Source: a virus
Virus record (IMG/VR): IMGVR_UViG_3300023174_000001
Span: 32,001 to 96,000 of that record
Length of the DNA stretch: 64,000 nt
Reading direction: 5' to 3' (one strand)
Shown: one piece after another, positions 1 to 64,000 of the stretch
Numbering within the stretch: position 1 is the first letter of the stretch
Layout of the letters: each line of letters opens with the position of its first letter
Made by a program: the position numbers and the translations under genes
The notes under the pieces: model-generated
Told to the model about the DNA's origin: nothing
The model's input: the letters and a program-made list of their open reading frames with translations, nothing else
Databases searched by the model: none

Positions 1-163
1 GAAGTTCATGTAAAGGAAGACTGGACTAGCGAAGAAGTGATGGAAAGTTTCCCCGGCATAGTGGCTCATGAAGATTTTGCTATTACAGGAATTTACTTAG
101 CAAAGTTTGACAATACTAAGAAAAAGAAGTAGTATCTATAACACAAATGACAAAAGGACAATT

Positions 164-655
164 ATGCAAACATTCGTACCACTTACTAGCACTGCCACAG
201 ACATTGCTAAAGTTCTAGACAACAAGCGTCTCAACAAGCAAGCCCTAGAAGGCTGGCAGATTCTTATGACCCTGCTCGAACTAGACCCTGAAGGCAACCA
301 CCGAACACCTAAAGGCTGGGCTAATCACCCTGCCGTAAAGATGTGGCGTGGGCACGAGATGGCTCTGTTTATGTACATCTACGCAATGGTTGAAGAGTGG
401 AAGTCTCGTGGCTACAAGTCAACTATTGCTACCAAGGCTTGGAATACTGTTCAGGTTGCTATGGAAAGAAAACTAATTACTGAAGAAATCACGGCACCTG
501 CTTGGATAGAAGATGTTGAACTGTTTGAGAAAATTGCTTCTACCCACAGACTTGCTTTGCTATGCAAAGACTACGAGTGGTATTCGCAGTTCGGTTGGCC
601 AGAAGATACAGGCTCTAAACCAGAAGCATATGATTATTTCTGGCCAGTTGCCTAA
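164..655 (+). CDS. Pyrimidine-dimer DNA glycosylase-like protein (MSMEG_6728 family)
   Basis: MQTFVP...LDNKRLNKQ..E, W.NHPAVKMWRGHE and SHR/THR motifs; ATG at 164 follows an AAGGA RBS (ORF track starts at 107). Confidence 0.8.
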   Translation: MQTFVPLTSTATDIAKVLDNKRLNKQALEGWQILMTLLELDPEGNHRTPKGWANHPAVKMWRGHEMALFMYIYAMVEEWKSRGYKSTIATKAWNTVQVAMERKLITEEITAPAWIEDVELFEKIASTHRLALLCKDYEWYSQFGWPEDTGSKPEAYDYFWPVA

Positions 656-724
656 ATAATAGAACGGCGTGTCTCGCCCTGCTTTATTCTATAAAACAGT
701 GTATTCTTTTATAGAGGTAATCAT

Positions 725-1072
725 ATGAAAGATTCACGCAAAGGCGAAACACTCTGGAGTGAGTGGTTTGGCGGTGGCTACGAAAGAAACACTTCTAGTG
801 CCACTGTTTTCTACACTGAAGACCATATTGATATCCACAACGAAATAGTGAGACGAGCATTAGCCTCTGCCATTCAAAGAGACGGTATTACCGACTCTCT
901 TGGCGGGGCTTTTCGTTTACTTGACGGTCCAGTAATTGTCCTTGAAGGATACGCTGGATTTGTCGATGGAGACGATGAAATGACCTTATGTGATAAAGAT
1001 GGAATAACTACGCACGAAGATAATGCAGATAGCGTTATTCCTATCACTTGGGTTGAAATAAATGTCGATTGA
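725..1072 (+). CDS. Hypothetical protein
   Basis: ORF with GAGG RBS, overlaps the whiB start. Confidence 0.6.
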   Translation: MKDSRKGETLWSEWFGGGYERNTSSATVFYTEDHIDIHNEIVRRALASAIQRDGITDSLGGAFRLLDGPVIVLEGYAGFVDGDDEMTLCDKDGITTHEDNADSVIPITWVEINVD

Positions 1073-1529
1073 AAAAACTAAATGGCTAGCCGATTCCTTA
1101 TGTTCTAAAAAAGAGAATAAGCATATGATTGAGTGGTTCTTCTCGGAAGAGCCTGAAGAAAAGTATGCTGCTAAAAACTTATGCTTTGCTTGCCCTGTGC
1201 GAAAAGACTGTATCAAGTATGCTCTTGAAGAAAAGCAAATTTGGGGTGTATGGGGAGGTAGAGATGAAAACGAGATTCGTAGAATTCTATCCGTAGACGC
1301 TAATGGCGACGAATGCCGTAGAGAGCGTTATCCTCAGTGTCCGTTCTGTTTTGCCAGAACTGCCAAACTAAAAACTTATATTGTTGATTTGCCTGGTGGC
1401 GGTCGCTGGACTACCGCTCGTATGGTTGAGTGTACAGATTGTACTTTTGCTTGGCGTAGCCGTACAAGTGCTAATGCGGTAAACGCATACCACTTACAAA
1501 AAGAAGATAAGAAAAAGCCTAAGAAGTAA
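1062..1529 (+). CDS. whiB: WhiB-family Fe-S transcription factor with C-terminal Zn-ribbon extension
   Basis: C-x(n)-CxxCPVRKDC and WGVWGG motifs; extra CPFC and CTDC pairs. Confidence 0.88.
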   Translation: MSIEKTKWLADSLCSKKENKHMIEWFFSEEPEEKYAAKNLCFACPVRKDCIKYALEEKQIWGVWGGRDENEIRRILSVDANGDECRRERYPQCPFCFARTAKLKTYIVDLPGGGRWTTARMVECTDCTFAWRSRTSANAVNAYHLQKEDKKKPKK

Positions 1530-2732
1530 TTACAGTCTTACTGGAATTACGCTGATATTTTCTCTAGGGTCATAGTCTCCACCAAACACCATAGTCAATA
1601 GACCTGGCTTGGATTCTAATCCTGCTCTGTCCCTAAACCACTCTGAACCTGGGTCTGTTGTTGGGCACTGTACCCACAGACGGTCTCCGATATCCATTGT
1701 GCGGAAGTTGTGGAAGTGCCCTGACACCCACAGGTCTGCCCCACCTAGTGCGGTTTGACCTGCTGACTGCTGTGATAGGTACTTCAAGACATTGTTTTGA
1801 TTTGCTTGATGTCCGTGAAAAATACCAAGCATAGTTCCATTGATATCAACTGTAAGAGTTTGATGTCCAGATGCTGGATAACGGAACTCTACATGAGACA
1901 GTGCTGGGTTCTCAGCACAAGCATCTTGAACTGCTGAAGCAATCTCCACATTCCAACCATCTGCGGGGTCTGCTGACACTTGGCGAGTTACTTCATCGTG
2001 GTTTCCGTTTACTACTGGGACTATAAGCCTTTCGCAATAAGGGGCTAATGCTTTTATTTGTGCCATAAGCAATCTACGAGCAACTCTTACCTGCTCTGTA
2101 AGACCTAAGTCTGATGATGCTAAACCTTGAAGTCTTCCGTTCTGACTTGTATTGCCTTCAACATGGTCGCCCGGCAAACCTAGAACGATGGTGCCAAGAT
2201 TGAGACCCATTTTTTGTAGACCTTTGAAACGAGCCACCGATTGTGATGTCAGGTTTAGTAGTCTGTCAATTGATTGCTGAGTTCCACCAGAGCCAGTCTT
2301 CTTACCAATCTGCTGGTCGCTTGGGAATACCGCGTAAGCACCTTCACCAGTGCCCATCTTTATGCCACGCTCTGGCTTCCACTTTTTGATTTCATCAATT
2401 AGTTGCTCAGCATCAAGTTTTTCTGCTCGGTCAACACCAATTGGTAAAAGATTTACACGGACTGACTCTAGCCACTCACCGTGATAGGTCTGCCAGCGTG
2501 AGCGTCTTAGCGAAGCCACTGCCCAATCGTCAGGGTCTAGCCCAAACTCTTCAAGAATAGTTTTAGTGTCTGGGACTTCTCCAGCAGGTCTTGGCTTAGA
2601 AACAACAAAACCACCCTTAGATTCATCTACATCTAAGCGTGGTCGCCATTCTTCTGGAGTATTTGTGTATCTTATGTCAGAGCCAGATTTTCCTGGACTA
2701 GCCATATCTTCAAGACGGTCTGAGATGGTCAT
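1530..2732 (-). CDS. Calcineurin-like metallophosphoesterase / nuclease
   Basis: SDQQ, GDHVE, GNHD, FHGH, GHFH motifs; ATG at 2732 overlaps the upstream stop. Confidence 0.8.
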   Translation of the reverse strand: MTISDRLEDMASPGKSGSDIRYTNTPEEWRPRLDVDESKGGFVVSKPRPAGEVPDTKTILEEFGLDPDDWAVASLRRSRWQTYHGEWLESVRVNLLPIGVDRAEKLDAEQLIDEIKKWKPERGIKMGTGEGAYAVFPSDQQIGKKTGSGGTQQSIDRLLNLTSQSVARFKGLQKMGLNLGTIVLGLPGDHVEGNTSQNGRLQGLASSDLGLTEQVRVARRLLMAQIKALAPYCERLIVPVVNGNHDEVTRQVSADPADGWNVEIASAVQDACAENPALSHVEFRYPASGHQTLTVDINGTMLGIFHGHQANQNNVLKYLSQQSAGQTALGGADLWVSGHFHNFRTMDIGDRLWVQCPTTDPGSEWFRDRAGLESKPGLLTMVFGGDYDPRENISVIPVRL

Positions 2733-3004
2733 TATTTTCCTGCCACTAGATTGAAGCAACCGCAGTCTTTGCGACGGTGCCTATCAACGGTGCTTAGACT
2801 AATATCATAACCCTCTTCACGAAGTATCTTGGAAAGGGCAACATTGGTAACTCTGCCTGGAACACCTTCTGGAACATCAAAGGTTTCAATCAAAATCTTT
2901 TTATCTTTTTCAGACAGAACTTCTCCACCCAAAAGCAAGCCGATTTTACATAACTTAGTATTAGATTCTTTAGACGCTGATTGTAAGCGTTCTGATAGAG
3001 ACAT
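2732..3004 (-). CDS. Hypothetical small DNA-binding-like protein
   Basis: ORF coupled to the phosphoesterase; HTH-like segment ending RHRRKDCGC. Confidence 0.55.
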   Translation of the reverse strand: MSLSERLQSASKESNTKLCKIGLLLGGEVLSEKDKKILIETFDVPEGVPGRVTNVALSKILREEGYDISLSTVDRHRRKDCGCFNLVAGK

Positions 3005-3054
3005 ATCTAAATCCTTCGGTCAGGTCTGTCATTATTTATGATACTTGATAGCGG

Positions 3055-3396
3055 CTAAGAATTTACCCTTATATCAGCCTTTTTTGAACGGCGTGTCTTG
3101 GCTGGCTCTACTGGCAAATTTGGGATTAGGAATTCTTTTATAAGCGTCAATTCTGTTGTTGTCTTTATAGAGTGTGCTTCAATGGTGTTTACTCGGTCTG
3201 CTAGAGACGAGCCACCGTTTTCCCAGAGTTGGTGCTCTACTCTGTCTAGTCTGTCAGCAATCGTGCGACCATTTTTATCAACGCCAATTGCATCTCCAAT
3301 TCTTCTAGCGACCCTATAAATAGCGACAAGCGAGCCAATAATTATGCCTAGAGCAGTTATTACTGCTGCGATGGTTAGAATAAGTTCCTGAGCCAT
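3055..3396 (-). CDS. Single-TM membrane protein
   Basis: N-terminal hydrophobic helix; NGGSSL.D motif seen in actinophage membrane proteins. Confidence 0.6.
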   Translation of the reverse strand: MAQELILTIAAVITALGIIIGSLVAIYRVARRIGDAIGVDKNGRTIADRLDRVEHQLWENGGSSLADRVNTIEAHSIKTTTELTLIKEFLIPNLPVEPAKTRRSKKADIRVNS

Positions 3397-3584
3397 GGTT
3401 TAGAATAGAACTCTCGTTTTGGTCTTCGTAGTGAAGAATTATGATTATAACTATTGTATCAAAAAAGAAAATCCTTATTTTTTGTTGAGACTTGCGGCCT
3501 TTCTAAGATATTTGAATTACAAAGTGCTAATATGGTCAAACTAGAACAACGCAAAAAACGATAGAGAGACAGGCAACCTGTGGA

Positions 3585-6236
3585 TTGGGCAATGATTATC
3601 TGATGTCATCAGACCACAAAGAACGGCTAAAAAAGGCTACCGACTGGTACGCCAAGCAGAATTGGAAGATTCTCCCTTGCTACGGAATCAATGATTCTGG
3701 TCGCTGTACCTGTAATGGTCAGCACGATGAACCTAAAGATGTAGGTAAGCATCCAGCAATTGGAGATTGGAATACCCGTGCTTCCGATGATGAATTAGTT
3801 GTACAGACTTGGTGGACCAATTCCCCTGAGAACAATGTTGGCGTTGTATGCCAGAAGTCTGGCTTCTTTGTAATTGACATTGACCCACGCTCTGGTGGTA
3901 TTGACTCTTGGGAAAAGTTTCAAGAACTTATGGAGTATGACCTACCTGAAACCGTAGAAGCGTACACTGGTGCGTATTCCTACAACGGAAAAAATTCTCG
4001 TGGTCGCCACATCTATTACAGAATTGCCGACAGTGAAAAACTAATCGGAAACTTGAAATCTCTAAACTTGCCGGGCATTGACATCAAGCACAACGGTTAT
4101 GTTTTACTTGCACCGTCTCGCCACTTCTCTGGTGTGAATTACGAGTGGGTTGAGGGTAAGGCTCCTTGGCAAATTTCTATTGCGGATGCTAACGAAAAAC
4201 TGCTTTCAATTTTGCGTAAAGGTGGCCGTAGAAACACTGGAACTTCACTAGGAGACGGAGACTGGGGTTCTTTCTCTGAACTTGATTACAGTGGCGAATC
4301 TGTAGACATTGCTAAGTTTCTTGAGGAGGGTATTGACGAGGGCTCTCGTGCCGTAGATATCTATAAGTTGGCTTGTGCTCTTGCCAACAAGATGGGCGTG
4401 GATACCGAATACAAGCGTATGGCGATTGAAACACTGATGATTCGTTTCAACCACGAAAAGGTTCGCCCGCCTATGGAACTTGAGGGCCCGAATTCTTTGC
4501 TTATGCACACTCGTCGTGCCATTGAATTTGTTTCCAACAATCCAATTACAGAAGCGATTTGGCCTGGACTTCAAGATTGGGCTACTAAAAATAAAAATCA
4601 AAATGTTGCTGGCTATCAAGGTCAAGTAGAGCGTGAAAGTACTTCTGACCCAGATGATGTAGAGATTTATCAAAGCACCTCACTTCACGGAACCGTTGGT
4701 GGTGCCGTAGACGAGGCTGCTCGTAATGGAATTTCTATCGCTCAGGCTTTCGGTTCTGGCGACATTGACATTCCTAAAGACCCAGACGCTATCACTGAAG
4801 CAGAGGGTGGAACTCCAGGCAAGCGTTCCCTATCAGATATTGGTAATGGTCGTAGATTAGTAGACGCTTTTGGTTCTTCTGTTCGCTACACTCCAGGAAT
4901 TGGTTGGTTTATTTGGAACGGTCAGTACTGGAAAGCCGATGCGGAAGATTTAGGTATGCAGGAGTTGGCTAAGAAACTAGCACCAATCATTGCTTCTGAA
5001 GTTTCTCAGTACGATGACCAAGACAAGAAAAACGATGTCGTAAAGTGGGCTGGACAAGCCAAGGCTAATGGTCGCCTAAACAGTGCCATTGATAGTGCCA
5101 ACTCTGATACTCGTGTTGTCACAGCAGTTGAGTCTTGGGATGGAGATAAGCATCTTCTAGGCGTAGCAAATGGTGTAGTTGATTTGAAAACTGGTGAACT
5201 CATAAAAGGTAGACCAGAACTTCACATTACAAAGAGAGCACCTGTTGGCTATACTCAAGGACTACGCAATGTTCGTTGGGAGCAGTTTGTTGACTTTGCT
5301 ACTGGTGGAGATAAAGAACTTCAAGAATGGCTTCAGCGTGCTGCTGGATACACTCTTACTGGTTTGAATACTCAAGATGTTATGTTCTTGGTTTACGGTC
5401 CGCCGGGTTCTGGTAAGAACACATTTGTTGAAGCACTCGTAAAAGCATTAGGCACTCAGCAATACTCTTGGCCTCTAGACTCAAGTATCCTTGCCGCTAA
5501 TGATGGGTCATCTAGTAGCACTGACCTATACCACTGGGCGGAACTTCGTGGTCGTCGTATGGTTTGGGTTGACGAGTTACCAGACTCCGAGCGTCTAAAA
5601 GAAAACTCGGTAAAGAAACTTACTGGCTCATCTGAAATTTCTGCTCGTTCTCCAGGTGAAAAGCCATTCACATTTGAGTCAAGTGCTAAGTTGTGGGTCA
5701 CCACCAACCACAGACCTATCATTACTGACGAGGCTATGTGGAGAAGACTTCGCCCTGTGCCTTGGAGCAATGTTCCAGATAATCCAGACCCTGACCTAAA
5801 GGCTTACTTGTTTGACCCTGAGGGTGCTCTACCTGCTGTGCTGTCTTGGGCTGTCGAGGGAGCAATAAGATATTTGAACTCTAGTGCTAGAGACCCTCTT
5901 GGTTGGTGTACTGCTGTAAAAACTGCTGGCGAGATGTACCAAAAGAACGAAGACCGCATTGGTATGTTCTTGGAAGAAGAGACTAAGGAATCTAATGGTG
6001 GCTCCTTGGCTGTAAAGAACCTTTACTCTGTCTACCGTATGTGGTCAGAAGACCGCGGTGAAAGGGCTATGACTCAGATTGCGTTTCAGCGTAAACTCTC
6101 TGACCGTGGTCTTGATATAGTAGGACAAGGCTCTAGAGCAGAGATTCAGAATATGATTCTCTTGCCTAAGGCAGTACCAACATCAACTGATGTTGACTGG
6201 AGTGTTGTAAACAGATTCAATACAAACCGTTTCTAA
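3585..6236 (+). CDS. Bifunctional primase-polymerase fused to P4/D5-type SF3 helicase
   Basis: Prim-pol motifs (GKHP, DIDPR, GRHIYY, APSRH); D5_N-like SDIGNGRR; Walker A GPPGSGKNT. Confidence 0.92.
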   Translation: MGNDYLMSSDHKERLKKATDWYAKQNWKILPCYGINDSGRCTCNGQHDEPKDVGKHPAIGDWNTRASDDELVVQTWWTNSPENNVGVVCQKSGFFVIDIDPRSGGIDSWEKFQELMEYDLPETVEAYTGAYSYNGKNSRGRHIYYRIADSEKLIGNLKSLNLPGIDIKHNGYVLLAPSRHFSGVNYEWVEGKAPWQISIADANEKLLSILRKGGRRNTGTSLGDGDWGSFSELDYSGESVDIAKFLEEGIDEGSRAVDIYKLACALANKMGVDTEYKRMAIETLMIRFNHEKVRPPMELEGPNSLLMHTRRAIEFVSNNPITEAIWPGLQDWATKNKNQNVAGYQGQVERESTSDPDDVEIYQSTSLHGTVGGAVDEAARNGISIAQAFGSGDIDIPKDPDAITEAEGGTPGKRSLSDIGNGRRLVDAFGSSVRYTPGIGWFIWNGQYWKADAEDLGMQELAKKLAPIIASEVSQYDDQDKKNDVVKWAGQAKANGRLNSAIDSANSDTRVVTAVESWDGDKHLLGVANGVVDLKTGELIKGRPELHITKRAPVGYTQGLRNVRWEQFVDFATGGDKELQEWLQRAAGYTLTGLNTQDVMFLVYGPPGSGKNTFVEALVKALGTQQYSWPLDSSILAANDGSSSSTDLYHWAELRGRRMVWVDELPDSERLKENSVKKLTGSSEISARSPGEKPFTFESSAKLWVTTNHRPIITDEAMWRRLRPVPWSNVPDNPDPDLKAYLFDPEGALPAVLSWAVEGAIRYLNSSARDPLGWCTAVKTAGEMYQKNEDRIGMFLEEETKESNGGSLAVKNLYSVYRMWSEDRGERAMTQIAFQRKLSDRGLDIVGQGSRAEIQNMILLPKAVPTSTDVDWSVVNRFNTNRF

Positions 6237-6344
6237 GCACTTACCTACACAGATATGTTGTAGAGTAAAAATGTCTAGTTGCGGGAGAGTAACAAGATAG
6301 GGCTGGGGTCGCAAGACCTCAGTCCTCCTAACAGAAAGATAAAT

Positions 6345-7196
6345 ATGAAAATTGTAATTGGTACACCTATGTATGGTGGAAACTCTAAGAGCGTCTATGT
6401 ATCTTGCTTGACGCAACTCACTGCTTTACTAAATCAGGCAGGGCATCAAGTAAACCTTATGTCTATTACTAACGAAAGCCTAATCACTAGAGCAAGAAAT
6501 ACTCTTGCTCATATGTTTATGAAGAGCGATGCCGATGCTTTGCTATTTATTGATGGCGACCACGGATGGGTTTCTGAAGACATTGTAAAGATGGTCAACT
6601 CAGGTAAAGACCTTATTGGTGCCATCTACCCTATGAAGTCCATCAATTGGGACAATGTTCGTAAGGCTGCTCTTGCTGGTAGAGAAAATCTCGAACTCTA
6701 CTCTGGAAACTTTGCTGTTAATTTTTTGCCAGACTCTCAGACTTTTAAAGCAGACGAGCCTTTTAAGGTTCGTGATGTTGGTACTGGAATGATGTTTATT
6801 CGTCGTAATGTTTTTGAGGAGATGGCTAAATCAGATTTAGTTGCTAAATATAGAAACAACTCTCCTACTATTGAAATTGAAATGGGCGAAGAAATTAATG
6901 AGTTTTTTACTACTTACATCACGCCTGAGCCAGAGTCTATTCTTTTATCTGAAGACTATGCTTTCTGCGACATTTGGCGTAAGTTAGGTCACGATGCGTA
7001 CGCTGCTCCTTGGGTAAGAATTACTCACGCTGGTGAATATAACTTCCCTGGCTACTTCCTGAATACTTTAGAGATTCAAGGACAAGTGGAAGGTACTACA
7101 AATGGAACTTTTAGCCAGCCAGTCCCTACTGAATTGAGTCAATCAGATTCTTTACAGTCGTTGGATACCATAATCGCTGATTCTGAGTTGGAATAG
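6345..7196 (+). CDS. Glycosyltransferase (GT-A fold)-like protein
   Basis: IGTPMYGG, ESLITRARN, FIDGD, GTGMM, LSEDY motifs. Confidence 0.7.
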   Translation: MKIVIGTPMYGGNSKSVYVSCLTQLTALLNQAGHQVNLMSITNESLITRARNTLAHMFMKSDADALLFIDGDHGWVSEDIVKMVNSGKDLIGAIYPMKSINWDNVRKAALAGRENLELYSGNFAVNFLPDSQTFKADEPFKVRDVGTGMMFIRRNVFEEMAKSDLVAKYRNNSPTIEIEMGEEINEFFTTYITPEPESILLSEDYAFCDIWRKLGHDAYAAPWVRITHAGEYNFPGYFLNTLEIQGQVEGTTNGTFSQPVPTELSQSDSLQSLDTIIADSELE

Positions 7197-7785
7197 AGTC
7201 TCGGTTTAGTCCGTCAGCAATCTTTTTAAATGAAGCCCCCTGAGAGCGTTCAAAGATAATTCGGTCTTTGATTTCTTGGGGGGTTTTGTTCATTGGCCCC
7301 ATGTCTACTCCCCAAACAATTCCACGCTGGCGACGGTCTTTATGGACATCCTTCTGTCGCTCAGAGATAATCCCACGCTCCATCTCAGCCAAAGCAGACA
7401 TAATCGTAACCACGAAACGCCCTTGATAGGTGGAGGTGTCTAAGTTTAGGTCAAGCATTACCAAACGCCAATTGTTTACATTAGCCCTATCTACAATGCT
7501 CAAGAAGTCCTTCGTAGAGCGTGCCAAACGGTCTATGCGGGTGACAAATATTGCTTTGGCTTCTCCACTATCCAACCGTTTCAAAGCGTCTGTAAGGGCT
7601 GGTCTGCCCGTAATTGACTTACCTGAACGACCTTCTTCCCTAACAACTTCTACATTCTCGTACCCTGCTAGTTTGGCGGCTTGCTCTAGTTGTCTAGTCT
7701 GAACATCTAGGCTCACTCCGTCGCTGGCTTGAAGTTGAGTAGAGACTCTTGTATATAATAAAGCCAAATCTTTATTCGGTTCCAT
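7126..7785 (-). CDS. Serine recombinase (resolvase family)
   Basis: YTRVST catalytic Ser, SGKS...RP, RIDRLARS; short C-terminal DNA-binding part. Confidence 0.92.
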   Translation of the reverse strand: MEPNKDLALLYTRVSTQLQASDGVSLDVQTRQLEQAAKLAGYENVEVVREEGRSGKSITGRPALTDALKRLDSGEAKAIFVTRIDRLARSTKDFLSIVDRANVNNWRLVMLDLNLDTSTYQGRFVVTIMSALAEMERGIISERQKDVHKDRRQRGIVWGVDMGPMNKTPQEIKDRIIFERSQGASFKKIADGLNRDSIPTQNQRLWYPTTVKNLIDSIQ

Positions 7786-8128
7786 TGGTATCCGTCTGTT
7801 TTCCTTGTGCCAACTGAACCTTACGCTTTTTCTTATATTCTTTTGCCAAATGCTGTTCAGTTTTGTTCTTAGCGTGTACGGTCTTAATCATTTCTAATGA
7901 GCAACTTCTGAATGACTCCATCTTTCTTGACCCACCCCAGACATCTATCCACTCTTTACCTTTTTCGGTTTTTACATATTTTATAAATATGTATCTACCA
8001 GACCAGCCTTGAATTTTTAGTTCCGTGCCGGGCCTCACATTGCGACCATTGATTTGCATCTCAGTAGTAATTTCCCAAAGTGCGTTTGGTTTTACTGACT
8101 CTACAATTTGTTGTTTCTTTTTAGACAT
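7772..8128 (-). CDS. Hypothetical protein
   Basis: ORF with GGAG RBS, overlaps the recombinase start. Confidence 0.6.
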   Translation of the reverse strand: MSKKKQQIVESVKPNALWEITTEMQINGRNVRPGTELKIQGWSGRYIFIKYVKTEKGKEWIDVWGGSRKMESFRSCSLEMIKTVHAKNKTEQHLAKEYKKKRKVQLAQGKQTDTNGTE

Positions 8129-8158
8129 TGCTTACTCCTATCGGTAAAGACAAGCCTA

Positions 8159-9256
8159 TCATAAAGATATAGTTTTGTCAATACCCACATATTCGTGTGA
8201 ATAACTCCAGCGATTTGGGTCGATGCTCCATCTCGCTTTTCCGTCTAAGTTTAGGCCGTCTGTGCGACGCTTATGATTTTTAGATGTCGGTTTCCACAGT
8301 GCTGACTGGTCTCTGTACCCGCCAAGGCGTGGATGGCTGGTCTTAGAAAAATATCTTTTGCCGTTGTCTAAATAGTGCTGGGCAACGGCTTCTGAAATTT
8401 TTGGTCCAAAGCCAAACCCTTGAAAATCTGGTAGCACCACAAGACGGTGCTCTCTGTATGCTTCTTTTACTGTTCCAGACGGGTAAGCAAGTGAAGATGC
8501 AAACCCTACTACTGACCCGTTCCAGAGTGCCAAGTAGCAGTGTGCTGACTTGTTGAGCGATTCGGAGAGATAGTGGTGCGGAGCAAAGTGCTTCCAAACT
8601 TCGTTTGAGCAAGGATGGATTTCAAGAACCAAGTCTGGTCGATGAAGATACCTTCCCGAAGCCCACTCGCCTCTGTCAGTGTCAATAATCCAATCTGGTT
8701 CTAGATACTCAAGTACATCTCTATGACAAGTAGCAAGAACTATACCTTTTACATTATTTTTTCTGACATAGCGAGCCATCGCAGTTGAGGCAGCCTTAGC
8801 AACATTGCGGTCAATCACAGAAGTAAACTCGTCAATCAAAGCATTGTTGTGTAGAGAACGAGCCAAGTCAGCACGAAACTGCTGGCCATTTGAAAGTACA
8901 TTGTAAGGTTTTACCCACTCTGGCACCGACATAAGTCCAGCAGCAGAAAGTTTTTCATTAGCGTCTACTGGAGTATTGAAGTGCGAGGCTATTGATTGAT
9001 TTTCTTGCCAAATAAGTTTTTCTTGGATAGTCCCGAATTGGGACAAAAGTTTTGATTTTCCAGTTCCAGATGCCCCAACAATAACCCCGATGCCAAAGTC
9101 TTTAGGTAGGTCTGTAGGTAGCAGATACGGGAAAAACTGCTCTGTTCCATCTGATTTGTAGTCAAAAGGTTTTATCAGTTCTTGAGTAATATCATCTAAA
9201 ACTACCCGTGAAATAAGGGGAGTCTGAGAACGCTCTAAAGGTTTCCAGTCAGTCAT
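8159..9256 (-). CDS. ABC-type ATPase fused to GNAT acetyltransferase
   Basis: GASGTGKS, LSNGQ, IDEFTS; C-terminal RLVVLPDFQGFGFG acetyl-CoA motif. Confidence 0.85.
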   Translation of the reverse strand: MTDWKPLERSQTPLISRVVLDDITQELIKPFDYKSDGTEQFFPYLLPTDLPKDFGIGVIVGASGTGKSKLLSQFGTIQEKLIWQENQSIASHFNTPVDANEKLSAAGLMSVPEWVKPYNVLSNGQQFRADLARSLHNNALIDEFTSVIDRNVAKAASTAMARYVRKNNVKGIVLATCHRDVLEYLEPDWIIDTDRGEWASGRYLHRPDLVLEIHPCSNEVWKHFAPHHYLSESLNKSAHCYLALWNGSVVGFASSLAYPSGTVKEAYREHRLVVLPDFQGFGFGPKISEAVAQHYLDNGKRYFSKTSHPRLGGYRDQSALWKPTSKNHKRRTDGLNLDGKARWSIDPNRWSYSHEYVGIDKTISL

Positions 9257-9458
9257 AAAGATAGCCTAGCACCCGGCGTGCGACAATTGTTGTATATGGG
9301 ACAACAAAATAAAGTGCCAGACCCTTACAGGTGTCAAGTATGTAATTCCTTTTTTGTGGTACAAATGCTGGCTCGGTGCTGTGAGATGAAGCACGATGGA
9401 GTTGTCTTTGAGAGACGGCCTGAGCAGGAGCCTAGACCTAAATCAAAGGAATAAGTTA

Positions 9459-9704
9459 TTACCACTTGCCAAGTGGACACTTGGCTGCTTCTAATTTTGT
9501 CTTGAATTCCATAAAGCATCCGCATTGCTTACACTGGTCTACTACTTTGATAAGTTCTGGACACTCTCTACAGATAGCCATACGACCAGCAGCGTGACTT
9601 TCGTCAATCTTACGGGTCTTAGGGTTTAGCAGGTCTAACGGTGTTACACCGTTCTTTTCCTTGTACTGCTCCCAACGAGATTTTTTAGGCTCAGTGCTCA
9701 CCAT
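9459..9704 (-). CDS. Small Cys-rich protein
   Basis: CRECP, CKQCGC, CPLGKW. Confidence 0.65.
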   Translation of the reverse strand: MVSTEPKKSRWEQYKEKNGVTPLDLLNPKTRKIDESHAAGRMAICRECPELIKVVDQCKQCGCFMEFKTKLEAAKCPLGKW

Positions 9705-10086
9705 GGAACCTGTCTAAAGTAGTCATATCTGTATCTAATATCACAAACTCATTATTGACAAACAAGGCATTTGGAGACGACACATACATTCCATAAGGAT
9801 AATCTAAAAGGCTAAGTACTTGTGGGTTGCTTAGTAGAATGCTTCCAAAATATTCAGTGGTCTGTAGTTCTTCTAAAACTGTACCTTCTTTTAAAAATCT
9901 AACTGTAATGCCATTGTGTTCTGGGTAGTTAGCGGAGATATCCACTACCTCGTCTGCCTCTTGAAAAATAGTGGCGTGTCCTACATAAAGTGGTAAATCA
10001 TAGACGCACTGGGTATCTATAACCCAGACTAGGGGTACACCATTTACACCTTTGTGTACAAATTCAAGAGAACTATCTGTAAGCAT
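9691..10086 (-). CDS. Hypothetical protein
   Basis: ORF in the tail-fibre operon, AGGA RBS. Confidence 0.6.
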   Translation of the reverse strand: MLTDSSLEFVHKGVNGVPLVWVIDTQCVYDLPLYVGHATIFQEADEVVDISANYPEHNGITVRFLKEGTVLEELQTTEYFGSILLSNPQVLSLLDYPYGMYVSSPNALFVNNEFVILDTDMTTLDRFHGEH

Positions 10087-10095
10087 TTTATTATC

Positions 10096-10566
10096 CTAAC
10101 AGTTGTTTGGGTCAAAACCAGAGCCTGATGATGGAGAACAAGTCGCACCTGCTCCATATGGACCACAGGTGGAGGTTGATGTACAACAGCCGTAGGCAAT
10201 CTGTGCTGAAGTACATCTCCTATTAGTTCCAGTAGTTACCGTCATTGTAGAACTAAGCGTATTAGAACTTTCAGTTGCTCCTCCACCTGGATTGTTTACA
10301 GCAGTAATTGTAAAGGTATAAGTTCCATCAGTTGTTGGAGTTCCGCTAATATTTACATAAGTGTTAGCAAGATAAGTAAATGTCATTCCTGTAGGAATAG
10401 AGCCCGTTGTGACGCTTGCAGATGTAAAGTTAGAAACAACAAAACTGAGAGCGTACCCATATCCAGTGTAATAACTGCCAGTAAAAGTTCCAAAATAAAA
10501 ATTTGGTGTAGGTGCAACACTTACACCTTTTAGGGAACCAATCAGACCAGCAACTACACCAGACAT
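10096..10566 (-). CDS. Putative Ig-like virion/fibre-associated protein with Cys-rich tail
   Basis: ISGTPTTDGTYTFTITA putative-Ig motif. Confidence 0.6.
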   Translation of the reverse strand: MSGVVAGLIGSLKGVSVAPTPNFYFGTFTGSYYTGYGYALSFVVSNFTSASVTTGSIPTGMTFTYLANTYVNISGTPTTDGTYTFTITAVNNPGGGATESSNTLSSTMTVTTGTNRRCTSAQIAYGCCTSTSTCGPYGAGATCSPSSGSGFDPNNC

Positions 10567-11852
10567 TATGTTAATCCGTTACCGCTAATAATCCAAGTAG
10601 TGCCAGTTGTCTTTACTGCTGTAGCCATACCGTTGGCAGCAAGAGTTCTAGTTCCAGTAGTTCCAGCACCTGCTAAATACATTGTGTCTGTAGTAATAGC
10701 AATAGATAGTGAAACGGATGGGGCAGTAATAAATGTAAGAGTTGTTCCGATTTCAAAAGCCACATTCGTGTTGGCTGGAATAGTGTGAGTCAACGCTGTA
10801 GTAGTTGTGTAAATATGTTTACCAGCGTGTGTTGCCAGAATTGCGGTGTTGGCGGATACAGAAATTTGAGGTAGGCCAATGTAGCCAGCCGTGCTTGCTG
10901 ATGTAGCAGCGACAGCGTTGGCTGGAGTAATGGTTGGGGTAGTTCCAAATACAAGAACACCCGTACCAGTTTCGTCAGAGATAACACCTGCTAGTTGAGC
11001 AGAGGTAGTTGCTGCGTAGTAAGTGTTGCTCAGAGTTGGTTGAATCCAGAACGGAGCGTTAGTGCTTGAGTTGAAAGCAAGTGTTGAGTTATTTGTGGCT
11101 GTTCTTGCTAAGTAGGTTGTTGTATTTGCTGCTGATTGATATGGCAATGAGCCAGCAGCACCGCCCAAAACATTTGATGTTGAGCCAGATGTGGCGACAT
11201 TTAGGTTTGCTACTTGTGTTGTAGATGTAACTGTAAATGGGGCTGTGCCAGTAGCCACATTTGAGACAAATGACGGTGCTGTAACTGAGCCTGGGAATAA
11301 AGTATTTCCAGAGCCATCAAGAATGGTTGCAGTTCTTGCTAGCGTTGTAAATACGCCAGTATATTGTCTTACATAGATTGGCTCGGTGCCATCGTCTGCG
11401 GTTGCAAGTTCCACAAAACCTGCGTTTGTGGCAGTTCCACCAATACGAATTCTGAATTGGTCGTTGTCTGCCATGTTTCCATAAACAAGGTCAGTGGAGT
11501 TAGTTCCTGTAACAGTATTTATCACATAGCCAGATGTAGCAACATTTAGGTTGGCTACTTGTGTTGTTGAAGATACGGTAAACGGTGCGGTGCCTGTAGC
11601 GATGGTAGATGTAAATGTACCGCTTGTATTTACACCGCTAGTGTTAGAGACAACCAAAGCGTTGGTGATTGTTCCACCGTTAAATACCGCTGCTTGATAG
11701 CCAAGTGAAGCCCATGCGGTTGACCCAGTTCCAATTTTAAACTTTTGAGTGTCAGTTTCAAAGCCAATTTCACCAGCAGCCAAAGTTGGATTAGTGCTAG
11801 TCCAGTTTGCTGCGGTGTCTCTACGAACTTGAAGTTTAGTAGATACAGCCAT
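10566..11852 (-). CDS. Tail fibre protein with Mtd-N-like N-terminus
   Basis: QVRRDTAANW..NPTLAAGEIGFETDT.KFKIG; Thr/Ala/Gly-rich; internal APFTV.STTQVANLN repeat. Confidence 0.8.
   Translation of the reverse strand: MAVSTKLQVRRDTAANWTSTNPTLAAGEIGFETDTQKFKIGTGSTAWASLGYQAAVFNGGTITNALVVSNTSGVNTSGTFTSTIATGTAPFTVSSTTQVANLNVATSGYVINTVTGTNSTDLVYGNMADNDQFRIRIGGTATNAGFVELATADDGTEPIYVRQYTGVFTTLARTATILDGSGNTLFPGSVTAPSFVSNVATGTAPFTVTSTTQVANLNVATSGSTSNVLGGAAGSLPYQSAANTTTYLARTATNNSTLAFNSSTNAPFWIQPTLSNTYYAATTSAQLAGVISDETGTGVLVFGTTPTITPANAVAATSASTAGYIGLPQISVSANTAILATHAGKHIYTTTTALTHTIPANTNVAFEIGTTLTFITAPSVSLSIAITTDTMYLAGAGTTGTRTLAANGMATAVKTTGTTWIISGNGLT
11731..11780. repeat. 50-bp perfect direct repeat, copy 1 (copy 2 at 14033..14082)
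   Basis: CCAATTTTAAACTTTTGAGTGTCAGTTTCAAAGCCAATTTCACCAGCAGC is identical at both loci. Confidence 0.9.
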
Positions 11853-11855
11853 TTA

Positions 11856-12089
11856 CTACCCCTGTTCTGGAGGTAGTGAACTCAGTTCTTGCTGGTAAAC
11901 GCCAATGATGTTAGTAATCTCAGTAATTTTTTGCTCTGCTTCTAAGACTAAATCTCGTCTACCGTTTATTTCAGCACCCTGCTTATTTAAATTATACTGA
12001 TACCCCTCGGAAGCAAGTTGCTCGATACGCTTAATTAGCAGTTGTCTGCGTTCTTCTACTGGCAGTAGAAATGAAAAGTCTAATGTCAT
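11856..12089 (-). CDS. Small coiled-coil protein (possible fibre chaperone)
   Basis: ORF between two fibre genes, AAGGA RBS. Confidence 0.5.
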   Translation of the reverse strand: MTLDFSFLLPVEERRQLLIKRIEQLASEGYQYNLNKQGAEINGRRDLVLEAEQKITEITNIIGVYQQELSSLPPEQG

Positions 12090-12108
12090 TTTATATCCTT
12101 AGGATTTA

Positions 12109-14172
12109 TTAAGCGGCTCCACCGTCAATTGTAACTGCAAACAGTGTACCAGTGTTAGAGAGAGACATCAGTGTTGTGGTTCCGTCTCCAGCAAATGCTT
12201 GAATTAGGTTAGCAGTTCCAGCAGTAGCGTTTGCTCTTACAGCAAATGCTAATACATCGCTTGACACATTGATGCGTTGGGTGGTTGTGAAAGTTGTGGC
12301 ATAAGCAGCGTTTGTATTTACGGTTACAGCACCTGTAGAACCAGATACGGTAATACCGTTTCCAGCAACAAGGCTAGTTACACCAGATGATGCTGGGGTT
12401 ACCCAAGCGGGTACACCAGAAGTAATTGTAAGTACTTGGCTGTTATTTGCTGTTGAATAGGCCAACTGTGATGTGGTGTTTGCAGTTCCGTTGTAGAAAA
12501 TAACATTTGCCACACCAACAATGTTGGTAGCAAGGTTAGCGGAGGCTGACCTTAGGTTTGTTACTTCGGTTGTGGATGTTACGGTTATAGCATTTGCAGC
12601 AAACACATTGGCTGTAATGCTTCCGTTTGTGTCACGAACTGCAACGGTGTTGGCAGTGGCTGCTGTTGCTGTGTTGTAGCCATCTAGAAGGTCAGCGTTA
12701 AGGTTAGTAACTACTGTTGTAGATGCTACAGACAGAGGTGCTGTACCAGTTGTTTGAGTAGAAATCAACTGACCAGTAACATTTAGGCTGGTTCCAGTAG
12801 CAGCACCAAGTACAGGTGATACAAAGGTCGGGGTATTGTTCAATACAACCGCACCTGTACCTGTTACTGTGGTGAAGTCCGCGAGACGGGCATCCCAGTT
12901 GGCTGCTGTAGTTCCTGCTGTTGCAACACAAGTTAGAAGTACAGAAGTGTTAGCGGGTACTGTAATTACTTGGTTTCCACCAGAAGAGTTGACTGTCAAA
13001 ATTCCAGTGCTTCTATTCATAATATAGAAGGACCATCCAGTTGATAGTGTGCTAGTTACTGGAAGACCGACTGTTTGAGTAGTTGAGCCAGTAAATTGCT
13101 GGAAATAAGTACTTGTGCTGGTAAGAGTTGTGGTAGCGGCAGCGGTGGCAGTTGTTGAGTAACCTGTTAAAGCAGCCATTGTCTGCGTCGGGTTCAACCA
13201 AGCAGGAGCATTTGTTGAAGTGTTGTAGGAAAGAATAGAGTTGTTTACGGTTGCAACGGCAACTTTAGATGTGGTGTTGACGGCAGACTGATAAAGAAGT
13301 TGACCTTCATTTGCTGCTCCACCAGTAACATTGGCAGTAAGCGTTGAGACACCAGTTAGGTTTGCGGTGATTGTTCCAGCAGAGAAGTTTCCAGATGCAT
13401 CGCGGGCAACAATTGTCGAAACTGTGTTGGCATCGGTGATTGACTTACCTAGAACTTGGCTGGCAGAAAGAACGGTTGTACCGTTGATTTCATAAACTTT
13501 TCCAGATGCAAGGTCTATATCTTCTGAAGATGTCCAAGCAGCAGTTGCGTTTACCCAGTTTAAGGTCTTGTCGGTAGAACCCTTTACTGTAAGGCCAGCA
13601 CCGTCAGCGGTGACATTTGTTGCTCCGCCAATGTCCACTGTTGCGGTTGTGCAGGTTACTCCTTGATTAACAGAAACTCTAAATGCTGTTGCATTTGTGA
13701 TTGAAGTAATGGTTCCAGTAGTAAAGGTGCCTGTATTTTGAGTAACGGTCTGCCCAATTATAAGACCAGTGGTGTTGCTAGTAATAATAGTGTTGTTATT
13801 TGCTGTGGTTTCTACTGTTCTACCAAGAATTGCTGCTACAGAACCAAGTTCAATGTTCTTGTCGTCTACTTGAAGAGTAGAAGAGTTAAGTGAGGTAGTT
13901 GTACCGTTTACAGTTAGGTTTCCGCCAACGACAACATCGCCAGAAGTAGTAAGGCTTGTGATGCTGGCAGCACCTGCTAGGAGGGAGGCATCTTGTGAGT
14001 ACTTCAGGTTTCCCCAAAGTGTCCCCGTAACACCAATTTTAAACTTTTGAGTGTCAGTTTCAAAGCCAATTTCACCAGCAGCGAGAACAGGTGTAGCACC
14101 TGCTGCGGTTTGTGCGGTGACCCAGTTGGCAGCGGTATCTCTACGAAGTTGAATTTTAGTTAAAGCAGCCAT
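12109..14172 (-). CDS. Tail fibre protein with Mtd-N-like N-terminus
   Basis: Same N-terminal motif as 10566..11852; VTNLNADLLDG and GNLTVNGTTT fibre motifs. Confidence 0.8.
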   Translation of the reverse strand: MAALTKIQLRRDTAANWVTAQTAAGATPVLAAGEIGFETDTQKFKIGVTGTLWGNLKYSQDASLLAGAASITSLTTSGDVVVGGNLTVNGTTTSLNSSTLQVDDKNIELGSVAAILGRTVETTANNNTIITSNTTGLIIGQTVTQNTGTFTTGTITSITNATAFRVSVNQGVTCTTATVDIGGATNVTADGAGLTVKGSTDKTLNWVNATAAWTSSEDIDLASGKVYEINGTTVLSASQVLGKSITDANTVSTIVARDASGNFSAGTITANLTGVSTLTANVTGGAANEGQLLYQSAVNTTSKVAVATVNNSILSYNTSTNAPAWLNPTQTMAALTGYSTTATAAATTTLTSTSTYFQQFTGSTTQTVGLPVTSTLSTGWSFYIMNRSTGILTVNSSGGNQVITVPANTSVLLTCVATAGTTAANWDARLADFTTVTGTGAVVLNNTPTFVSPVLGAATGTSLNVTGQLISTQTTGTAPLSVASTTVVTNLNADLLDGYNTATAATANTVAVRDTNGSITANVFAANAITVTSTTEVTNLRSASANLATNIVGVANVIFYNGTANTTSQLAYSTANNSQVLTITSGVPAWVTPASSGVTSLVAGNGITVSGSTGAVTVNTNAAYATTFTTTQRINVSSDVLAFAVRANATAGTANLIQAFAGDGTTTLMSLSNTGTLFAVTIDGGAA

Positions 14173-14225
14173 TTTTTTCCTTATTTACTAGAGTATTTCT
14201 ATGGTCAAATCTATATAAAAGTGTA

Positions 14226-14963
14226 TCACGCGGAGCCACCTTCTATTTTGGCTACGCCAAGGGTAGAGGTATCTTCACCCGCTGTTGTCGGGATATTGTC
14301 TACCAAAGTAACCTCTGCTCCAGAGGCTCCCGCTTTGATAGCAATCTTTAGCGTTCCAGCCAAAGTTCCGTCTTTTATGAACTGAACTGCGGTATTTGCA
14401 CCTGGAGATGCCAAAGAAGTCGCTTGTTTATTGAGTACTAAGGAATTACTTGTAATGCTGTTGGCAGTCAAAACACCCGTTTGACTGAATCCAGCAACGA
14501 CGACATTGGCAGTTGAGACAATTTCTAGGACATTTGCTGTCCCGCCAGCACCTTTTACTATTAGAGTTGAGGTATTTGCCGTTCCAGCAACCATCGTTTG
14601 GGTGCCAGTAAATGTTTGTGATGCGGTTAGGTATGGAATTACGGCACTGTCAACAGCCAAAGTCCCCGTTGTTGTGATTGTGCCCCCAGTAAGACCTGTA
14701 CCACCAACAACACTAGACACCACATTGGACCAAGTAGTGTCGTAATTGGTGGCACCTGCCTTAGTCAACACTTGACCTTGGGCACCGCCAATTGGAATTA
14801 CGGTTACGCCCGGGTCGCCTTTAGGTCCTTGTGGCCCGGTCGCACCTTGAGGTCCATAGCCTGTAATTTTTACTATATTAGTTGACTCTTGAACAAGAAC
14901 TTTGTTGGAGTCACGAGGATTTATTTTTACTAAAAGTCTCTCGTCATTTATGTCTACTGACAT
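14226..14963 (-). CDS. Minor tail/fibre protein with short collagen-like stretch
   Basis: GPQGATGPQGPKGDPG; GGAQGQVLTK. Confidence 0.65.
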   Translation of the reverse strand: MSVDINDERLLVKINPRDSNKVLVQESTNIVKITGYGPQGATGPQGPKGDPGVTVIPIGGAQGQVLTKAGATNYDTTWSNVVSSVVGGTGLTGGTITTTGTLAVDSAVIPYLTASQTFTGTQTMVAGTANTSTLIVKGAGGTANVLEIVSTANVVVAGFSQTGVLTANSITSNSLVLNKQATSLASPGANTAVQFIKDGTLAGTLKIAIKAGASGAEVTLVDNIPTTAGEDTSTLGVAKIEGGSA

Positions 14964-15331
14964 TATCGAGTCACCTCGGCTGTCACTTTGAAGTTGCCCT
15001 CAAGTAATCTAGTTACTACTCCACCGCCAGACACCAACTCTAGGTCGTAGACATATTGACCTGCGGTTAGGGCCGCTGTGTTAGTGGCAGAGATAAGTAA
15101 ATCTACAGTTCCAGCGGTTCCGCCTAAAGCAATAGTTCCCGTATTACCAGCAGTTGTAGATAAAGTAGCAATTATGGTGTTAGAAGTAACATTTGACCTT
15201 ACTTGCATACGGGCAGTGTAGCCAGTTAGATTGTAGGCATCTCTCGCTGAGTCGGTCCAAGTAAGTTGACGCTGAAAAGTAGCACCTTGCTGGCAGGTGA
15301 TGTTATAGAGTCCAGCGATTCCGTGAGTCAT
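14963..15331 (-). CDS. Baseplate/fibre adaptor-like protein
   Basis: QGATF, YNLTGYTARMQVR, YVYDLEL...RLLEG motifs; heads the fibre operon. Confidence 0.65.
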   Translation of the reverse strand: MTHGIAGLYNITCQQGATFQRQLTWTDSARDAYNLTGYTARMQVRSNVTSNTIIATLSTTAGNTGTIALGGTAGTVDLLISATNTAALTAGQYVYDLELVSGGGVVTRLLEGNFKVTAEVTR

Positions 15332-15453
15332 AGGAACACCGTTCGGGAGTAAGGATATAGTCCCTATTATTTTACAATAAAACTGTCCTTATGACTTCGG
15401 AGCAAGACCAAAGAGACCAGTTATTAGTTGGCTTTCTTTGGCTTTATTATTGG

Positions 15454-15657
15454 TTAGCGAAGTAAAAGTTTGGCAGTTTCGTCTATGACTTCAGTTGCCG
15501 ATACTTTTATAGCATCTTTATTTTCGGTCCAATGGTGGAGACAAAATAGTAGTTCGCCAGACTCCATAGTGACATGTACATATGCTTGTGCTCCACAAGC
15601 ATCGCAGCGGTCTTCATTTGTTATTACATAGTCGGGTACTTCTATTTTTGTGTCCAT
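15454..15657 (-). CDS. Small Zn-binding actinobacterial-type protein
   Basis: DRCDACGAQAYV...LLFCLHH. Confidence 0.65.
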   Translation of the reverse strand: MDTKIEVPDYVITNEDRCDACGAQAYVHVTMESGELLFCLHHWTENKDAIKVSATEVIDETAKLLLR

Positions 15658-15683
15658 AAGACAAGTATAGGATAAAATAAACT

Positions 15684-15911
15684 ATGCTTGATTTATTAGA
15701 AAGACCTGACACCCAGAATACCGACACGGATGATTCAGAACACTTTGCACATTATGCCGAAAAAGCAAAGGTTACCGAGGGGTACATTATGGGAACTCCC
15801 GTAATAGCCTTATGTGGCAAGGTTTTCATACCGTTCAGAGACCCCGAAAAACTAAGGATTTGTCCAGATTGTAAAGAAATTTTAGACGCACTATTTGCTC
15901 CGTCAGAGTAA
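15684..15911 (+). CDS. DUF3039-family protein
   Basis: HFAHY...GTPVIALCGKVFIP.RDP...CPDCKEI. Confidence 0.85.
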   Translation: MLDLLERPDTQNTDTDDSEHFAHYAEKAKVTEGYIMGTPVIALCGKVFIPFRDPEKLRICPDCKEILDALFAPSE

Positions 15912-15959
15912 TACTCCTAAATCACCCTTATACTAATATCTCTTCCCAACTACATAAAG

Positions 15960-18008
15960 GTGCCTACATTGTCTATTTTTTCATTCGAACTCAACAAAGA
16001 ATTTGTTAACGGTTATAAAGAGAAAGAGTCGCCTTTTGGTTTCAAAGACGCTGCTGGCAACTCTGTAGGGGAAATTACATTTCTTCGCACATACTCACGC
16101 AAAAAAGAAGATGGAACTAAGGAAACTTGGTCGGAGGTTTGTGAGCGTGTAACTAACGGTACTTATTCTCTACAAAAGGACTACGCAAAGCAACAGCGTC
16201 TTCCTTGGTCAGATGCTAAGGCTGCTGCGTCTGCTAAAGAATTCTTTGACCGTTTGTTTGACCTCAAGTGGTCTCCACCAGGCCGTGGTCTATCTCAAAT
16301 GGGTACTGACCTTGTAAATCGTCAGAAGAACTCCGCTTCGCTTCAGAACTGTGCCTTCGTTTCTACTAACGAAATGACTAAGAACAATCCAGGCAAGCCA
16401 TTCGCATTCCTAATGGAAGCGTCTATGTTAGGTGTGGGTGTTGGATTTGATGACAAGGGTGCGGACAAGGGTTTTGAGATTCACGCACCCGGAGATGTTC
16501 AGGCTTATGCTATTCCCGACACTCGTGAAGGTTGGCAGGAATCTACAGTTGCTCTAATCAACTCATTCCTAAAAGCAGAACAAGCAACTCTAGAATTTGA
16601 CTACAGCGAGATTAGACCGTACGGTGCCCCTATTGCTACATTCGGTGGCACTGCTTCTGGACCTAAACCACTTATTGATTTACACGACGCTATTCGTAAA
16701 ATCTTCAATGGTCGTGCTGGTGAACTTCTAAACACGGTAGACATCGCTGATATTGGAAACCTTATTGGTCGTTGTGTTGTGTCTGGAAATGTTCGTCGCT
16801 CTGCTGAACTTTTGATTGGTCGCATTGACGATGACAACTTCCTAAACCTAAAGAACGCTGAAGCGTTCCCTGCTCGCAACTCTTATGATTCAGAAGAGCC
16901 TGGCTGGGGTTGGATGTCAAACAACTCAGTAATGGTAAATGTTGGAACTGACTTTTCAAAAATTATTGATGGCATTGTTCGCAACGGTGAGCCTGGCGTT
17001 ATTTGGGAAGACATCTCTAAGGCTTATGGTCGCCTTGCTGACCCAATCAACAACAAGGACTGGCGTATTGCTGGGTACAACCCTTGTGCGGAGCAGAGCC
17101 TTGAGTCATACGAAATGTGTACTCTAGTTGAGACTTACCTAAACCGCCACACTGATGTTGAGGACTTCAAGCGAACCCTAAAGTTTGCTTACCTTTACGC
17201 CAAGACCGTGACTCTTCTTCCTACACACTGGGAAGAGACCAACGCAATCATGCAACGCAACCGTCGTATCGGAACTTCTATCTCTGGTATCGCAAACTTT
17301 GCTGATAACAAAGGACTACCTGTACTTCGTACTTGGATGGATGAAGGCTATGCGGTAGTAAAAAAGTATGACTCTGTTTATTCTGAGTGGCTAGGTGTTC
17401 GTGAGTCAATCAAGACTACGACTGTCAAGCCATCTGGAACTGTGTCTATCTTGGCTGGAGAATCTCCTGGTGCTCACTGGTCTCCAGGTGGAGAGTACTT
17501 CAACCGTGCTATCCGTTTTGGAAATGATGACCCTCAGTTGGCTCTATTCAAGATGGCTAACTACAAAGTTGAGCCAGCGTCTGAAAACCCAGAGCACACT
17601 TCTGTTGTCTACTTCCCAATCAAGGCAAGTGCTAAGCGTGCTGAGAAAGATGTGAGTATTTACGAGAAGATGAACTTGGCTGCTACTGCTCAGCGGTACT
17701 GGTCAGATAACTCTGTGTCTGTAACTATCTCTTTCAATCCAGATACAGAGGCTAACGACATTCAAAAGGTTCTTCATATGTATGACGGAAGCCTGAAGAC
17801 TGTTTCGTTCTTGCCGTCTGGAAACTTTACATATAAGCAAATGCCGTACACGCAGATTACTAAAGAAGAGTATGAAGAATCTCAGGGTAAATTGTTCCCT
17901 ATTGATTTTGCTGGTATCTACGCTGGTCTAGGTCTAGATGGAATTGGTGAGGCATACTGCACCACAGATGCCTGTGAAATCAAGTTGATTGTAGAAAATC
18001 AGAAGTAA
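15960..18008 (+). CDS. nrdJ: Class II (B12-dependent) ribonucleotide reductase
   Basis: PPGRG, NCAF, GNVRRSA, NPCAEQ, TVKPSGT and C-terminal CTTDAC. Confidence 0.93.
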   Translation: MPTLSIFSFELNKEFVNGYKEKESPFGFKDAAGNSVGEITFLRTYSRKKEDGTKETWSEVCERVTNGTYSLQKDYAKQQRLPWSDAKAAASAKEFFDRLFDLKWSPPGRGLSQMGTDLVNRQKNSASLQNCAFVSTNEMTKNNPGKPFAFLMEASMLGVGVGFDDKGADKGFEIHAPGDVQAYAIPDTREGWQESTVALINSFLKAEQATLEFDYSEIRPYGAPIATFGGTASGPKPLIDLHDAIRKIFNGRAGELLNTVDIADIGNLIGRCVVSGNVRRSAELLIGRIDDDNFLNLKNAEAFPARNSYDSEEPGWGWMSNNSVMVNVGTDFSKIIDGIVRNGEPGVIWEDISKAYGRLADPINNKDWRIAGYNPCAEQSLESYEMCTLVETYLNRHTDVEDFKRTLKFAYLYAKTVTLLPTHWEETNAIMQRNRRIGTSISGIANFADNKGLPVLRTWMDEGYAVVKKYDSVYSEWLGVRESIKTTTVKPSGTVSILAGESPGAHWSPGGEYFNRAIRFGNDDPQLALFKMANYKVEPASENPEHTSVVYFPIKASAKRAEKDVSIYEKMNLAATAQRYWSDNSVSVTISFNPDTEANDIQKVLHMYDGSLKTVSFLPSGNFTYKQMPYTQITKEEYEESQGKLFPIDFAGIYAGLGLDGIGEAYCTTDACEIKLIVENQK

Positions 18009-18013
18009 TTAAG

Positions 18014-18727
18014 ATGGAAAATCAAAAAATAAATAAATATGTTTCTGAAGGGTTTACTCAAGTTCAAGGCTGGGTAGAGCCAGAAATTTTTGAGTTCTTG
18101 GATTTCCTATCTAAGCATGTTTCTAGGGGGAAAGGTGTAGTAGAAATTGGAATCCATCATGGACAATTTTTCTTTGGACTTCGGGCCTTATTACCTAGCC
18201 CTGAGTTATCTGTGGCAATAGATGTATTTGAGCATCAGCAAGAGTACAACATAGACCAGAGTGGTTGGGGTAATCTTGAAATTTTTTCTGACAATATAAA
18301 AAAGTATGACCCGCATTTGGGAGAAAATATAGAAATAATTGTTGGGGATTCTACTCTAGGTGCTAATGTTGAAAAACTAAAGTCAATGGTCTCGTCGGTT
18401 AGATACATATCTATTGATGGCGGTCACACTAGAAACCATGTCATGCATGATTTGTATACGGCTGAGTCGATAATTTCCGAAGATGGAGTAATCATTGTTG
18501 ACGATTTTCTACACCCGCACTGGTTGGGAGTTACTGACGGCACAATAGAGTTTATTAGTAGAGGCACTTCTATAGTCCCATTTGCTATTGGCTATAACAA
18601 ACTTTACATGTGCAAATTAAGTAGCCATAAAAAGTTTTATGAGGCTATTGAAAATAGTAAATTCAAGCACGAAGAAGAATTTATCCAAGGATGTAAACTT
18701 TGGACTGTCTATCAGATAGGAAGATAA
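18014..18727 (+). CDS. Class I SAM-dependent methyltransferase
   Basis: VEIGIHHG, IDGGH, IVDDF. Confidence 0.8.
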   Translation: MENQKINKYVSEGFTQVQGWVEPEIFEFLDFLSKHVSRGKGVVEIGIHHGQFFFGLRALLPSPELSVAIDVFEHQQEYNIDQSGWGNLEIFSDNIKKYDPHLGENIEIIVGDSTLGANVEKLKSMVSSVRYISIDGGHTRNHVMHDLYTAESIISEDGVIIVDDFLHPHWLGVTDGTIEFISRGTSIVPFAIGYNKLYMCKLSSHKKFYEAIENSKFKHEEEFIQGCKLWTVYQIGR

Positions 18728-18948
18728 TGAGCGTAATTGTGTACAGCAACCCAAATTGCACTGCGTGTGAGCAAACCAAACGATTCCTAACTGTCAAAGG
18801 TGTGGTGTTTGAATCTAAAATGATTTCTGACAGCCCTGAAGTATTTTCTCTTATTGAAGAGAAAGGATATAAGTCAGCACCAGTAGTTGTTGTTGGGAGT
18901 GACAGTTGGTCTGGTTTTAGATTAGATAAGTTGAGTGAGTTGCTCTAG
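18727..18948 (+). CDS. nrdH: NrdH-like glutaredoxin
   Basis: YSNPNCTAC, SAPVV, WSGFR. Confidence 0.88.
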   Translation: MSVIVYSNPNCTACEQTKRFLTVKGVVFESKMISDSPEVFSLIEEKGYKSAPVVVVGSDSWSGFRLDKLSELL

Positions 18949-19130
18949 TGCCTACTTACGAATATCTTTGTGAAAAATGTAGCACTGGCTACAAAGAAAC
19001 TCGTGGTATGAACGAGCCTGAAAAAAATACGACTTGTGCTGCTAAGGGTTGTGGTGGTAATCTCAAGAGAGTATTCACCGCTCCCCCTATTCAGTTTAAA
19101 GGCTCTGGCTTCAGTTCTAGTAGGGGATAA
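18948..19130 (+). CDS. FmdB-family Zn-ribbon protein
   Basis: MPTYEYLC..C, FKGSGF. Confidence 0.8.
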   Translation: MPTYEYLCEKCSTGYKETRGMNEPEKNTTCAAKGCGGNLKRVFTAPPIQFKGSGFSSSRG

Positions 19131-19149
19131 CTAAAGAAAGAGACTCTCT

Positions 19150-19470
19150 GTGTCAACACCAGATTCCTCCCCGTTTGTTCTTCCGTTTCTATCTGAAGAG
19201 AAGGGGATGCCAATTTGTTCTGAGATTGACCCTGAGTTATTCTTCCCCCAAGATGTTGAGGGCAATAAACTTGCCAGTTATTACGACGAAAGAGGGGCCA
19301 AAAAAATCTGCTCTACTTGCGTGTACAAGGTGGACTGCCTAGTTTACGCTTTCAAAAATGGTGAAATTGGTATTTGGGGTGGAACTACCGATGGCCAAAG
19401 AAAACATATGAGAAGAGATATGAAAATCTCTGGTCTCACTATTGAAGAAATAGCCTTACAACAAAAGTAG
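19150..19470 (+). CDS. whiB: WhiB-family transcription factor
   Basis: CSEIDPELFFP, CSTC, C, GIWGGTT. Confidence 0.88.
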   Translation: MSTPDSSPFVLPFLSEEKGMPICSEIDPELFFPQDVEGNKLASYYDERGAKKICSTCVYKVDCLVYAFKNGEIGIWGGTTDGQRKHMRRDMKISGLTIEEIALQQK

Positions 19471-19498
19471 TAAAATAGAAGTAGACCCTGGGAGAGGG

Positions 19499-19801
19499 GT
19501 GAATTACTCACATCTACCTAGGGAGAAAACCTTGAAAGTATTACTAACAATCCTCAAGAGAACCATCGCTCTTGTAATCCTAAAAGTCAGTGCTGTTTTG
19601 GCTGCTGGCTCTATCGGTGGCGTTGAACTATGGAAGTCAGCATTGATTGCTGCTTTTGTTGGAGTCATGGAAGTCGCTGAGTCATTGGCTCGTGCTTATG
19701 TTGTTGATGGCGTGCTTGACCAAGATGAAATCAACATTGCTTTTGCTTCTTCAGCAGAGGCTGCTTTGGCTGAAACTAAGAAGAGCAAGTCTTCAGAATA
19801 A
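19499..19801 (+). CDS. Small membrane protein (holin-like)
   Basis: Two hydrophobic segments; DGVLDQDEIN tail. Confidence 0.5.
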   Translation: MNYSHLPREKTLKVLLTILKRTIALVILKVSAVLAAGSIGGVELWKSALIAAFVGVMEVAESLARAYVVDGVLDQDEINIAFASSAEAALAETKKSKSSE

Positions 19802-19854
19802 TCTGCTAGTATTTCCTTACAACTAGGAGTACGACCAAGTTGCATAACTAAATA

Positions 19855-19886
19855 GAAAACCCCCCTATTAGCGTCGGGGGGTTTTC
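19855..19886. terminator. Intrinsic terminator between convergent genes
   Basis: GAAAACCCCCC / GGGGGGTTTTC stem. Confidence 0.75.
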
Positions 19887-19897
19887 ATTTTTAAGGA

Positions 19898-20362
19898 CTA
19901 AGCCTTTTTGATTTTAGTTCTGGCTACTCCGTAGTACAAAGGGTTAGAAGAACTCAATCCCATTGCTTTGGCAATCTTGGTTAGTGAAATTCCATTGTCT
20001 TCATACTCACGGCGAAGTGCTTCGTGGTACGCTTCAACGCTCTGCTCTTTAGCAATAAGAATTCTCTGTACTGCTTCAGCCAACTGCTCTGGCGTAGCCT
20101 TGCTACGATTACGCTTGGTTGACGGTGCCACATCTGAGGTAGTCACGCGACGACGAACGCCAGCGTAAGTAACTCCAACAGCCTGAGCGATTGCGATTAG
20201 TGAGCCACCCTTGTTGTAATACTCAACAAGTAGGCGAGTGTATTCACGACTAGCGTCGTGCTGGGGGGACTTGGTGATACGAGAACCGTAAGCCTGTCTT
20301 GCTAGTGGTAGCAATTCAATTAGGCGTGGGGCGTATTCCTGTGTTAGTTCGTTGTTCTTCAT
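19898..20362 (-). CDS. Tandem-HTH DNA-binding protein
   Basis: Two similar units GSLIAIAQAVGVTY and ISLTKIAKAMGLSS. Confidence 0.6.
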   Translation of the reverse strand: MKNNELTQEYAPRLIELLPLARQAYGSRITKSPQHDASREYTRLLVEYYNKGGSLIAIAQAVGVTYAGVRRRVTTSDVAPSTKRNRSKATPEQLAEAVQRILIAKEQSVEAYHEALRREYEDNGISLTKIAKAMGLSSSNPLYYGVARTKIKKA

Positions 20363-20511
20363 TATCTATCCTTTGGTATTTGTCATTTGGTCAAGAACCT
20401 TTATACCTGATTATAGGCACAAGTTCTATTAGATAGCAAATTAATACAATAAGCCCAAGGCGAACAAGTTGTGCTAGTATCTATAAGCAAATCAATAACA
20501 TAGGAGTAAAT

Positions 20512-20646
20512 ATGGCAAAGAGCAAGGGTGGCGGAAAGCCAGTACCAGAAGTAAAGAGTTCTGGTAGACAGAACGGCAAGGCTAGTAAGAAACGCCCTAA
20601 GATTTTTGACAAAGAAAAGCGTCGCTTAGTTGTAAAAACTAACTAA
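20512..20646 (+). CDS. 44-aa basic peptide (not in ORF track)
   Basis: AGGAG RBS; MAKSKGGGKPVPEVKSSGRQNGKASKKRPKIFDKEKRRLVVKTN. Confidence 0.6.
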   Translation: MAKSKGGGKPVPEVKSSGRQNGKASKKRPKIFDKEKRRLVVKTN

Positions 20647-20690
20647 GTGTGATACCATATCTATATAACTAAATAGTGAAGCAACACCAA

Positions 20691-21035
20691 GGGGATGCCT
20701 GGTTTCGACTGGGAGACTTTAGTATGGTGAAGCACGCAGAGATGGCGGTCTCTCTTGAACCCGCTAAAACAATAAATGCTGAATCTCGTTCCGCATTCGC
20801 TCTTGCTGCGTAATCTTTAGTTAGGTTGCGTTCGCATTTGCCCCTAGAAAAGCAGTAGTTCTCGCTGGGCATCTAGGTTTCAAATAAAGAGAACAACCAA
20901 AGCCACGCAAGTGGAACGGTCTAGTGGCACTGCCGACCTGAAACGCAGTGTGTAGCAAACCGTGGCTGGTAAGCCTAAGCGTGTAGAAGAACATATAAAC
21001 CTTTCAGGACAGGGGTTCGACTCCCCTCATCTCCA
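20691..21035 (+). ncRNA. ssrA: tmRNA, tag (A)AESRSAFALAA
   Basis: GGGGATG/CATCTCC acceptor stem with G3-U, TTCGAC, resume context ATAAAT-GCT, tag ending ALAA-stop, T-arm GGGGTTCGACTCCCC; CCA not encoded. Confidence 0.95.
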
Positions 21036-21038
21036 CGC

Positions 21039-21295
21039 TTGCAGACAAAGAGAGCGTACAGCGGTCTGCCCAGCCTAGGTAATGGAAACTCTCAAGGACT
21101 GGCGTAGCCAAGGTGCTACGAGTCGATTCGGTAAGTAGTAGTCGGTAGTGCAAATCTACACAGTCCACAAAAGGCTCTTTACTGCTGAGTCCACAAAACC
21201 AACCAGCAGAGTGAAAACTTGAGACGACTCGTAAGAGTGGGAACCTCTGGAACCAAGGTCCAAACTTGGGAAAAGTCAGTACTAGGTTTGCCAAA
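21039..21295 (+). ncRNA. Unassigned structured RNA A
   Basis: Nested stems AGCCTAG/CTAGGTT, TCTCAAG/CTTGAGA, CGTAGC/GCTACG, CTGCTG/CAGCAG, ACTC-GTAA-GAGT, CCAAG/CTTGG; no credible ORF. Confidence 0.55.
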
Positions 21296-21313
21296 CTTTT
21301 TTGGTGTGTTGTA

Positions 21314-21342
21314 TTGACAAATGTATTTTTTGTCTGTACTAT
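21314..21342 (+). promoter_or_regulatory. SigA-type promoter
   Basis: TTGACA-N17-TACTAT. Confidence 0.75.
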
Positions 21343-21350
21343 CAAAATAT

Positions 21351-21512
21351 CAAAACTGCAAAGTGCGAGGAGTTAGGCACTCCCTAGCAACCCCTCCTAG
21401 TAACGAACCCGTGAGATGAAAAGATTGCCTTGGTAATCCAAATAGTCAATACCCTAGTAGACAACGGTACGGCGAGCAGTGAGACCAATTCACGATTGGG
21501 TTTGTAGTTTTG
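21351..21512 (+). ncRNA. Unassigned structured RNA B
   Basis: 12-bp closing stem CAAAACTGCAAA/TTTGTAGTTTTG beginning at the predicted TSS; internal hairpins. Confidence 0.55.
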
Positions 21513-21548
21513 TAAGTATTACTGAAAAGTAAAAATATACTTCTTGGC

Positions 21549-21611
21549 TGGATAGTCAAGGGGAGGGTTGTCTGTCAAGGCAGATACTAGGTTCGATACC
21601 TAGCAATCCAC
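21549..21611 (+). ncRNA. tRNA-like element lacking a proper D-arm
   Basis: Acceptor-like TGGATAG/CAATCCA, T-arm CTAGG-TTCGATA-CCTAG, stem-loop containing GTC. Confidence 0.5.
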
Positions 21612-21636
21612 AAACAGAGTGGCGACGGTTGCTCTG

Positions 21637-21790
21637 GAGTATGGCTGAACAACTCCAATCTTCAGATGGGGGAGTAAGGCACTATCGGACACTAGCGTGT
21701 CGTCTTAGCGGACAAACGATAGGTGTGCTGAAAAGCGGGCTAAGAACCGAACTGAATTGGCACTGGTAGTAAAATGCAGTCTACCTACTC
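21637..21790 (+). ncRNA. Structured RNA C (possibly manA-motif-like)
   Basis: GAGTA/TACTC and GGCTG/CAGTC closing stems, multibranch GCAC/GTGC, CTATCG/CGATAG, GACAC/GTGTC; resemblance to manA is from memory only. Confidence 0.5.
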
Positions 21791-21843
21791 ACATCACTCC
21801 ACGCTGGAGCCTCATTAGGTGAAAGCAATGTGGAGTGATATCC

Positions 21844-21914
21844 GCGTGTGTAGTTCAATGGTAGAACTCCAGTTTTCCAAACTGGTAGCGTAGGTTCGAT
21901 TCCTACTACACGCT
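21844..21914 (+). tRNA. tRNA-Gly(TCC)
   Basis: Cloverleaf: GCGTGTG/TACACGC, anticodon arm CCAGT-TTTCCAA-ACTGG, GGTTCGATTCC. Confidence 0.95.
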
Positions 21915-21915
21915 C

Positions 21916-21953
21916 GAAGCCTCACTTCCCGCCTCTCTGGAAGTGGGGCTTTT
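21916..21953 (+). terminator. Intrinsic terminator closing the RNA island
   Basis: AAGCCTCACTTCC/GGAAGTGGGGCTT plus T tract. Confidence 0.75.
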
Positions 21954-22058
21954 CAACTATTTGGAGTATGCTTTGTATAAATTTGTGTTTAGGTTTATAC
22001 TGCCTGAATGTCCAAAAAACGATACATTATTATATAACTTTTAGAGAAAGAGCGATAA

Positions 22059-22466
22059 ATGACTAATGATTACCAACCTCACTTTGATACTGACCTAGAG
22101 CGTGGCAAAGTTGGGGAAGACCTTCTCAATACTTTCTTGGCTGATTTGGCTGGAAAGAAGTTCGAGGTAAAGACTGACTATCGTGCTTGGGAAACTGGCA
22201 ACTTTTACATTGAGACTTGGCAGTACCGACAGCCAGACGCAAGTGATAAAAAAGAATCTGGAATCAATATCACACAGGCGGAGTACTGGTGCTTTGCTGG
22301 GCCGAACAAAAATGGGTTTGTAATGATACAAACTGAAGCCTTGAAAGAACTACTTAGGGCAACTGAATATCCTGTAGCACATCAGCCAATCTCGACGCTT
22401 GACACAAACGCCAGTAAAGGTAGGCTGGTGCCAGTAGTGGATGTTCTCAGAAAGATTGGTCTGTGA
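22059..22466 (+). CDS. PD-(D/E)xK nuclease-like protein
   Basis: FEVKTD...TGNFYIET motif. Confidence 0.55.
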   Translation: MTNDYQPHFDTDLERGKVGEDLLNTFLADLAGKKFEVKTDYRAWETGNFYIETWQYRQPDASDKKESGINITQAEYWCFAGPNKNGFVMIQTEALKELLRATEYPVAHQPISTLDTNASKGRLVPVVDVLRKIGL

Positions 22467-22595
22467 TGAACGAAATTGGTTGGGTGTTTCTTGCTTATGT
22501 TTTGATATTCGGTTTAGTAAACTTGGTTGGTATAATCTATATAAATAGATGCGTTGCTCCAACTCAGAAATCTATAGACAGAAAGATAAAAAGAA

Positions 22596-22925
22596 ATGCA
22601 CGAAGATAGTTTCATTGAGAAGTTCAAAGCAAGCCTTGGAGACAAGTCCCTTGCTTTTTCTAATACCTTAAGCAAGATTTTCACTAAAGACGAACCTGAA
22701 ATCGTCGACGGTCCTAAGGTAAAGATAGACAAAGAAGACTATGAACTTATGGCTGTGTCTTGGAAAGAGTTGGGTGCTTCTCAAGAGAGAGAAGAACTTA
22801 GGTATGTTCTAAAGCAGATGGCTAAAATGGCTGAGTTGCACACAGATAAAAGTTTTATAGAGGGGATAAACCTTGTCTTGAAAGAGATAGAGGATAGAGA
22901 AAGAAAGAGTCAAGGCAATGACTAA
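22596..22925 (+). CDS. Hypothetical protein
   Basis: ORF coupled to the downstream GT. Confidence 0.55.
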   Translation: MHEDSFIEKFKASLGDKSLAFSNTLSKIFTKDEPEIVDGPKVKIDKEDYELMAVSWKELGASQEREELRYVLKQMAKMAELHTDKSFIEGINLVLKEIEDRERKSQGND

Positions 22926-23664
22926 ATCTTTAAACGCTAGCCAAGCAATCACGGAGAAGTCTTTAAAGATAGGGATAGTAATACCATTAAGAATGACTCC
23001 TGATAGGGAGAGGTCTTTTTACCATGTTTTTAAGTGGCTGGCAAATGAGTTTGTCGACATCCCTCTCTATATAAGCGACAGCGACGGAGAGCGATTCAAT
23101 GTGTCTGAGGCTAGAAACCGTGGGTGCTTAGAAGCCATAAACGATGGTGTCGACATTCTTATGGTTCTAGATGCTGACACCACTATCACCAACAGGCCTA
23201 ATTTGGATGAGGCTTTTGAGTTAGCGACTTTGGGCGTTTTAAGTATGACTAAATTGCATATACAACTTAGTGCCAGAGAAAGCGAGGAAATATTTGCTGG
23301 TGCAGAAGTAAAGAATAAAGACTTTGATTTGACTGAAATAGAGAATTCGCCCGGTGGATTGTGGGTGTTCTCAGTCGAAGTGTTCCAGAAAATAAACGGT
23401 TGGGATGAGCGTTTTATTGGTTGGGGATTTGAGGATAACTCGCTAATTAAGGCATACGAAAAAATATATGCTAAAAAAGTTCACAGAATAGACTCAATTG
23501 CTGTGGCTTTTAATAATGAAACTAGGGACTATACTCCCGAATCTCTTCGCAAGAATGAAGAAAAATATGAGCATTATGAGGCTATCTCCAGTAAAAAAGA
23601 AATGTTAAAAATGGTGAGTAAAAATATGGTTCACTTGGATAAAAAGGAAGTTACGCTTGACTAA
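22918..23664 (+). CDS. Glycosyltransferase (GT2/GT7-like)
   Basis: IVIPLR, ARNRG, DADT, GWDERFIGWGFED. Confidence 0.8.
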   Translation: MTKSLNASQAITEKSLKIGIVIPLRMTPDRERSFYHVFKWLANEFVDIPLYISDSDGERFNVSEARNRGCLEAINDGVDILMVLDADTTITNRPNLDEAFELATLGVLSMTKLHIQLSARESEEIFAGAEVKNKDFDLTEIENSPGGLWVFSVEVFQKINGWDERFIGWGFEDNSLIKAYEKIYAKKVHRIDSIAVAFNNETRDYTPESLRKNEEKYEHYEAISSKKEMLKMVSKNMVHLDKKEVTLD

Positions 23665-25201
23665 GTTTTTAGACACCAATGAAGCGGTCGTGTACCACGG
23701 AAACTGCTTAGACAAACTAAAAGAATTGCCTGACAATTCCATTGATGCGATTGTCACTGACCCACCTTATGGCTTAGGTAATGCTGACCCTGAATACATT
23801 ATGTCTGCTCTAAAGATGTGGATGGATGGGGATAGAGAACATATCCCTGCTGGTAAAGGTTTTATGGGAAAGCAGTGGGATGCTTTTGTTCCACCACCTG
23901 CTGTGTGGGATGAATGTTTTAGAGTGCTAAAGCCAGGTGGACACATCTTGGTATTCGCTGGCACACGCACGCAAGACCTTATGGGGCTTAGCGTAAGAAT
24001 GGCTGGCTTTGAGATTAGAGACAGCATCTCTTGGATTTATGGTTCTGGCTTTCCTAAGTCGCTCGACATCAGTAAGGCATTAGACAAGATGGCTGGGGCT
24101 GAACGCGAAGTACTTGGTCGCAATCCGAACAGTCGTGAGAACGCCACTAAGGAAAACACTCTTTATGAGAGTGGAACTGTGGGCAAGACAGACTTTATTA
24201 CAGCACCTGCTACTGACGCTGCTAAGCAATGGGAGGGTTGGGGCACTGCTCTAAAGCCAGCAGTCGAGCCAATCATCGTTGGTCGCAAGCCACTTTCAGA
24301 AAAAAATGTATCTCTCAATGTATTGAAGTGGGGAACTGGTGGCATCAACATAGACGCTAGTCGCATTGGTCGTGCTGATAATGATGTATCAAGTGCTGGA
24401 GCACGAACCGCAACATTTGGAACGCAAGAAACTGTATCTGGTGGAGATGGTTCTGGTGGCTGGGAGCAGAACAGTGGGGGTCGCTTTCCAGCAAACCTAA
24501 TCTTCACTCACGCAGAAGACTGCGTAGAAATCGGCGTAGTAGAAGAGTCTTATGCGATAAACAAGACTGAGGAGTGGACTGGCTTCGGACAGAAAGAACG
24601 CCCCGACTACCAAAGTTCAGAACAGAAAGTGTCGACGGTCCTATATGAATGTGTAGACTGGTGTCCTGTAAAGGAACTAGATGAGCAAAGTGGGATTCTA
24701 AAGTCTGGTTCTATGGACAGCATTACAAAAGGCTATGACCCTGAAACTTTCAATACTTTTGGTAAGCAGTACGCTCGTAGGGTTGTTCACAAGGGAGACT
24801 CTGGTGGGGCATCTCGCTTCTTCTATGTTGCTAAGGCAAATAAGAAAGATAGAAACGAAGGTCTCGACGGTCTTATGGAAAAGGGTAAGGTCTACAACGG
24901 AACATCGGAAGACAGTGCTGGTAAAGCACCGGGTTCAGTAGAGGACAAGTTCTCCACTAAGCCACAAACTAATTTCCACCCAACGGTGAAGCCGACATCC
25001 CTAATGGAATACCTTGTAGCACTTGTGTGTCCTGTTGGTGGAGTTGTGCTTGACCCATTTACTGGGAGTGGAAGTACTGGCAAGGCTGCTATCCGTAAGG
25101 GTATGAAGTTTATTGGTATTGAAATGACAGACGAGTATTTACCAATCATCAAGGGTCGCCTTGAACACGAAATCAACAAGAAGAACGGAAGCCTATTCTA
25201 A
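23657..25201 (+). CDS. DNA N6-A/N4-C methyltransferase (beta type)
   Basis: TDPPY, HPTVKP, DPFTGSGSTG. Confidence 0.9.
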   Translation: MTKFLDTNEAVVYHGNCLDKLKELPDNSIDAIVTDPPYGLGNADPEYIMSALKMWMDGDREHIPAGKGFMGKQWDAFVPPPAVWDECFRVLKPGGHILVFAGTRTQDLMGLSVRMAGFEIRDSISWIYGSGFPKSLDISKALDKMAGAEREVLGRNPNSRENATKENTLYESGTVGKTDFITAPATDAAKQWEGWGTALKPAVEPIIVGRKPLSEKNVSLNVLKWGTGGINIDASRIGRADNDVSSAGARTATFGTQETVSGGDGSGGWEQNSGGRFPANLIFTHAEDCVEIGVVEESYAINKTEEWTGFGQKERPDYQSSEQKVSTVLYECVDWCPVKELDEQSGILKSGSMDSITKGYDPETFNTFGKQYARRVVHKGDSGGASRFFYVAKANKKDRNEGLDGLMEKGKVYNGTSEDSAGKAPGSVEDKFSTKPQTNFHPTVKPTSLMEYLVALVCPVGGVVLDPFTGSGSTGKAAIRKGMKFIGIEMTDEYLPIIKGRLEHEINKKNGSLF

Positions 25202-25491
25202 TGACAATTATCAGACCGCTATTTGACAGAGTACTAATTGAGCAAATCAAAGCACAGGAGACAACTTCTGGTGGCTTGATTATTCCAGACAGTGCTCAGA
25301 CCCCGCCGCAAGAGGCAATCGTAATTGCTGTTGGTGAGGGAAAGCGAAACTCTAATGGTGAACTAAACCCTATTGGTGTGGCTGTGGGGGACAGAGTTAT
25401 CTTCTCGCAGTACTCAGGCACAAAGGTTGAGTATGACGGTAAGTCATACATCCTTATGAATGTGGCTGACTTGTTCGCTGTGGTGGAATAG
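25201..25491 (+). CDS. groES: Co-chaperonin GroES
   Basis: IRPLFDRVL, TSGGLIIPDSA, AVGEG, VGDRVIFSQYSGT. Confidence 0.93.
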   Translation: MTIIRPLFDRVLIEQIKAQETTSGGLIIPDSAQTPPQEAIVIAVGEGKRNSNGELNPIGVAVGDRVIFSQYSGTKVEYDGKSYILMNVADLFAVVE

Positions 25492-26561
25492 TGCCTGAGG
25501 AAGAAGAAGAACTAAAGAGTCCCCTCGCTAAAGCAACTGCTAATGCTTTAGACCACCAAAAGAAACTGCTACACGCCACAAGCGAGGCTCTAGACGCTGT
25601 TTTCAATATGGGCTGTGAAGTCGGAGTTGCTGAAGAGCGAGACCGAATTGTAAAATGGATTGAAGAGAATGTCTCTGAGTGGGGCTCTAAAGAAGATGGG
25701 CTCTATGTGAAAAGAGACCACTTTGATTCAGATGATTTACTTGCCTTTATTAGAGGAGAGAAAAATGAGCATTGAAGCCTATGACTATGGCAAACAAGAT
25801 GGGGCTAAAGAAGAACGAGAACGCATCATCAAACTGCTAGAAGAGATGCAGGAAACCGCTTTGGCAACTGAAACAAATGAAGGAAGTAAGACTGCTTGGG
25901 TTTTAGAGAATGCTATTGCTCTTATCAAAGGAGAAACAAATGGATAAAGTTATTTGCGAGCACGACCTACTACACATTTATAATAAACACGAGTGTGATG
26001 GGTGCTGTGCTCAATACATACTTACAGAAGAAACTAAATAGAAAGAATAAATAAGATGGATGAATTAGAGTGTAATTACTTAGGTTTTATCAGTACTACC
26101 GATGCTGGACTACAGACATTCTTTGCTGTGGTTATGACTGCTTTAGTAGTGGTCCTTGGTGCTAGTTTGGTTGGTGCTATAACAACTAAGAACAGACTGG
26201 CTAGTGAACTAAAGAAAGAAAAAGAGACAAATGAGCAAAGAAATTCATCAAAGTAAGGCAAGTATTTTTACCTTCATTTCTATTGTTTTAGTGATGCTTG
26301 GAGTGCTGGCTTACGGATTTTCGGTTGTAGAAACCGATTACATCGACGGTCCTAAGGAAAGAATGGCAGAAGAATGTAAAAAACTCTGGCTAGAACAGGG
26401 TGAGGAAGTAGCAGTAAAAAATGGATGCTAAAGAACTTGGTACTGAAATAGATGCTCTTGATGAAAAGATTGAGTTGCTTGGTATTGAGATTGATGTCAT
26501 CGGGGAACACATCAAGGCTCTAGGTTTAAAAATACAAAGACTACGGGATGGAATGACTGAG
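25491..26561 (+). CDS. Run of short hypothetical ORFs (25491-25775, ~25765-25947, 26056-26256, 26231-26431 and smaller)
   Basis: Overlapping start/stop ORFs with GGAG RBS; two share EER(D/E)RI.K. Confidence 0.5.
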
Positions 26562-27451
26562 TGAAGATTTACATTGCTGGTCCAATGTCAGGACACGAAG
26601 ATTGGAACTTTCCAGCATTCTTTGAGGCTGAAGAGAAACTGAAGGAACTAGGATATGAAACGCTCAACCCAGCCACTAATGACGGTGCTAGTCTCGAAGT
26701 TGCCATACAAAATGCAATATCCGCTCGTGATAGTGGGGCTACTTGGTCTTCTTATATGCGGCGTGATTTATCTAATCTTTGTTTATCCGATGCTGTATGT
26801 GTACTGCCAAATTGGAAGAGCAGTAAAGGTGCTTCGCTCGAAGTTCAAGTCGCACAAGCCTTAGGCATTCCTATCTACATACTAAAAGATGGAGTGCTAA
26901 CTCCACGAGTAACTGTGATTGGTATTGCTGGCTATGCTCGAAGTGGTAAAGATACTGTTGCTGATTACTTAGTAGAACATTATGGATATGAAAAAGTATC
27001 TTTCTCAACGCCGATGAAAGAGGCGATGTATCGCTTGAACCCACGCATCACCATAAATGAAAGTGTAAACAATCCAATACGAATTGGTGTAGATGTTTAT
27101 GGTTGGGAAGGTCTGAAAGAGCGTAGCCCAGATGTCCGCGGTCTGCTACAACGCTTTGGCACCGAAGTTGGTCGTGAGATGTTTGGTGAGAACTTCTGGG
27201 TGGACTACGCTCTGAACTCTATCGTCGACGGCACTAAGGTAGTAATCTCTGATGTCAGATATCCAAACGAAGTCAATGCTATAAAAGCATTAGGTGGGAA
27301 AGTTTATAGAGTCGAGAGAGATGGAGTTGGCCCTGCTAACTCTCACGCTTCTGAAAATGGGCTGGATGGTTATGAGTTTGATGGAGAACTTCAAAACAAC
27401 GAAAGTGTGGAGTGGTTGTACAGGCTTATTGAGAATCAAATACTAAATTAG
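26561..27451 (+). CDS. DUF4406 (deoxyribosyltransferase-like) fused to dNMP kinase
   Basis: IYIAGPMSG, LNPA, W.SSKGA.LE; then GYARSGKDT, R.LLQ.FGTE, DVRYPNE. Confidence 0.85.
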   Translation: MKIYIAGPMSGHEDWNFPAFFEAEEKLKELGYETLNPATNDGASLEVAIQNAISARDSGATWSSYMRRDLSNLCLSDAVCVLPNWKSSKGASLEVQVAQALGIPIYILKDGVLTPRVTVIGIAGYARSGKDTVADYLVEHYGYEKVSFSTPMKEAMYRLNPRITINESVNNPIRIGVDVYGWEGLKERSPDVRGLLQRFGTEVGREMFGENFWVDYALNSIVDGTKVVISDVRYPNEVNAIKALGGKVYRVERDGVGPANSHASENGLDGYEFDGELQNNESVEWLYRLIENQILN

Positions 27452-27458
27452 AGGAAGT

Positions 27459-28142
27459 ATGAAAATAGGCATTGTCATACCTTGGAGACCTCAGCCGAGT
27501 AGGTTAGAGACTAAGAAATTTATAGTCAAACACTACAAAGAAATGTTTCCTGATGCGAAGATTTACTTTGCCGATAAAAAAGGCGAGAAATGGAACATGA
27601 GTGGTAGTAGAAATCTTGGTTGCGACAAGGCAATAGCAGATGGTTGCGATGTCATAGTTGTGTCTGATGCTGACATGTATGTTAAGAAAGACAGAATCTT
27701 AGACGCTTGCGAGATTTCTATCAAGCAGGGGATTGTGTCTAACCCTTATGGAAAAATTGTGTTCCTTGATGATAAGGACTCCAATCTTTTTATGAGTAAT
27801 CAGGATAAGTTTTTTGAAGATACTAAAGAACTTCTCAAGGTCTACCCTGCTCTATATGGGGGAGTATACACAATCACTCCAAGCACATTCAAGGAACTAA
27901 ACGGCTGGGATGAAAGATTTAGTGCGTGGGGGTTTGAAGATTTGGCGTTTAGAGACACCCACAAAAAGATTACTGGTCTTGATTTCTATAAAACTGGCGG
28001 ATTAGGTGTCTGGCTTGGCCACGAAGACAGAGATAAAAGTTTAGAAAGTGTAAATGAAAAACTTTATAATAACTTCTATAAGAGTTTGAGCAAGAATGAA
28101 TTGGCAGATTGGATAAAAGGAAATAGATTTGAACTTCTATGA
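27459..28142 (+). CDS. Glycosyltransferase (paralog of 22918..23664)
   Basis: IVIPWR, DADM, GWDERFSAWGFED. Confidence 0.8.
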   Translation: MKIGIVIPWRPQPSRLETKKFIVKHYKEMFPDAKIYFADKKGEKWNMSGSRNLGCDKAIADGCDVIVVSDADMYVKKDRILDACEISIKQGIVSNPYGKIVFLDDKDSNLFMSNQDKFFEDTKELLKVYPALYGGVYTITPSTFKELNGWDERFSAWGFEDLAFRDTHKKITGLDFYKTGGLGVWLGHEDRDKSLESVNEKLYNNFYKSLSKNELADWIKGNRFELL

Positions 28143-28458
28143 TGAAATAAAAAATGCTATGGGGCCTAAGTATTACGACAGAGACGGCAAAAAGATTACT
28201 CAAGAAGAGTGGGGGTCTTTGACTCAAGACAGGTCTTATAAAACTATTGGCAGTTTTGAAGTCCTAGCAAATGGGGAAAGAATATCAGTTTCTACTGCTT
28301 GGATTGGGGCTGACTACGATGGGACTCAGCAAAGGCTCTATGAAACTATGGTGTTTGGTGGTCGCAATAGTGGGCTAACTAGGTTCTATGCCACGGAACT
28401 TGAGGCTATGTTGGGGCATCACGATGTGGTTGATATAGTACAAGACACCCTTTATTAG
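28129..28458 (+). CDS. Hypothetical protein
   Basis: VSTAWIG.D...YETMVFGG phage-type motif. Confidence 0.6.
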   Translation: MNFYDEIKNAMGPKYYDRDGKKITQEEWGSLTQDRSYKTIGSFEVLANGERISVSTAWIGADYDGTQQRLYETMVFGGRNSGLTRFYATELEAMLGHHDVVDIVQDTLY

Positions 28459-28476
28459 ATAGGGTAAAATTGGGCT

Positions 28477-28818
28477 ATGGACATCCCAGAGCAAGTAATC
28501 GTAGGAACGCAGACATTTGATATTGTCGTGCGTAATAGAAAAGACGATGGTATGCTCAATGACGGAACCTTTGGCTACACACTAGATACTGAAAATCTGA
28601 TTGTGATTGACAGTGCTTTATCGCATAGTAGGCAGAAAGTAACGCTCCTACACGAAGTTTTACACGCTATCGGGTTTGTATATGACACATCTGTAAAGCC
28701 TAAGAAGAGCGACGAGTTCTCTATTTGGGAGCATTATTTCATTGGTATTTATGAAGAGGGACTTCTTTTGGTTCTCAGGGACAATCCAGACCTACTTGAG
28801 TATCTAAGACACGCTTAG
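28477..28818 (+). CDS. HExxH metalloprotein-like protein
   Basis: TLLHEVLHAI; TAAAAT 6 nt before ATG (leaderless). Confidence 0.65.
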   Translation: MDIPEQVIVGTQTFDIVVRNRKDDGMLNDGTFGYTLDTENLIVIDSALSHSRQKVTLLHEVLHAIGFVYDTSVKPKKSDEFSIWEHYFIGIYEEGLLLVLRDNPDLLEYLRHA

Positions 28819-28874
28819 GAAAAAAGTTCTAAATTACCTTGTCTTGTATTCATTTCCTGTGCTATCATCTTTAT

Positions 28875-28976
28875 GTAGTTAGTTCCTTCCATTCTAATTA
28901 CACGGGTAGTTGTTCATAGTTGCTCGTCTCCTTTCGGGGAAAACCCTCTGCCTTCGGGTAGGGGGTTTTCTTTTTA
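28875..28976 (+). ncRNA. Candidate sRNA
   Basis: Upstream TGcTATCAT -10, G-U-rich hairpins, C(TTCG)G terminator. Confidence 0.5.
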
Positions 28977-29074
28977 CTGTGAAAAAAGTAGCGTAGGGAA
29001 TGTAAAAATGGTAGTGTTTATTTGACGGTGGATACAGGGGTGTGTCCTTAGTCATTTGCATATACATAACAAAG

Positions 29075-29104
29075 AAAAACCCCCTGCTTTTGGCGGGGGG
29101 TTTT
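29075..29104 (-). terminator. Intrinsic terminator after the M23 gene
   Basis: AAAAACCCCCTGC/GCGGGGGTTTT. Confidence 0.75.
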
Positions 29105-29125
29105 ACTTATTCCTTGTCGGAAACT

Positions 29126-29644
29126 TTATGCCTTCTTGGTAGGAACTACCTTCTTTACAGCAGTCGCAACCTTAGCAGCAACAGTTGGCTTCTTGTCTTC
29201 GCCGTCTAGGTTAGCAAGAATGTGCTTCAGTGGGTCAACCAACTTTTCGTAAGCACATAGGTGAACCTTGACATCCTTACCAATTGACAAGTGGAGGTGG
29301 GCCCCGGTACTTGCTGAGCCGCTAGGGGTGTTCTTACCGCCACCTACAAGACCAACTACAGTCTCGCCACCAGCAACCTTGTCGCCCTTCTTTAGAGTTG
29401 AAGGCTTTGAAAGGTGTGCGTAGATTACGAACAACTTGTCGAATGTGCTGTGGATTAGGTAGTTTCCTAGAACATCGCTCCAGCCAGTTTCCATAACTGT
29501 TCCTGAAGTGATTGCCTTGATTGGAGAGTTCTCCTTTGGAGACCAGTCCTGACCACGGTGTGGTCTTCCGTTTCTGTATGGTGCTAGGTTTCCAAACTCG
29601 TCGTTGCGAGTTGCTTTTGGAAATGGTTCAAAATACTTTGCCAT
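29126..29644 (-). CDS. M23 peptidase (endolysin-like)
   Basis: HRGQD, YAHL, STGAHLHL; ATG at 29644 after AAGGA. Confidence 0.88.
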   Translation of the reverse strand: MAKYFEPFPKATRNDEFGNLAPYRNGRPHRGQDWSPKENSPIKAITSGTVMETGWSDVLGNYLIHSTFDKLFVIYAHLSKPSTLKKGDKVAGGETVVGLVGGGKNTPSGSASTGAHLHLSIGKDVKVHLCAYEKLVDPLKHILANLDGEDKKPTVAAKVATAVKKVVPTKKA

Positions 29645-29666
29645 TGTTTTCCTTATTGTTAGTTGA

Positions 29667-30737
29667 TTATTTTTCTTCGGTGATTGGACCGCCAACAACC
29701 CAAGCAGAACAAGTTCTTGATGCGGCACACTTGAAATCAAATGCTTCGCAGTATCCTAGTTCTGCTTGGTCAATAGCATCCCAAGCATTTTGTTGACCAG
29801 AATCGCCAGCGGAAATTCCACCCTCGATACAGTCCAACATCTTTGGTGTGCGAATAAACATTACGCAGTTCCCGCACACACTCTTTTTTGCGTCAACCAC
29901 TGGTAGTGACCAACGCTTGGCTTTTTCAGCCCAAAACTCTTCATTAGGTTCTTTAGGATTTAGTGGTCCATAGCCAGCGGTCTCGATTGCTTTTTCTCTG
30001 TTAGCAAGATTGACAGCAATATCCTGAGTCGCTGGTGGACAAGAATCGTCGTCTAGGGCAAAAACCATCGACGCTACTAATGGATTCATTGAGGCAGTTT
30101 CTTTACTGCGTGGGTGAAGTTTAGGGAGTAGGTCATTGTCTTGAACATACTTAGGGTTGTTGGGCTTACCAGAGCGAACAAGTTTTAAGAAAGCATTTAC
30201 ACGAGCCATAGCCCAAGAGTTTCTGTTTTGGTCTGGGCGGTGAGAAGTTGAGAACGCACCCGCTCCACGGCGATAGACAGCCTTGAGTTTTGCTAGCGTA
30301 ACCTTGCGACCATTCTTTGCTTTAGCGTTGTGCTCTTCGACTTTCTTTTCAAGAGCCTTAGTAATCTCGGCAGTGAAAGTAATTCCTTTACCTGTATCTG
30401 CTGAGCCTTCTTTGTTCTTATCAGAGCCTTTGATTTGGTCTTTCTTAGGTGCTGGCTTAGAACCTGCTGTGGCAGTAACAACAACGCCATCTGGAATAAC
30501 AGCAAAGCGACATTTGCCATCTGGCTCCACTTCAGCAGAAATGATTGAGCACTCAGAGCCACCTCTGTATAGAACACAGTTTGAGCACTTTACGCCAATG
30601 GCAGCGACTTCGTTAGCCTCGGCTGCTTCGTAGCCAGCCCAAATGCCAGTCTCGTCTTCATTAAACTTGCCATACTTCTGAGCGAGTAGGAGCAACGCAT
30701 TAGCGAGGTCTCTCTCTTCAGGGTTTAAATTAGGCAT
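29667..30737 (-). CDS. Multi-module Cys-rich hypothetical protein
   Basis: Two CxNC-containing modules flank an AVYRRGAGA...WAMARVNAFL module. Confidence 0.6.
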   Translation of the reverse strand: MPNLNPEERDLANALLLLAQKYGKFNEDETGIWAGYEAAEANEVAAIGVKCSNCVLYRGGSECSIISAEVEPDGKCRFAVIPDGVVVTATAGSKPAPKKDQIKGSDKNKEGSADTGKGITFTAEITKALEKKVEEHNAKAKNGRKVTLAKLKAVYRRGAGAFSTSHRPDQNRNSWAMARVNAFLKLVRSGKPNNPKYVQDNDLLPKLHPRSKETASMNPLVASMVFALDDDSCPPATQDIAVNLANREKAIETAGYGPLNPKEPNEEFWAEKAKRWSLPVVDAKKSVCGNCVMFIRTPKMLDCIEGGISAGDSGQQNAWDAIDQAELGYCEAFDFKCAASRTCSAWVVGGPITEEK

Positions 30738-30755
30738 AGGTTTATTGTAAGACTT

Positions 30756-31210
30756 TTAGGACTTCTTGATTTTCTTAGAAACTGGCTTTTCTTCTTCTTC
30801 TTCTTCTTCTTCTTCTTCTGGCTTCTCATAGCGAAGTGGGAAAGTAAGCACCCAGATGCCAAGTGTCAGAGCAATTAACTTTCCAGTCAGGTCTTTAGCA
30901 GAACCCTCCAGTACTAGCCAAGCCACAGCCATACCTAGTAGGGTCCAAGCCTGACCGATGATGTCCTTTAGCAGTTCTATTAGGAAGTTCTTCATTATTT
31001 ATCTTCTTTCTTGCCAGCGAAGTATCCACCGATAATACCGATTAGACCTACGAGGGCGTTCTGTACCAGAGCGATTGCGTCTGGGTTTGTTCCTACTACT
31101 TCGCCAAGCATTTGCTGGGCATTTAGCATTGCTACATACTCACCAATGACCACTGTGCCAATAAACGCAAGTATGCCTATGGTGATGATTACCATGAGTT
31201 TGTCTTTCAT
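30756..31210 (-). CDS. Two small 2-TM membrane proteins (30756-30995, 30995-31210), holin-like
   Basis: Hydrophobic helices with charged tails; (GAA)10 poly-Glu in the first. Confidence 0.6.
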
Positions 31211-31626
31211 TACTTTTCTTCTTTCTGAGCAAGTGCTCGTTTGGCTTTTAGTTCCTCAAAGTCTTTTACTTTTGTGTCTCCCATATACCCCCACGCATAA
31301 CCACCTGCGATAAGTGCGTGATTGACGGACTGTCCATCTCCGTCAAGGTATAGCCAGCCCAGAACGCGACCATACTTCTCTGATGAGTCTGGCTTCTCTG
31401 TTCTGATAACGATGACTGTGGCAGCCTTTAGTTTCTTCTTGAGAAGTTCTTTGACTTCAAGACCAAGAACCTTTTCTGCCTTATCTGTTGTGCGAGACTC
31501 TGGGGTGTCAATGCCAGCAAGACGAACTCGCTTGGTGATTGAAATGTCAAAGCCTAAGTCAATGTCGACATCGATAGTGTCTCCGTCAACTACTGCCAAG
31601 ACACTCTTGACTCTGTATTCGTACAT
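31210..31626 (-). CDS. Thermonuclease (SNase) family nuclease
   Basis: VDGDT, RLAGIDTPE, KYGRVL. Confidence 0.9.
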   Translation of the reverse strand: MYEYRVKSVLAVVDGDTIDVDIDLGFDISITKRVRLAGIDTPESRTTDKAEKVLGLEVKELLKKKLKAATVIVIRTEKPDSSEKYGRVLGWLYLDGDGQSVNHALIAGGYAWGYMGDTKVKDFEELKAKRALAQKEEK

Positions 31627-31628
31627 AC

Positions 31629-34355
31629 TTACTTTCCTATTCTTCTTGAACCGCTTGAGCCTGTGGAGCCACCTGCTGAAACGGCTGCTGATGTAGCAGC
31701 ACCTGCTGCTGCTTGTACTGCGACACCTGCTGCGACAACAGCAGTGACCACAATCTTCTTAGACTCTTCACGCTTTGCTGGAGACATATCCGCACCTGCG
31801 TTGCCAAAGAAGTTGAGGAGTTCTACTGCCCCTGCTAAACCTGGGATGGCTGCTAGTTCTGGTGAAAGTTCAATGTCATCTTGCTCGGCAGCAAGGTAGA
31901 GAGCATCCAACGCTTGTTTGTACTCTGGTGAGCCCTCTTCTGCTGTCTCAAAGACAACAAGGGCTGCTTCTACAAGTTGCTCTGCTTGTGCTTCGGTCAG
32001 TTCGGTAGGGTCTACTGCTTCTAAGTCGACATCCATAAGGTTCTCAATAACGGCAGGAATTTCGGCTGAACCCTTTTCTGGTTCTGGTTCTGGCTGAATT
32101 GGGGCTGGGGTATCAAGAATGGTTTCTAAGTCAGTGAAAGAGATGTCAGAGTTTATGTTGATTTCTAGGGGAGATGTTGCTTCTTCTAGAGACGCTTCTG
32201 CCTGTGTCTTAGTGGCTAATGCTACAGATTCACCTTCAACTGCTACTTGAAGGTTTGCTTCTTCTGTGGCTAAGTTTTGGGAAGCAAGTGCTTGTTCTGA
32301 TTGGGCGGAAGTTAGGGTTTGGGTCTTGGAGTTGTGTTCAGTCTCGGCCAAGCCTTCTTGTTCTATCGCATTGCTTAAGTTATTCCCGGCCTTCGCCTTC
32401 GCTGCCTCCCTAGTTTCTTTCTCTGAAAGGGCTTCTTCGTAAGAAGTTTGGGCATCGTTATGCTTTTCCTGGGAGTGGAGTAGGTCTTCCTGAGCCGAGT
32501 TATATAATCCTTGCTTCTGAGACTTATTACTTAGTGCTAAGTCATAAACGCTAGTAAGGCTATTTAGATTACTTTGGGCTTCGGAAGTTGCTGGTTGAAC
32601 CTGCTGTAAAATTGCGTAGGCTGAGTTCTCTATTTCGGCTAAAGCAATAAGAGTGTAGTAAGCGTTTGTTGTTGCTTGGGCTGCGAGTTGCTGGTTAGCC
32701 TGTGCTGTCTGCCACTCTTCCTCTGCTTGCTGGTTAGCAAGAACGGTAGCGTCATAGTAGACCTGTGCGTTATTTAGAGCAGGTAGTAGGTTAGGGTTCT
32801 TGACCATTGGAGTTGGTTGATTCTGTGAATACCAAGATGCTGGAACTACACCCCAATTAGTATTTGACTGATAGTAAAGGGTGGAACAGGCTCCACCACC
32901 CCACTCATAGAACCAAGCGTCAATGGCGTAAGACCGACCTGCTTGTAGGGAAGTAGAGTTCCAGTTTCCGCCACAGCCTTTTAGATACCAGTTGTTGATG
33001 ACATTGACCCCGTTGACATTCATATAGAAGCCATCGTCTGCTTGGTTCATAAGATAGGTAATGTTTTCGGTTGGTGTGATGTAGCCCGTGTAGTGAATCA
33101 TTACTCGGTCATTGCCACAACCCAAGATGTTTCCGCCACCCCAGTTGGCTTCTATATTGGTAAGAGTGGTGGTTAGACATAAGTTATAGGCAGTATCTGA
33201 ACGCTCTGGGTATGCTGAGTTTAGGTTGTTGTAAACCTTTACAGTAAGACCTTGTACTGTCGCCTCTCCTTGCCCTGATGGAATAAGAAGATTGTCGTAG
33301 TTCCACTGTGCTTGTGTAAGTTGATTGGTTGCTACCTGTAAGTTTGTGCGTGTGTTATTTACTGTTGCTTCGGCACCTACATACTCGTTATAAACGATGT
33401 TGTAGTCAGCAATTAGTGAGTTATAGGTGCTGATGTAATCTGTTGTGCCTGTGTGTGCTTGGTCGTAGTTCTGCTGTGCTTGGTCTTGAGTTGCCTTGAC
33501 TGCGTTGTAATTACTCTGTGCTTCTGCCTTATTAGTGCTGGCAGTGGTTAGTTCCTGCTGTGCTTGGTCTAGGTTTGATTGTGCTACTTGTAAGGCTTCT
33601 GTTGCTTGTGCTGTTAGCAACTTGGCGTTGTTGAAAGTGATGAGTGCGTTGTTGGTGATTTCTATTTGAGTAGTCAGAGATGCGTCAGCAGACGAAAGAA
33701 TATCTCTCTTTTGTTGGACATCTTGCTTGACTAACGAAAGAGTAGTCAGAGACGCGTCAGCAAGGGCTTGAGCATCCCTAGTTGCTTGGGCTTTCTCTTC
33801 GTAGGTGGCTGTGGCGGTAGAAAAAAGGGCTCTATTGTCGACGGTCCTCTGTTGTGCTAAAGAATAGTCAGCAAGGGTTTTGGTTAGGGTCTGCTTAGCC
33901 TTGTTGTATGTGGCTAAGTCTTCCTTGGCTGTGGAGATTTTGGCTTCTAGGGTGGCAATCTGAGTGGAAATGGTTTGGATTGCTGGGCCTAGTTGAGGCT
34001 TTAGGGCTGGGTCAAGCAAATCTTTATTAGAGAGTTGTGCCAGTTTAGACTTGTATTGTGATAGAGTATTTTGTAAAGCAGTAATGTCTGCTTCGGAAAT
34101 GATTGGAGTTAGAGATGCAAATTTCGTTTGACGGTTTTGAAATTGGTAGTTATCTACTAGGTGTTGCGACACCTTTTGTTGTTGCGATGGTGATTGCTGT
34201 AATCCAGACAATCCGAGGTAAGTAGTCGCTAAAGCAGACTGAGCCATACATAATGGCGTAGAGAAAATAAGCACTGTCAGAGCAATCTGAGGTGCTTTTC
34301 TTCTTTTATTATATTTCTTTGAATGCTCTCCCTCACCCTTTTTGGGGTGTAGCAC
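31629..34355 (-). CDS. Large secreted/membrane coiled-coil protein with PA14 domain
   Basis: Signal-like N-terminus, Q/A-rich heptads, ADDGF...WFYEWGGGA PA14 motif, hydrophobic C-terminus. Confidence 0.7.
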   Translation of the reverse strand: MLHPKKGEGEHSKKYNKRRKAPQIALTVLIFSTPLCMAQSALATTYLGLSGLQQSPSQQQKVSQHLVDNYQFQNRQTKFASLTPIISEADITALQNTLSQYKSKLAQLSNKDLLDPALKPQLGPAIQTISTQIATLEAKISTAKEDLATYNKAKQTLTKTLADYSLAQQRTVDNRALFSTATATYEEKAQATRDAQALADASLTTLSLVKQDVQQKRDILSSADASLTTQIEITNNALITFNNAKLLTAQATEALQVAQSNLDQAQQELTTASTNKAEAQSNYNAVKATQDQAQQNYDQAHTGTTDYISTYNSLIADYNIVYNEYVGAEATVNNTRTNLQVATNQLTQAQWNYDNLLIPSGQGEATVQGLTVKVYNNLNSAYPERSDTAYNLCLTTTLTNIEANWGGGNILGCGNDRVMIHYTGYITPTENITYLMNQADDGFYMNVNGVNVINNWYLKGCGGNWNSTSLQAGRSYAIDAWFYEWGGGACSTLYYQSNTNWGVVPASWYSQNQPTPMVKNPNLLPALNNAQVYYDATVLANQQAEEEWQTAQANQQLAAQATTNAYYTLIALAEIENSAYAILQQVQPATSEAQSNLNSLTSVYDLALSNKSQKQGLYNSAQEDLLHSQEKHNDAQTSYEEALSEKETREAAKAKAGNNLSNAIEQEGLAETEHNSKTQTLTSAQSEQALASQNLATEEANLQVAVEGESVALATKTQAEASLEEATSPLEININSDISFTDLETILDTPAPIQPEPEPEKGSAEIPAVIENLMDVDLEAVDPTELTEAQAEQLVEAALVVFETAEEGSPEYKQALDALYLAAEQDDIELSPELAAIPGLAGAVELLNFFGNAGADMSPAKREESKKIVVTAVVAAGVAVQAAAGAATSAAVSAGGSTGSSGSRRIGK

Positions 34356-34363
34356 GCAATTTC

Positions 34364-34600
34364 CTAACTATCTGGTGATGGATTTCCTAGTTGATTTGCC
34401 CACACGACTTCACGAACTTCATCCATCAAATTGAAAGACGCTTCTAAAAGAGCCTCAGTTTGAAGGAGTAAATCAGCCTTTGAGTGTGGGTAGATAGGGT
34501 CTAAAAGTTGTTCGTGGACTTCGTTTACAACGGCAGTGGCTAATCTAATTCTTCTCAGATTGGCTTCTACTGCGAGTTGGTAATCATCTAATCCAGACAT
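34364..34600 (-). CDS. Hypothetical protein
   Basis: ORF; TAAAAT just upstream of ATG. Confidence 0.5.
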   Translation of the reverse strand: MSGLDDYQLAVEANLRRIRLATAVVNEVHEQLLDPIYPHSKADLLLQTEALLEASFNLMDEVREVVWANQLGNPSPDS

Positions 34601-34694
34601 AATTCATTTTACCGCACTTTTGATAGGGGGACTTACACTATACAAGTTTGGTGAATATGTATAGAAAATGGCAAAAACTATACAGGTTTAGTGT

Positions 34695-35012
34695 GGAGAT
34701 ACTAGCAAGAAATAGCGAAAGAAAATGCGTGAAATTGGATAGTATCTAATGTATCGTTTTTTCTTGGGTTGGTTAGATACTAGCAAGATTTACAGATTAT
34801 TATTTGCGTTTCGTGCTAGTATGCCAAAAAGGGAAATTTGGGGATACTAGCAAAGAAATACAAAAGTTATTTGTAGTTTCGTGATAGTATCCTATATCTA
34901 ATAGTATCTAACTATCTAATAGATTGAATTCCCTATACGCGTTAAGAGAGTGTTCCATGGGTTATGGGAAACTCAATCTATTAGAAAATTAGGTCTGTTA
35001 GATAGTTAGATA
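34695..35012. repeat. AT-rich iteron-like and inverted repeat region (candidate origin)
   Basis: GATACTAGCAA at 34698, 34776, 34843; TATCTAACTATCTAA/TTAGATAGTTAGATA inverted pair. Confidence 0.6.
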
Positions 35013-35017
35013 TTTTT

Positions 35018-36415
35018 TTGGACACTTCTAGGGAAAAACAGAAATTTGTGCTAGAGTGGGAGAAACTGAAAGTTGAGGTACATATGTCTTTTTATGGTTT
35101 GGACATGACGCAAGAAGAAGCACTTGCTGATTTGGAAAAAGTAAAGAAGTTTGGGAGTCGTGATGGTCGCGTCTGTGTTTGTGGACACGGACTTGGTTAT
35201 CACGCTTTTATCGATGGTCGTGGGGTTTACAAATGTAATGCTCAAAAGCAGACTTGTCCTTGTAAGAACCCAAGACCAGTTTTGACTACTGACAATGTGA
35301 AAGCGTTTTTATTCAAGACACACGGAAGTGCTGGTCTACACGCTTTGGGTCAAGGTATTGCCAACGCTAGCAAACTTGATAACTCAGTTGAGTGGATTAT
35401 TGATTTAGTATGCGACAGATGTGGGGCAGAAAATGTTGTCCCTTGTCCAGTAAATCAAAACGGGGTAGTAATGTTCAAAGCAACTGGTTATGACAAGTTG
35501 CTATGTAGAGATTGCCGTTCGGTAAAGTAAGAAACAAGGAGACGAAATGACAGAGAAAAAAGTAGTACCTAAACCAACTACCAATATTTGGACCGAGAAA
35601 GAACTCAAAGAAGAATTTGCTCCTATGCTCTTAGAGCAAGCAAAGTTTTATAATGCTAACTATGAGTGGGAGCAGGGCTGGGCTCTTTATCCTAATCATC
35701 GCGGTGAGTTCCGTTTAGTAGTTTTCTTTGACCCTAACTATGTGCCAAGAAGTATTCAGTGTAAAGATATTGACCCAGCACCTAAATGCTGGACAGTTGT
35801 TTGCTTGAACAAGGCGGGTAAAATTGTAATGGGCTATGGTTGGGGTGAGAGAAACTATTTTGAGACAATTGATGAAGCCAGAGAAGAATTTGGCAAAACT
35901 GCTTTAGAGATAGAGCGAAGTTTCAATATGGCTGAAGTTACAAAACTCACACCACGCAGAGCACTATGTGGCTCTTGTATGAAAACTCACGACTGGGATG
36001 AAGAGAAACAAGAGTACTTCGGAATGTGGGAGTTTCAACCACACCGTGAATTTGACTCAACCTATGACGGTTGTAGAGGATGGGACTAATGGAAGAGAAA
36101 GATATCTTTCAGCAAATTGATGAAGTCTTTGAAGATGTCGTAACTGTCTTTACCATTGAAGTAGGTGGAGAAAGTTTCAAGATAACCTCAATGGCAGAAA
36201 TTCCAACTGAGAAAATGATGGAGTTTTTTGTAGGTCCAACGGATGTACATTTGAAGTTCAAAGATATGCTTGACCTAATCGCTATGTGTTTGATAAACCC
36301 AGAAGATATAGTAAGAATCAAACAGATGAAAATGAAAAGAATGATGGAGTTTGTTTCTAGTTGGGTAGAGCAAAGTTCAGATGCGTCAATGGGAGATGGA
36401 GAAGAAATTGACTAA
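35018..36415 (+). CDS. Three hypothetical proteins (35018-35530 Cys-rich, 35547-36089, 36080-36415)
   Basis: Contiguous co-oriented ORFs. Confidence 0.6.
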
Positions 36416-37076
36416 GCCCCACTACAACATTCTGATTGCTACCCCAGGTAGAACAATACATGGCCCCTATGTCAAAAGTTTAGTAGAAACCACAAAGTGG
36501 CTAAATGAGAGAGGCCTAACCTATAAGTTTCTAAACTATGGTTCCTCTCTTGTTTCTCAAGCAAGAGAATGTACTGCCATAGATTCAGATACATCCAACT
36601 GGGAGACACACGAAATTGGTTCGGGTAAATATACCTATGACCGAATTGTTTGGATTGACTCTGACATCTCTTGGGGAGCCGAAGCATTTGAGAAACTAAT
36701 CACAAGTGAGCACGAAATCATTAGCGGTATGTATTACACACAGATTGGCGATATGTCAGTTTCTGTTTCTATGTTTGCCCCCGATGGAAAAAGTCCTGTC
36801 AACTGTAAAGAACTAGATTTCTTTATGGTCGATGAACCAATAGAAATCTTCGGTGCTGGGTTCGGGTTTATTTCAATGAAGTCTGGTGTCTTTGAGCGTA
36901 TGCAAAGACCTTGGTTCAGAATAGAAAGAATTGACCACCCGCTATTCAAGATTACTTTAGATATCGGTGAAGACTATTCTTGGTGTATGAACGCTAGACG
37001 AGCAGGTATGAAAGTGATGCTTGACCCAAGTATCAAAGTAAATCACCACAAGGAAAGCGTATGGAGCCTGAGATAA
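36381..37076 (+). CDS. Glycosyltransferase-like protein (related to 6345..7196)
   Basis: ILIATPG, WIDSD, GFGF, GEDYSWC. Confidence 0.7.
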   Translation: MRQWEMEKKLTKPHYNILIATPGRTIHGPYVKSLVETTKWLNERGLTYKFLNYGSSLVSQARECTAIDSDTSNWETHEIGSGKYTYDRIVWIDSDISWGAEAFEKLITSEHEIISGMYYTQIGDMSVSVSMFAPDGKSPVNCKELDFFMVDEPIEIFGAGFGFISMKSGVFERMQRPWFRIERIDHPLFKITLDIGEDYSWCMNARRAGMKVMLDPSIKVNHHKESVWSLR

Positions 37077-37206
37077 TTGGAAGACCCAAGTGTGGTTTTT
37101 GTGCTACAGGACATCACGACAACTGTAAAAAAGAAATCAAGTACCACGACAAGATTTGGGTTTGCGAATGTGCCCACGAAGTAAAAGAGCAAGATAAACT
37201 CATTGA

Positions 37207-37872
37207 ATGATTGACTACACCATAAGACCCGTCTCATCAAAAGACGCTAACTTGATGGTTGTAGAAAATCACTACCTCCACCGAAGAGCCAGCACTATGT
37301 TTGCTTATGGTTTATTTGATGGCGAAGAAATGATTGGTTGTGTAATTTATGGAAAGCCAGCATCACCTAGCGTTTGCGTTGGAGTTTGTGGCAAAGATGA
37401 GTCCTCTAATGTTTTAGAACTAACTCGTCTTTGGATAAAAGATGGCACTCCTAAAAATACAGAGTCTTATTTGATTGGCCGAAGCCTAAGACTTTTGCCT
37501 AAGGAAAAAGATATAGTAATCTCTTACGCTGAAATTGGTGCTGGTCATATCGGAATTGTGTATCAAGCAACTAACTGGATTTACACTGGAATGTCTGACC
37601 GCCATGTTGAGTGGAGACTGGATGGGAAATCTGGCTCCCACTCTCGTCATATCTTTGATGCCCACGGTGGAGTGAATGGTGCGAAAGCATACTACGGTGA
37701 TAGACTTGAAAGACACGAGCGACCACGAAAGCATCGCTATGTGTATTTCAACTCTTCCTCGAAACAGAGGAAGAAAGAACTGCTGGATAAGTTGAAATAT
37801 AAAATCCAGCCTTACCCAAAGAAAGATACAAAAGATGAGTTGGATAACAAATCTATTCAAGAAGAAGCCTAA
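37207..37872 (+). CDS. Mom-like adenine modification enzyme (GNAT fold)
   Basis: HYLHR, ELTRLW, NTESYLI, SYAE...H.G.VYQATNWIYTG, KHRY. Confidence 0.82.
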   Translation: MIDYTIRPVSSKDANLMVVENHYLHRRASTMFAYGLFDGEEMIGCVIYGKPASPSVCVGVCGKDESSNVLELTRLWIKDGTPKNTESYLIGRSLRLLPKEKDIVISYAEIGAGHIGIVYQATNWIYTGMSDRHVEWRLDGKSGSHSRHIFDAHGGVNGAKAYYGDRLERHERPRKHRYVYFNSSSKQRKKELLDKLKYKIQPYPKKDTKDELDNKSIQEEA

Positions 37873-38203
37873 GCGTCTTCCTGCCCGTGATGCGATTGGT
37901 CGCTTCCTTGCCGATGACAATGGCAATATTCTTTACACTGATTCACCTGCCGAACTAATTGAAAAGGCAAAAGCAAAAGCGTTGAAGAAGGATAGAGAAC
38001 TACTAAACCGAATCAACACTATTCACAAATTGACAACCTCTACAACTTGTGGTTGTGGTGGAGATTGTAAGTGTGCTTCAGAAAAGCCAGCCGTAAAAAA
38101 GCCAGCCGTAAAGAAAACAGCATCTAAACCTGTCGCAAAGAAGCCAGTTGCTAAAAAGACAACTTCAACAACTGCTAAGAAAGCAACACCAAAAAAGAAG
38201 TAA
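37835..38203 (+). CDS. Basic protein with histone-H1-like PAVKK tail
   Basis: KPAVKKPAVKK...KKATPKKK; RDAIGRF. Confidence 0.6.
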   Translation: MSWITNLFKKKPKRLPARDAIGRFLADDNGNILYTDSPAELIEKAKAKALKKDRELLNRINTIHKLTTSTTCGCGGDCKCASEKPAVKKPAVKKTASKPVAKKPVAKKTTSTTAKKATPKKK

Positions 38204-38483
38204 TTTCAAAACACTTTTTAGAATTAGCCCCGTAAAAATCTAATCCTTGATTTTTCGGGGTTTTTTCTATGTTTGTAAATGAAAAAGGTACCCCGGTCCC
38301 TCACCAGGGGCAAAATTTCGCCCAAAGCAGATTTCGCCAATAGCGTATAGTGGGAACTGTCGGGGTCTAGCCTCGACGGGTAGAGGCGTTCTTTGAATTG
38401 CGTAATTGCAAACAGAATGGGTTGAGTGGTCAGCAGCCTCTCCCCCGTCTGGCCACTCAACTCTTAGTGTTAGGTAATTACTT

Positions 38484-39413
38484 ATGACAGACGCAATTGA
38501 GAGAGACCCGTTTGCCAAACCTGAGTTGGAACTTCCAGATGTCCAAATCGACACCCCTATAAATCTCAGACCCGACCTCAGTCTCCACGGAATTGAAGAG
38601 ACCGACCGTGGCGTATGTCTGGACACATTTGAAAATAGACAAGCGTTGCGTAGGGCTAAGTTCAATTGGCTTCCCGTCTACGCTCTAAACGGAGTTCCGA
38701 CTGGACTAATCCAAGCCCTCTCCCCGGAGATGCAGAGCCAGCAACGGCTAATGTCGCTTGAAGAAAAGTTAGCAATTCTTTCGGACCCTAAAGATAAAAA
38801 TTCTGATTATATAACTGGCTATGACTTATTAGCCGAGTCTGCTTCAGACTACATCGCACCTCCTTGGGTACTTGGAGCAACACGGGCTTGGGCTAAGCAA
38901 CAGAATTCAGGCGAACTCTTGCATGGAAAAAAGGAACTCCCTTTTCCTCGACGCTGTAAAGCAATCAAAGATGATGGCATCAGATGTCAACTCTGGTCTG
39001 GGGGCCGAGGGGCAGACGATGGCTTGTGCCGCGTTCATTTGGGCTCCTTACGCAATAAACCTACCGACTCAGTTGAGCGTGCCCGTCATCGACTTACTCA
39101 AGCAACTCCATCCGCCGTTGATGTTCTCGAACAACTTATGGACAACGCTGAGTCCGAACCCGTCAAACTCAAGGCGGCCACCGAAATTCTTGACCGTGCT
39201 GGCATTCGTGCTGGTATTGACATCAATACCGATGTCACTATTGATGTCCGCCCCGCAGCATCCATCATCTCCGAACGGTTGGAGCGTTTAGCAAATAACG
39301 CCATAGAAGCACAACGGCGTTTACAATCAGCCCAGAGCGAACACGAGACTATAATAGAAGCAGAGGTCGTAGAAGACGACAAGAAAACCGAGACCGATGT
39401 CAAACCTGAATAG
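38484..39413 (+). CDS. Hypothetical protein, possibly terminase small subunit-like
   Basis: RCKA...G.RC...CRVH finger and VKLKAATEILDRAG motif. Confidence 0.4.
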   Translation: MTDAIERDPFAKPELELPDVQIDTPINLRPDLSLHGIEETDRGVCLDTFENRQALRRAKFNWLPVYALNGVPTGLIQALSPEMQSQQRLMSLEEKLAILSDPKDKNSDYITGYDLLAESASDYIAPPWVLGATRAWAKQQNSGELLHGKKELPFPRRCKAIKDDGIRCQLWSGGRGADDGLCRVHLGSLRNKPTDSVERARHRLTQATPSAVDVLEQLMDNAESEPVKLKAATEILDRAGIRAGIDINTDVTIDVRPAASIISERLERLANNAIEAQRRLQSAQSEHETIIEAEVVEDDKKTETDVKPE

Positions 39414-39591
39414 TATAGTAGAACAACTAACGGCGTTGACGGAGGGGCTTCACGAAGATGTTAAACTAGCGTCGACCAGATTGGAACACATCAGGCTGAC
39501 GGCGAGGGCCAACGAAGCGGTCAACATTCTTCACGACCTTATGCTATTCCAGGATGCGGAAGGCCAAGATGCCAACACCGACGGCGAGTGA
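39397..39591 (+). CDS. Hypothetical protein
   Basis: ORF overlapping both neighbours. Confidence 0.5.
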   Translation: MSNLNSIVEQLTALTEGLHEDVKLASTRLEHIRLTARANEAVNILHDLMLFQDAEGQDANTDGE

Positions 39592-40333
39592 ATTACGCGA
39601 ACGCTTCATATCTAAAGCATTAGAGTATGTCGGTTATGAGACACTCAACGGCTTGGAGAATGTCTTCGGTCAACGGCTAGGTCTGAACGGCAAGCCATGG
39701 AACGGAATGTTTATTGATGTCGTCGCCGCAGAAGCGGGCGTGCGTTTACCTGTAGCACACACGGTGTCGACGGTAGCACTTGCCCATTACCTGGGTAGGG
39801 GTTTTTTCCATGTAAGACCACGGCGAGGAGATATCGTCTTCTTCCAAACATCAACGGCAAGCGAATTCGGTATGCCTCACATTGGTATCGTTCTGGACAC
39901 TAAACGGCACGCCACTGACGGTATTATACAAACCGTCGAAGCAATGACGGCAAGCGGATTGCCTAAAAAAGCACAAACACCTAACGGTGTCTATGTACGC
40001 ACCCGTCATCAAACGGAGGTCATTGGATACGCCAGACCAAAATATAAGACGGCTAGCCCTTTGACCCCAAATGAGAACGCACCAGAAGTAGTGCCCGCTC
40101 AGGTCCGAAGTGGGATAAAGCATAAGAGCGTTGTCCATGTGCAGATGGCGTTGTCTAAGGTGACCGGGATTACAGGCTTGCCAAGAGGACACTTTGACGC
40201 AAAGACCAAACTTGCTTACGCAAAGTTCCAAAGAGACATTGGTTATGTGGGCATCTCTGCGTCTGGAGACGCTGACTATAACTCCTTGAAATTACTGGGC
40301 GAACTAACGGGCTTCTTCAACGCAAAGCCATAG
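39554..40333 (+). CDS. CHAP-like domain plus peptidoglycan-binding-like protein
   Basis: PW(N)GMF, PRRGDIVFF, HIGIV, IGYARP; C-terminal KFQRDIG. Confidence 0.65.
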   Translation: MRKAKMPTPTASELRERFISKALEYVGYETLNGLENVFGQRLGLNGKPWNGMFIDVVAAEAGVRLPVAHTVSTVALAHYLGRGFFHVRPRRGDIVFFQTSTASEFGMPHIGIVLDTKRHATDGIIQTVEAMTASGLPKKAQTPNGVYVRTRHQTEVIGYARPKYKTASPLTPNENAPEVVPAQVRSGIKHKSVVHVQMALSKVTGITGLPRGHFDAKTKLAYAKFQRDIGYVGISASGDADYNSLKLLGELTGFFNAKP

Positions 40334-40746
40334 CACAGACCACTGACATTCTGTTGGCGGGAACAAATCCTTATGCTTTTCCAGGCTCAGCGGCTGAAGG
40401 CGGGAAGCCGCGACGGCGGCTGGCATGGAAATAAATCTTAATCGTTATGCGATTCTGCTTGACAAATCCCAAAAATCGCTTTAGGATATGTTCCATATCC
40501 TAAAGTAATTCCAGATATACTTGGCCCGGAACCCCAGTAAACAAGCGGGAGGCGGACCCCGGCCTAAATAAAAACATAAGACGGCAAGCCCTTATGCTAC
40601 ACATTTCAAACGGCGAGCGGGTGACTGAACGAAACAAACGGCAAGCGAAAAGACGGCAAGCCTGGGTACCCCCTTTTTCCATGCAGATGACGGCTTGCCT
40701 TCAACGGGGTATAGAATAAACACATAACGGCAAGCAACGGCAAGCC

Positions 40747-41277
40747 ATGAGCAATAGAAAGATAACGGATATGACATTTGACGAGTGGGTAAAGGTAGGG
40801 TTCGATAACGGGTGGGTTGGTGCTCCTATATGCGAGACGCATGACGGCTTGCCTACAACAGAGGCTGAAGACAAAGAGTTTGAAGAGGGTGGAGACCCTT
40901 GCATTCATATCCTGCGTCTGTACGACACTGTTGAGCAGAAATTAGAAATTGAAGAGAACCATTCGCCATCTGTGTGGCGTGCAACAAACTCTGGACTTGG
41001 CGTTTCTGATTTAGGCTAAATCTTAAAATCACAGGTTTTGTGATGTTTTATGATAAAACCTATGAGACACATAGAACTGCACACAATTGAATCCTCTAAG
41101 GATGTCGCTACTGCTAACGAGGTTGGCCTGGAAGTGGCCGGGGCGGAAACTTGCGAGGAATGTTTCCAGCAAGTTGGCGAAAGTCCACTAAGCAAGAAGT
41201 TTGTCCCCTTTGTCTTTGCCCTAGATGATGAGGCAGAGTGGGTCGTCTGCTTCGAGTGTGCGTCTCCCATCCTCTAG
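40747..41277 (+). CDS. Two small hypothetical proteins (40747-41019, 41050-41277)
   Basis: ORFs; CETHDG and CxxC pairs. Confidence 0.55.
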
Positions 41278-41290
41278 CCCCCATCTAGCA

Positions 41291-41357
41291 ACCAGGTTAC
41301 CCTTTTTTCCATGCAAGTGGATTCCATGCTGACGCATGGAAAAAGAGGGGACCTGGT
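41291..41357. repeat. CCATGC/GCATGG palindrome cassette, copy 1 (others ~45891-45943, 50037-50084, 50815-50880, 52761-52806)
   Basis: TTTTCCWTGC-N-TCCATGC-N3/4-GCATGGAAAA at five loci. Confidence 0.85.
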
Positions 41358-41419
41358 TTTTTGCTTCCTCCCGGCTTCTCATCAGAACTCCTTATGCTTT
41401 TCCGGGGGATACCCTGAAG

Positions 41420-41481
41420 ATTTCGCTCACAGCGAACAAGATAATCTTGACATCCGGGAATGAATCTGGAATGATTGAGTT
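41420..41481 (+). promoter_or_regulatory. ClgR-type box plus SigR/SigH-type promoter
   Basis: TTTCGC-N5-GCGAACA then GGAAT-N17-GTT. Confidence 0.65.
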
Positions 41482-41692
41482 ATAGATAGTATGAACCAAA
41501 TAGAAACACCAGAAAAAAAGATTTCCAAAACCGGGAATAAATCTGGGAGAAGTTTAGTTCTACTTATTACAACTGAATAAAAAGTCAAGGACACGCCAAA
41601 AAAAGTTTTTGAAATGAACTTGACAAGTGTAAGACCCTGTGCTTATACTTTCTAATACCAAATACAAATGCGTCAATTACTAAGGAGACCAA

Positions 41693-42217
41693 GTGAACGC
41701 AAAGACAGAAAAGGACTGTGCTGGCAAGGCACTTTACCTAGAGTTCCGTAAAGAGAACTACACCTACCAAATGATTGCCACTCCACCTGCGATAGATGTG
41801 AATGGCAACTTCATCCCTGCGTGTGCTATGGAGAGAAGACTCTCTTCTTATCACCCACGCAAAAACTGGAACTTTACCAGCGTTCCTGTGAACGACTCAT
41901 TCAAGATTGAGCGTGATGCTAGTGGCGATTTCTCACAGATAGATTTAACATCTGCTGGCGAGATTGGTGCTCTTCACATTCAGCGTTTGTTCGCTCGCAC
42001 CATTGACTCTCTATTCCACAGAGGTTGGACTTTGTTCAAGACACCTGTGGCAGTAGAAGTAACTTACAAGGACTTGGCAACAATCAAGTCTGGTAAGACT
42101 TCCAATGACCTTATTAGACGCATCGAGCGTTCTCGTAAGCACTTTGGATTCCCAGAAGAACTCTTCGACCAACCAGTCGTTGAGCCAACCACTGTCACAC
42201 TGACACCAGTAGTCTAA
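41693..42217 (+). CDS. Hypothetical protein
   Basis: AAGGAG RBS; upstream TTGACA...TATACT promoter. Confidence 0.65.
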   Translation: MNAKTEKDCAGKALYLEFRKENYTYQMIATPPAIDVNGNFIPACAMERRLSSYHPRKNWNFTSVPVNDSFKIERDASGDFSQIDLTSAGEIGALHIQRLFARTIDSLFHRGWTLFKTPVAVEVTYKDLATIKSGKTSNDLIRRIERSRKHFGFPEELFDQPVVEPTTVTLTPVV

Positions 42218-42233
42218 GAATAGGAGACCAATT

Positions 42234-43271
42234 ATGACTACAATCAACCCAACACAAACACCAACCCAGCAAGCAGTTGCTTGGACACGAGACCAAGTTA
42301 GATTGCACCCTAATCTGCCAGAACTACTAAACGCAGTCGTGGGTCAAACTCTAAACTCGGTTTCTGCATCTGACCTTAACCTTGTATTTGACGAGACAAC
42401 TGGTAAAGCAGTTATTCGTAATCGTGATGCAAATCCAGTTAGGAAAATTATGAACGCAGTCGATGCTCTCGCTGGCGAAAGTTTTTACCTGCGACCAAAT
42501 GGTCACAAGTATTACACTCGCTCGTGGGGTCAGCACACTGATGTTGAAGTTGTTCGCAACCAAAGAGCCAGTGAGCGTGGAAAATCAATCCTGCTCTATG
42601 GTGCTCCGGGAACTGGCAAGACTGCTATGTTCGAGGGTGCGTTTGGTGACGACCTAATCACAGTTCTTGGAACTGGCGACACCGAAGTTGGCGACCTAGT
42701 TGGTGGCTATGTTCAAACTGTTGCTGGTGGATTCGAGTGGATTGATGGGCCGCTGGTTCAAGCAGCAGAGCAAGGTAAAGTTTTGCTCATTGACGAGATT
42801 GGTCTAATCGACCCTAAGGTCTTGTCTGTTGTTTATGGACTTATGGATGGTCGTAAAGAACTCAAAGTAACTGCCAACCCTGAACGAGCAATCGTTAAGG
42901 CACAGCCGGGATTCTTTGTGGTTGCTGCGACTAACCCAAATGCTCCGGGAGTAAATCTTTCAGAGGCACTTCTATCTCGCTTTGGTATTCAAGCAGAAAT
43001 GACAACTGACTGGTCGCTTGCTCGTAAGTTAGGCGTTCCAGCACAAGCAGTAACTTGTGCACAGAACCTGTTCAAAAAGCAACAGTCTGACGAGGTCAAC
43101 TGGTCTCCACAGATGCGTGAACTTTTGGACTTCCGTGACATCGCAGAAGACTTGGGAACTGAATGGGCTGTAAGCAATCTAATTGCTCAAGCACCATTCG
43201 AGGACAGAGCGATTGTCGCAGATGTATTTACTCGTGTCTTTGGCACAGAGTTCAAGCCAGCCAAAATCTAG
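42234..43271 (+). CDS. MoxR/CbbQ-type AAA+ ATPase
   Basis: GAPGTGKT, WIDGPL, LLIDEI, ATNP, ALLSRF. Confidence 0.88.
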   Translation: MTTINPTQTPTQQAVAWTRDQVRLHPNLPELLNAVVGQTLNSVSASDLNLVFDETTGKAVIRNRDANPVRKIMNAVDALAGESFYLRPNGHKYYTRSWGQHTDVEVVRNQRASERGKSILLYGAPGTGKTAMFEGAFGDDLITVLGTGDTEVGDLVGGYVQTVAGGFEWIDGPLVQAAEQGKVLLIDEIGLIDPKVLSVVYGLMDGRKELKVTANPERAIVKAQPGFFVVAATNPNAPGVNLSEALLSRFGIQAEMTTDWSLARKLGVPAQAVTCAQNLFKKQQSDEVNWSPQMRELLDFRDIAEDLGTEWAVSNLIAQAPFEDRAIVADVFTRVFGTEFKPAKI

Positions 43272-43425
43272 GTCTCCCAAACAGAGATTTTGGCTAAAGG
43301 GGGGGAGTGGGTCGACAAAATCCCCACTCCCTCTACCCCAAAAAAAGTTTTGAAAAATAGGGAATAATACTTGACTAATGTCAGTTATAACTTATACAAT
43401 GTAGTTATTACACGAAAGGACTCAA

Positions 43426-45294
43426 ATGAGCCACTACAAATTAGATACTAAGCCAGTAGGTCGCACGCACTATGACTGGCTAGGCGTTGGTGCTAGCGTT
43501 GGAAAACTGGTCAACCAGTGGTCGCTACGCAACGACCTAGTTGTTGGTCTGGTCGAAGAGACCACCATTGGTGCACCTGCTTGTTTCAACCCTGCTAGTG
43601 CCGAGATTGAAGTTTGCATCAGCAAAGCATTTGGCAATGGAACTACTGCCAAAGAAGTTGGCGAACTAACTCAACGCAAGAACCAACTAAAGCACGCTGT
43701 TGCGACTGGTGCGATTTATCACGAGGCACTTCACGCTCGTGTTTCACGCTGGTCATTAGAGCAAGCATCCAAAGACCTAACTGCGAGAGAGTGGCGTTTC
43801 CTAAACTCTATGGAAGAGTCTCGTATCGAGTTCTGGGGTTGCAAGTATGTTCCACAGAACAGAACCCTACTTCGTGCTTGTGCGATTGAGATTGTCATTG
43901 GCGACTTGGAATCACACATTGAAAATGTTTCTAAGGTTGATGCCGCTGCGAACCTTGCGTTGCTAACTTTGGCTCGTGTTGATGCTGGCGTTCTAGACGA
44001 GAGAGACATTGTTGACTCTGTTCAGAAAATCCTTACCGAAGTTTTGAGCGAAGAAGTTATTTCTAAGTTGCGTGCTATCTGGAAAGATTTCCAGAACCAC
44101 CAAGACCACGCTAACGCTCTTCCACTTTACGACCTAACTCGTGAGTTCCTAAAAGTTCTAGACGAGCGTAAAGAAGAGACTGGCGAAGAAGAGGGTCAAG
44201 AACCAGAGGGCGAATGTGGCAAGCCGGGTGGAGAGCCGGGCACTGGAACTGGTAAGGGCGAACCTACACCAGAACAGATTAAAGAGTTCAAGGACTTTAT
44301 CGAAAAGGTCAAGGATGCTATCCAAGACATCAAAGAGCAGGTTCAGATTGCTAACCAGACTGAACTAGACGATGAACTCGATGCAGAAGAACGCAAAGAA
44401 GAAGTCGAGGCTCGTGAGCAAAAAGCAAACCAGCAGAAAGAAAACAAGAAAGAATCTAAAAAGGTTTTTGACAACACCTCAACTGATTCTCACATCACCA
44501 CTGCTGGAACTAAATCACGCTTAGTTGAATCTCGTAATCCAACTGGCGATGAAGTTGCTAGTGCTAATCGAATTGCTAACGCTCTGCGTAAAGCAAAGTA
44601 TCGTGAGCGTTCACAGACTCGCATTGGTAGTGTTGTTCCACCGGGTCGCTTGCGTTCTCGTGCTGTCGTTCAAGGTCAAGCACAAAAGGCTCGTGGTATC
44701 TTCACACCAGTCGAGGCTTGGAGAACTACTAAGCGTAAGACCACAGAAGACCCTACGCTGAATGTTGGCATTATGGTTGACATCTCTGGCTCTATGCGAC
44801 CAGCAATGACACCAATGGCTATTACTGCTTGGGTTATGTCAGAGGCTGTTCACAGAGTTCAGGGCAAGTCAGCAATGGTCTACTATGGTCAGGATGTATT
44901 CGCACCACTTAAGCCGGGACAGCGTTTGACTAAGGTCAACACTTTCACAGCACCAGACTCTACCGAAGAGTTTGATAGAGCGTTCAAGGCTCTAGACGGT
45001 GGCTTGGGTATCACTCACGCTGACGGTGCTAAGTTGCTTGTGATTGTTTCTGACGGTCATTACCGACCTGACCAGAAAGCAAAAGCACGCAAGATGCTGA
45101 AAGAGGCTGACCGTAATGGCGTGGCTATTCTGTGGTTGACCTTTGACGGTAAAGTTGCTGAACCGACTGAACTGTTGAGCGGAACTGCTGGCAAGGTTGT
45201 ATCACTGGCGAGCAACGAATCACCGACCAGAGCATCACAGGTTATCGGTGAGACCGCAGCCAAAGTTCTGTCGGCTATCGGTTCAAGGGTCTAA
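43426..45294 (+). CDS. VWA-domain protein (CobT-like) with N-terminal HExxH
   Basis: HEALH, EESRIE, acidic linker, MIDAS DISGS, VSDG. Confidence 0.85.
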   Translation: MSHYKLDTKPVGRTHYDWLGVGASVGKLVNQWSLRNDLVVGLVEETTIGAPACFNPASAEIEVCISKAFGNGTTAKEVGELTQRKNQLKHAVATGAIYHEALHARVSRWSLEQASKDLTAREWRFLNSMEESRIEFWGCKYVPQNRTLLRACAIEIVIGDLESHIENVSKVDAAANLALLTLARVDAGVLDERDIVDSVQKILTEVLSEEVISKLRAIWKDFQNHQDHANALPLYDLTREFLKVLDERKEETGEEEGQEPEGECGKPGGEPGTGTGKGEPTPEQIKEFKDFIEKVKDAIQDIKEQVQIANQTELDDELDAEERKEEVEAREQKANQQKENKKESKKVFDNTSTDSHITTAGTKSRLVESRNPTGDEVASANRIANALRKAKYRERSQTRIGSVVPPGRLRSRAVVQGQAQKARGIFTPVEAWRTTKRKTTEDPTLNVGIMVDISGSMRPAMTPMAITAWVMSEAVHRVQGKSAMVYYGQDVFAPLKPGQRLTKVNTFTAPDSTEEFDRAFKALDGGLGITHADGAKLLVIVSDGHYRPDQKAKARKMLKEADRNGVAILWLTFDGKVAEPTELLSGTAGKVVSLASNESPTRASQVIGETAAKVLSAIGSRV

Positions 45295-45396
45295 CGGCTC
45301 GTGTAGGGGTCGGCTTGCTAAACGGCAAGCCTATCCCTATAATAAATAACGGCAAGCCTAACGGCTCGCCTAAACGACAAAGAGACGGCAAGCGTA

Positions 45397-45837
45397 ATGG
45401 CGTGCCAGATAAGGAGACTCACGGTGGGTCAGTATCACATTTTAGTAAACATAGATAAGCAGGAGTGGGTAGACCCTCACGGCTTAGGTCTAGGCTCAAA
45501 GCAATGGGAGAGTCAGGTTGGTTGCGAGGGTTCGCTATCAGACGCTATGTATGTCCTCACAATGACAAGCCCGGATAGTGGTGGTGGAGATTTACCACGC
45601 ACAGACATTTCAGGTCGCTGGTGTGGAGATAGGGTTTTGATTGTAGGAGACTACACAGGGGCAGATGCAGTTCCAGGATTTACTGGGGCTGACGCTATCT
45701 ACCAACTGGCTACGCAAAGTCCTGATTACAAGAACATAACTGGCGAAGTTCGTGAGGCGTTCTCCAAAATCTTCGAGATTGCTTATGTCCAAGAGAACAT
45801 TGGCAGTCATACATTCTGGAAGAGAACTCTGGTCTAG
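45397..45837 (+). CDS. Hypothetical protein
   Basis: GQYH..VN.DK.E, GRW.GDR...GDY; true start probably GTG near 45424. Confidence 0.6.
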   Translation: MACQIRRLTVGQYHILVNIDKQEWVDPHGLGLGSKQWESQVGCEGSLSDAMYVLTMTSPDSGGGDLPRTDISGRWCGDRVLIVGDYTGADAVPGFTGADAIYQLATQSPDYKNITGEVREAFSKIFEIAYVQENIGSHTFWKRTLV

Positions 45838-45997
45838 CCTCTAAATAAAATAATCCCCTGCGAGTCAGGGGATTTTTTATGCTCGAAAAATAGGGTGTCC
45901 ACTTTTTCCATGCAAGATGGTTTCCATGCTTCGCATGGAAAAACACAAGACCCTAGTGCTTCTTATGCTTTTTCTTCTCCCTCTGGGCTCATCTTCC

Positions 45998-46059
45998 TGT
46001 TCGCTAGGGGCGAACAAGAAACATTGACAATCAGGAATGAAATGCCATACGCTTAGGTT
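45998..46059 (+). promoter_or_regulatory. Perfect ClgR-type palindrome plus promoter
   Basis: TGTTCGC-TAGGG-GCGAACA; TTGACA at 46024; GGAAT-N18-GTT at 46034. Confidence 0.7.
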
Positions 46060-46071
46060 ATAGTTAGAGTA

Positions 46072-46377
46072 ATGACAAAACGATTGGAGACCAAAATGGA
46101 ATACTCAACCCTTTTCCCAACAGTAGTTCTAGTTGCTCGCTCTCAGGGCGAGCGTGGGCAGTATGGTGGCAGAAAGGCATACAAGATTTATGTAAGCAAG
46201 TTTTCAGATAATCGCTGGTGCGTGTTTATGTCTTGGGGCAAAGAAGAAATGCCTAACTCTTGGATGGGCAGTGAAAAGATTTTTGCCACAGAGCAGAGAG
46301 CAGTTCAGTTTGCTTGGGACAAGTTCTACGAGAAGATTGACAAAGGCTACACAGAACGAGTTTTTGAAACTAATTAA
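46072..46377 (+). CDS. WGR-domain-like protein
   Basis: K.Y.I, SWGK, EKIDKGY. Confidence 0.6.
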   Translation: MTKRLETKMEYSTLFPTVVLVARSQGERGQYGGRKAYKIYVSKFSDNRWCVFMSWGKEEMPNSWMGSEKIFATEQRAVQFAWDKFYEKIDKGYTERVFETN

Positions 46378-46457
46378 AAATAAACTTGACATTTGGGAAT
46401 AAATCCTGAATAATCTAGTTATAGTTATTATAGAAGTTCTTTTGAAAGGAGAACAGA

Positions 46458-48613
46458 ATGGCTGAACGATTCACCACTCAGGTAATAAAGGTAAGCACAG
46501 ACGCAGACTACGCTATGTGGATTGCCGAAGATGGCTCTTATGGAATGTCCGACATACTCGTATTTAGAGAAGAAGACTTGGAAGACGAGCACTGGGAGAT
46601 TTTCAATGAACTCGGAGACAACGAGAGATTTGAGTTCGTCAAAGCAGTAATAAACAAAGAAGACCTATCACAATGGAAAGAGCAGGTATAAAAATGAACG
46701 AAGAGTTCAAGTGCCCTACTTGTAGTGGCTACATCCCTAACAACGATAACATTGGTGCTTACGCTGGTGCTATCTCTCGCAAAGACAACAAGACTGAAAT
46801 CTGTTCCGCTTGTGGAATGGATGAGGCTCTTGCTGACTTCAAGCAACATCTCAGAAAAGAATCTGGTATCGCTTGGCAGTCAACTGTTTTGGAAGAAATG
46901 GTTGAGCACCTAGACGACAACGAGATTTCATTACTCGTCAACGCTCTAAATGACGCAGTTGCCGAAATCTGTGAGTCATACGACATCAAGTAAAAACTTA
47001 GGCGTGTTGGGCTTGACAAATGTCAGCCCAGCACCCTATACTAAATAAGTAATAATAAAAGTTCTCTTGAAAGGAGACCTGCCAAATGGCAAACTACTAC
47101 GAATCAGCACGCACCAACTACTTCTTGGTTAAGGACATTGACGCGTTCAAGAAAGAACTTGAAATGGTCAAGTCTCTTGAAGTGTGTGTCGAACACAAGA
47201 ACCTGAAAGATTATGTCTGCTTGCTCGGTGACAGCGAGGGTGGATTTGCTTTCGACTACTATGACGACAGCCTAGAAGATTACATTGAAATCGACTGGGA
47301 GGGTATTTTCAAAAAGCACCTACAAGATGATTCAGTAGCAATCATTATGGGTGCTGGTTCAGAGAAACTCCGTTACATTCGTGGCTACGCCTATGCGTTC
47401 AACAACAAGGGTGAGACCAAGTTCCTCAGCCTAGACGACATCTACGAAATGGCTAAGCCTCTTGGCTCAGACATTCAGAAAGCAGAATACTAAAATGGAA
47501 ACTAAAATCACTAAGCACACTTTCTATCCAGATGGAGAGAATGGCAACATCCCTGATGTTGAGTTAGTCAGCGTTCTAGGAGACGACAGAGACATGAGTG
47601 CTCACTTCCTATGGCGTGGCACTAAGCAATGGCTCGCTATGAGCAAGGACAACCCTTATGGCGATAACCAATGGCTAGTAGTCGAGACTGACTACTCCGA
47701 AGAGTTCCAAGAGTGGCTTGACGAAGAGTTGAGTGGCTATGACAGTTTGGAAACTATGTTTGGCACGATAGATTTTCTGCCTAACGAGTCCTACCTATTT
47801 ATTGTAGAAAGAGCAGGTGTCTAATGACACAGGTAAGCAAAGCAATCGAGTATCTATCTAAGTTAGACCCTAACGAAGAAATAGCGTTTACTGGTTATTG
47901 GGTGAAGAGTGATGTTGAGGAAAACAACAACATCAAACTTACTGACGAACAGTGGGAGACGATTTGTTGGAAACACGAAGACAACATTGAAGTCCACATT
48001 GACGAAATAGTCGAGTTGGTTTTATCACAGGAGGAAACAAATGAGTAAGCAAGTTTATTTCGTAGTTTATTACGACACCGAAGATAAGCAACTTTACCAA
48101 GACACTGGGACTTTATTGGCTCGTTTTGGTGAGGGCTCTATCTGGGACAGCGAAGAAGAAGAGTGGAATCATGAAACAGAAATCTCTGTCTTAGCAGAGG
48201 CTCAGAACGCAATGGACACTGTAATCAGTAATACAGCAGTCTAAGCATTGACAGCGAGAGCCACTTACCCTATACTTGTAGGGTAGGTGGCAATCGCCAT
48301 TTCAAAAAAGAAGTAAAATGATTTAGAAAAGAAAGTTGGTAACTTTATGAAAAAGTTCACAGTAATCGCAGAAATAAACTTCGAGGTTTATGACACTGAC
48401 GAGTTTTCGGCTGAGCGTCAAGGGCGTATTGCCCTAGCACGATTCGTTGGAGACCCTGATGCAAATGGCTACAAAGACGAATACGCAGACTTGCCTACTC
48501 CGTCTATCCATCCAATCAGAGTTAGAGTCGCAGACGAGAATGGAAAGTTCTTGGCTGGCTGGAATCCAGCAGACTTAGACGAGGCTGAACCGAAAGAAAA
48601 AGACGCAGAGTAA
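46458..48613 (+). CDS. Cluster of small acidic hypothetical proteins (46458-46691, 46673-46993, 47086-47493, 47462-47824, 47824-48048, 48041-48244, 48347-48613)
   Basis: Co-oriented ORFs, several with GAAAGGAGA RBS or coupled stops. Confidence 0.6.
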
Positions 48614-48642
48614 TCTGCCCCGAATAGAAAGACAAAAAGACA

Positions 48643-48927
48643 ATGAACCTAGCACAAGCACTCGGTCACACGATTAGAAAAAATCGTCTTGCCAATGGTA
48701 TGACACTCAGAGACCTGAGCGTAAAGTCAAACACTTCACTTGGCTATCTATCTGAGATTGAAAGAGGAACGAAAGAAGTTTCTTCCACAGTCTTGGAGAG
48801 TATTGCTAAGGGATTGGGAACACCTCTCTACACGATTGTCTCAGGCTCGGCTTTGGAGATGATGTATTCATCTACCGAAATCATTGACGAACCCAGCAGA
48901 CACATGGAAAACCTAGTAACCCTATAA
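48643..48927 (+). CDS. clgR: ClgR-like XRE transcriptional regulator
   Basis: TLRDLS...SLGYLSEIERGTKEVSS..L.SI matches the ClgR-type signature SLGYLSE(V/I)ERG.KE.SS. Confidence 0.72.
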   Translation: MNLAQALGHTIRKNRLANGMTLRDLSVKSNTSLGYLSEIERGTKEVSSTVLESIAKGLGTPLYTIVSGSALEMMYSSTEIIDEPSRHMENLVTL

Positions 48928-49179
48928 AAAGCATAAGAAAGACAAAGATGAATACTTTAATGATGTTGTCAAACGAATCGACTGTTGATGTGAACCTACT
49001 CGCTGAGAGTCAGGAACTATTCGACCTAATCAAAAAGAACACCCCTTACAACGAACTTTTGGAGTGGGTGAACGAGAACTTCTAGTTCTCTGTGGGCGAA
49101 CAAAAAAGTTTGGCATTTCGGAATAAAATGTCGTTGTATCGTGTTATAGTTTATGTAGCAAGAAAAACGAAAGTTCCGA

Positions 49180-49560
49180 TTGCTACCTCAGACCAAAAGG
49201 CTCTGGGAAATACATAAAGACGAAGGATGTGGCAAAGTGGCAAAAACACTTACCCCAACTGTAAAAGGCAAGTCAGTCGAACTAGGCTGGTCTGCCGAAG
49301 TTAGACAAGCGTTAGAGAAGTATCGTAACGCCCTAGAAGCGAAGAAGGAAGCAGACAAGGCTAAGGCTGAGGCTGAGGTCATTCTTCGTGAGCAACTCGG
49401 TGACGCTGAGTTCGCTACCATTGGTGGCTCAAAGGCATTCAAGATGTCTCAGGTCATTATGGAAAGAGTGGACAACGCAAAGTTGTTAGCCGAGTTCCCA
49501 GCAGTTCACGCAGAAGTTCTGGTTGACGGTTCTTACGAGTTCATCAAGACCGTAAACTAG
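49180..49560 (+). CDS. Hypothetical protein
   Basis: ORF; start probably a later GTG. Confidence 0.55.
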   Translation: MLPQTKRLWEIHKDEGCGKVAKTLTPTVKGKSVELGWSAEVRQALEKYRNALEAKKEADKAKAEAEVILREQLGDAEFATIGGSKAFKMSQVIMERVDNAKLLAEFPAVHAEVLVDGSYEFIKTVN

Positions 49561-50295
49561 AAACGGCTTGGCTAGCCGTATCACCTGATACCTTAGTGCC
49601 TAAGATACACGGCTAGTCAAAACGGCAAGCCCCTTAACCGATAACGGTTAGGGGGTTTTGCTTTACCCTAACGGCTAGCCCTGCACGGATAAGACGGCAA
49701 GCACAAACGGCAAGCCCCTATACGCAATGACGGCAAGCCTTATGCGTTCTTATGTAATAAGCCCCCGCAGAAGCCAACGGGTCGTCTTTTTTACGCTCTA
49801 TGTATAGACGCACACAAAAACCTGACGGGTCGTGTTTTTAAGAAACAGAAGCAGAGGAGAAGCAGAAGCCAGATGACTGATGACACATGGGGGAAAAGCA
49901 TAAGACCTTATGAAATAAAGCCAGATGGAAGCGAAGATGGAAGGGAGATGGAAGCGAAGGGGGAGAAGTAAAAGCATAAGAAAGCAAAGAACCAAGCAGA
50001 TGAGATAGAAGACGCAAAAAAATGTGGGTGTAAAGATTTTCCTTGCGAGCCTCAGATTTTTTGTCCATGCCTCGCATGGAAAAACAAGGGACTTGACTTT
50101 TTTTGGATTTTGTTTTTTTTGTTTTCTTTTTTTTATTTTGGATTTGGATTTGGATTTTTATTTCTCTTATGTTTTTAATCTTGATTTGTTCCCAGTTATC
50201 GTGTTCGCCCTGAGCAAACAAAAAAGATTGGCACTAGGGAATAAAAACCTTGCTTATCGTGTTATCTTATGTATAGGCACTAAGGAGGTGATTTT

Positions 50296-50451
50296 ATGAA
50301 GTGTAAAGTTTGGTTAGTCGTCAAGTATGACAACTCTATTCCTGCGACCTGCGTGGAGTTTGAGTGGGCAGATTTGGCTGTTGCGACTGCTTTTGTTCAA
50401 TGGTTCAACCTGAACAATAGCGACAGACACGCCTCAATAGAGGCAGAGTAG
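50296..50451 (+). CDS. 51-aa protein (not in ORF track)
   Basis: AAGGAGGTGA RBS; MKCKVWLVVKYD... Confidence 0.6.
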   Translation: MKCKVWLVVKYDNSIPATCVEFEWADLAVATAFVQWFNLNNSDRHASIEAE

Positions 50452-50526
50452 TCCTGAGACCTGAGCAAGTCCTAAAAAGGCTCACACACACATTTCCTGG
50501 GTCCAGGAAACTACATAGGAGACAAA

Positions 50527-51418
50527 GTGAAAAGAAAACTAGAACTGGAAGTCAAAACTGTTGATACCATTTTGGACATTTTAGGTGGATTGCTTCACGC
50601 TGGGATGGAGATGGAAAAGTTTTTGGAAAATGAAGGGCAACCTGTTCCTAAAAAACTTAGAAAACAAAATGCTAGAACTTTGATGGCTCACATGGAACTG
50701 GCAATGGCACTTCGTTCAGTTGAGATTGCTGAACTGGAAGAAGTGTTCGCTCTCGAACAAAACTAAATAAAAAGATTCCACCTCGAAAGAGGTGGGATTT
50801 TTTTATCAAAAAAATAGGGTTAGAGGTTTTTCCATGCGTTCCATGAGTCCATGCCTCGCATGGAAAAAGCGACCACCTGGCTTCGCCCGGCTTCGCCCGG
50901 CTTCGCTTGCTTCTTCTGGTTCTTATGCTTTATCTGGCTGATGAGTTCTCCCTCCCTGTTCGCTGTGAGCAAACAAGAAAGTTTGCTGTATGGGAAGAAA
51001 AAGGGACTGTATTGGGTTATTATTTGTATAGGCACTAAGGAGGTGAAAAATGGAAAACTTACAGACAACAGAGGTGACGCTTACAAGCGACTGCACTTGC
51101 GTTGATGAGGATGGCAACTACATTGAAGAATGTTTTGGTTGCTGGGATGACTCTAAGTATGACTTAGGGGAGTTAGTATCAACTGTTCAGACTGAAAAAG
51201 GCTGGACTCAGGTTGCTGTCGAATACAAGGGAGTTTCATGGCGTAGAGTTTCTGGCGAGTTCTTTATGGACTTCGATACCGAAAACTTGATTCGAGCATT
51301 CTCCCTCAATGGTGACTTCAGATTGGTATTTACCTATACCAATGGAGAGTTATCACTTGTTCGATACTCGCATGATGAGCCAACTGGGACTGGCAAGATT
51401 ATCTTCAAGGCAATCTAG
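50527..51418 (+). CDS. Two hypothetical proteins (50527-50766, 51050-51418)
   Basis: Strong RBS before each. Confidence 0.6.
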
Positions 51419-51540
51419 TCTCCCTAACCTGAGCAAGTTATAAAAAGGCTCAAAAAAACTTTTGGGATTCGGGAATAAAAACTGAGTTCCTAGTGTTATA
51501 GTTATTGTAGTTCGAAAAAAGTTTCTTGAAAGGAGACCCC

Positions 51541-52005
51541 ATGAACAACACCCTAACCCCGGCGAGCGAGCGTCAAATCTCGTTCCTTAACTCTCTACTT
51601 GCTGAGCGTGAGAACACGCTAGTCGTAGAGTTCGCTGGCTTGACTTCTAAGCAAGCCTCAGAGTTCATTGGGACTCTAATCAACGCCCCTAAGCGTGTTG
51701 CTGGTGTTCGTGCCGACTTCCCGGTTTTAGAGGGTATGTATCGCAACAACGCTGGCGTTATCTACAAGGTTCAGGCTAGCCGAGAGACTGGTCGCCTTTA
51801 CGCCAAGTTCCTTGATGTTGCTATGCGTAAGTTCGAGTTCGAGGCTGGTGCAATGCGTAACCTCAGTGCCGAAATGCGTATGAGCGTGGAGGAGGCTAAG
51901 GCGTTCGGTGTCGAATACGGTTTCTGCGTAGTCTGTGGAAAGTTCCTTACCGACCCTGTATCTGTTGCTCAGGGTATCGGCCCGGTCTGTATCACTAAGG
52001 TCTAA
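51541..52005 (+). CDS. DUF6011-like Zn-finger protein
   Basis: ASERQ..F N-terminal motif; CVVCGKFLTDPVSVAQGIGPVC. Confidence 0.75.
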   Translation: MNNTLTPASERQISFLNSLLAERENTLVVEFAGLTSKQASEFIGTLINAPKRVAGVRADFPVLEGMYRNNAGVIYKVQASRETGRLYAKFLDVAMRKFEFEAGAMRNLSAEMRMSVEEAKAFGVEYGFCVVCGKFLTDPVSVAQGIGPVCITKV

Positions 52006-52009
52006 GCCG

Positions 52010-52345
52010 ATACGGTTCACCCCCTAGAAAGCCCTTGCTGGAAACGGCAAGGGTTTTTTAGTATCTGGCACGGCTGGCTTGCTGAACACGGCTGGCAAGA
52101 CTAACGGCTGGCTTGTAGAGACGGCTAGGGTTTGACGGCTGGCAAGGGTAAAGGCTTGCTAAAAGCCAACGGCTAGCCTTTTTGACGGCTTGCTCTAACG
52201 GCTAGCCCCTTAAATGACTAACGGCTCGCCTTTATGACGGCAAGCGTGTAAATAATCAACGGCAAGCCTTATAAGAGTTAAAAAGCCAACGGTGAGCCTT
52301 TTTTGGACTGGTATGTAGGTAAGCGTGAAAAAAGCCAACGGTAAG
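52010..52345 (+). repeat. Dense ACGGCWNGC repeat field
   Basis: About 14 co-oriented copies at short irregular spacing; similar fields ~40580-40750, 45290-45400, 49560-49740. Confidence 0.8.
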
Positions 52346-52349
52346 CCTT

Positions 52350-53280
52350 TTTAATAAAATAATAAAAAGTCGCAAGAGGACTTGCGAAAAAGCATAAGAA
52401 ATGCAAAAAAGCATAAAAAGGCGAAGAAATGCGAAAAAAGAGGCGAAGAAGCGAAGGCGAAGAAAATAAATAAAAGCAAAAAGAGGCGAAGGCGAGGAAA
52501 AATAAAAGCATAAGACACATAGAAAAAATGGATACCTGCAAAAAAAAACTGATGCCTCAGCGAAAAAACCTGATGCCTCAAAAAAAGATTCATGGGAAAT
52601 GAAAGTTTCACTCTGGCGAAAGAAGTTTCAGGCTGGCTGAGGCTGGAAAAGTGCGTCTAGATAGGCTCTGGGAAGCCTATTCAGGCGTGAAAGCGTGAAA
52701 AGTGGGGGAAGGTGCGTAGTTTCAGGAAAAAGCGAAGGGGAGGGAGTCGAAAAGAGGGTGAGGGGTTTTTCCATGCAAGTTTTTAGTCCATGCTTCGCAT
52801 GGAAAACTAGATGACCGGGCTTGCTTCCAGGTAAGCCTCCCATCCAGGATTTCCAGGGCCTGGAGGAAGAAAAAGCATAAGGATAAAGAAAAAAGCGAAG
52901 GAAGCGGCTCATCTCATGTGAAAAAGAAATGAAAAAGAAAGAAGAAAGAAAGAAAAAGCAAAAAGTATAGAAGAACTGATGAGTAAAGTCAAGCGAGTCG
53001 AAAAAAGTTTTCCATCTTGCATGGAAAATAAAGCCGCGTGCTTCACTTTGCGGCACAAGGAAGTTGAGTGGATTCATGTATCCTCAGGTCGAGGAAGAAA
53101 AAGTATAGATAATGTTTTATGTTTGTCAAGTCGATTTGTAAAAAAGTTGATGAGTCCCATGCAACTCTGCTTCTGGAAAATAGGGTAGCCGCATTTTCCA
53201 TGTGCCGCAGTTTGCTTTTTCACTTGACTTTTCCTGCTTCTTGTGTTTTTTCTTATTATAACTTTTTGATAACAGCGTCT
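52350..53280. other. Non-coding purine-skewed low-complexity tract
   Basis: A/G-rich plus strand with AAAAGCATAA, GCGAAG and CTGATGCCTCA repeats. Confidence 0.7.
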
Positions 53281-53347
53281 TCAGTCGGGAATAAATGTTG
53301 GGCTTCATGGGTTATCTATCATGTAGGCACTAAGGGAGGTGATTAGT

Positions 53348-56300
53348 ATGGTCAAGTTCTATTTTATTTTTGATGGCTTCGGTTATCCACTTTGCGAGAA
53401 GCACTCAGGAGGGTTGCTTCTTGGGGTGGATACTCACCTGAGTTGTCATGCTTGCGACAAACTCGATAAGGAGTAGTCGTCAGCGAAGTTGCTCCCCTGA
53501 TTAAGTTCAGGGGGGCAATTTTTTTTGCATGGGCAGGAAAAAAGTTGCCGTGCGTGCATGGAAACTCTTGCCGCCTGGCTTGATGCCGATACATGATGAA
53601 TCGCAATGGGATTTGTGTGCCGAAGATTTTTTTTTGGAACGCCGTTTATTTTCTTTTTCTTTTTTTCTGCAACACGGGAATAATTTGTCACCTGTGAGTG
53701 TTATTATATATGTAGGCACTAAGGAGGTGATTGATATGGCAAAAACTTACAAGATTGGACTTGTGTTTTCTTTCGAACCTGAGGGAGAACACGCCGACAT
53801 CTTCGAGGGCATGGACAAGACCGAGGAACAACTCATCGTGTTAATGAAGAACCTCGTGTGTGAGGACATCGATAGATATGTGAAATACAACGAAGTCTTC
53901 GAAGGTCTTTCAGTAGAAATTATAGAAGAGTAATCTTCGCCGAACCCTCTGGGAATAATTTGTCAGGGGGTTCGGTTAATATCTTTATAGGCACTAAGGG
54001 AGGTGAGAACTATGGAACTAACAGAACTAGAAGCATTAGCAGTAAAGTCTATCTACACCGATTACCACGCTGGAGCAACTAACGCCGATGAAGCGTTGCA
54101 CGCTTTAGAACAACTAATCAATGGCGGGCTAACACCTTGCGACAAGTGTGGCGACAAGATACAGACAGATATCCACGCCGAAGAACTCGGTATGTGCGTT
54201 GATTGCTCTAACGAGTATTTCAGTCATGAAGAGTAGGAACTAACGCCGACTCATCTCAAGACCCTCGAACAGAAATGTTCGGGGGTTTTGTTTTACGCCG
54301 AGAGGCTGAGCCGCTTCCATCACGCATGGAATAAGCGGCTACCCCGGTTCGCCTCCGTGCGAGGAAAAATACTTACGCCGATTGGGAATAAAAGTGAGGC
54401 GATTGTGGTTTATATTAATGAAGGAAGATTGGAGAAAGAAATGTTTGTAGAGAAAAAAGGTGATGCTGAACTAGCAGAACTATTTGCTTTGGGACTTATC
54501 GCCGAACCAGAAGATAATGGAACGCTTGTGTTAGTGCCGTGTGCCGACCCTGTTATGTGTGAGATACACGGAACTTATTGGATTGAGAAAAGAATAAAAA
54601 AAGTCTTGACACCGACCAAGTAAAGTTGTATAGTAGTAGTATGTCAATGAAAGGACACCGATAATGAACCAAGATAAACTAATCGCCGTTTGTGAAAAAC
54701 TCTATGACAAGCGTGGTGCTAGTGCTATTTACGACTACATCAACGCTAATCACCGAGAACTAGATTGGTATTTTTGCCAGCCTTGCGACACCGATACACC
54801 AGCAACTAACCAACTAAAATGCTTAGTTTGTGGAAGTGCCGTGCTTCTAGGGTATCAAGATAAGTTCGCCGAGTTCATGTAATCCAAATCGAACCAAGAC
54901 CTCGTGCTGAAAAGTGCGAGGTTTGGTTTTTAGCAATCCAGGTGCACGGAAAAACAGAACACCCAGGCACTTGACAAAAAGAGTTTCATCAATAACAATA
55001 GAAACAACAACACCGAAAGGAAACAAAATGAACTACGAGTTCTTATTTACAATGTGGGAGTGTATTGGTTGCCGTCTGCTTTACAACGACGAGCAAGACA
55101 AATGCACCAACTGCAAAAACAAGTGCGAGCCAATTAAAATCAAAGGCGTAAGGGCATAAACTCCGTTATCAAAAAGTTATACGGAAATGCTTGACAATGC
55201 CGTTCATTACAATAAACTAGAAGTGTAGTGAAACAACTAACAAGGAGATAAAAATGAAGATTCTTATTGGATTACTAGGTATCTGGTGCTTTTGGAACGC
55301 TTTGCGTATTACCGACCAACTCGGTCATGTAATGGTTTTTGGTGGCGACCAAAGTGTTCTTTGGGCTGGATTAGTTTTATTCTTATCTGGAACTTTTGGC
55401 TGTGTTATTGCCATCTGTGCTGAAAAGAAGTAGCCAACACCGAAAAGTCCCCTCATCTCAGGTGGGGGGATTTTTTCTGCCCATGCCATTTTGGTAGGCG
55501 GCAGGTTTTTCCATGCTCCCGTGTTGGATTTTTTTTTTCGGATACGGGAATAATTTCTCCATCATCGTGGTTGTCTTATGTATGAGCAAAGAAAGGAGAA
55601 ATCCAATGGACACCGACAAGAACAAAACTTGGGAAGAGTGGCTAAATACGCCTGGGAACGCTAAGAAGTTTCTAGAGTGGGTATTTGACCCTAAAGTAGA
55701 TGCCGAACTAGAAGCCCTTGCAAAAGAAACCAACTAAGGAAAGAGAAACTGTGAGAACTAAACTAACTCAGGAAAGAATCACCGAACTGGACAAACTTGA
55801 CCGAATTAGAACTTACGACTTGCTATACCGAGCGATGTCTGTGGGGCTAATTCCGTTTCAGCCGAACCTTAGGCTAAAGCGTATGGTCAGAGTAAAGAAG
55901 TCTGGCAACTAAAAACACCGAAAACATTTTTTACCAAATGGGAATAAAATGTCGGACTAATGTGTTATTATCAGTATGTGAGTAATCACAAAGACAAAAA
56001 GACAAAGGAGATAAAGTGGCTTCATCAGCAACTTACACCGTTACACTAACGACTAACTCTACGAGTTACATTACAACTATCACCACTCCGTCTAGCGACG
56101 AAGAAACTATTTACGAGTTGGCGATAGAACGCATCAAAGAAGAAGATGGCTTTGATTTATCTGGACACCGATTAGTTGATACAACTTACGAAGTATTGGA
56201 AGTGTGGGACTAATAATGAGTGCTACCGATTACAACGACCTAAGCAGACACATTGGACACAAGGTGGAAGTAGTTACTTACGCCGATACTAATGTCGCCA

Positions 56301-57438
56301 TTGAGTGCGAAGAGTGTAGTGAAGTGCTACTGGACTTTGATAAAGAAGTTGAGTGCGAGAACCACACTTGGACTTTACAAATGAATCTTCCGAACATACC
56401 AATTCGCAACTACTGCGAAGAGTGTGGTGCGATAGGAGAAGCCGACCCCGATGATGTAGCAGAACAAATCCGACTATTAGGAGAGAACGAATAATGATGA
56501 ATAACACCGAACTACTTAATTATCTACAAGACAAGGTAGGTGAATTGTTTGAGAACATCAGACATGACGACACCTATGGCGATTTCAGAGATGGTGCTAA
56601 AGATTACCTAATCCAAATCACAGACATAATCGCAGAACTACAAAGGGAGAACCTAAATGAATCAGGAAACTAAAATCAACACCGATAAGTTATCCCCTGA
56701 GTTTTATGTGTGGGAGAACGACTACGAAGAAGTCTGGGCTACTGAGAGTAATCCTTTCTTCGTAATCCGTAATGGCGAGATGCGAATCATCGTCAAGAGT
56801 GCCGATGAATCACAAGAGATAATCAGATACACCGATGCTCTGGAGAAGTTTGGCATCACTACCGATAAAGAACTAGAAGAGTGGTCTGGGAAGAGTGAAG
56901 AACTATTCTCAGTTGGTATGAATCCTTGGTTTGAGATTTGGTCTGTGAAAGACACCGAGTTTTACTCAGAGCCATACTTTGACCTGAAAGAAGCCATCGC
57001 ACAAGCCGAAGTAATGCTTGCCGAGTATCCAACTGGCATCGTAGATTAGTCAGAACTAAAAAGGAAAGCCCATGCTGAAGAGCATGGGTTTTCTTATGTT
57101 ATTCCGAAACACCTGGGTATCCACTTTTTCCGTGTGCCGTGATGGTTGCCTTCATCTGCTAAGTTGTTCTCATGTCAGTATTTCATCAAGCGACCCCCGT
57201 AAAACTCGTAAATGCAGATGAAGAACGCATTTCCTTCATCTATTTCTTATCTGGTGGGGAATACGACAGTAAGTTTGTGCTGGTTTCTTCCGTTATTACA
57301 CCGAATTATGAAGAAACAGCAGTATTCATCTGCAACGACTCAACTGGCGAAGAAGCAGAGTGGGAGAACACATTGGCAAAAATCTATCATGTGGATACAG
57401 AAGAAGTGCTAAACAAGATGGGATACACAACAAAGTAG
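53348..57438 (+). CDS. Array of small hypothetical genes (53348-53476, 53736-53933, 54012-54236, 54441-54623, 54664-54882, 55028-55159, 55254-55433, 55606-55737, 56016-56213, 56204-56494, 56657-57049, 57172-57438)
   Basis: Mostly with their own promoter and strong RBS; many carry CxxC pairs. Confidence 0.6.
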
Positions 57439-57442
57439 CCGC

Positions 57443-58006
57443 TTGACATGGAAAATAATAAGACTTATTATTAGCCGCAAAGAAGAAATGACGAAAGGAA
57501 CTCAGATGGGCACAAATGTTCATGGTCTGAAGCCAAAGCACTCCGTAGGCGAGCAGTTTGGTAGAAATGTTTGGGGCTGGACTCCGTTGATGGGCTACAT
57601 CTCAGCACAGCACAAGAAGTTTGAGAAGTTGTTTGAGAAAAACCGACTCACAGAACTGCAAGCCAACAAAATTGCCGATGCATTATTTGACGACATCGCA
57701 TCTGGCAAGGCCGAAGCATACGCCGATAAGTTTATGAATAAAATCGCTACCCTCCCTGAAGTCCCATGTGAATTTTGCGAGGCCACAGGCATCAGAAAAG
57801 ATGCCGTAGGCATGGAAAAGGGTATGACCCACCTAGTGCTAGACCCCCGCCTCGCTCAACAACTTGGAAGACAGCGTGGGTGGTGCAATGGATGCTTTGG
57901 TTATGGGATGAAGAAGAGTTCCGACAGTGCTTACTATCTAGAACTTACGGATGTAGTGGAATTCGCCGAGTTCTTACGCAACTGTGGTGGAGCAAAAATA
58001 TCTTAA
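57443..58006 (+). CDS. Hypothetical Zn-finger protein (paralog of 58272..58811)
   Basis: RNVWGW, CEFCEATG, CNGCFGYG, EFAEFL..CGG. Confidence 0.65.
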   Translation: MTWKIIRLIISRKEEMTKGTQMGTNVHGLKPKHSVGEQFGRNVWGWTPLMGYISAQHKKFEKLFEKNRLTELQANKIADALFDDIASGKAEAYADKFMNKIATLPEVPCEFCEATGIRKDAVGMEKGMTHLVLDPRLAQQLGRQRGWCNGCFGYGMKKSSDSAYYLELTDVVEFAEFLRNCGGAKIS

Positions 58007-58271
58007 AAAATCTTTTGCGACACGCTTGACAAATGTCAGATGTGTTGTGTAGATTATCTATGTATCCACTCGACAACGAAAGGCAGATACAAATGTACGA
58101 AGACTACGAAGACGAAAAACAGTATGTTAGAGAACTTTACTGGGAGTCAAAAGGTTTGGGCGGTTACGACAGAGTTACCGTAGAGCCGATTGTTTTAGCA
58201 GGAGAAGAAATCTCTTGCCCTAAGTGCAACAGGATAAGAGACAAAGCAATAATCGAACAACACTTGCCTAA

Positions 58272-58811
58272 GTGCAGTGGGACTGGAGAATAAAAATGGG
58301 TATGGATGTTTATGGCACTAAGCCGAAGAACGAAACTGGAGAATACTTCCGCCGTAATGTTTGGGGCTGGAGAGGTCTTTGGGACTACTGCTTAGATACT
58401 TTTGAGATTGCTAACAAAGTAGAAGATGGGCACTCTAATAGTGGAGATGGTCTAAACGCCGAGAACAGCAGACAACTTGCTGAGCAGATGAAAGCAGACA
58501 TAGCAAGTGGTGCCGCTCAGGACTACATCACAGCACGCAATCACAAACTGGCTAGTTTAGAGAGACTCGCTTGCGATACATGTGCTGGCACTGGTATTCG
58601 TACCGATGATGTTGGTGTCTTCCACGATATGCCGACAAGAGAGTTGTCTCCAGAGATGGCATCACTAACTGGTCGCACACACGGATTCTGTAATGCTTGC
58701 TCTGGTGAGGGTAAGACAGACGACTGGGAAACTAACTATCAGTTCGACCTAGAAGACATTAAAGAGTTTGCCGAGTTCGTTGAGAACTCTGGTGGATTTA
58801 GGATTTGCTAA
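58272..58811 (+). CDS. Hypothetical Zn-finger protein
   Basis: MGMDVYG, RNVWGW, CDTCAGTG, CNACSGEG, SGGFRIC. Confidence 0.7.
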   Translation: MQWDWRIKMGMDVYGTKPKNETGEYFRRNVWGWRGLWDYCLDTFEIANKVEDGHSNSGDGLNAENSRQLAEQMKADIASGAAQDYITARNHKLASLERLACDTCAGTGIRTDDVGVFHDMPTRELSPEMASLTGRTHGFCNACSGEGKTDDWETNYQFDLEDIKEFAEFVENSGGFRIC

Positions 58812-58814
58812 AAG

Positions 58815-59075
58815 ATGGAGAATAAAATGAAAGCAAAGACAAAAACAGAAACAAAAATGAATACCGTTGCTTGGGATTGGTTTATCGCAAGATATACCAA
58901 GATGGGCTACAAATCACTCAACCAGTTTGCTATCGCAACTGGACTACAAAAGAGTAGCCTAAGTCGCTACTTTCATCGCCAACGCCAGATGCCGTCAGGC
59001 ATGATGGCAACACTTTGCCGAGAACTCAAAGTAACTCCTAACGAGTTGATGCGAGCCCTTGGGGAGTGGCAATAA
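58815..59075 (+). CDS. XRE/Cro-like HTH protein
   Basis: SLNQFAIATGLQKSSLSRYF...P. Confidence 0.75.
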   Translation: MENKMKAKTKTETKMNTVAWDWFIARYTKMGYKSLNQFAIATGLQKSSLSRYFHRQRQMPSGMMATLCRELKVTPNELMRALGEWQ

Positions 59076-59239
59076 GACCCCGCTATAAGTAGCAAACACC
59101 TGAGGTATGTGTCTAAAATGCCTCTTTTTCTCCATAAACACCGATTTATGGGGTAAAATAGACCTCACAACTGAATATAGTGTCACTTCGACAATAAACG
59201 ACCCCAGTGCTAACTAACAAGGAAAGGTAAGGTCGCTAA

Positions 59240-59800
59240 ATGAAAAAGTATGTATTAAGTGCCAGCATAGTTTTAACTCTCGCTGGTTGTACTGCATCTG
59301 CCTCAATAGCAGATATGCAAACAGCATTAGTAACACCTATTAGTGCCGTAAAAGAAAAACAAACAGCATCTAAAGAAGTATCAGTTACTCACTCTCTAAT
59401 CAAAGAGGCTAAGAGTAGGCGTAATACCGTTAGGATGCAAAAACTAATAAAGTATCTGAAGACCCGTGTAAATAGGACTTCCTATGTGTTTTCAGGTTCC
59501 AGTCCCCGTGGGTGGGACTGCTCAGGTATGGTTCGATGGACTTACGAGCAATTTGGTTTAGAAATACCACACTCCGCTAATAAGCAAGCACACATAGGAC
59601 AAAGAGTGTCTAAACCAAAACAGGGAGATATCGTTGTATTCGCATACAAAGGCTCCACCTCTTTCTACCACTCCGCCATCTATATTGGAAATGGCAAAAT
59701 TATCAACGCACATTACGAGGCTGACTCCACGATTATTCAGCCACTTACCGACTACAAAAGTAGTCAGATAAGGTTCGTAAGGTTAGTGCCCACCATGTAA
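59240..59800 (+). CDS. NlpC/P60 (C40) peptidase with signal/lipobox
   Basis: LAGC lipobox-like, YVFSG, DCSG, GDIV, HSAIYIGNG. Confidence 0.9.
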   Translation: MKKYVLSASIVLTLAGCTASASIADMQTALVTPISAVKEKQTASKEVSVTHSLIKEAKSRRNTVRMQKLIKYLKTRVNRTSYVFSGSSPRGWDCSGMVRWTYEQFGLEIPHSANKQAHIGQRVSKPKQGDIVVFAYKGSTSFYHSAIYIGNGKIINAHYEADSTIIQPLTDYKSSQIRFVRLVPTM

Positions 59801-59939
59801 AGGAACTCCCCGTCAGAAATGGCGGGGATTTTCTTTTACCGATAGACCTGGGTGGCAGGTTTTTCCTTTCAGGAATGTGCTTGACAACGGGAATATTTTG
59901 CTATAACTTATAGTTATTACACATGACGAAAGGCTTCAA

Positions 59940-62308
59940 ATGAAGACAATGTTTATTTCTATCCCTGTTGGGGCTCTACTTGTGATGCTAGCGTTTAGCA
60001 TCAAGGCTGGGCTAATCAATCTAACTGCCGTTCAGGTGGCTGGAATGCTAGGTGGTATTGCTCTCCTAATTGGTGGTGCTGTTGGCATCGTTGATGTTTG
60101 GCAGAACAGACCTGCTCAGTTCCGCCGTATGAGGAAAGGTCGTAGAGGCTAATGCGTATCAGACTTATATCAACTACCGACCCTTACACCGACCTAAAGG
60201 CTGGAGACGAGGGAGAAGTTATCTCTACTAAGCAGAGCAATTGGCTTGGCTTTATTGACTACAGACTAGAAGTTCAGTGGGACAATGGCTCAACTCTGGC
60301 TCTCTATGAATCTCAGGATAAGTGGGAAGTAATCTCAGAGTAGAGATGCTTGACAATGATACCGATTGACTGTATCCTTATAGCAACACAAACGACAGAA
60401 AGACCCTAATGACAACACCAGTAATTATTGACACCGAGATAGCAGAAGTTATGAAGGCTATCGACACAAAGCGTAGTCGCATCTATCTACTGAATGAGCG
60501 TATTGCTTACAACAAAAAGCACGCTTGGCTATCAAGAGATACAGAGACTAAAGAAATAGAGCGAGACAAACTCGATAAAGAGGTTGCCGAACTCGTAGAG
60601 AAACTTAGAACCTTAGAAAGTTTCTACACTGGCTGGTCTCGTGCGTTTTTAGTGCGGAATAGTAATGGACACATTCACAGGAGTCGTGAGTGCGGTACTT
60701 GCTTTGACACAACTCAGTATGTTTGGCTTACCGATATGTCTGGTCGTGATGAACTAGAGATTGCGTTCCTTGCTGGTGAAAAGGCTTGTACTGTTTGCTA
60801 CTCTCACGCCCCGTCTTCTTACTTTCTTCGTGAGAGCGGATTAGAAGACCCAGAAGTTACTGAGGCTCGTTTGGCTCGTCAGGCTCGTAAGGCAGAGATT
60901 GAGGCCAAGCGTCTGAAGACTGGCATCTGGAATCCAGATGGCACACCGCTAGTGGTGCTTGAATACGCATTTAGTAGATACAAGACTGAGGTCAAGGCAG
61001 AAAGAACTGCTCAGTCAATTGCGGTCAATATGCTAGTTGGTATTCAAAGTATGGGTCGCTCACCTGAAGAGATTGAGCGTAGCAAAGATGCTATTGAAAC
61101 TATCTTGATTGCCTTGGCTCACAAGCGAGGCACTTCAGTTGAGGAACAGCGTTCTCTAATTCAGACTAAAGCCGATGCTATGATAAAAAAGAACAAGCGT
61201 GATTATCCAGATGTGAATTGGTCTTCAAGATAAGCATCTAGGTTTGGGCTATAATTGGATTACTTACAGCAAAGGATTATGATGGCAGAAGAAAAAGCAT
61301 CTCCTACACCAAATAACTTCACTCAAATGAGTGCCGAAGATATGCACGCTCTCATCGAGAAAGAGGGCAAGAACTTTGTCACTCAGACTGAAGAGGGAGA
61401 TATACCGCTAAATGACTACCTAGCATCAGAGGGGTTTGACCTTACTCGGTTGATGAACCTATTCTTTGCTTTTGAGTACTTTGAGCGTAGCAACCCTAGT
61501 CAAAAGAATTACGATGGCAGATATGGCTTGTTGTATGAAATTGTATATACTGAACTGGGTAAGTTGCTTGGCAATGACCTATACGGACCTGAGTATGTAA
61601 TAGGTCTATAAACTAGACACAAACAAAGAAAGACAAAAAGACGATGATACACAGGCTACTAAAATCCATAAGCGGTATTGGTTTCAGACTTGGCCACTGG
61701 GCACAGTGGCAGTCAATGAAATTCCCTAGCAAGAAATACCGAAAGAGATACTTGACAAATGTCCTAGGCTATGCCTATGATTATCTTGTTGGAAAAATCC
61801 AACAACTAAAAGCCGAAAGGAAAAAGTAATGTCAGAAAAACTAATTGGGTTTACCGATGATGAAATCGCATTTGCTGTATCAGTACTAAAGTACACAGGA
61901 ACTAAACTTAAGGAACAGCACGATGCTAGCCACTCAGGTGTAGACCAGTTGCTAATCAACAGTTGGGCTATCTCGACAAGCGAACTGCTATCTAAGTTTG
62001 AGGTACTGCTACCAACACCAGAGCCTTCAATCGCCGATGAAGACATTCCAGAGCGACCAGAGGCATAATTTATGCTCTTAGATAGAAAAGCCCCCCTAGC
62101 AGTCGCTAAGGGGGTTTTTCTCTGCTATGATTGACATTTGTCAAGTCAATCGAGGTGAATTATGGAACTATTTATTGCTCTAGCAACAATTTTTATATTT
62201 GTTTGTCTAACTGGGCTATCTATACTCTTCATAGCATTTTGGTTAGTAAATTCTGTTCTCGGAAGTAAAGAATCTCGGATAGATTACGGATTAGACGAAG
62301 AAGATTAG
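59940..62308 (+). CDS. Hypothetical genes (59940-60152 membrane, 60152-60343 DUF4314-like, 60409-61233, 61255-61611, 61644-61829, 61829-62068, 62162-62308)
   Basis: Co-oriented ORFs; DPY...G..V.WDNGS.L motif in 60152-60343. Confidence 0.6.
62085..62120 (+). terminator. Intrinsic terminator (others at ~45852, 50774, 52028, 54259, 55446, 57065, 59807)
   Basis: GC stems followed by T tracts after gene groups. Confidence 0.7.
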
Positions 62309-62354
62309 TAAAGACCCCCTTGACTTATTTATCAACATTTGATAGCATAAGGAT

Positions 62355-63350
62355 ATGGAAACAATGACGAAAGGACAGAATATGTCTAAAAAACTAACTG
62401 TCGCATATAGCGACGACTACCTAAATTGGAAACTAGGTTCAGGTGATGGCAATCACCCTACAAAGCCTATCCGAGCAAAGATTGCTACCGACCATCTGGT
62501 TGAGGAACTTGGTGCGGACAATGTAGAAATCATTGAGCCTGAGTTCAGAGATGGAGACAGAGCCAAGATTGAATCTATCCACGACCCCGTTTATGTGTCT
62601 CAGGTAATTGATGATGGAATATCTTTTGACTGGACTGAACAGAGGCCAGAGATGGGGCACACCGCTGCTCAGATGTTCTCAGGTACAGTACGCCTAGTCG
62701 AGAAGATGCTGGCTGGTGAAACTCAGGTTGGTTTCAATCCTCAAGGTGCTAAGCATCACGCACAAGAGGGTTGGAGCGAAGGCTTCTGTGTATTCAATGA
62801 CCACGCTTGGGCTGCCAAAGAGTTCGTAAAGAATGGGCTCAAGGTTGTGTATATCGACTGGGATGTGAATGCTGGAGATGGTGTTCAGAATTTGCTTGCG
62901 GACACTGACATTCCAACTTTCAGTATCCACGGACACGGAATCTATCCAACTCACTCAGACACTTGGCTCAAAGAAGCAGGTACAAGTGATAACTATGTTT
63001 ACCAAAATGATGAGCAACACTGGTACAACTACTGCTTACAGCGAGACCAAGGCGACGAGGCTTTCAAGTGGGCTATTGATGAGATTGCCAAGAAGGTTGC
63101 CGAGTACAAGCCTGATGTCATTCTGCTAGCAACTGGAGCAGATGGGCACGAAGGCGAACACTGGGGCCTAAAGTACACATATGATGGCTACCACTATGCC
63201 GCTGGAGTGATTGCTGACCTAGCAAACAAGTATTCGGATGGTCGTGTACTCATTGGTGGTGCGGGTGGGTATCAACCATTCACACATACACCGAGAGTAT
63301 GGGCCAATGTGGTCAAAGATATCTATCAGCAGACTCAGAAATCTGAGTAG
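62355..63350 (+). CDS. Histone-deacetylase/AcuC-family Zn deacylase
   Basis: HP..P.R, GAKHHA, GFCVFND, IDWDVNAGDG, SIH, GADGH, GGGY-like GAGGY. Confidence 0.88.
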   Translation: METMTKGQNMSKKLTVAYSDDYLNWKLGSGDGNHPTKPIRAKIATDHLVEELGADNVEIIEPEFRDGDRAKIESIHDPVYVSQVIDDGISFDWTEQRPEMGHTAAQMFSGTVRLVEKMLAGETQVGFNPQGAKHHAQEGWSEGFCVFNDHAWAAKEFVKNGLKVVYIDWDVNAGDGVQNLLADTDIPTFSIHGHGIYPTHSDTWLKEAGTSDNYVYQNDEQHWYNYCLQRDQGDEAFKWAIDEIAKKVAEYKPDVILLATGADGHEGEHWGLKYTYDGYHYAAGVIADLANKYSDGRVLIGGAGGYQPFTHTPRVWANVVKDIYQQTQKSE

Positions 63351-63441
63351 ATGCTAGGATTGCGATGCGGGGAGATGTAAATCTCCTCCTGCATCGTGAT
63401 TTGCACGAAAAACAGGGGTGACCCAGGTCAAGGAGTAGTAA

Positions 63442-63782
63442 ATGTTTGAATTTTGGAGCATCGTAGTGCTCGTAGTAGGTCTTCCACTGATTGCATGGCT
63501 CGCTTGGGTCGTTGACCACAAGAATGACTTCTTCGATAACGAGGATGAAGATGAAATTAAGCCACTTTTGGGTGTAGTAGCACCTAAAACTAAAGAAAAA
63601 GAGGAAAAATAATGCCAAATTGGTGGATTATCGTAAGAGATATCGTTTGGGCTTCAGTTCTTGCTATTTTAGCCGTGATTTTGACTGTTTTGGTCGCTCT
63701 TTTTGCTCCAAGTAGCCTCGGACTCATCTGCGGACTTGGATTTTCAGCAATTGCGTTGTCAATTCTGGCTTTACGAGACTAA
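63442..63782 (+). CDS. Two small membrane proteins (63442-63612, 63612-63782)
   Basis: AAGGAG RBS, TAATG coupling, hydrophobic. Confidence 0.55.
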
Positions 63783-64000
63783 TTTAGCCTGGGTTGCCAT
63801 TTTTTCATTGTAAATGATAAGAAATGGCAATTCCACCAGTAGCAAACACTACTTGCGTAGTTTTGCATACCGATATAGCCTTTTATTAGGGACAATCGCC
63901 CACTTGGGGCCAAATAATAGAAAGAAAAATGACACAATGAGTAAAATCAAAAAAGCAAACCAGAGTTTGCCACCCAATATAAAGTGGATGCTGGAAGATT

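What the first reader, a model, noticed from the sequence alone, without database searches (positions are those of the whole stretch)
20691..21953. 1.25-kb RNA island: tmRNA and tRNA-Gly bracket four unannotated structured RNAs
Seen: no credible ORF, but back-to-back foldable units (A 21039-21295, B 21351-21512, tRNA-like 21549-21611, C 21637-21790, hairpin 21793-21839), an internal promoter and a final terminator. G-U pairs favour the + strand. Inference: a polycistronic ncRNA operon in which tRNA-like units act as processing punctuation to release novel RNAs.
Basis: partly seen in the sequence, partly recalled or inferred. Interest (0 to 1): 0.8.

Follow-up and report, generated by a model that had tools for sequence, protein, structure and literature searches.

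The report
Phage stable-RNA cassette island beside tmRNA
A gene-free 1.3-kb stretch of a freshwater phage genome is a string of structured RNA genes (tmRNA, one tRNA, two tRNA look-alikes, a manA-class RNA and two apparently undescribed RNA families) that sit, here and in related phages, like cassettes between tRNAs.

Summary
The observation largely holds. The window lies in a complete 135-kb freshwater actinophage-like genome. Positions 20691-21953 hold no credible ORF. They hold a tmRNA, the genome's only tRNA (Gly-UCC) and, between them, conserved structured modules.

- Unit C is not new. It is a manA RNA (RF01745, 59.1 bits against a cut-off of 55.2).
- Unit A is composite: two hairpins, a non-decoding tRNA-like cloverleaf (TL), and a 117-nt RNA, "A2".
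- A2 occurs in 24 viral contigs, often 1-5 nt from tRNAs, and covaries in 10 of 24 pairs.
It has a conserved promoter in 8 of 8 loci and covaries in 13 of 30 pairs.
- A2, B, TL and the mini-tRNA have no Rfam match.
- manA is also wedged between tRNAs in two cultured phages.
- Metatranscriptome contigs cover B in 3 of 4 runs.

Best reading: a two-promoter stable-RNA operon cut at its tRNA(-like) elements. The processing itself is inferred, not shown.

The parts
20630..20658 (+). Inferred tmRNA promoter: TTGTAA, 17-nt spacer, TGn-TACCAT (extended -10), about 33 nt before the tmRNA 5' end
   Evidence: Read from the sequence. A TGnTAnnnT-type -10 stands at the same alignment columns in 6 of 9 aligned relatives, and a TATAAT without the TG in a seventh. 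It scores 8/12, below the scan threshold, so one search does not list it. Inference.
20691..21038 (+). tmRNA, one-piece, tag peptide AESRSAFALAA, with a G3:U70 pair in the acceptor stem
   Evidence: ARAGORN. Rfam RF00023, 109.2 bits against a cut-off of 47, model positions 1-374. Acceptor pair read from the sequence.
21041..21085 (+). Two trailer hairpins of module A1: GCAGAC...GUCUGC (21041-21069) and CCA...UGG (21070-21085)
   Evidence: Compensatory changes seen by eye between the window, L023 and L031: GCAGAC/GUCUGC to GUAGAC/GUCUAC, and CCA/UGG to CCG/CGG. No formal count was made.
21097..21167 (+). TL: a non-decoding tRNA-like cloverleaf. Acceptor GGACUG/CAGUCC plus A; D arm UAGC/GCUA; variable hairpin in place of the anticodon arm; T arm GUAG-UGCAAAU-CUAC; no variable loop
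   Evidence: 13 copies in 12 loci at a mean column identity of 90%. The anticodon-arm stem changes compensatorily (CGAUU/AGUCG to CAACU/AGUUG). Not called by ARAGORN at default settings and no tRNA-model hit at E<=10.
21171..21287 (+). A2: a conserved structured RNA of about 117 nt. P1 CUGCUG/CAGCAG with the 16-nt loop AGUCCACARRACCAAC; P2 AGY-GAAA-RCU; P3 ACUC-GNRA-GAGU; P4 with the apical hairpin CCAAG-GUCCAAA-CUUGG; invariant tail AGUACUAGGU
   Evidence: Found in 24 IMG/VR contigs. 21 sequences aligned (20 distinct): 95.9% of cells paired, 10 of 24 pairs with changes on both sides, 18-49% paired when partners are slid. No Rfam hit at E<=10. An RNA-library contig covers 21171-21261 in X19.
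21297..21302 (+). U-run after A2; possibly a weak end of the first transcription unit
   Evidence: Read from the sequence. Present in the window, L018, L021 and L032, but replaced by tRNA-Asn in L019. Not called as a terminator by the scan. Inference.
21314..21342 (+). Promoter of the second unit: TTGACA, 17-nt spacer, TACTAT
   Evidence: Scan match 10/12. Hexamers are invariant (TAC[TC]AT) in 6 of 6 aligned loci while the spacer diverges. TTGACA-17-TATTAT and TTGACA-17-TATCTT stand before the divergent B' copies in L031 and L032.
21351..21512 (+). B: a 162-nt structured RNA closed by a 12-bp terminal helix (21351-21362 with 21501-21512). Hairpins H1 GUUAGG-CACUC-CCUAGC (21372-21388), H2 variable (21423-21438), H3 (21485-21499)
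   Evidence: Covariance model R1 finds 8 copies (7 distinct) in 27 sources. 92.6% of cells paired, 13 of 30 pairs with changes on both sides, 27-48% when slid; the alignment was fitted by the model. RNA-library contigs cover it in X15, X16 and X17. No Rfam hit.
21514..21563 (+). Two tetraloop hairpins: h1 UUACU-GAAA-AGUAA (21519-21532) and h2 with loop GGAU (21541-21563)
   Evidence: The stems covary and the loops recur as CU-GAAA-AG or CU-GGAU-AG in L019, L017, L032, L049 and L006. For h2, 3 of 9 pairs change on both sides.
21565..21610 (+). MT: a D-armless mini tRNA-like element. 6-bp closing stem, 4-bp hairpin, T arm CUAGG-UUCGAUA-CCUAG, then A and the invariant CAAAC
   Evidence: 8 sequences aligned by MAFFT: 95.7% of cells paired, 8 of 24 pairs with changes on both sides, 35-50% when slid; T arm 3 of 5 pairs compensatory. 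ARAGORN calls it only at a lowered threshold, with a 2-nt 'anticodon'.
   Evidence: Rfam RF01745, 59.1 bits against a cut-off of 55.2, model positions 1-192. P1 covaries among relatives. The same leader follows tRNA-Glu in L062.
21793..21839 (+). h3: a long hairpin, AUCACUCCAC...GUGGAGUGAU
   Evidence: Conserved in the window, L018, L021, L019 and L026, with one compensatory pair (U-A to C-G) seen by eye.
21844..21915 (+). tRNA-Gly(UCC), the only tRNA of the 135-kb genome
   Evidence: ARAGORN. Rfam 71.6 bits. The whole-genome tRNA search gives this one match over the cut-off.
21919..21953 (+). Intrinsic terminator: GCCUCACUUCC, 9-nt loop, GGAAGUGGGGC, then UUUU
   Evidence: Read from the sequence. 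The stem changes compensatorily in L019 and L026 (CACUUCC/GGAAGUG to CGCUCCC/GGGAGUG). The 9-nt loop puts it outside the rules of the scan.

Best explanation
The stretch is the stable-RNA locus of a lytic-type freshwater actinophage. It is an array of independently exchangeable RNA cassettes placed downstream of a phage tmRNA.

In this genome it probably runs as two transcription units:
1. tmRNA promoter -> tmRNA, trailer hairpins, TL, A2.
2. B promoter -> B, two tetraloop hairpins, mini-tRNA (MT), manA-class RNA, hairpin h3, tRNA-Gly, terminator.

The tRNA, the tmRNA and the two kinds of tRNA-like element (TL, MT) would offer the host's tRNA-processing enzymes (RNase P at the 5' side; RNase Z or exonucleases at the 3' side) the cut sites that free each structured RNA as a discrete molecule. 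This is how genuine tRNAs flank the same cassettes in relatives.

The tmRNA and tRNA-Gly serve translation. By homology the manA-class RNA is a free-standing RNA of the kind recently shown in vitro to self-assemble into closed RNA-only oligomers. A2 and B are two further, apparently undescribed, structured RNA families of unknown activity that travel in the same way.

What is shown: gene identities, module borders, conservation, covariation, promoter and terminator conservation, and presence in RNA libraries. What is inferred: the two units, the cleavage at tRNA-like elements, and any activity of A2 and B.
For: Identity:
- tmRNA, tRNA-Gly and manA pass the Rfam cut-offs.
- The genome is a complete 135,069-bp virus record with terminal repeats. 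It has one tRNA and one tmRNA, both in this island.
- Its primase is nearest to Actinomycetia phage DSL-LC01 (68%) and to Microbacterium phages (about 50%).
- The 14 DNA runs holding half or more of the stretch's words are labelled lake water, freshwater, aquatic or plain 'metagenome'.

Cassettes:
- BLAST maps show A1, A2, B, MT and manA present or absent independently in relatives, with borders at tRNA(-like) 3' ends.
- A2 lies within 5 nt of a tRNA, tmRNA or TL on at least one side in 9 of 24 loci. Examples: L066 and L072, tRNA-Leu <2> A2 <3> tRNA-Asn; L062, tRNA-Ser <1> A2 <3> tRNA-Gly.
- In one search, MT abuts the manA-like RNA (within 3 nt) in all 7 loci where both were detected.
- L062 reads tRNA-Glu <5> manA-like <1> tRNA-Trp; its manA match scores 54.9 bits.
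- Rhodococcus phage Francesca has a 72.9-bit manA that fills the gap between tRNA-Met and tRNA-Lys.
- Cyanophage S-CREM1 has manA annotated between tRNA-Leu and tRNA-Asn.

Structure:
- Covariation counts for A2, B and MT.

Transcription signals:
- A TTGACA-17-TAnnnT promoter stands before all 8 B or B' copies.
- A terminator follows tRNA-Gly, and in L023, L031 and L032 a terminator follows manA directly.
- L023 has promoter-manA-terminator as a stand-alone gene.

RNA:
- Contigs from four metatranscriptome runs of four studies cover B (3 of 4 runs), MT plus the 5' half of manA (1), A2 (1) and the tmRNA (1).
- None covers the flanking coding DNA 20400-20643 or 21925-22200.

Precedent:
- The manA family forms decamers and a 60-mer cage in vitro (bioRxiv 10.64898/2026.07.01.735769, passages read).
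- GOLLD sits in tRNA arrays and forms cages (PMC12286853, passages read).
Against: - No RNA ends were observed. Read laying returned only assembled contigs, which show neither ends, strand nor level, and the runs were chosen because they hold words of this island.
- One RNA-library contig (X19, 21299-21383, 5 mismatches) spans the B promoter. So there is read-through or DNA in at least one relative.
- The tmRNA promoter is below the scan threshold, and the U-run after A2 is not a canonical terminator.
- A2 has no tRNA(-like) neighbour within 5 nt in 15 of 24 loci, some of them cut by contig ends.
- The two strongest cyanophage manA matches (P-SSM2 at 181.6 bits, P-SSM4 at 184.1 bits) are not next to tRNAs but upstream of ORFs, as in the original cis-regulatory reading.
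- The B alignment was fitted by the model that encodes the structure.
- The A2 and MT structures were drawn by me from the same alignments on which they were counted.
- B rests on 7 distinct sequences from about 4 lineages.
Confidence: 0.65

Rival explanations
1. The tRNA-like elements are mainly recombination or insertion sites (att-like or homing targets) through which cassettes are swapped. The mosaic is then a by-product of mobile DNA, and TL and MT have no role in RNA processing.
For: - Module borders coincide with tRNA(-like) 3' ends ending in UCCAC.
- In L031 a further tRNA-like element, unlike the tmRNA internally, carries the same 3' trailer as the window's tmRNA.
- 13 TL copies share an invariant acceptor stem at 90% identity, like a repeated element.
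- An HNH/HTH-like ORF lies just upstream at 19898-20362, and Francesca's tRNA array starts after an HNH endonuclease gene.
Against: - The MT T arm, closing stem and inner hairpin keep pairing through compensatory changes. That argues for selection on the RNA fold, not only on a DNA site.
- No integrase was seen next to the island.
- This reading is not exclusive of the main one.
Confidence: 0.12
2. manA, A2 and B are cis-acting regulators (riboswitch or attenuator type) that control read-through into the downstream tRNA or gene. This is how manA was first classified.
For: - Weinberg et al. 2010 list manA as a riboswitch candidate in 5' UTRs (PMC2864571, passages read).
- In P-SSM2 and P-SSM4 manA lies upstream of ORFs.
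- In L004 and L023 the conserved ORF follows manA within about 155 nt.
Against: - Here and in L062, Francesca and S-CREM1 the neighbours are tRNAs at 0-5 nt, leaving no room for an expression platform.
- In L023, L031 and L032 a terminator follows manA.
- A2 is sandwiched between tRNAs.
- B starts at its own promoter and is closed by a helix joining its two ends.
Confidence: 0.07
3. A2 and/or manA are self-cleaving ribozymes that trim the neighbouring tRNA, as the HDV-like theta ribozymes do in gut phages.
For: - Their position is directly 3' of tRNAs, with spacers of 1-5 nt.
- Theta ribozymes are reported next to phage tRNAs (PMC10879173, search listing and start of abstract only).
Against: - No ribozyme family of Rfam matches at E<=10.
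- I could not draw an HDV-like nested double pseudoknot on A2 by hand.
- A2 also occurs without an upstream tRNA (15 of 24 loci).
- manA constructs were refolded and gave intact oligomeric assemblies by cryo-EM.
Confidence: 0.06
4. The units are decayed tRNA genes and neutral spacer with no function of their own.
For: - TL and MT look like degenerate tRNAs.
- Single-sequence fold energies of A and B are not better than shuffles.
Against: - A2 is 92-96% identical between phages whose adjacent tmRNAs are only about 71-74% identical (L019, L024, L032).
- There are compensatory changes in A2, B and MT.
- B has a conserved dedicated promoter.
- The units are present in RNA libraries.
Confidence: 0.04

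Closest known systems
manA RNA motif (Rfam RF01745; Weinberg et al. 2010, PMC2864571)
   Same: Unit C, 21618-21795, matches the full model above the curated cut-off. The P1 hairpin with its GACG loop covaries among relatives.
   Different: - The score is low (59 bits, against 182-184 bits in P-SSM2 and P-SSM4).
- The hosts appear to be freshwater actinobacteria, not marine cyanobacteria or gamma-proteobacteria.
- It is flanked by a mini-tRNA and a tRNA rather than lying in a 5' UTR.
- The tRNA-flanked context is also seen in Francesca and S-CREM1. It is not mentioned in the passages I read of the 2010 paper. The 2026 cryo-EM preprint has 0 occurrences of 'tRNA' in its main text.
GOLLD and ROOL ornate RNAs in phage, prophage and Mycobacterium tRNA arrays (PMC12286853; Morgado 2020, PMC7549688, seen only as a reference)
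   Same: They are structured RNAs without a known function, carried by phages, embedded among or linked to tRNAs. Like manA, they form RNA-only closed assemblies.
   Different: - A2 (117 nt) and B (162 nt) are far smaller.
- Nothing in the island matches the GOLLD or ROOL models at E<=10.
- No oligomerisation of A2 or B is known.
Phage T4 tRNA gene cluster with the small stable RNAs 'species 1' and 'species 2' (rnaC, rnaD). This is recalled, not retrieved: one search found no paper on it.
   Same: Stable RNAs of unknown function are co-transcribed with phage tRNAs and released by the host's tRNA-processing enzymes.
   Different: The RNAs are unrelated in sequence. The T4 host is a proteobacterium, and T4 has no tmRNA.
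tRNA punctuation, and the 't-elements' of plant mitochondria (PMC1920247, search listing and start of abstract only); MALAT1-mascRNA (recalled)
   Same: tRNA-like structures that are not decoding tRNAs define transcript ends through RNase P and RNase Z. This is what MT and TL are proposed to work like.
   Different: Those systems are organellar or eukaryotic. Here the released products are structured non-coding RNAs in a phage, and cleavage has not been shown.
HDV-like theta ribozymes next to phage tRNAs (PMC10879173, listing only)
   Same: A small structured RNA directly 3' of tRNAs in tailed phages.
   Different: No ribozyme model matches, and no HDV-like fold was found by hand.
Bacterial Y RNAs (YrlA) with tRNA-like domains (recalled)
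   Same: A long terminal helix joins the 5' and 3' ends (as in B), and tRNA-like modules are present.
   Different: There is no Y_RNA or YrlA match at E<=10 and no Ro/TROVE protein in the phage genome. In B the tRNA-like element lies outside the closing helix, not inside it.

Membership tests
tmRNA (RF00023) | Covariance-model score above the curated cut-off over the full model | tested here: met
   109.2 bits against 47, model positions 1-374.
tmRNA (RF00023) | Tag reading frame ending in a stop, tRNA-Ala-like acceptor with G3:U70, and a T arm | tested here: met
   ARAGORN gives the tag AESRSAFALAA*. The acceptor GGGGAUG/CAUCUCC with G3:U70 was read from the sequence.
tRNA (RF00005), for tRNA-Gly 21844-21915 | Model score above the cut-off; cloverleaf with a 7-nt anticodon loop | tested here: met
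   71.6 bits against 29. ARAGORN calls Gly(UCC).
tRNA (RF00005), for MT 21565-21610 and TL 21097-21167 | Model score above the cut-off; D arm, 7-nt anticodon loop, variable loop | tested here: not met
   - No tRNA-model match at E<=10 at either place.
- ARAGORN at default settings calls neither. At a lowered threshold it calls MT with a 2-nt 'anticodon'.
- MT has no D arm and a 6-nt loop.
- TL has 5-, 10- or 11-nt loops in the register compatible with its T stem, and no variable loop.
manA RNA (RF01745) | Model score above the gathering cut-off over the full model | tested here: met
   - Window: 59.1 bits against 55.2, model positions 1-192.
- L004, L018 and L023: 64.9 bits.
- L062: 54.9 bits, just under the cut-off.
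- Other clade copies were found only with my own clade profile.
manA RNA (RF01745) | Position in the 5' UTR of a protein-coding gene (the basis of the 'cis-regulatory' label) | tested here: not met
   - In the window it lies between MT and a hairpin plus tRNA-Gly.
- A terminator follows it directly in L023, L031 and L032.
- This feature is met in P-SSM2 and P-SSM4.
manA RNA (RF01745) | Self-assembly into closed oligomers (2026 preprint) | not testable with these tools
   Shown in vitro for other members. The kissing-loop positions could not be mapped, because the figures and supplements were not available.
GOLLD / ROOL | Match to the Rfam models | tested here: not met
   Neither is among the 9 matches at E<=10 over 20500-22100.
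Y RNA / YrlA | Rfam match; an associated Ro (TROVE) protein | tested here: not met
   No match at E<=10. TROVE gives 0 matches in the whole phage genome, while the control genomes respond. A Ro protein of the host cannot be excluded.
Self-cleaving ribozymes (HDV-like/theta, hammerhead, twister and others) | Rfam match or the characteristic fold | tested here: inconclusive
   No match at E<=10. Whether Rfam 15 holds a theta model was not checked. The hand search for an HDV-like fold in A2 was negative but not exhaustive.

The most novel reading that the evidence does not exclude
A2, B and the manA-class RNA belong to one functional class of phage 'cassette RNAs'. They are released from tRNA/tmRNA arrays by the tRNA-processing machinery and then self-assemble into RNA-only oligomers or cages, as shown in vitro for manA and for GOLLD/ROOL.

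The CCA-rich loops of A2 (AGUCCACAAGACCAAC, GUCCAAA) and the tRNA-like TL and MT elements would mimic tRNA ends. In this way they would sequester or decoy host factors that act on tRNA 3' ends or elbows, for example tRNA-targeting defence enzymes.

On this reading manA is not a riboswitch at all, and tRNA arrays are the natural launch pads for self-assembling phage RNAs.
Probability: 0.12. Interest if true: 0.9.

Novelty: new variant of a known kind. Interest (0 to 1): 0.64.

Why it matters
- It gives two candidate new RNA families with a clear genomic grammar. A2 is found in 24 viral contigs. B has its own conserved promoter.
- It gives two kinds of non-decoding tRNA mimic (TL and MT).
- It ties the long-orphan manA motif to tRNA/tmRNA arrays in three unrelated phage groups: this freshwater clade, an actinophage grown on Rhodococcus, and a cyanophage.
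- A 2026 preprint shows that manA RNAs build closed RNA cages in vitro but offers no biological context. GOLLD, which also forms cages, likewise sits in tRNA arrays.
- The shared context suggests a testable rule: tRNA arrays in phages carry and release self-assembling or otherwise free-standing structured RNAs.
- Two cultured phages (Francesca, S-CREM1) make that rule directly testable.

Tried and rejected
1. Single-sequence folding. A gave z +0.47, B gave z -1.28, and only the MT region gave -3.07. This is not informative for A or B.

2. Rfam at E<=10 over 20500-22100. Nothing for A1, A2, B or MT beyond weak tmRNA_permuted and STnc320 chance-level rows.

3. Relaxed ARAGORN. It produced many mutually overlapping weak calls; only the MT call was consistent with the comparison.

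4. Ro/TROVE protein in the genome: none.

5. Searches for B outside the clade.
   - The viral contigs pattern scan gave the same six loci plus two hits without any further similarity (L033, L034).
   - The single metagenome scan gave two duplicates and one hit in an unrelated repeat region (L035-L037).

6. MT pattern scan: only clade members, plus L049 of the same type.

7. A2 in genome contigs. Three exact-pattern hits (an archaeal MAG, a Mediterraneibacter MAG and a Methanobacteriota MAG) have no match to the A2 profile, so I take them as chance.

8. The phages collection by blastn.
   - The island finds only tRNA-Gly, a tmRNA fragment and the Francesca manA.
   - The Francesca and S-CREM1 manA sequences find only themselves.
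   - So no cultured phage with A2 or B was found at that sensitivity.

9. DSL-LC01, the nearest isolate, has no manA or tmRNA match.

10. S-PM2, Syn9 and S-RSM4 have no manA match at E<=0.001.

11. Inter-unit base pairing (A2 or B against the other units, RNAduplex against 25 shuffles): no z below -1.7.

12. An HDV-like fold for A2 was tried by hand and not found.

13. X16 joint 21036->20691 (table 5c). Only the conserved ends of the tmRNA match, so I read it as another organism's permuted tmRNA, not as a feature of this phage.

14. Parts of the island without RNA-contig cover (21071-21131 and 21742-21802 in all four runs) say nothing either way.

Supplementary files of papers were closed, and those of PMC2864571 may already list tRNA neighbours of manA.


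Full report
**What the window is**

The window is bases 32001-96000 of a 135,069-bp IMG/VR virus record with direct terminal repeats, rated complete. Its genes include:
- a primase-polymerase/D5 helicase,
- a class II ribonucleotide reductase,
- methyltransferases,
- an Mtd-like tropism protein.

The primase is closest to Actinomycetia phage DSL-LC01 from lake water (68%) and to Microbacterium phages (about 50%). The 14 DNA runs holding half or more of the stretch's words are labelled lake water, freshwater, aquatic or plain 'metagenome'. I read it as a freshwater actinophage.

**Check of the observation**

ARAGORN and Rfam place a tmRNA at 20691-21036/38 (109.2 bits, tag AESRSAFALAA) and tRNA-Gly(UCC) at 21844-21915 (71.6 bits). 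A whole-genome search shows that this is the only tRNA of the phage.

The frames inside the island are short, the longest being 113 aa on the minus strand. None matches Pfam or PHROGs.

Rfam also places a manA RNA (RF01745) at 21618-21795: 59.1 bits against a curated cut-off of 55.2, over the full model. Nothing else between 21039 and 21617 matches any of the 4227 families at E<=10.

Folding energies of A and B are not better than shuffles, so the case had to be made by comparison.

**Relatives**

Four searches brought in relatives:
- The downstream ORF gave 12 loci.
- A tmRNA pattern gave 17.
- A corrected A2 pattern gave 24.
- An MT pattern gave 10.

A BLAST map and a table of features per locus show a mosaic. 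The same modules recur in different combinations, and their borders fall at tRNA or tRNA-like 3' ends. Examples:
- window: tmRNA <55> TL <-3> A2 <55> B <20> MT <-3> manA <50> tRNA-Gly
- L019: tmRNA <0> A2 <4> tRNA-Asn <41> B <42> MT <-3> manA <53> tRNA-Gly
- L023: tmRNA <49> TL <58> manA
- L066: tmRNA <253> tRNA-Leu <2> A2 <3> tRNA-Asn
- L062: tRNA-Tyr <3> tRNA-Glu <5> manA-like <1> tRNA-Trp <7> tRNA-Asn <187> tRNA-Ser <1> A2 <3> tRNA-Gly

**Unit A is composite**

Its first 134 nt (A1) are shared with L004/L023 and L031 but not with L018 or L019. A1 consists of two hairpins with compensatory changes, seen by eye, and a tRNA-like cloverleaf, TL (21097-21167).

TL has 13 copies in 12 loci. Its acceptor stem (GGACUG/CAGUCC) and its T arm are invariant, and its D arm nearly so. 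Its 'anticodon' arm is a hairpin with loops of 5, 10 or 11 nt, and it has no variable loop. Neither ARAGORN at default settings nor the tRNA model detects it.

**A2 (21171-21287)**

A2 is the best-populated new module. It occurs in 24 viral contigs. It is 92-96% identical even between phages whose adjacent tmRNAs are only about 71-74% identical (L019, L024, L032).

I counted a five-helix structure that I drew from a MAFFT alignment of 21 sequences (20 distinct):
- 95.9% of cells pair.
- 10 of 24 pairs change on both sides.
- Sliding the partners gives 18-49% paired.

The clearest covarying pairs are:
- Y42-R47 in the AGY-GAAA-RCU hairpin (C-G 11, U-A 8, U-G 1),
- three pairs in P1,
- two pairs in the GNRA hairpin P3.

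A2 lies within 5 nt of a tRNA, tmRNA or TL on at least one side in 9 of 24 loci. In the other 15 it does not, or the contig ends there.

**Unit B (21351-21512)**

A TTGACA-17-TAC[TC]AT promoter is invariant in its hexamers in 6 of 6 aligned loci, although its spacer diverges. The divergent B' copies in L031 and L032 have TTGACA-17-TATTAT and TTGACA-17-TATCTT. The 12-bp terminal helix begins 9 nt after the -10 hexamer.

A covariance model found 8 copies (7 distinct) in 27 sources. On the alignment fitted by that model:
- 92.6% of cells pair.
- 13 of 30 pairs change on both sides, 6 of them among the 12 pairs of the terminal helix.
- Slid controls give 27-48%.

The interior between the hairpins could not be resolved with so few sequences. 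B was not found outside this clade.

**The tRNA-like unit (MT)**

What is conserved is:
- a hairpin with a GGAU or GAAA tetraloop (21541-21563),
- then a 6-bp closing stem (21565-21570 with 21604-21609),
- enclosing a 4-bp hairpin,
- and a T arm with a UUCRA-type loop,
- followed by A and an invariant CAAAC.

On a MAFFT alignment of 8 sequences, 95.7% of cells pair, 8 of 24 pairs change on both sides, and slid controls give 35-50%. The G-U at the third pair of the closing stem is not conserved, so an alanine identity like that of the tmRNA is unlikely.

In one search, MT abuts the manA-like RNA (within 3 nt) in all 7 loci where both were detected.

**manA in context**

- In L023 manA stands alone, between a TTGACA-18-TAAGAT promoter match and a terminator match.
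- In L031 and L032 a terminator follows it.
- In L062 a 54.9-bit copy lies between tRNA-Glu and tRNA-Trp, with the same CAAACAG leader as in the window.
- Rhodococcus phage Francesca has an unannotated 72.9-bit manA at 76482-76664. It fills the gap between tRNA-Met (which ends at 76478) and tRNA-Lys (which starts at 76666).
- In cyanophage S-CREM1 the authors' own annotation puts manA at 10215-10429, between tRNA-Leu (ending at 10213) and tRNA-Asn (starting at 10429).

Against generality, the two strong matches in P-SSM2 and P-SSM4 lie upstream of ORFs with no tRNA nearby. Three further cyanophages have no manA at all. So the tRNA-flanked context is one of two contexts, not the only one.

**Transcription**

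Six RNA runs held small shares of the island's words. I laid four of them, from four studies. Their contigs cover:
- B in three runs: 21377-21527, 21377-21608 and 21363-21515, with 0-1 mismatch,
- MT plus the 5' half of manA in one run (21560-21709),
- A2 (21171-21261), the tmRNA (20699-20897) and 21299-21383 in a fourth.

None covers the flanking coding DNA 20400-20643 or 21925-22200.

The caveats are real. These are assembled contigs, without ends, strand or level. The runs were chosen through words of the island itself. DNA carry-over cannot be excluded. The piece across the promoter argues for read-through or DNA in a relative. I count this as a moderate hint that B is an abundant RNA.

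**Mechanism**

The anatomy fits a stable-RNA operon of the phage tRNA-array type. Its tRNA(-like) elements would be recognised by RNase P and by the 3'-processing enzymes, and so would release the RNAs between them. That step is inferred from:
- the 0-5 nt spacing to genuine tRNAs in relatives,
- the selection that keeps the acceptor-plus-T-arm stack of MT and TL,
- established knowledge of RNase P substrate recognition (acceptor/T-arm minihelix; recalled).

For function:
- The tmRNA and tRNA-Gly are self-explanatory.
- For manA, the only experimental datum is a July 2026 preprint showing that family members assemble in vitro into octamers, decamers and a 60-subunit cage (passages read). That text treats manA as a putative 5'-UTR element and never mentions tRNA.
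- GOLLD forms cages too and sits in tRNA arrays.
- For A2 and B, I commit only to 'free-standing structured RNAs released from the array'. Their activity is unknown.
- A search for specific pairing between units found nothing above shuffles.

**Verdict**

- One of the four 'novel' RNAs is known.
- What is new is two unmatched RNA families (A2, B), two non-decoding tRNA mimics (TL, MT), and a cassette grammar that links manA to tRNA/tmRNA arrays.
- I found nothing in print on this link, in searches and in the passages read. The supplements were closed.

Noticed in passing
L002 3001-3162 (PP978770 76482-76664): Rhodococcus phage Francesca carries an unannotated manA RNA (72.9 bits) that exactly fills the gap between tRNA-Met and tRNA-Lys in its tRNA array. 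This is a cultured system in which manA could be studied.
   Followed up: yes
L048 3746-4644 (OP535465 9745-10643): In cyanophage S-CREM1 the annotated wcaG, manA and abiF RNAs are interleaved with tRNA-Met, Leu, Asn and Gly within 900 bases, so wcaG and abiF may follow the same cassette grammar.
   Followed up: partly
L062 3976-4162: A 187-nt stretch between tRNA-Asn and tRNA-Ser has no Rfam match at E<=1 and holds two GUAGGUUCG T-arm-like motifs. It may be another cassette RNA or a pair of degenerate tRNA-like elements.
   Followed up: no
L031 9328-9410 and L018 6375-6465: A third kind of tRNA-like element: acceptor GGACUG or GGGCUG with CAGUCC, T arm CGAGG-UGCGAUU-CCUCG, and long inner hairpins. 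In L031 and L018 these elements flank small ORFs that look like membrane proteins, inserted between the tmRNA and A2.
   Followed up: no
window 19898-20362 (- strand): A 154-aa ORF just upstream of the island has weak PHROG matches to HNH endonuclease and HTH DNA-binding proteins. A homing-type nuclease next to a mosaic RNA locus could drive the cassette exchange.
   Followed up: no
window 12109-14172 (- strand): A 687-aa protein with an N-terminal Mtd_N (major tropism determinant) domain, which hints at a diversity-generating retroelement target gene in this phage.
   Followed up: no
window 21163-21172, 21191-21200, 21258-21264, 21606-21615: The motif (G)UCCA(C/A)A recurs at the 3' ends of TL and MT and in two conserved loops of A2. 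The 5' arm of h3 (CACUCCACGCU) resembles the 3' end of the tmRNA plus its trailer (CAUCUCCACGCU). The meaning is unknown.
   Followed up: no
window 20512-20646: A 44-aa lysine/arginine-rich ORF directly upstream of the tmRNA is conserved in relatives. The inferred tmRNA promoter overlaps its 3' end.
   Followed up: partly
loci L057-L073: tmRNAs of related phages carry different tags (ANTSAYALAA, AERTSAFALAA, AESRSAFALAA, AESRSAFALVA, ANSRSAFALAA), while the A2 next to them stays nearly identical.
   Followed up: no

Follow-up and report, generated by a model that had tools for sequence, protein, structure and literature searches.

Introduction

Helically spaced arrays of ~10-bp direct repeats, in some cases located inside a gene or split into several clusters, are known from the lambda O iterons, P4 ori/crr and R1 parC; such iteron or centromere arrays hold far fewer sites than the locus described here and have an initiator or partition gene alongside. 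For the stoperators of cluster A mycobacteriophages, the relevant section of one report states that site orientation strikingly tracks the direction of transcription and that reversed sites are inactive (PMC9283540). In the lambdoid phages LLS and MD8, Chi is over-represented in one orientation and clustered terminally, according to the portion of the study that deals with these genomes (PMC12315714). The injection stop region of T5, as outlined in part of a further report, is a large untranslated region in the left terminal repeat that contains repeats, inverted repeats and protein-binding boxes (10.1101/866236).

Here, we analyzed a window of 64,000 nt (positions 32,001 to 96,000 of IMG/VR record IMGVR_UViG_3300023174_000001), part of a 135,069-bp phage genome ascribed to freshwater actinobacteria as the putative host. 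Two short motifs, each on one strand only, flank a non-coding gap in this window and run through coding sequence too, and they look like directional control signals. We tentatively favor, at somewhat less than even probability, a reading with two separate cis-acting systems, in which roadblock arrays would lie on the left, a polar signal on the right, and the flip between them at a repeat boundary.

Results

Oriented ACGGC sites in the left field

The left field and the genes in or near it comprise the following features:

37835..38203, (+) strand, gene for a 122-aa protein with a lysine-rich KPAVKK-type tail
38484..39413, (+) strand, conserved 309-aa gene (56% identity to a DSL-LC01 protein)
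39275..40848, (+) strand, field A: 33 ACGG on (+) and 2 CCGT (39,275-40,844)
39554..40333, (+) strand, endolysin gene (40% identity to the DSL-LC01 endolysin; PHROG endolysin)
44996..45483, (+) strand, cluster 2: 11 ACGG cores, 1 CCGT
48643..48927, (+) strand, gene for a 94-aa Cro/C1-type HTH protein (Pfam HTH_3, E 6.8e-11)
49526..49829, (+) strand, cluster 3: 12 ACGG cores, 2 CCGT
52012..52347, (+) strand, cluster 4, the densest array: 15 ACGG cores, 0 CCGT

Left of 52.35 kb (39.3-52.3 kb), we counted 72 ACGG cores on the (+) strand and 5 on the opposite one. Four clusters took up 71 of the 72, and the lone exception, at 51,917, is the single copy left in the ~10 kb of DNA between clusters, which is otherwise purged of ACGG. 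The sequence-only reading had described ACGG(C) as dense on the (+) strand at these four spots, in agreement with the counts of 33, 11, 12 and 15. The full site of these repeat arrays is asymmetric and 10-11 nt long, R-ACGGC-W-A-G-C-C (site form ACGGCAAGCC), and its copies run with transcription; since all genes of the region lie on the (+) strand, motif orientation relative to transcription is inseparable from orientation relative to the genome. Specifically, ACGGCWRGC had 29 matches in the window versus 1.14 ± 0.91 across 100 dinucleotide shuffles; 25 of the 29 lay on the (+) strand between 39,687 and 52,267. Across the whole 135-kb genome, ACGGC[ATG]NG[CG] had 46 (+) and 10 (−) matches (expected, ~8 per strand), with 39 of the 46 at 39.5-52.3 kb of the window. 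Two (−) strand matches at 38,086-38,109 arise from the peptide repeat of the 122-aa protein. CCGGG, which had been called locally common, did concentrate locally (11 of 18 [+] copies at 41.1-44.9 kb) but was not enriched window-wide (39 versus 40.0 expected on both strands).

The clusters occupy spacers after terminators or stop codons, together with the first two thirds of the endolysin gene. Field A takes in the end of one gene, a small ORF, ~510 nt at the start of the endolysin gene and the spacer that follows. In cluster 2, five full sites pack the 100-nt spacer between a CobT-like gene and the next gene (45,294-45,394) and overlap a promoter-like match, TTGCTA-17-TATAAT. Cluster 3 lies behind the stop of gene 49180-49560 and straddles a terminator-like hairpin, and cluster 4 begins in the 3′ arm of a 17-bp terminator hairpin (~52,024-52,060). 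As the sequence-only reading had held, the sites enter real coding sequence: ACGGC occurs 11 times versus 3.9 expected across two genes, and the endolysin sites fall in all three frames. The endolysin alignment contains 16 ACGG, 15 in the first ~480 columns and one near the 3′ end, with none between; the endolysin genes of array-bearing relatives have zero ACGG in the last 270 nt.

ACGG spacing prefers ~10.7 bp, with a periodicity peak at 10.75 bp and a vector strength of 0.27. Among 2000 jittered sets, 1 reached this value; the 135 spacings come from 5 lineages, which are related and hence not independent. This helical spacing and the 10-nt site argue that the arrays are read as double-stranded DNA. 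RNA structure behind the terminator was weak (z about −2.2), and Rfam gave no family match. Helically spaced direct repeats that lie partly within a gene could also be iterons of one or more replication origins, or centromere-like sites, with R-loops on purine-rich tracts serving initiation: origins of the lambda type have direct repeats partly inside a gene, long polypurine tracts adjoin clusters 3 and 4, and the phage encodes a primase-helicase. However, four or five clusters with ~70 sites are far above known origins, GC skew keeps its sign across the changeover between the fields, and no partition ATPase or initiator gene was found next to the clusters among Pfam and PHROG matches for the larger ORFs. 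We regard this explanation as improbable.

A dispersed RCCGA motif in the right field

The right field and the non-coding stretch, or landmark, that precedes it are as follows:

52348..53528, no strand, non-coding landmark, a 1.2-1.5-kb stretch
53529..62068, (+) strand, right field: 68 RCCGA, consensus A-Y-R-CCGA, 8.6 kb

The right field consists of small (+) strand genes and spacers, with RCCGA dispersed at ~8 per kb; density falls from 13, 10 and 10 per kb near the landmark to 2-3 toward the large terminase gene (window 65,039). Earlier hand counts of 5 RCCGA in 54,001-54,301 and 7 in 56,657-57,049 proved exact. The 24 (+) strand ORFs at 53.5-62.1 kb contain 60 RCCGA, an enrichment that persists under the codon-preserving shuffling proposed with the sequence-only reading: synonymous shuffles that keep amino acids and codon usage gave 25.2 ± 4.0 (n = 500; maximum, 38; z = 8.7), and codon-order shuffles gave 17.6 ± 3.7. 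By frame, the counts were 44/7/9 versus 18.9/2.1/4.3 expected, and the spacers of the field held 8 RCCGA versus 1.6 expected and 1 TCGGY. In the right-field genes, CGG (20 versus 57.7 expected) and ACGG (7 versus 17.7) were depleted, CCGT was enriched (28 versus 16.5), and ACGG[CT] was absent from the sense strand (0 versus 9.3). Both fields hold under codon-aware nulls and occur in all frames and in spacers, which supports strand-specific signals under selection at the nucleic-acid level.

The motif had been noted to arise often through ACC/GCC-GAx codon pairs, and codon choice bears this out. In right-field genes, ACC makes up 19 of 33 ACN codons before GA and 17 of 127 elsewhere, and GCC makes up 25 of 40 and 22 of 123 GCN codons, respectively. 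No such shift before GA was seen for CCN (1/14), TCN (1/6), GTN (0/17), GGN (6/23) or CTN (2/17), nor for ACC and GCC in left-field genes (7/26 and 6/33) or distant genes (4/36 and 7/44). Since the shift is limited to ACN and GCN before GA, and to right-field genes, the codon preference is RCCGA-specific.

The skew could instead be a functionless by-product of codon usage, amino-acid content or a ban on four 4-bp palindromes. ACGT, AGCT, GATC and GCGC have zero copies in the whole genome, which distorts many words; CGG is scarce everywhere (82 versus 124 in distant genes), and [TA][DE] dipeptides are slightly richer in right-field genes (73 of 2499 codons versus 80 of 4893). Yet the ban is genome-wide whereas the fields are local, no alternative codon pair would make a banned word, the synonymous shuffle leaves z at 8.7, spacers are enriched too, and sites are kept twice as often as the background (see below). 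This reading, already disfavoured, is very improbable.

A change of polarity within the landmark

The landmark contains polypurine tracts, AAAGCATAAG repeats, a CATG-rich hairpin cassette (TTTTTCCATGC..GCATGGAAAAA), a promoter-like element and an RBS. Polarity changes within it: the last (+) ACGG lies at 52,338 and the first CCGT and GCCGA at 53,548 and 53,586, and the ACGG:CCGT ratio goes from 72:5 at 39.3-52.3 kb to 9:33 at 53.5-62.1 kb. A polarity switch had been claimed, and it stands for this 4-mer but not for the extended motifs, which are not reverse complements of each other and have CGG/CCG alone in common. Likewise, the earlier idea of oriented sites survives as strand-specific, selected signals, but not as a single motif that simply flips (R-ACGGC-W-A-G-C-C versus A-Y-R-CCGA). 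The changeover does sit at a central non-coding stretch, although the landmark is the largest of several similar intergenic modules, one of which lies at 49.6-50.3 kb. We detected no sign change of GC skew at the landmark.

Conservation of the two fields

In IMG/VR relatives, (+) strand arrays occur at syntenic places as long as the CobT-like protein is at least 50% identical. At nine of ten loci, the (+)/(−) counts were 36/0, 41/2, 27/0, 25/0, 25/0, 32/0, 15/0, 23/1 and 13/0; the tenth, a 43% relative, had 5/2 full sites and 45/17 ACGGC. The right field was found in all 7 relatives examined. In one with 72% nucleotide identity, 24 of 37 aligned RCCGA sites of the window were kept (any 5-mer, 33%), and this relative has 18 RCCGA sites of its own. 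Both fields are found again at syntenic positions in uncultured relatives, with site conservation as well as turnover.

ACGGC arrays are absent from DSL-LC01, the closest named relative, and from the cultured Microbacterium phages. A left-end RCCGA excess is clear in one of five cultured relatives, Cece (86 versus 59.4 ± 5.3), where it starts at the physical left end, within the terminal repeat rather than behind it. The excess is weak in Atuin (genes 1-2, 12 versus 6.4) and A3Wally (33 versus 26.0) and absent in Pumpernickel and Zooman. In the (−) strand genes 3-4 of Atuin, RCCGA is still on the (+) strand (9 versus 4.6; z 2.9; a small sample).

The Atuin genes bear on whether the signals are read on RNA, with A-Y-R-CCGA tagging early mRNAs for a sequence-specific endoribonuclease or RNA-binding regulator (T4 RegB uses GGAG) and ACGGC bound in untranslated RNA. 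Both motifs lie on the sense strand of every region gene, the right motif also occurs in spacers that are possibly UTRs, and RNA-library contigs cover parts of both blocks; as a weak hint, pieces or loose ends in three metatranscriptome runs stop at 49,582-49,637, the start of cluster 3. We nevertheless consider this doubtful: genes 3-4 of Atuin, a small sample, carry the motif off the sense strand, little transcription is expected of cluster 4 downstream of its 17-bp terminator, helical spacing points to double-stranded DNA, and left- and right-field genes have a promoter-like element in common while only the latter carry the motif.

Position relative to a predicted terminal repeat

The product of 38484-39413 has a weak PHROG small-terminase match (E 5e-4), and its homolog is gene 1, annotated "terminase small subunit" in phage Cece. 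By tblastn, the homolog lies at ~80-980 in seven Microbacterium phage records, with two places per record. Gene 1 homologs occur twice in each of 10 linear cultured-phage records (7 Microbacterium, 3 Arthrobacter), and an 11th match, in circular DSL-LC01, occurs in one place. In the Microbacterium phages, gene 1 lies within a long terminal repeat of 18-20 kb, some 60-80 bp from the physical left end (exact repeats: Cece, 18,079 bp; Pumpernickel, 19,963 bp). The order gene 1, endolysin, small genes, large terminase is shared between the window and these phages, and the large terminase encoded here is 61.8% identical to that of Cece. The distal repeat ends in Cece and Pumpernickel are landmark-like, with 600-700 non-coding nt, G runs, CATG repeats and purine tracts. 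Because of this synteny and the large terminase, we infer that the left block (~38.4 to 53 kb) is the counterpart of the long direct terminal repeat and that the flip probably marks its boundary with unique sequence. Contig depth in one DNA run was 8.6-9.6 left and 8.3-10.0 right of the landmark. This equal depth is without the two-fold rise of a packaged terminal repeat; concatemeric DNA is likewise without such a rise.

If the repeat is real, the arrays and untranslated landmark could be signals for handling it. They might halt or anchor the DNA during stepwise entry, in the manner proposed for the T5 injection stop region, or be recognition and pause sites that the terminase uses in cutting and duplicating the repeat. 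All arrays fall in the block that is syntenic with the Cece and Pumpernickel terminal repeats, the first of them begins in the 3′-terminal part of the small-terminase-like gene, and the large terminase is 62% identical to that of a long-repeat phage. Against this stand four clusters over 13 kb instead of one site, repeat-bearing cultured relatives that lack arrays, a repeat that is only predicted, equal depth on both sides of the landmark, and ACGG avoidance inside neighbouring genes, which such handling leaves unexplained. We give this explanation little credence.

The position of the genome end also bears on the model of the sequence-only reading, in which both fields are Chi-like and point away from genome ends situated in the landmark. 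On this model, a host helicase-nuclease that entered at the right end and moved left would read 5′-ACGGC on the top strand, one that entered at the left end and moved right would read 5′-TCGGY on the bottom strand, and the enzyme would be tamed ahead of essential DNA. We know of no actinobacterial Chi sequence. The ACGG core does flip, ACGGC and TCGGY are both G-rich pentamers of the form WCGGY, and density peaks beside the landmark on both sides (cluster 4 and the first kilobases of the right field). The Cece excess that begins at the physical left end and the Atuin motif that stays on the (+) strand inside (−) strand genes fit as well, and phages LLS and MD8 give a precedent of terminal Chi in one orientation (20/23 and 32/32, respectively; PMC12315714). 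However, the two motifs have different flanking bases at almost all positions, which makes a single enzyme for both unlikely; helical spacing and the 10-nt site favor double-stranded binding of the left sites over single-strand scanning; synteny places the left end upstream of 38,484, outside the landmark; and the largest ACGG field lies 12 kb away from it. Altogether, we consider this model unlikely.

Discussion

The reading that we favor treats the fields separately, and the mechanism of both is inferential throughout. The left arrays would be binding sites for a sequence-specific protein on double-stranded DNA and, once bound, may act as orientation-dependent transcription roadblocks or insulators, stoperator-like but arrayed, which would serve to silence or separate the lysis gene and nearby units within the first-entering block. 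This proposal rests on sites that all point the same way as the genes and follow terminators and stop codons, and on an avoidance in neighbouring genes that is orientation-specific (ACGG[CT] is lost whereas CCGT is in excess). The 94-aa HTH protein is one candidate reader of the ACGGC site, and the 122-aa protein, encoded by the last gene ahead of the predicted repeat start, is a second candidate DNA binder. The right motif may be a dispersed polar signal, read either on DNA, where it would control a host helicase-nuclease in a Chi-like manner, or on early mRNA. The left block would be a long direct terminal repeat, and the flip its border with unique sequence.

Among known systems, the stoperators (L5 gp71-type repressor sites) come from actinophages too and are likewise short, asymmetric, many-copy and intergenic, as 13-mers versus 10-11-mers here. 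Stoperator orientation tracks transcription, and here all sites point along the genes, with the sense orientation purged from neighbouring genes. However, stoperators are single sites over the whole genome of temperate phages, whereas the sites here form dense arrays of 5-33, lie partly within a gene and are restricted to 13 kb, and their operator role is putative. Iteron and centromere arrays have helically spaced direct repeats in common with the left field, but the adjoining initiator or partition gene was not seen here among larger ORFs. KOPS and SRS (FtsK/SpoIIIE) are polar motifs that also switch orientation at a landmark; they are translocase-read 8-mers of low density over chromosome arms (KOPS density is ~100-fold below that of the motifs here), and this phage encodes no FtsK_SpoIIIE domain or FtsK/SpoIIIE-type translocase. 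The Chi sites of LLS and MD8 resemble the right field as a short motif in one orientation, concentrated in one genome part, although those phages carry their host's known 8-mer Chi at ~1 per 1.9 kb, versus a 5-7-mer at 8 per kb in this phage with a putative actinobacterial host and predicted genome ends. T5 offers a repeat-rich untranslated region toward the inner side of a long terminal repeat with small early genes, a repeat that is predicted here; the T5 region, in the part of its description noted above, is a single one with DnaA boxes, whereas this genome has an unrelated motif in four clusters with sites inside a gene.

Four oriented ACGGC arrays in the left field

The (+) strand between 39.3 and 52.35 kb carries four dense clusters of ACGG, the first of which runs through the endolysin gene, bearing out the enrichment that the sequence-only reading had reported at these places, including inside coding sequences.

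Clusters of ACGG in the left field (window positions)
39,275-40,844, (+) strand: cluster 1 (field A), 33 ACGG
44,996-45,479, (+) strand: cluster 2, 11 ACGG
49,526-49,825, (+) strand: cluster 3, 12 ACGG
52,012-52,338, (+) strand: cluster 4, 15 ACGG

Between the clusters (~10 kb), there is a single further (+) strand ACGG, at 51,917, and the reverse complement CCGT occurs five times over the whole cluster span. The position matrix of 47 ACGGC sites yields the non-palindromic motif R-ACGGC-W-A-G-C-C, and ACGGCAAGCC is present in 10 copies among the left sites. Specifically, ACGGCWRGC has 29 matches in the window compared with 1.14 ± 0.91 in shuffles, with 25 of the 29 on the (+) strand at 39.7-52.3 kb; two of the four (−) strand matches derive from a KPAVKK peptide repeat. 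Across the whole genome, 39 of the 46 (+) strand matches to a looser site pattern fall within 13 kb (~8 expected per strand). These arrays are among the densest oriented site arrays in a phage known to us.

The clusters are positioned 3′ of stop codons or terminators, and the left sites also enter the endolysin gene (ORF 39554-40333). A codon alignment of this gene revealed 15-18 ACGG in each of six array-carrying genomes (16 in the window), nearly all in the first 510 nt, while the last 270 nt contain none in the relatives and one, near the 3′ end, in the window. The endolysin sites are a mixture of shared and lineage-specific ones and use all three frames. All 39 strong sites share the orientation of the (+) strand genes, in a region that has (+) strand genes only and hence offers no control. 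CGG is depleted in every gene set, including distant genes (82 observed vs 124 expected), and most strongly beside the arrays (31 vs 72 and 20 vs 58), and the array core is missing from the genes of the right field (R genes) on the sense strand only ([AT]CGGC, 0 vs 7.6). When 596 Gb of prokaryote genomes were scanned for pairs of neighboring sites, at least 120 matches were returned, with single hits at roughly the chance level (rough estimate, ~65), and no host array; the loci with many sites were in high-GC genomes and presumably reflect coding sequence.

The spacing between neighboring sites in five lineages peaks at 13-14, 16, 22-24, 27, and 34-36 bp, with a periodicity maximum at 10.75 bp that was reached by 1 of 2,000 jittered sets; given that the lineages are related and not independent, this periodicity is suggestive and carries no clean probability. 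Double-stranded DNA is the probable form in which the left sites are recognized. At the RNA level, cluster 4 starts inside the 3′ arm of a 17-bp terminator hairpin, folding against shuffles gave only a slight gain for the rest of cluster 4 (z = −2.2) and for cluster 3 (z = −2.4), and an Rfam search at E ≤ 1 over 38-64 kb returned only a chance lncRNA match. In three metatranscriptome runs (three studies), contig pieces or loose ends stop at 49,582-49,637, one of them at adapter sequence. This position lies directly behind gene 49180-49560, at the start of cluster 3, and is a weak hint of a transcript end.

Two further features lie in this block. In its middle (42,234-45,294), a MoxR/CobS-like AAA_5 ATPase is paired with a 622-aa CobT-like protein; the pair is conserved and also found in DSL-LC01. 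The word CCGGG, described earlier as common at 41.4-45 kb, is indeed concentrated there, with 11 of the 18 (+) strand copies of the window at 41,138-44,918, but its window-wide count is at the expected level (39 vs 40.0); five (−) strand copies lie at 50,886-51,985. CCGGG may be a third local oriented word or a product of chance.

A dispersed RCCGA field on the right

Right of the arrays, 24 predicted (+) strand ORFs tile 53.5-62.1 kb and contain 60 RCCGA, compared with 25.2 ± 4.0 under a synonymous shuffle (maximum 38 in 500) and 17.6 ± 3.7 under a codon-order shuffle, so that the dominance of this word right of ~53.5 kb, noted from the sequence alone, survives codon-aware nulls. RCCGA exceeds expectation in each of the three frames (44/7/9 vs 18.9/2.1/4.3), and the spacers (1,043 nt) hold eight RCCGA (1.6 expected) and one TCGGY. 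Before GA, ACC accounts for 19 of 33 and GCC for 25 of 40 codons, compared with 17 of 127 and 22 of 123 elsewhere. No other four-fold codon family in the R genes moves to C before GA, and the ACC/GCC preference is missing from genes at 41.7-52 kb and from distant (+) strand genes. The right field is real and no codon artefact. Avoidance of out-of-frame TGA was considered as a cause of NNC-GA and rejected, its effect being modest (83 vs 105) and unspecific.

The right consensus is A-Y-R-CCGA, with ACACCGA found 13 times (2.2 expected) and AYRCCGA matched 49 times in the window (15.8 expected), 32 of these on the (+) strand at 53.6-61.7 kb. By gene bin, the share of RCC-GA was 11/15, 17/27, and 10/22 at 52-61 kb and 9/20 at 37-40 kb, and elsewhere ~35% at most in bins with at least 10 such codon pairs; small bins with high shares lie at 13-16 kb (3/4 and 6/12) and 79-82 kb (4/5). 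RCCGA density drops from 21-25 per 2.5 kb to 4 at the start of the large terminase gene. Synonymous sites over ~8 kb of genes are visibly constrained by a non-coding signal, and such fields are a warning for codon-usage analyses.

The polarity change as a probable meeting of two motif systems

Between 52,338 and 53,548, the ACGG:CCGT ratio changes from 72:5 to 9:33, and both halves of the change deviate from the codon-aware null in the R genes (ACGG, 7 vs 17.7; CCGT, 28 vs 16.5). The polarity switch proposed by the sequence-only reading thus holds for the core, but the extended motifs on the two sides have only CGG/CCG in common, and the right-side CCGT contexts are unlike a reversed array site. 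Since the extended motifs differ and the GC skew keeps its sign, being positive on both sides of 52.3-53.5 kb, we read the flip as two systems meeting at a boundary and not as one inverted motif.

The non-coding stretch at this boundary (the landmark, 52.35-53.5 kb) had been taken for a central landmark. A cassette is, however, repeated through the region, also downstream of clusters 3 and 4; it combines two hairpins, the first of them large and CATG-rich, with a promoter-like element (GGGAATAA...GTTAT...) and a strong ribosome-binding site. The landmark is therefore no unique feature but the largest of several similar modules.

Elements of the recurrent intergenic modules (window positions)
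41,533; 43,360; 46,395; 50,237; 51,471; 53,287, (+) strand: promoter-like element, copies 1-6 (motif)
53,676; 53,951; 54,384; 55,546; 55,940; 59,889, (+) strand: promoter-like element, copies 7-12 (motif)
41,290-41,358; 45,891-45,955; 50,020-50,102; 50,811-50,886; 52,750-52,825, intergenic: CATG hairpin cassette (long inverted repeat)
49,840-50,020; 52,380-52,980, (+) strand: long polypurine tracts next to clusters 3 and 4, carrying AAAGCATAAG and GAAGCGAAG repeats
50,098-50,190: T-rich tract after polypurine

The promoter-like element reads GGGAATAA, ~16 nt, GTTAT..TAT, often has AAAAAAGTTTTG upstream and GGCACTAAGGAGGTGA downstream, and stands in its twelve copies before small genes on both sides of the landmark; a consensus promoter/terminator scan placed promoters near the shuffle level (20 vs 16.9). 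The inverted repeat of the cassette reads TTTTTCCATGC..(TCCATGC-N3-GCATGGA)..GCATGGAAAAA. Elsewhere, CATG is depleted genome-wide (144 vs 396 expected), with 44 copies within the genome bin at 80-90 kb. The polypurine tracts come after clusters 3 and 4 and may correspond to an R-loop, an origin, or a repeat border; the AAAGCATAAG word is also found inverted at 40,37x, 41,39x, and 45,96x. Two (−) strand ORFs in the purine tracts (52628-53077 and 49838-50221) were discarded as low-complexity translation. The last gene before cluster 4 (51,526-52,005) encodes a terminal DUF6011 zinc-ribbon-like motif (Pfam E = 2.7e-12). Its homolog in DSL-LC01 (28% identity) is ordered differently with respect to the homologs of the R-field genes, indicating that the module has been rearranged. 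The window protein is also unlike the gene that closes the Cece repeat. For the 146-aa protein behind cluster 2, the ESM Atlas gave unnamed viral clusters only.

Conservation in related phages

The window spans bases 32,001-96,000 of one 135,069-bp contig, the assembly of which is circular as judged from an overlap of ~90 bases between its ends. The phage has a GC content of 43% and encodes a primase-helicase, a ribonucleotide reductase, a DNA methyltransferase, virion proteins, an endolysin, and a large terminase. Among named phages, its closest relative is DSL-LC01, an Actinomycetia phage assembled from metagenomes (identity of 68% for the primase, 78% for the terminase, and 56% for gene 38484-39413), followed by cultured Microbacterium and Arthrobacter phages of 186-195 kb. 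The DNA runs containing the stretch are lake or other freshwater metagenomes. A megablast search with 39.0-53.5 kb found no near-identical phage record, and a distant search returned an AAA ATPase fragment alone.

Among ten IMG/VR loci found via the CobT-like protein (99-43% identity), nine have (+) strand arrays at matching relative places and nearly no (−) strand sites. The 43% relative carries a dispersed ACGGC field (38 sites in 4.7 kb) in place of arrays, and the array unit of the 50% relatives is TTG-ACGGC-TCGCC-TTTTT. All seven loci found via an R-field protein (72-97% identity) show an array, a 1-2-kb gap, and behind it an RCCGA field of 10-14 sites per kb that thins out over 5-8 kb, where TCGGY is close to zero. 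In alignments of ~72-74% nucleotide identity, 24 of 37, 9 of 17, and 19 of 26 RCCGA sites of the window were kept, compared with ~30-33% for any 5-mer, and a further 18, 12, and 11 sites occur only in the aligned relatives. The sites are thus under purifying selection and also turn over, at a held density. The conservation of both signals in uncultured freshwater relatives indicates that they are functional. DSL-LC01 and the cultured Microbacterium phages contain no ACGGC arrays.

These genomes also differ in the words they avoid. ACGT, AGCT, GATC, and GCGC have zero copies each in the 135,069 bp (338, 676, 346, and 235 expected, respectively), and TGCA, CATG, CCGG, CGCG, GGCC, and TTAA are further depleted across the whole genome. 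Among the relatives, those at 73-75% keep GCGC, those at 50% keep ACGT and GCGC, and the one at 43% is without GATC only, a pattern that looks like lineage-specific restriction avoidance.

Genome ends and a predicted terminal repeat

Gene 38484-39413 is a homolog of gene 1, which is present twice per record in seven Microbacterium and three Arthrobacter phage records and starts ~60-80 bp from their left end. We computed an exact direct terminal repeat of 18,079 bp for Cece and one of 19,963 bp for Pumpernickel. Gene order in the window matches that of the cultured relatives, with gene 1 and the endolysin followed by numerous small genes and then the large terminase, which shares 61.8% identity with its Cece counterpart. 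The inner repeat ends of Cece and Pumpernickel are non-coding over 600-700 nt and contain G runs, CATG repeats, and purine-rich tracts, much as at 52.35-53.5 kb. From this comparison, we infer that ~38.4-53 kb would be a long terminal repeat that the circular assembly has collapsed, with the polarity change marking its inner border. The gene-1 synteny and the 62% identical terminase favor such a repeat, whereas the equal contig depth left and right of the landmark (one DNA run, X3; contigs only) counts against it. Several assemblies break within the landmark, which may reflect low-complexity sequence. In metagenomic phage assemblies, fields of this kind can serve as markers of genome ends and early regions.

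The conserved repeat border falls between AAATAAGGGC and TTTC in Cece (L033, 17,400-18,079) and between ATATAAGGAC and TTTG in Pumpernickel (L035, 19,260-19,963), with TAGAGGGGGGTC repeats and CATG-rich repeats upstream and GCCAAACGA.AAATTT..AAGGT.CACACTT downstream. Immediately before a terminator and the predicted repeat start of the window, a 122-aa protein (37,835-38,203) ends in a lysine-rich KPAVKK/PVAKK tail, which we take to resemble the tails of actinobacterial histone-like proteins. The idea that bottom-strand ACGG guards the predicted left end was rejected, the gene-1 homolog having 7 CCGT vs 3.7 here and 1 vs ~5 in two relatives.

In the cultured relatives, the right-hand motif tracks the left end only partly. 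Genes 1-27 of Cece (0-10.5 kb) contain 86 RCCGA vs 59.4 ± 5.3, with RCC-GA in 67 of 99 cases vs 42% elsewhere, and the other three Cece gene sets show no excess; the field begins at the mapped left end and lies inside the repeat, not behind it. RCCGA is also weakly in excess in Atuin genes 1-2 (12 vs 6.4) and at 0-5 kb of A3Wally (33 vs 26.0), with no excess in Pumpernickel and Zooman. For the (−) strand genes 3-4 of Atuin, the excess remains on the (+) DNA strand (9 vs 4.6, a small sample), a hint of a motif read on DNA.

Possible functions and comparison with known systems

We favor a reading in which the arrays would be bound by a protein that recognizes specific dsDNA sequences and would serve as roadblocks or insulators whose effect depends on orientation. 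It draws on their asymmetry, co-orientation with transcription, and placement at unit ends and over the lysis gene, on the avoidance in neighboring genes on the sense strand only, and on the stoperator precedent in actinophages. The dispersed right motif could be a Chi-like DNA signal or an early-mRNA tag, two possibilities that are inseparable here since all genes of the region lie on one strand. Stepwise entry of the DNA, as in T5 (10.1101/866236), would be another rival role.

The fields sit in the module that enters the cell first in cultured relatives. It is conceivable, though in our view rather unlikely, that this actinophage clade writes two position-specific, one-strand "address codes" in its first-entering DNA, with repeat-specific sites loading a protein array and a 7-nt motif marking the first unique DNA behind the repeat, for joint control of stepwise entry, end protection, or packaging. 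If true, these codes would include the first sequence with a Chi-like or entry-control role to be defined in actinobacterial phages, written into genes via synonymous sites alone. Identifying the readers would show how these large actinophages, a widespread but unstudied group, control early transcription, genome entry, or end protection, and could provide a Chi-like sequence for Actinobacteria, for which none is established to our knowledge. Literature searches covering terminal repeats in Microbacterium phages, phage Chi sites, and stoperators found no account of the fields in main texts, and the papers listed for the 10-mers are unrelated by title (primers, guides, etc.).

Among known systems, KOPS/SRS need an FtsK/SpoIIIE-type translocase; PF01580 has zero matches in the 135-kb phage genome, with control genomes positive, though a host may supply such an enzyme. 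KOPS/SRS change polarity at a terminus-like site in step with replication skew, whereas here the core flips at 52.3-53.5 kb under a GC skew positive on both sides. Chi sites are recognized by a host helicase-nuclease of the RecBCD/AddAB/AdnAB type and are over-represented in one orientation relative to a DNA end; in phages LLS and MD8, they are terminally clustered in one orientation (PMC12315714). The window motifs have a one-strand excess, the genome ends being predicted only. Unlike Chi sites, which share the same motif, the left and right motifs share only CGG. Iterons and centromere arrays have direct repeats at helical spacing, as do the left arrays (10.75 bp, from lineages that are not independent). 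Pfam and PHROG searches of the larger flanking ORFs (small ORFs covered in part) identified a MoxR-type AAA ATPase, a CobT-like protein, DUF6011, and HTH_3, and no adjacent Rep or Par family; the 94-aa HTH_3 protein is the only possible repressor-type protein noticed. Candidate readers of the arrays are the products of 48643-48927, 45397-45837, 37835-38203, and 38484-39413. Stoperators, the orientation of which correlates with transcription and matters for function (PMC9283540), are asymmetric ~13-bp sites, and the left site matches this description (TTG-ACGGC-TCGCC-TTT in the 50% relatives). However, stoperators are single sites in short intergenic spaces genome-wide, whereas the left sites form arrays, partly in the endolysin gene, with 39 of 46 within 13 kb. 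Overall, we regard the two fields as versions of known kinds of signal, oriented site arrays and polar dispersed motifs.

Follow-up and report, generated by a model that had tools for sequence, protein, structure and literature searches.

The window analyzed here is a stretch of 64,000 nucleotides from a phage genome of 135,069 bp (43% GC). The genome is likely that of a complete, lytic-type 135 kb phage of low-GC freshwater actinobacteria of the Nanopelagicales type, with the window forming a block of small genes, and we exchanged the Streptomyces frame of the original prediction for such a host. The phage carries two WhiB genes. The tmRNA (20691–21036 of the window) and the GroES gene (25210–25485; Cpn10 match of 112 bits) named in that prediction are both real. 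The features of the block are given below in window coordinates.

41290–41410, plus strand: long terminator-like hairpin 5' of box 1 (core CCATGC-N4-GCATGG at 41324; U-rich tail including CUUAUGCUUUU; z −5.18)
41420–41438: ClgR-type box 1, ATTTCGC-N5-GCGAACA, two mismatches, ending 18 nt 5' of GGAAT
41457–41483, plus strand: boxed SigH/SigR-type unit, GGAAT-N17-GTTAT
41620–41649: sigma-A-like promoter 3' of the first boxed unit
41693–45837, plus strand: genes 3' of box 1, encoding in order 174 aa, a 345 aa AAA_5 ATPase (42234–43271), 622 aa and 146 aa; the other three products are without known function
43361–43388, plus strand: SigH-type unit without a box
45880–45990, plus strand: similar hairpin with U-rich tail, 5' of box 2 (z −3.04)
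45998–46016: ClgR-type box 2, perfect palindrome TGTTCGC-N5-GCGAACA
46034–46061, plus strand: boxed SigH-type unit, predicted to drive 46072–46377
46396–46422, plus strand: SigH-type unit without a box, heading the gene string 46458 to 48927, in which the regulator is last
48248–48276, plus strand: sigma-A-like promoter, TTGACA-N17-TATACT, ahead of 48347–48613 and the regulator
48643–48927, plus strand: ClgR-like XRE regulator P0001 (open 94-codon frame, 94 aa, C-terminus ...NLVTL)
49084–49102: ClgR-type box 3, AGTTCTC-N5-GCGAACA, two mismatches, 157 nt 3' of the regulator stop codon
49120–49147, plus strand: boxed SigH-type unit, predicted to drive 49180–49560
50202–50220: ClgR-type box 4, TGTTCGC-N5-GCAAACA, no mismatch
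50238–50265, plus strand: boxed SigH-type unit, predicted to drive 50296–50451 and 50527–50766
50815–50945, plus strand: similar hairpin 5' of box 5 (z −1.31, a fold no better than shuffles)
50957–50975: ClgR-type box 5, TGTTCGC-N5-GCAAACA, no mismatch
50993–51020, plus strand: boxed SigH-type unit with GGAAG as −35, as in host clpP1, predicted to drive 51050–51418
51472–51499, plus strand: SigH-type unit without a box
53288–53315, plus strand: SigH-type unit without a box
53677–53704, plus strand: SigH-type unit without a box
55941–55968, plus strand: SigH-type unit without a box
59890–59917, plus strand: SigH-type unit without a box

The five palindromes that had been predicted on the pattern TGTTCGC-N5-GCRAACA were all recovered, and these five copies in the 135 kb phage lie inside 9.6 kb. 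When two mismatches were allowed, the pattern gave 11 strand-matches against 0.87 expected; the largest count in 100 shuffles was 4, and none reached 11. Ten of the matches are the five palindromic sites, each counted on both strands. The eleventh (two mismatches, at 1187) falls inside a WhiB reading frame and was taken as chance, and the whole 135,069-bp genome held no further site with two or fewer mismatches. Every box 19-mer stops 7–8 nt before TTG(A/G)CA or TTGCTG, and its end lies 18 nt (box 1) or 17 nt (the other four) from the −35 element, which is GGAAT or, at 50993, GGAAG. This bears out the claim of fixed spacing in 5/5 units.

The arrangement is conserved. A box-plus-promoter design was found in four phage lineages whose regulators share 60–100% identity, at 3–5 syntenic sites in each of the related phages L003–L011; box 2 is kept throughout L003–L011, and orthologues of box 1 are present in L003, L004, L005 and L010. 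A footprint of 17 units from the four lineages showed that the half-sites, TTG, GGAAT and GTTAT..T are kept, while the 5-nt spacer and the flanks vary. One RNA-library contig spans box 3 (public RNA runs are stored as contigs, hence without transcript starts).

With their 7 bp stems and 5-nt loops, the palindromes could also be read as hairpins, either promoters of an N4-type virion RNA polymerase or terminators, rather than as protein operators, and the phage genome does contain giant ORFs, 2823 and 4227 aa long. We consider this highly improbable, as neither giant ORF matched an RNA polymerase family in PHROGs, the half-sites are kept without compensatory change (GCAAACA in boxes 4 and 5 breaks the pairing), no T-run follows the boxes on either strand, and the same box stands at clpP1 of the hosts (see below).

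GGAAT-N17/18-GTTAT was found 11 times, exclusively on the plus strand, where 0.41 occurrences were expected. The GGAAG unit at 50993 brings the total to 12 units from 41457 to 59917; five are boxed, and the 7/12 that lack a box had gone unnoticed in the original prediction. By their sequence, these units fit the published SigH/SigR consensus, gGGAATA-N16-19-YGTT (−35 GGAA(T/C)A, 16–19 nt, −10 (C/T)GTT), in agreement with the prediction of ECF promoters. The weaker GGAAG variant of the −35 was seen in 6/24 boxed units versus 1/22 box-less units, counts in which the units are not independent. No terminator was predicted before 46396, so that transcription from the boxed unit at 46034–46061 probably reads on towards the regulator.

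The template for this design was found in the likely host order. A box with the GCGAACA half-site lies upstream of clpP1 in 31/31 host-order loci, and a full GGAAG-N17/18-GTT follows 18–33 nt 3' of it in 27/31, the extracted sequence of the remaining 4/31 stopping short of the promoter region. Like the phage units, the host-order clpP1P2 promoter thus has a GCGAACA-ending box and then GGAAG/T-N17/18-(T)GTT; its spacing is 18–33 nt compared to 17–18 nt in the phage, and two host genomes have the 18-nt spacing seen in the phage. Within five host genomes box and promoter were combined solely at the clpP1 site, which by the pattern used makes one unit per genome as against five in the phage, and the canonical full palindrome was not enriched in the host genomes. 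The left half of the host boxes is degenerate, whereas the phage boxes are better, near-perfect palindromes; box 3 is the phage box closest to a host clpP1 box (genome G004). The original assignment of the boxes as ClgR-type stood, both through the half-site common to all 31 clpP1 boxes and through the published operator form of ClgR, a known upstream activator with the core CGC-N5-GCG or GTTCGC-N5-GCG. In Streptomyces, Corynebacterium, Mycobacterium and Bifidobacterium the ClgR operators of clpP1P2 and clpC are likewise reported as a CGC-N5-GCG core 5' of the promoter, with a link to SigH-type control.

No sigma factor was detectable in the phage, nor was a region 2, meaning that the circuit depends on a host sigma factor. 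In this respect the proposal of a self-contained circuit failed. SigH exceeded the TIGR02947 cut-off in 41/41 host-order genomes, and each of six host genomes held 3–4 sigma-70-family genes (two to four in the published count for these hosts), SigH being the sole small one in four. Alternatively, sigma A, or a phage factor that escaped recognition, could read the GGAAT...GTTAT units. The −10 region GTTATnnT holds a TAnnnT hexamer, which keeps sigma A as a possible reader, and there is a TTGACA-like hexamer upstream, but at about 29 nt from TAnnnT it lies too far away. Residues 80–100 of a 223-aa phage ORF match a short region-4-type HTH (26.2 bits), although the missing region 2 counts against a phage factor. 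The sole cultured phages of the host order, the 39 kb Ca. Planktophila phages, resemble the present phage in GC (about 44–45%) and in having a whiB gene; unlike it, they are reported to bring their own ECF-type sigma-70 factor. A SigH-type motif upstream of host sigH, as autoregulation would place it, was also clear in just 3/31 loci, plus one weak match. Nevertheless, GGAAT is the most conserved element of the units, and host-order clpP1 has the same motif, which a host factor must read. We therefore regard a reader other than host SigH as unlikely, and the 135 kb phage appears to borrow the sigma factor of its host.

The gene at 48643–48927, originally called a ClgR homologue, encodes an XRE-type HTH protein (HTH_3 match at 6.8e-11) that scores best against ClgR in NCBIfam (63.9 bits, followed by a family at 43.6). 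The top two matches among the sequences of solved structures (PDB) were also ClgR (48.2 and 47.0 bits). Next, at no more than 32.3 bits, came restriction-modification controller (C) proteins and phage XRE activators of small-ORF modules, which are reported to resemble ClgR structurally; these are likewise small, dimeric and of XRE type, with palindromes 5' of promoters, but they lack the ClgR signature segment and operator. That segment, SLGYLSEIERG.KE.SS, was invariant over 20 homologues from phage to cellular ClgR-like proteins, and the published actinobacterial ClgRs are likewise small XRE proteins with SLGYLSE(I/V)ERG.KE.SS. The protein did not group with generic XRE repressors. Full membership of the family did not hold up: the score is below the 170 bits of the NCBIfam ClgR equivalog model (NF041677), although cellular-looking metagenomic ClgR-like proteins also reach just 89–113 bits. 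In a quick, unrooted tree of few columns, P0001 grouped with viral sequences only, in a clade of 14 rows with a stem length of 0.99 and SH-aLRT support of 97; this clade lies apart from that of the host-order ClgRs, and so not inside the cellular ClgR tree. Its identity to host-order ClgR is 33–38% (49–56% in the HTH core). The low score, the low identity and the long-stem viral clade mean that its specificity or activating ability may differ.

Gene context and C-terminus also set P0001 apart. Host-order clgR lies 3' of a frame that, from its C-terminal sequence, we take to be cinA, whereas the phage gene is not downstream of cinA and stands in a row of small genes of the phage. Its sigma-A-like promoter is kept in 3/3 relatives checked (L003, L005 and L010). 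All 12 host-order ClgRs end in Ala-Ala, as do 39/78 cellular homologues overall, compared to none of the five proteins of the phage sub-clade. Ala-Ala has been reported as the degron of S. lividans ClgR, and as this mark of Clp-dependent degradation is missing, the phage protein would keep its activity however the host protease is faring. The genes it appears to target are phage genes without known function, where actinobacterial ClgR has protease genes as its targets.

Two readings would assign the phage protein another role. It could be a competitor, such that host ClgR turns the boxed promoters on and is later displaced by the stable phage protein, which shuts the operons and lowers clpP1P2. 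The recognition segment is common to both proteins, while the phage protein sits on a long separate branch, has no Ala-Ala tail and is unlike host ClgR in its last ~25 residues; the phage boxes, as better palindromes than those of host clpP1, could capture host ClgR. A ClgR-like gene with an unchanged recognition segment is also present in six phage genomes of more distant kinship, five of which lack the canonical box (the sixth has one match, equal to the control level). Having the gene but no boxes would suit a protein directed at the host operator, and the older role of the protein may lie on host DNA. Yet an operator centered about 27 bp 5' of the −35 is a poor site for repression, every studied ClgR in the accessible literature is described as an activator, and a pure competitor has no need of five high-affinity sites before the phage's own genes. 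We hold this reading to be rather unlikely. Decidedly unlikely, in our estimate, is that the boxes serve host ClgR alone, sensing the host proteolytic load, while the phage protein acts on host DNA or a diverged site. Host ClgR was present in each host genome examined and the boxes match its clpP1 operator, and the distant phages have the gene with no boxes; but boxes and gene occur together in all four sub-clade lineages, the gene and box 3 are 157 nt apart, and with an identical recognition segment the phage protein can hardly avoid the boxes.

Our preferred reading, to which we give a probability of roughly 0.55, is that the phage ClgR-like protein and host SigH run the boxed promoters in the fashion of ClgR at clpP1P2. 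What we observed are the elements with their spacing and conservation, the likeness to the ClgR family and the template in the host; from these we infer that the boxes are bound, whether regulation is positive or negative, which sigma factor takes part and when the genes are expressed. Twelve operons of the block would start at SigH/SigR-class promoters (GGAATA-N16-TGTTAT), with the host SigH holoenzyme as the most likely reader given hosts with just 3–4 sigma factors. Five of these promoters, mostly right after strong terminator hairpins, would also bear a putative ClgR operator centered 27 bp 5' of GGAAT (about −62 if GGAAT is at −35), and the same two-part design would govern the host clpP1P2 operon. 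The phage protein would be made early from its conserved sigma-A-type promoter, and most likely binds the boxes as a dimer; from this upstream position it would raise transcription, the mode of action of ClgR at clp promoters. The host clpP1P2 operator could be occupied as well.

Judged from sequence, then, the phage carries its own version of ClgR and five putative copies of the host Clp-protease promoter design; it has in effect multiplied the predicted clpP1P2 control module of its host, and probably runs part of its program through the host protein-quality-control circuit. A wider reading is tentative: that a sigma-less family of ~135 kb phages, infecting the most abundant actinobacteria of freshwater, drives its small genes via SigH, the one stress sigma factor of the host, with a five-fold version of the single ClgR-plus-SigH module of the host, and that a degron-less ClgR operates these copies, escapes Clp turnover and takes over control of the Clp protease, which is essential to the host.

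WhiB and Lsr2 of actinophages are published cases in which a host regulator family was likewise taken into the phage program. Here, unlike in those cases, the phage genome itself shows putative cognate operators, and these correspond to a defined host promoter. The word ClgR does not occur in the accessible part of a published survey of host-type actinophage transcription factors; if our reading is true, ClgR would join this short list of regulators, in a form that is probably protease-resistant. ClgR, SigH and the Clp protease make up the core protein-quality-control circuit of actinobacteria, and the phage would clearly exemplify a virus that connects to a stress regulon rather than replacing the transcription machinery. 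The analysis also yields candidate promoter and operator sequences for the Nanopelagicales, whose transcription is almost unstudied, and, as a by-product, a predicted ClgR operator and SigH-type promoter of clpP1P2 across the host order.

The virus record, of which the window covers bases 32001-96000, is 135,069 bp long, carries direct terminal repeats, is rated complete and has a GC content of 43%. On a crude gene map, large structural genes occupy 0-32 kb and the replication region, on mixed strands, spans 33-72 kb, followed at 73-96 kb (window 41-64 kb) by a block of small + strand genes, in which the palindromic boxes fall, and then by giant ORFs. No near-identical phage was found among GenBank phage records. 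Two WhiB-family genes are present; WhiB is called an indicator of actinophages in the available portion of published work. The tmRNA and GroES named in the original prediction were both found in the phage genome, and an Rfam manA RNA motif (window 21618-21795, + strand, 59.1 bits with a gathering score of 55.2) lies between the tmRNA and tRNA-Gly. The features are as follows.

Window 1083-1280, + strand: WhiB-family gene 1 (60.2 bits, above the Pfam cut-off)
Window 19213-19410, + strand: WhiB-family gene 2 (49.1 bits, above the Pfam cut-off)
Window 20691-21038: tmRNA
Window 21844-21914: tRNA-Gly
Window 41420, 45998, 49084, 50202 and 50957: boxes 1 to 5, ClgR-type palindromes
Window 48643-48927, + strand: gene of the ClgR-like regulator
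Whole record 103432-111903 (outside the window): giant ORF of 2823 aa, no PHROG match
Whole record 112534-125217 (outside the window): giant ORF of 4227 aa, its sole PHROG match one of unknown function
Whole record 127304-132166 (outside the window): giant ORF of 1620 aa, a portal/MuF-type fusion

An N4-like virion RNA polymerase among the giant ORFs was considered and rejected on these PHROG results (no match, unknown function and portal/MuF-like, respectively). Within the small-gene block, a DUF6011 protein (window 51526-52005, + strand) and an NlpC/P60 peptidase (window 59240-59800, + strand, 74.7 bits) each lie under a box-less promoter. A histone-deacetylase-family protein is encoded at window 62355-63350 (+ strand, Hist_deacetyl 156 bits) and reads DWDVNAGDG at the signature position; the histone-deacetylase signature is D-x-D-x-H-H-G-D-G. 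The 640 bp at window 49560-50200 hold no convincing + strand gene and have a very high T content, with repeated GGATTT and long stretches of T directly before box 4; window 50100-50170 was treated as a repeat and left out of the RNA contig alignment.

All five predicted palindromes TGTTCGC-N5-GCRAACA were recovered, three exactly and two with two mismatches, where fewer than one strand-match is expected by chance. The only further copy in the whole 135,069-bp genome was a two-mismatch match inside a WhiB frame. The predicted spacing also held, with 17-18 nt from the end of each box to GGAAT (GGAAG at 50993) and a GTTAT 17-18 nt further on. The promoters had been rightly called at the boxes, but as a set they were drawn too narrowly: there are 12 such promoter-like units in all, every one on the + strand between window 41457 and 59917, the expectation for a stricter pattern being 0.41. 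Scoring of the 17-nt box core divided them cleanly into five boxed units with at most one mismatch and seven box-less units with at least six. From the box centre down to GGAAT the distance is 27 bp; if GGAAT is the -35 element, the centre would sit at about -62, a position typical of upstream activators. The products of the genes served by the units are mostly small, acidic and outside known families, the exception being an AAA_5 ATPase after box 1. In four units the leader up to the start codon is nearly the same, TGTA(T)AGGCACTAAGGAGGTGA (window 50266-50295, 51021-51049, 53316-53345 and 53705-53735); it is a cassette of 5' UTR and ribosome-binding site in repeated copies and is reminiscent of the start-associated sequences in some mycobacteriophages.

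Relatives of the regulator are encoded on 30 viral contigs. The closest viral loci (L003-L011, with a regulator 60-100% identical; four distinct lineages counting the window) carry a box-plus-promoter unit at 3-5 syntenic places. When 17 units from the four lineages were aligned, the half-sites, a TTG, GGAAT, GTTAT and a T three bases later were conserved, and the 5-nt box spacer and the flanks were variable, so that boxes and units are evidently under selection. The palindromes could alternatively be read as hairpins. Their half-sites are kept as sequence without compensatory change, boxes 4 and 5 retain GCAAACA and thereby break the pairing, and no T-run follows the palindrome; hairpins were rejected on these grounds, which argue instead for the operator of a dimeric protein. 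Further upstream, the conserved sequences CCATGC-N4-GCATGG and CTTATGCTTTT form long hairpins with a U-rich tail behind them, with z-scores of -5.2, -3.0, -3.05 and -5.6 in four of the six cases and values no better than shuffles in the other two. We read these hairpins as probable terminators of the preceding operons, and the boxed promoters would thus mostly open insulated units.

The same arrangement was found in the likely host order, the Nanopelagicales-type freshwater actinobacteria. In published work, as far as the accessible passages go, ClgR is an activator that binds CGC-N5-GCG upstream of clpP1P2 and clpC (GTTCGC-N5-GCG in S. lividans), and mutation of the ClgR motif in M. tuberculosis lowered promoter activity 3.4-fold. 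In the order to which the Planktophila genomes belong, each of 31 clpP1 upstream regions contains a box ending in an invariant GCGAACA, just past the preceding gene. A full GGAAG-N17/18-GTT follows in 27 of them, at 18, 23, 27, 32 or 33 nt from the box; in the remaining four rows the extracted stretch ends at GGGAAGCATTT... (two rows) or GGGA (two rows). The phage's 18-nt spacing recurs in two small host genomes, G034 and G038 (loci of 41-45% GC). A loose box pattern gave 3-11 matches in each of five complete host genomes vs 2-7 in controls, and among these matches only the clpP1 site has a promoter downstream. The phage units are therefore copies, in design, of the host clpP1P2 promoter, with five box-plus-promoter units in the phage and about one per host. 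The full palindrome was not enriched in the five candidate hosts (0, 1, 12, 4 and 2 matches against 0, 6, 9, 1 and 7 for reversed-pattern controls), and the 260 nt before host clgR contained no box at any of 11 loci. GGAAG replaces GGAAT in 6/24 boxed and 1/22 box-less units from five loci (orthologous units, hence not independent) and is used by all host clpP1 promoters; the occurrence of this weaker variant in both places fits activator dependence. Signs of the host lineage differ: the phage tmRNA is 46-53% identical to all 11 host tmRNAs, its tag most resembles the Planktophila type, and the box spacing is closest to G034 and G038.

The units match the SigH/SigR consensus given in the accessible part of the literature (gGGAATA, 16-19 nt, (C/T)GTT). 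Searches of the phage returned nothing above cut-off for Sigma70_r2, the sigma70-ECF model or Sigma70_r4_2. A 223-aa protein (whole record 95814-96485, window 63814 to past its end; 1300-1971 of locus L113) has a sigma-70 region-4-type HTH of 21 residues (80-100, 26.2 bits), a further HTH-like segment towards the C-terminus and no region 2; with only this short HTH, it was not counted as a sigma factor. SigH exceeded the NCBIfam cut-off in 41/41 host-order genomes searched. Six host genomes have three to four sigma-70-family genes each, SigH being the sole small-frame one in four of them, and the published count for the order, as given in the part available, is two to four sigma factors. Given the consensus fit, the lack of a detected phage sigma factor, the presence of SigH in all 41 host-order genomes and the small number of host sigma factors, host SigH is the likeliest reader of the units. 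Against this, the motif precedes host sigH itself in only 3/31 loci, and GTTATnnT includes a TAnnnT hexamer; this hexamer and the TTGACA-like one upstream stand ~29 nt apart, a gap too wide for sigma A. The strict SigH motif occurs 2-6 times per genome in five hosts vs 0-6 in controls, too few to define a regulon. In one host sub-lineage (G004, G030 and G045; loci L141, L220 and L233), GGAATAAA-N13-TTGTTCAA stands before sigH, at -125 to -145, and the same genomes show a 27-nt box spacing at clpP1.

The gene at 48643-48927 encodes an XRE protein of 94 aa. The prediction that it is a ClgR homologue was upheld in kind and not in rank: ClgR was the best NCBIfam family (63.9 bits, E 1.3e-17, the next family 20 bits lower), but the equivalog cut-off of 170 was missed, as it also was by metagenomic ClgR-like proteins of cellular look (89-113 bits). 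A search of solved structures with the phage protein alone was led by the two ClgR entries, at 48.2 and 47.0 bits, followed by restriction-modification controller proteins (at most 32.3); the accessible text of PMC10432266 speaks of structural likeness only. The segment SLGYLSEIERG.KE.SS is invariant from phage proteins through cellular ones. We therefore class the regulator as ClgR-like, closest to ClgR, rather than filing it as an equivalog. In the proposed phylogenetic check it grouped with viral sequences only, in a long-stemmed clade of 14 rows (SH-aLRT 97) apart from the clade of the likely host order; this quick, unrooted maximum-likelihood tree (99 sequences, few columns) indicates separation alone. 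As a whole the regulator is 33-38% identical to host-order ClgR, rising to 49-56% within the HTH core, and it is evidently not a recent copy of host clgR. Its nearest cellular relatives are all Actinomycetota, with freshwater MAGs and Ca. Planktophila among the best. The closest cellular proteins (51% and 45%), on two MAG contigs (L033 2859-3071 and L057 1278-1490), pair with each other in the tree, are extended at the N-terminus by THTVKIA.PSAT..YG.K and have no cinA-like neighbor; GGAATAAGTCACCAACGAGAAGGGTT stands 132 nt upstream of the L033 gene. These genes may be a second ClgR-like paralog or a mobile-element copy. Three viral ClgR-like genes (L024, L028 and L027) adjoin the host-order ClgR clade instead of the main viral one, on long branches, which suggests separate, more recent captures.

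An Ala-Ala C-terminus was present in 12/12 host-order ClgRs vs 0/5 proteins of the phage sub-clade; among all homologs, 26/27 viral proteins lack it and 39/78 cellular ones have it. According to the accessible part of a review, S. lividans ClgR is targeted for ClpP-dependent degradation by these two alanines, and we infer that the phage protein would escape this control.

Four sigma-A-type promoters (TTGACA-N17/18-TATACT) were found on the + strand at window 41620, 47013, 48248 and 54606; all are 11-of-12 matches, the only class relied on, as sigma-70-like matches overall were not above shuffles. The one at 48248, just before 48347-48613 and the regulator gene, is in the same place in three relatives, and through it the regulator could be made at once by the housekeeping enzyme. 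Regulator made early in this way would then act at the boxes upstream of the SigH-type units. The regulator gene also lies downstream of box-less unit 46396 and boxed unit 46034 with no predicted terminator between, and read-through from the latter would give positive feedback. Two freshwater metatranscriptomes, one wastewater library and one unlabelled run contain 6-21% of sampled words. RNA contigs at 90% likeness span parts of the small-gene block (starts, ends and strand are not shown by them, and uncovered bins are uninformative); parts of the block, or those of close relatives, thus occur as contigs in freshwater RNA libraries.

More distant viral loci (L012-L028) had no box-plus-promoter units in their flanks. 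The same recognition segment occurs in the ClgR-like gene product of six distant phage genomes; in these six whole records (L021 not among them), five lacked a canonical box and one had a single match, equal to the control. The target in most phages with this gene must therefore lie elsewhere than in phage boxes. This leaves room for two rival readings: the phage protein may be a competitor of host ClgR, or the boxes of our phage may serve host ClgR alone. The regulator's older role may have been on a host operator, the boxes of this sub-clade being a later recruitment. A different repeated intergenic motif, ACGGCTCGCC..., was seen in L013 (~5860-5900), L017 (~6800-6840) and L012/L014 (~12200-12500), sometimes followed by a TTGACA-N17-TATAAT-like promoter, and these four distant relatives appear to use another operator system.

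Among host-type regulators of actinophages, WhiB and Lsr2 are known, and ClgR is not mentioned in the accessible text of the survey on them (PMC8612146). The only cultured phages of the host order, as described in the portion available, have 39-kb genomes with their own sigma factor, whereas none was detected in our 135-kb phage. Across titles, abstract openings and some passages of the literature, we found no phage-encoded ClgR and no phage ClgR-plus-SigH promoters. ClgR, its operator and SigH-type promoters were already known, but a phage that has captured and multiplied them was not.
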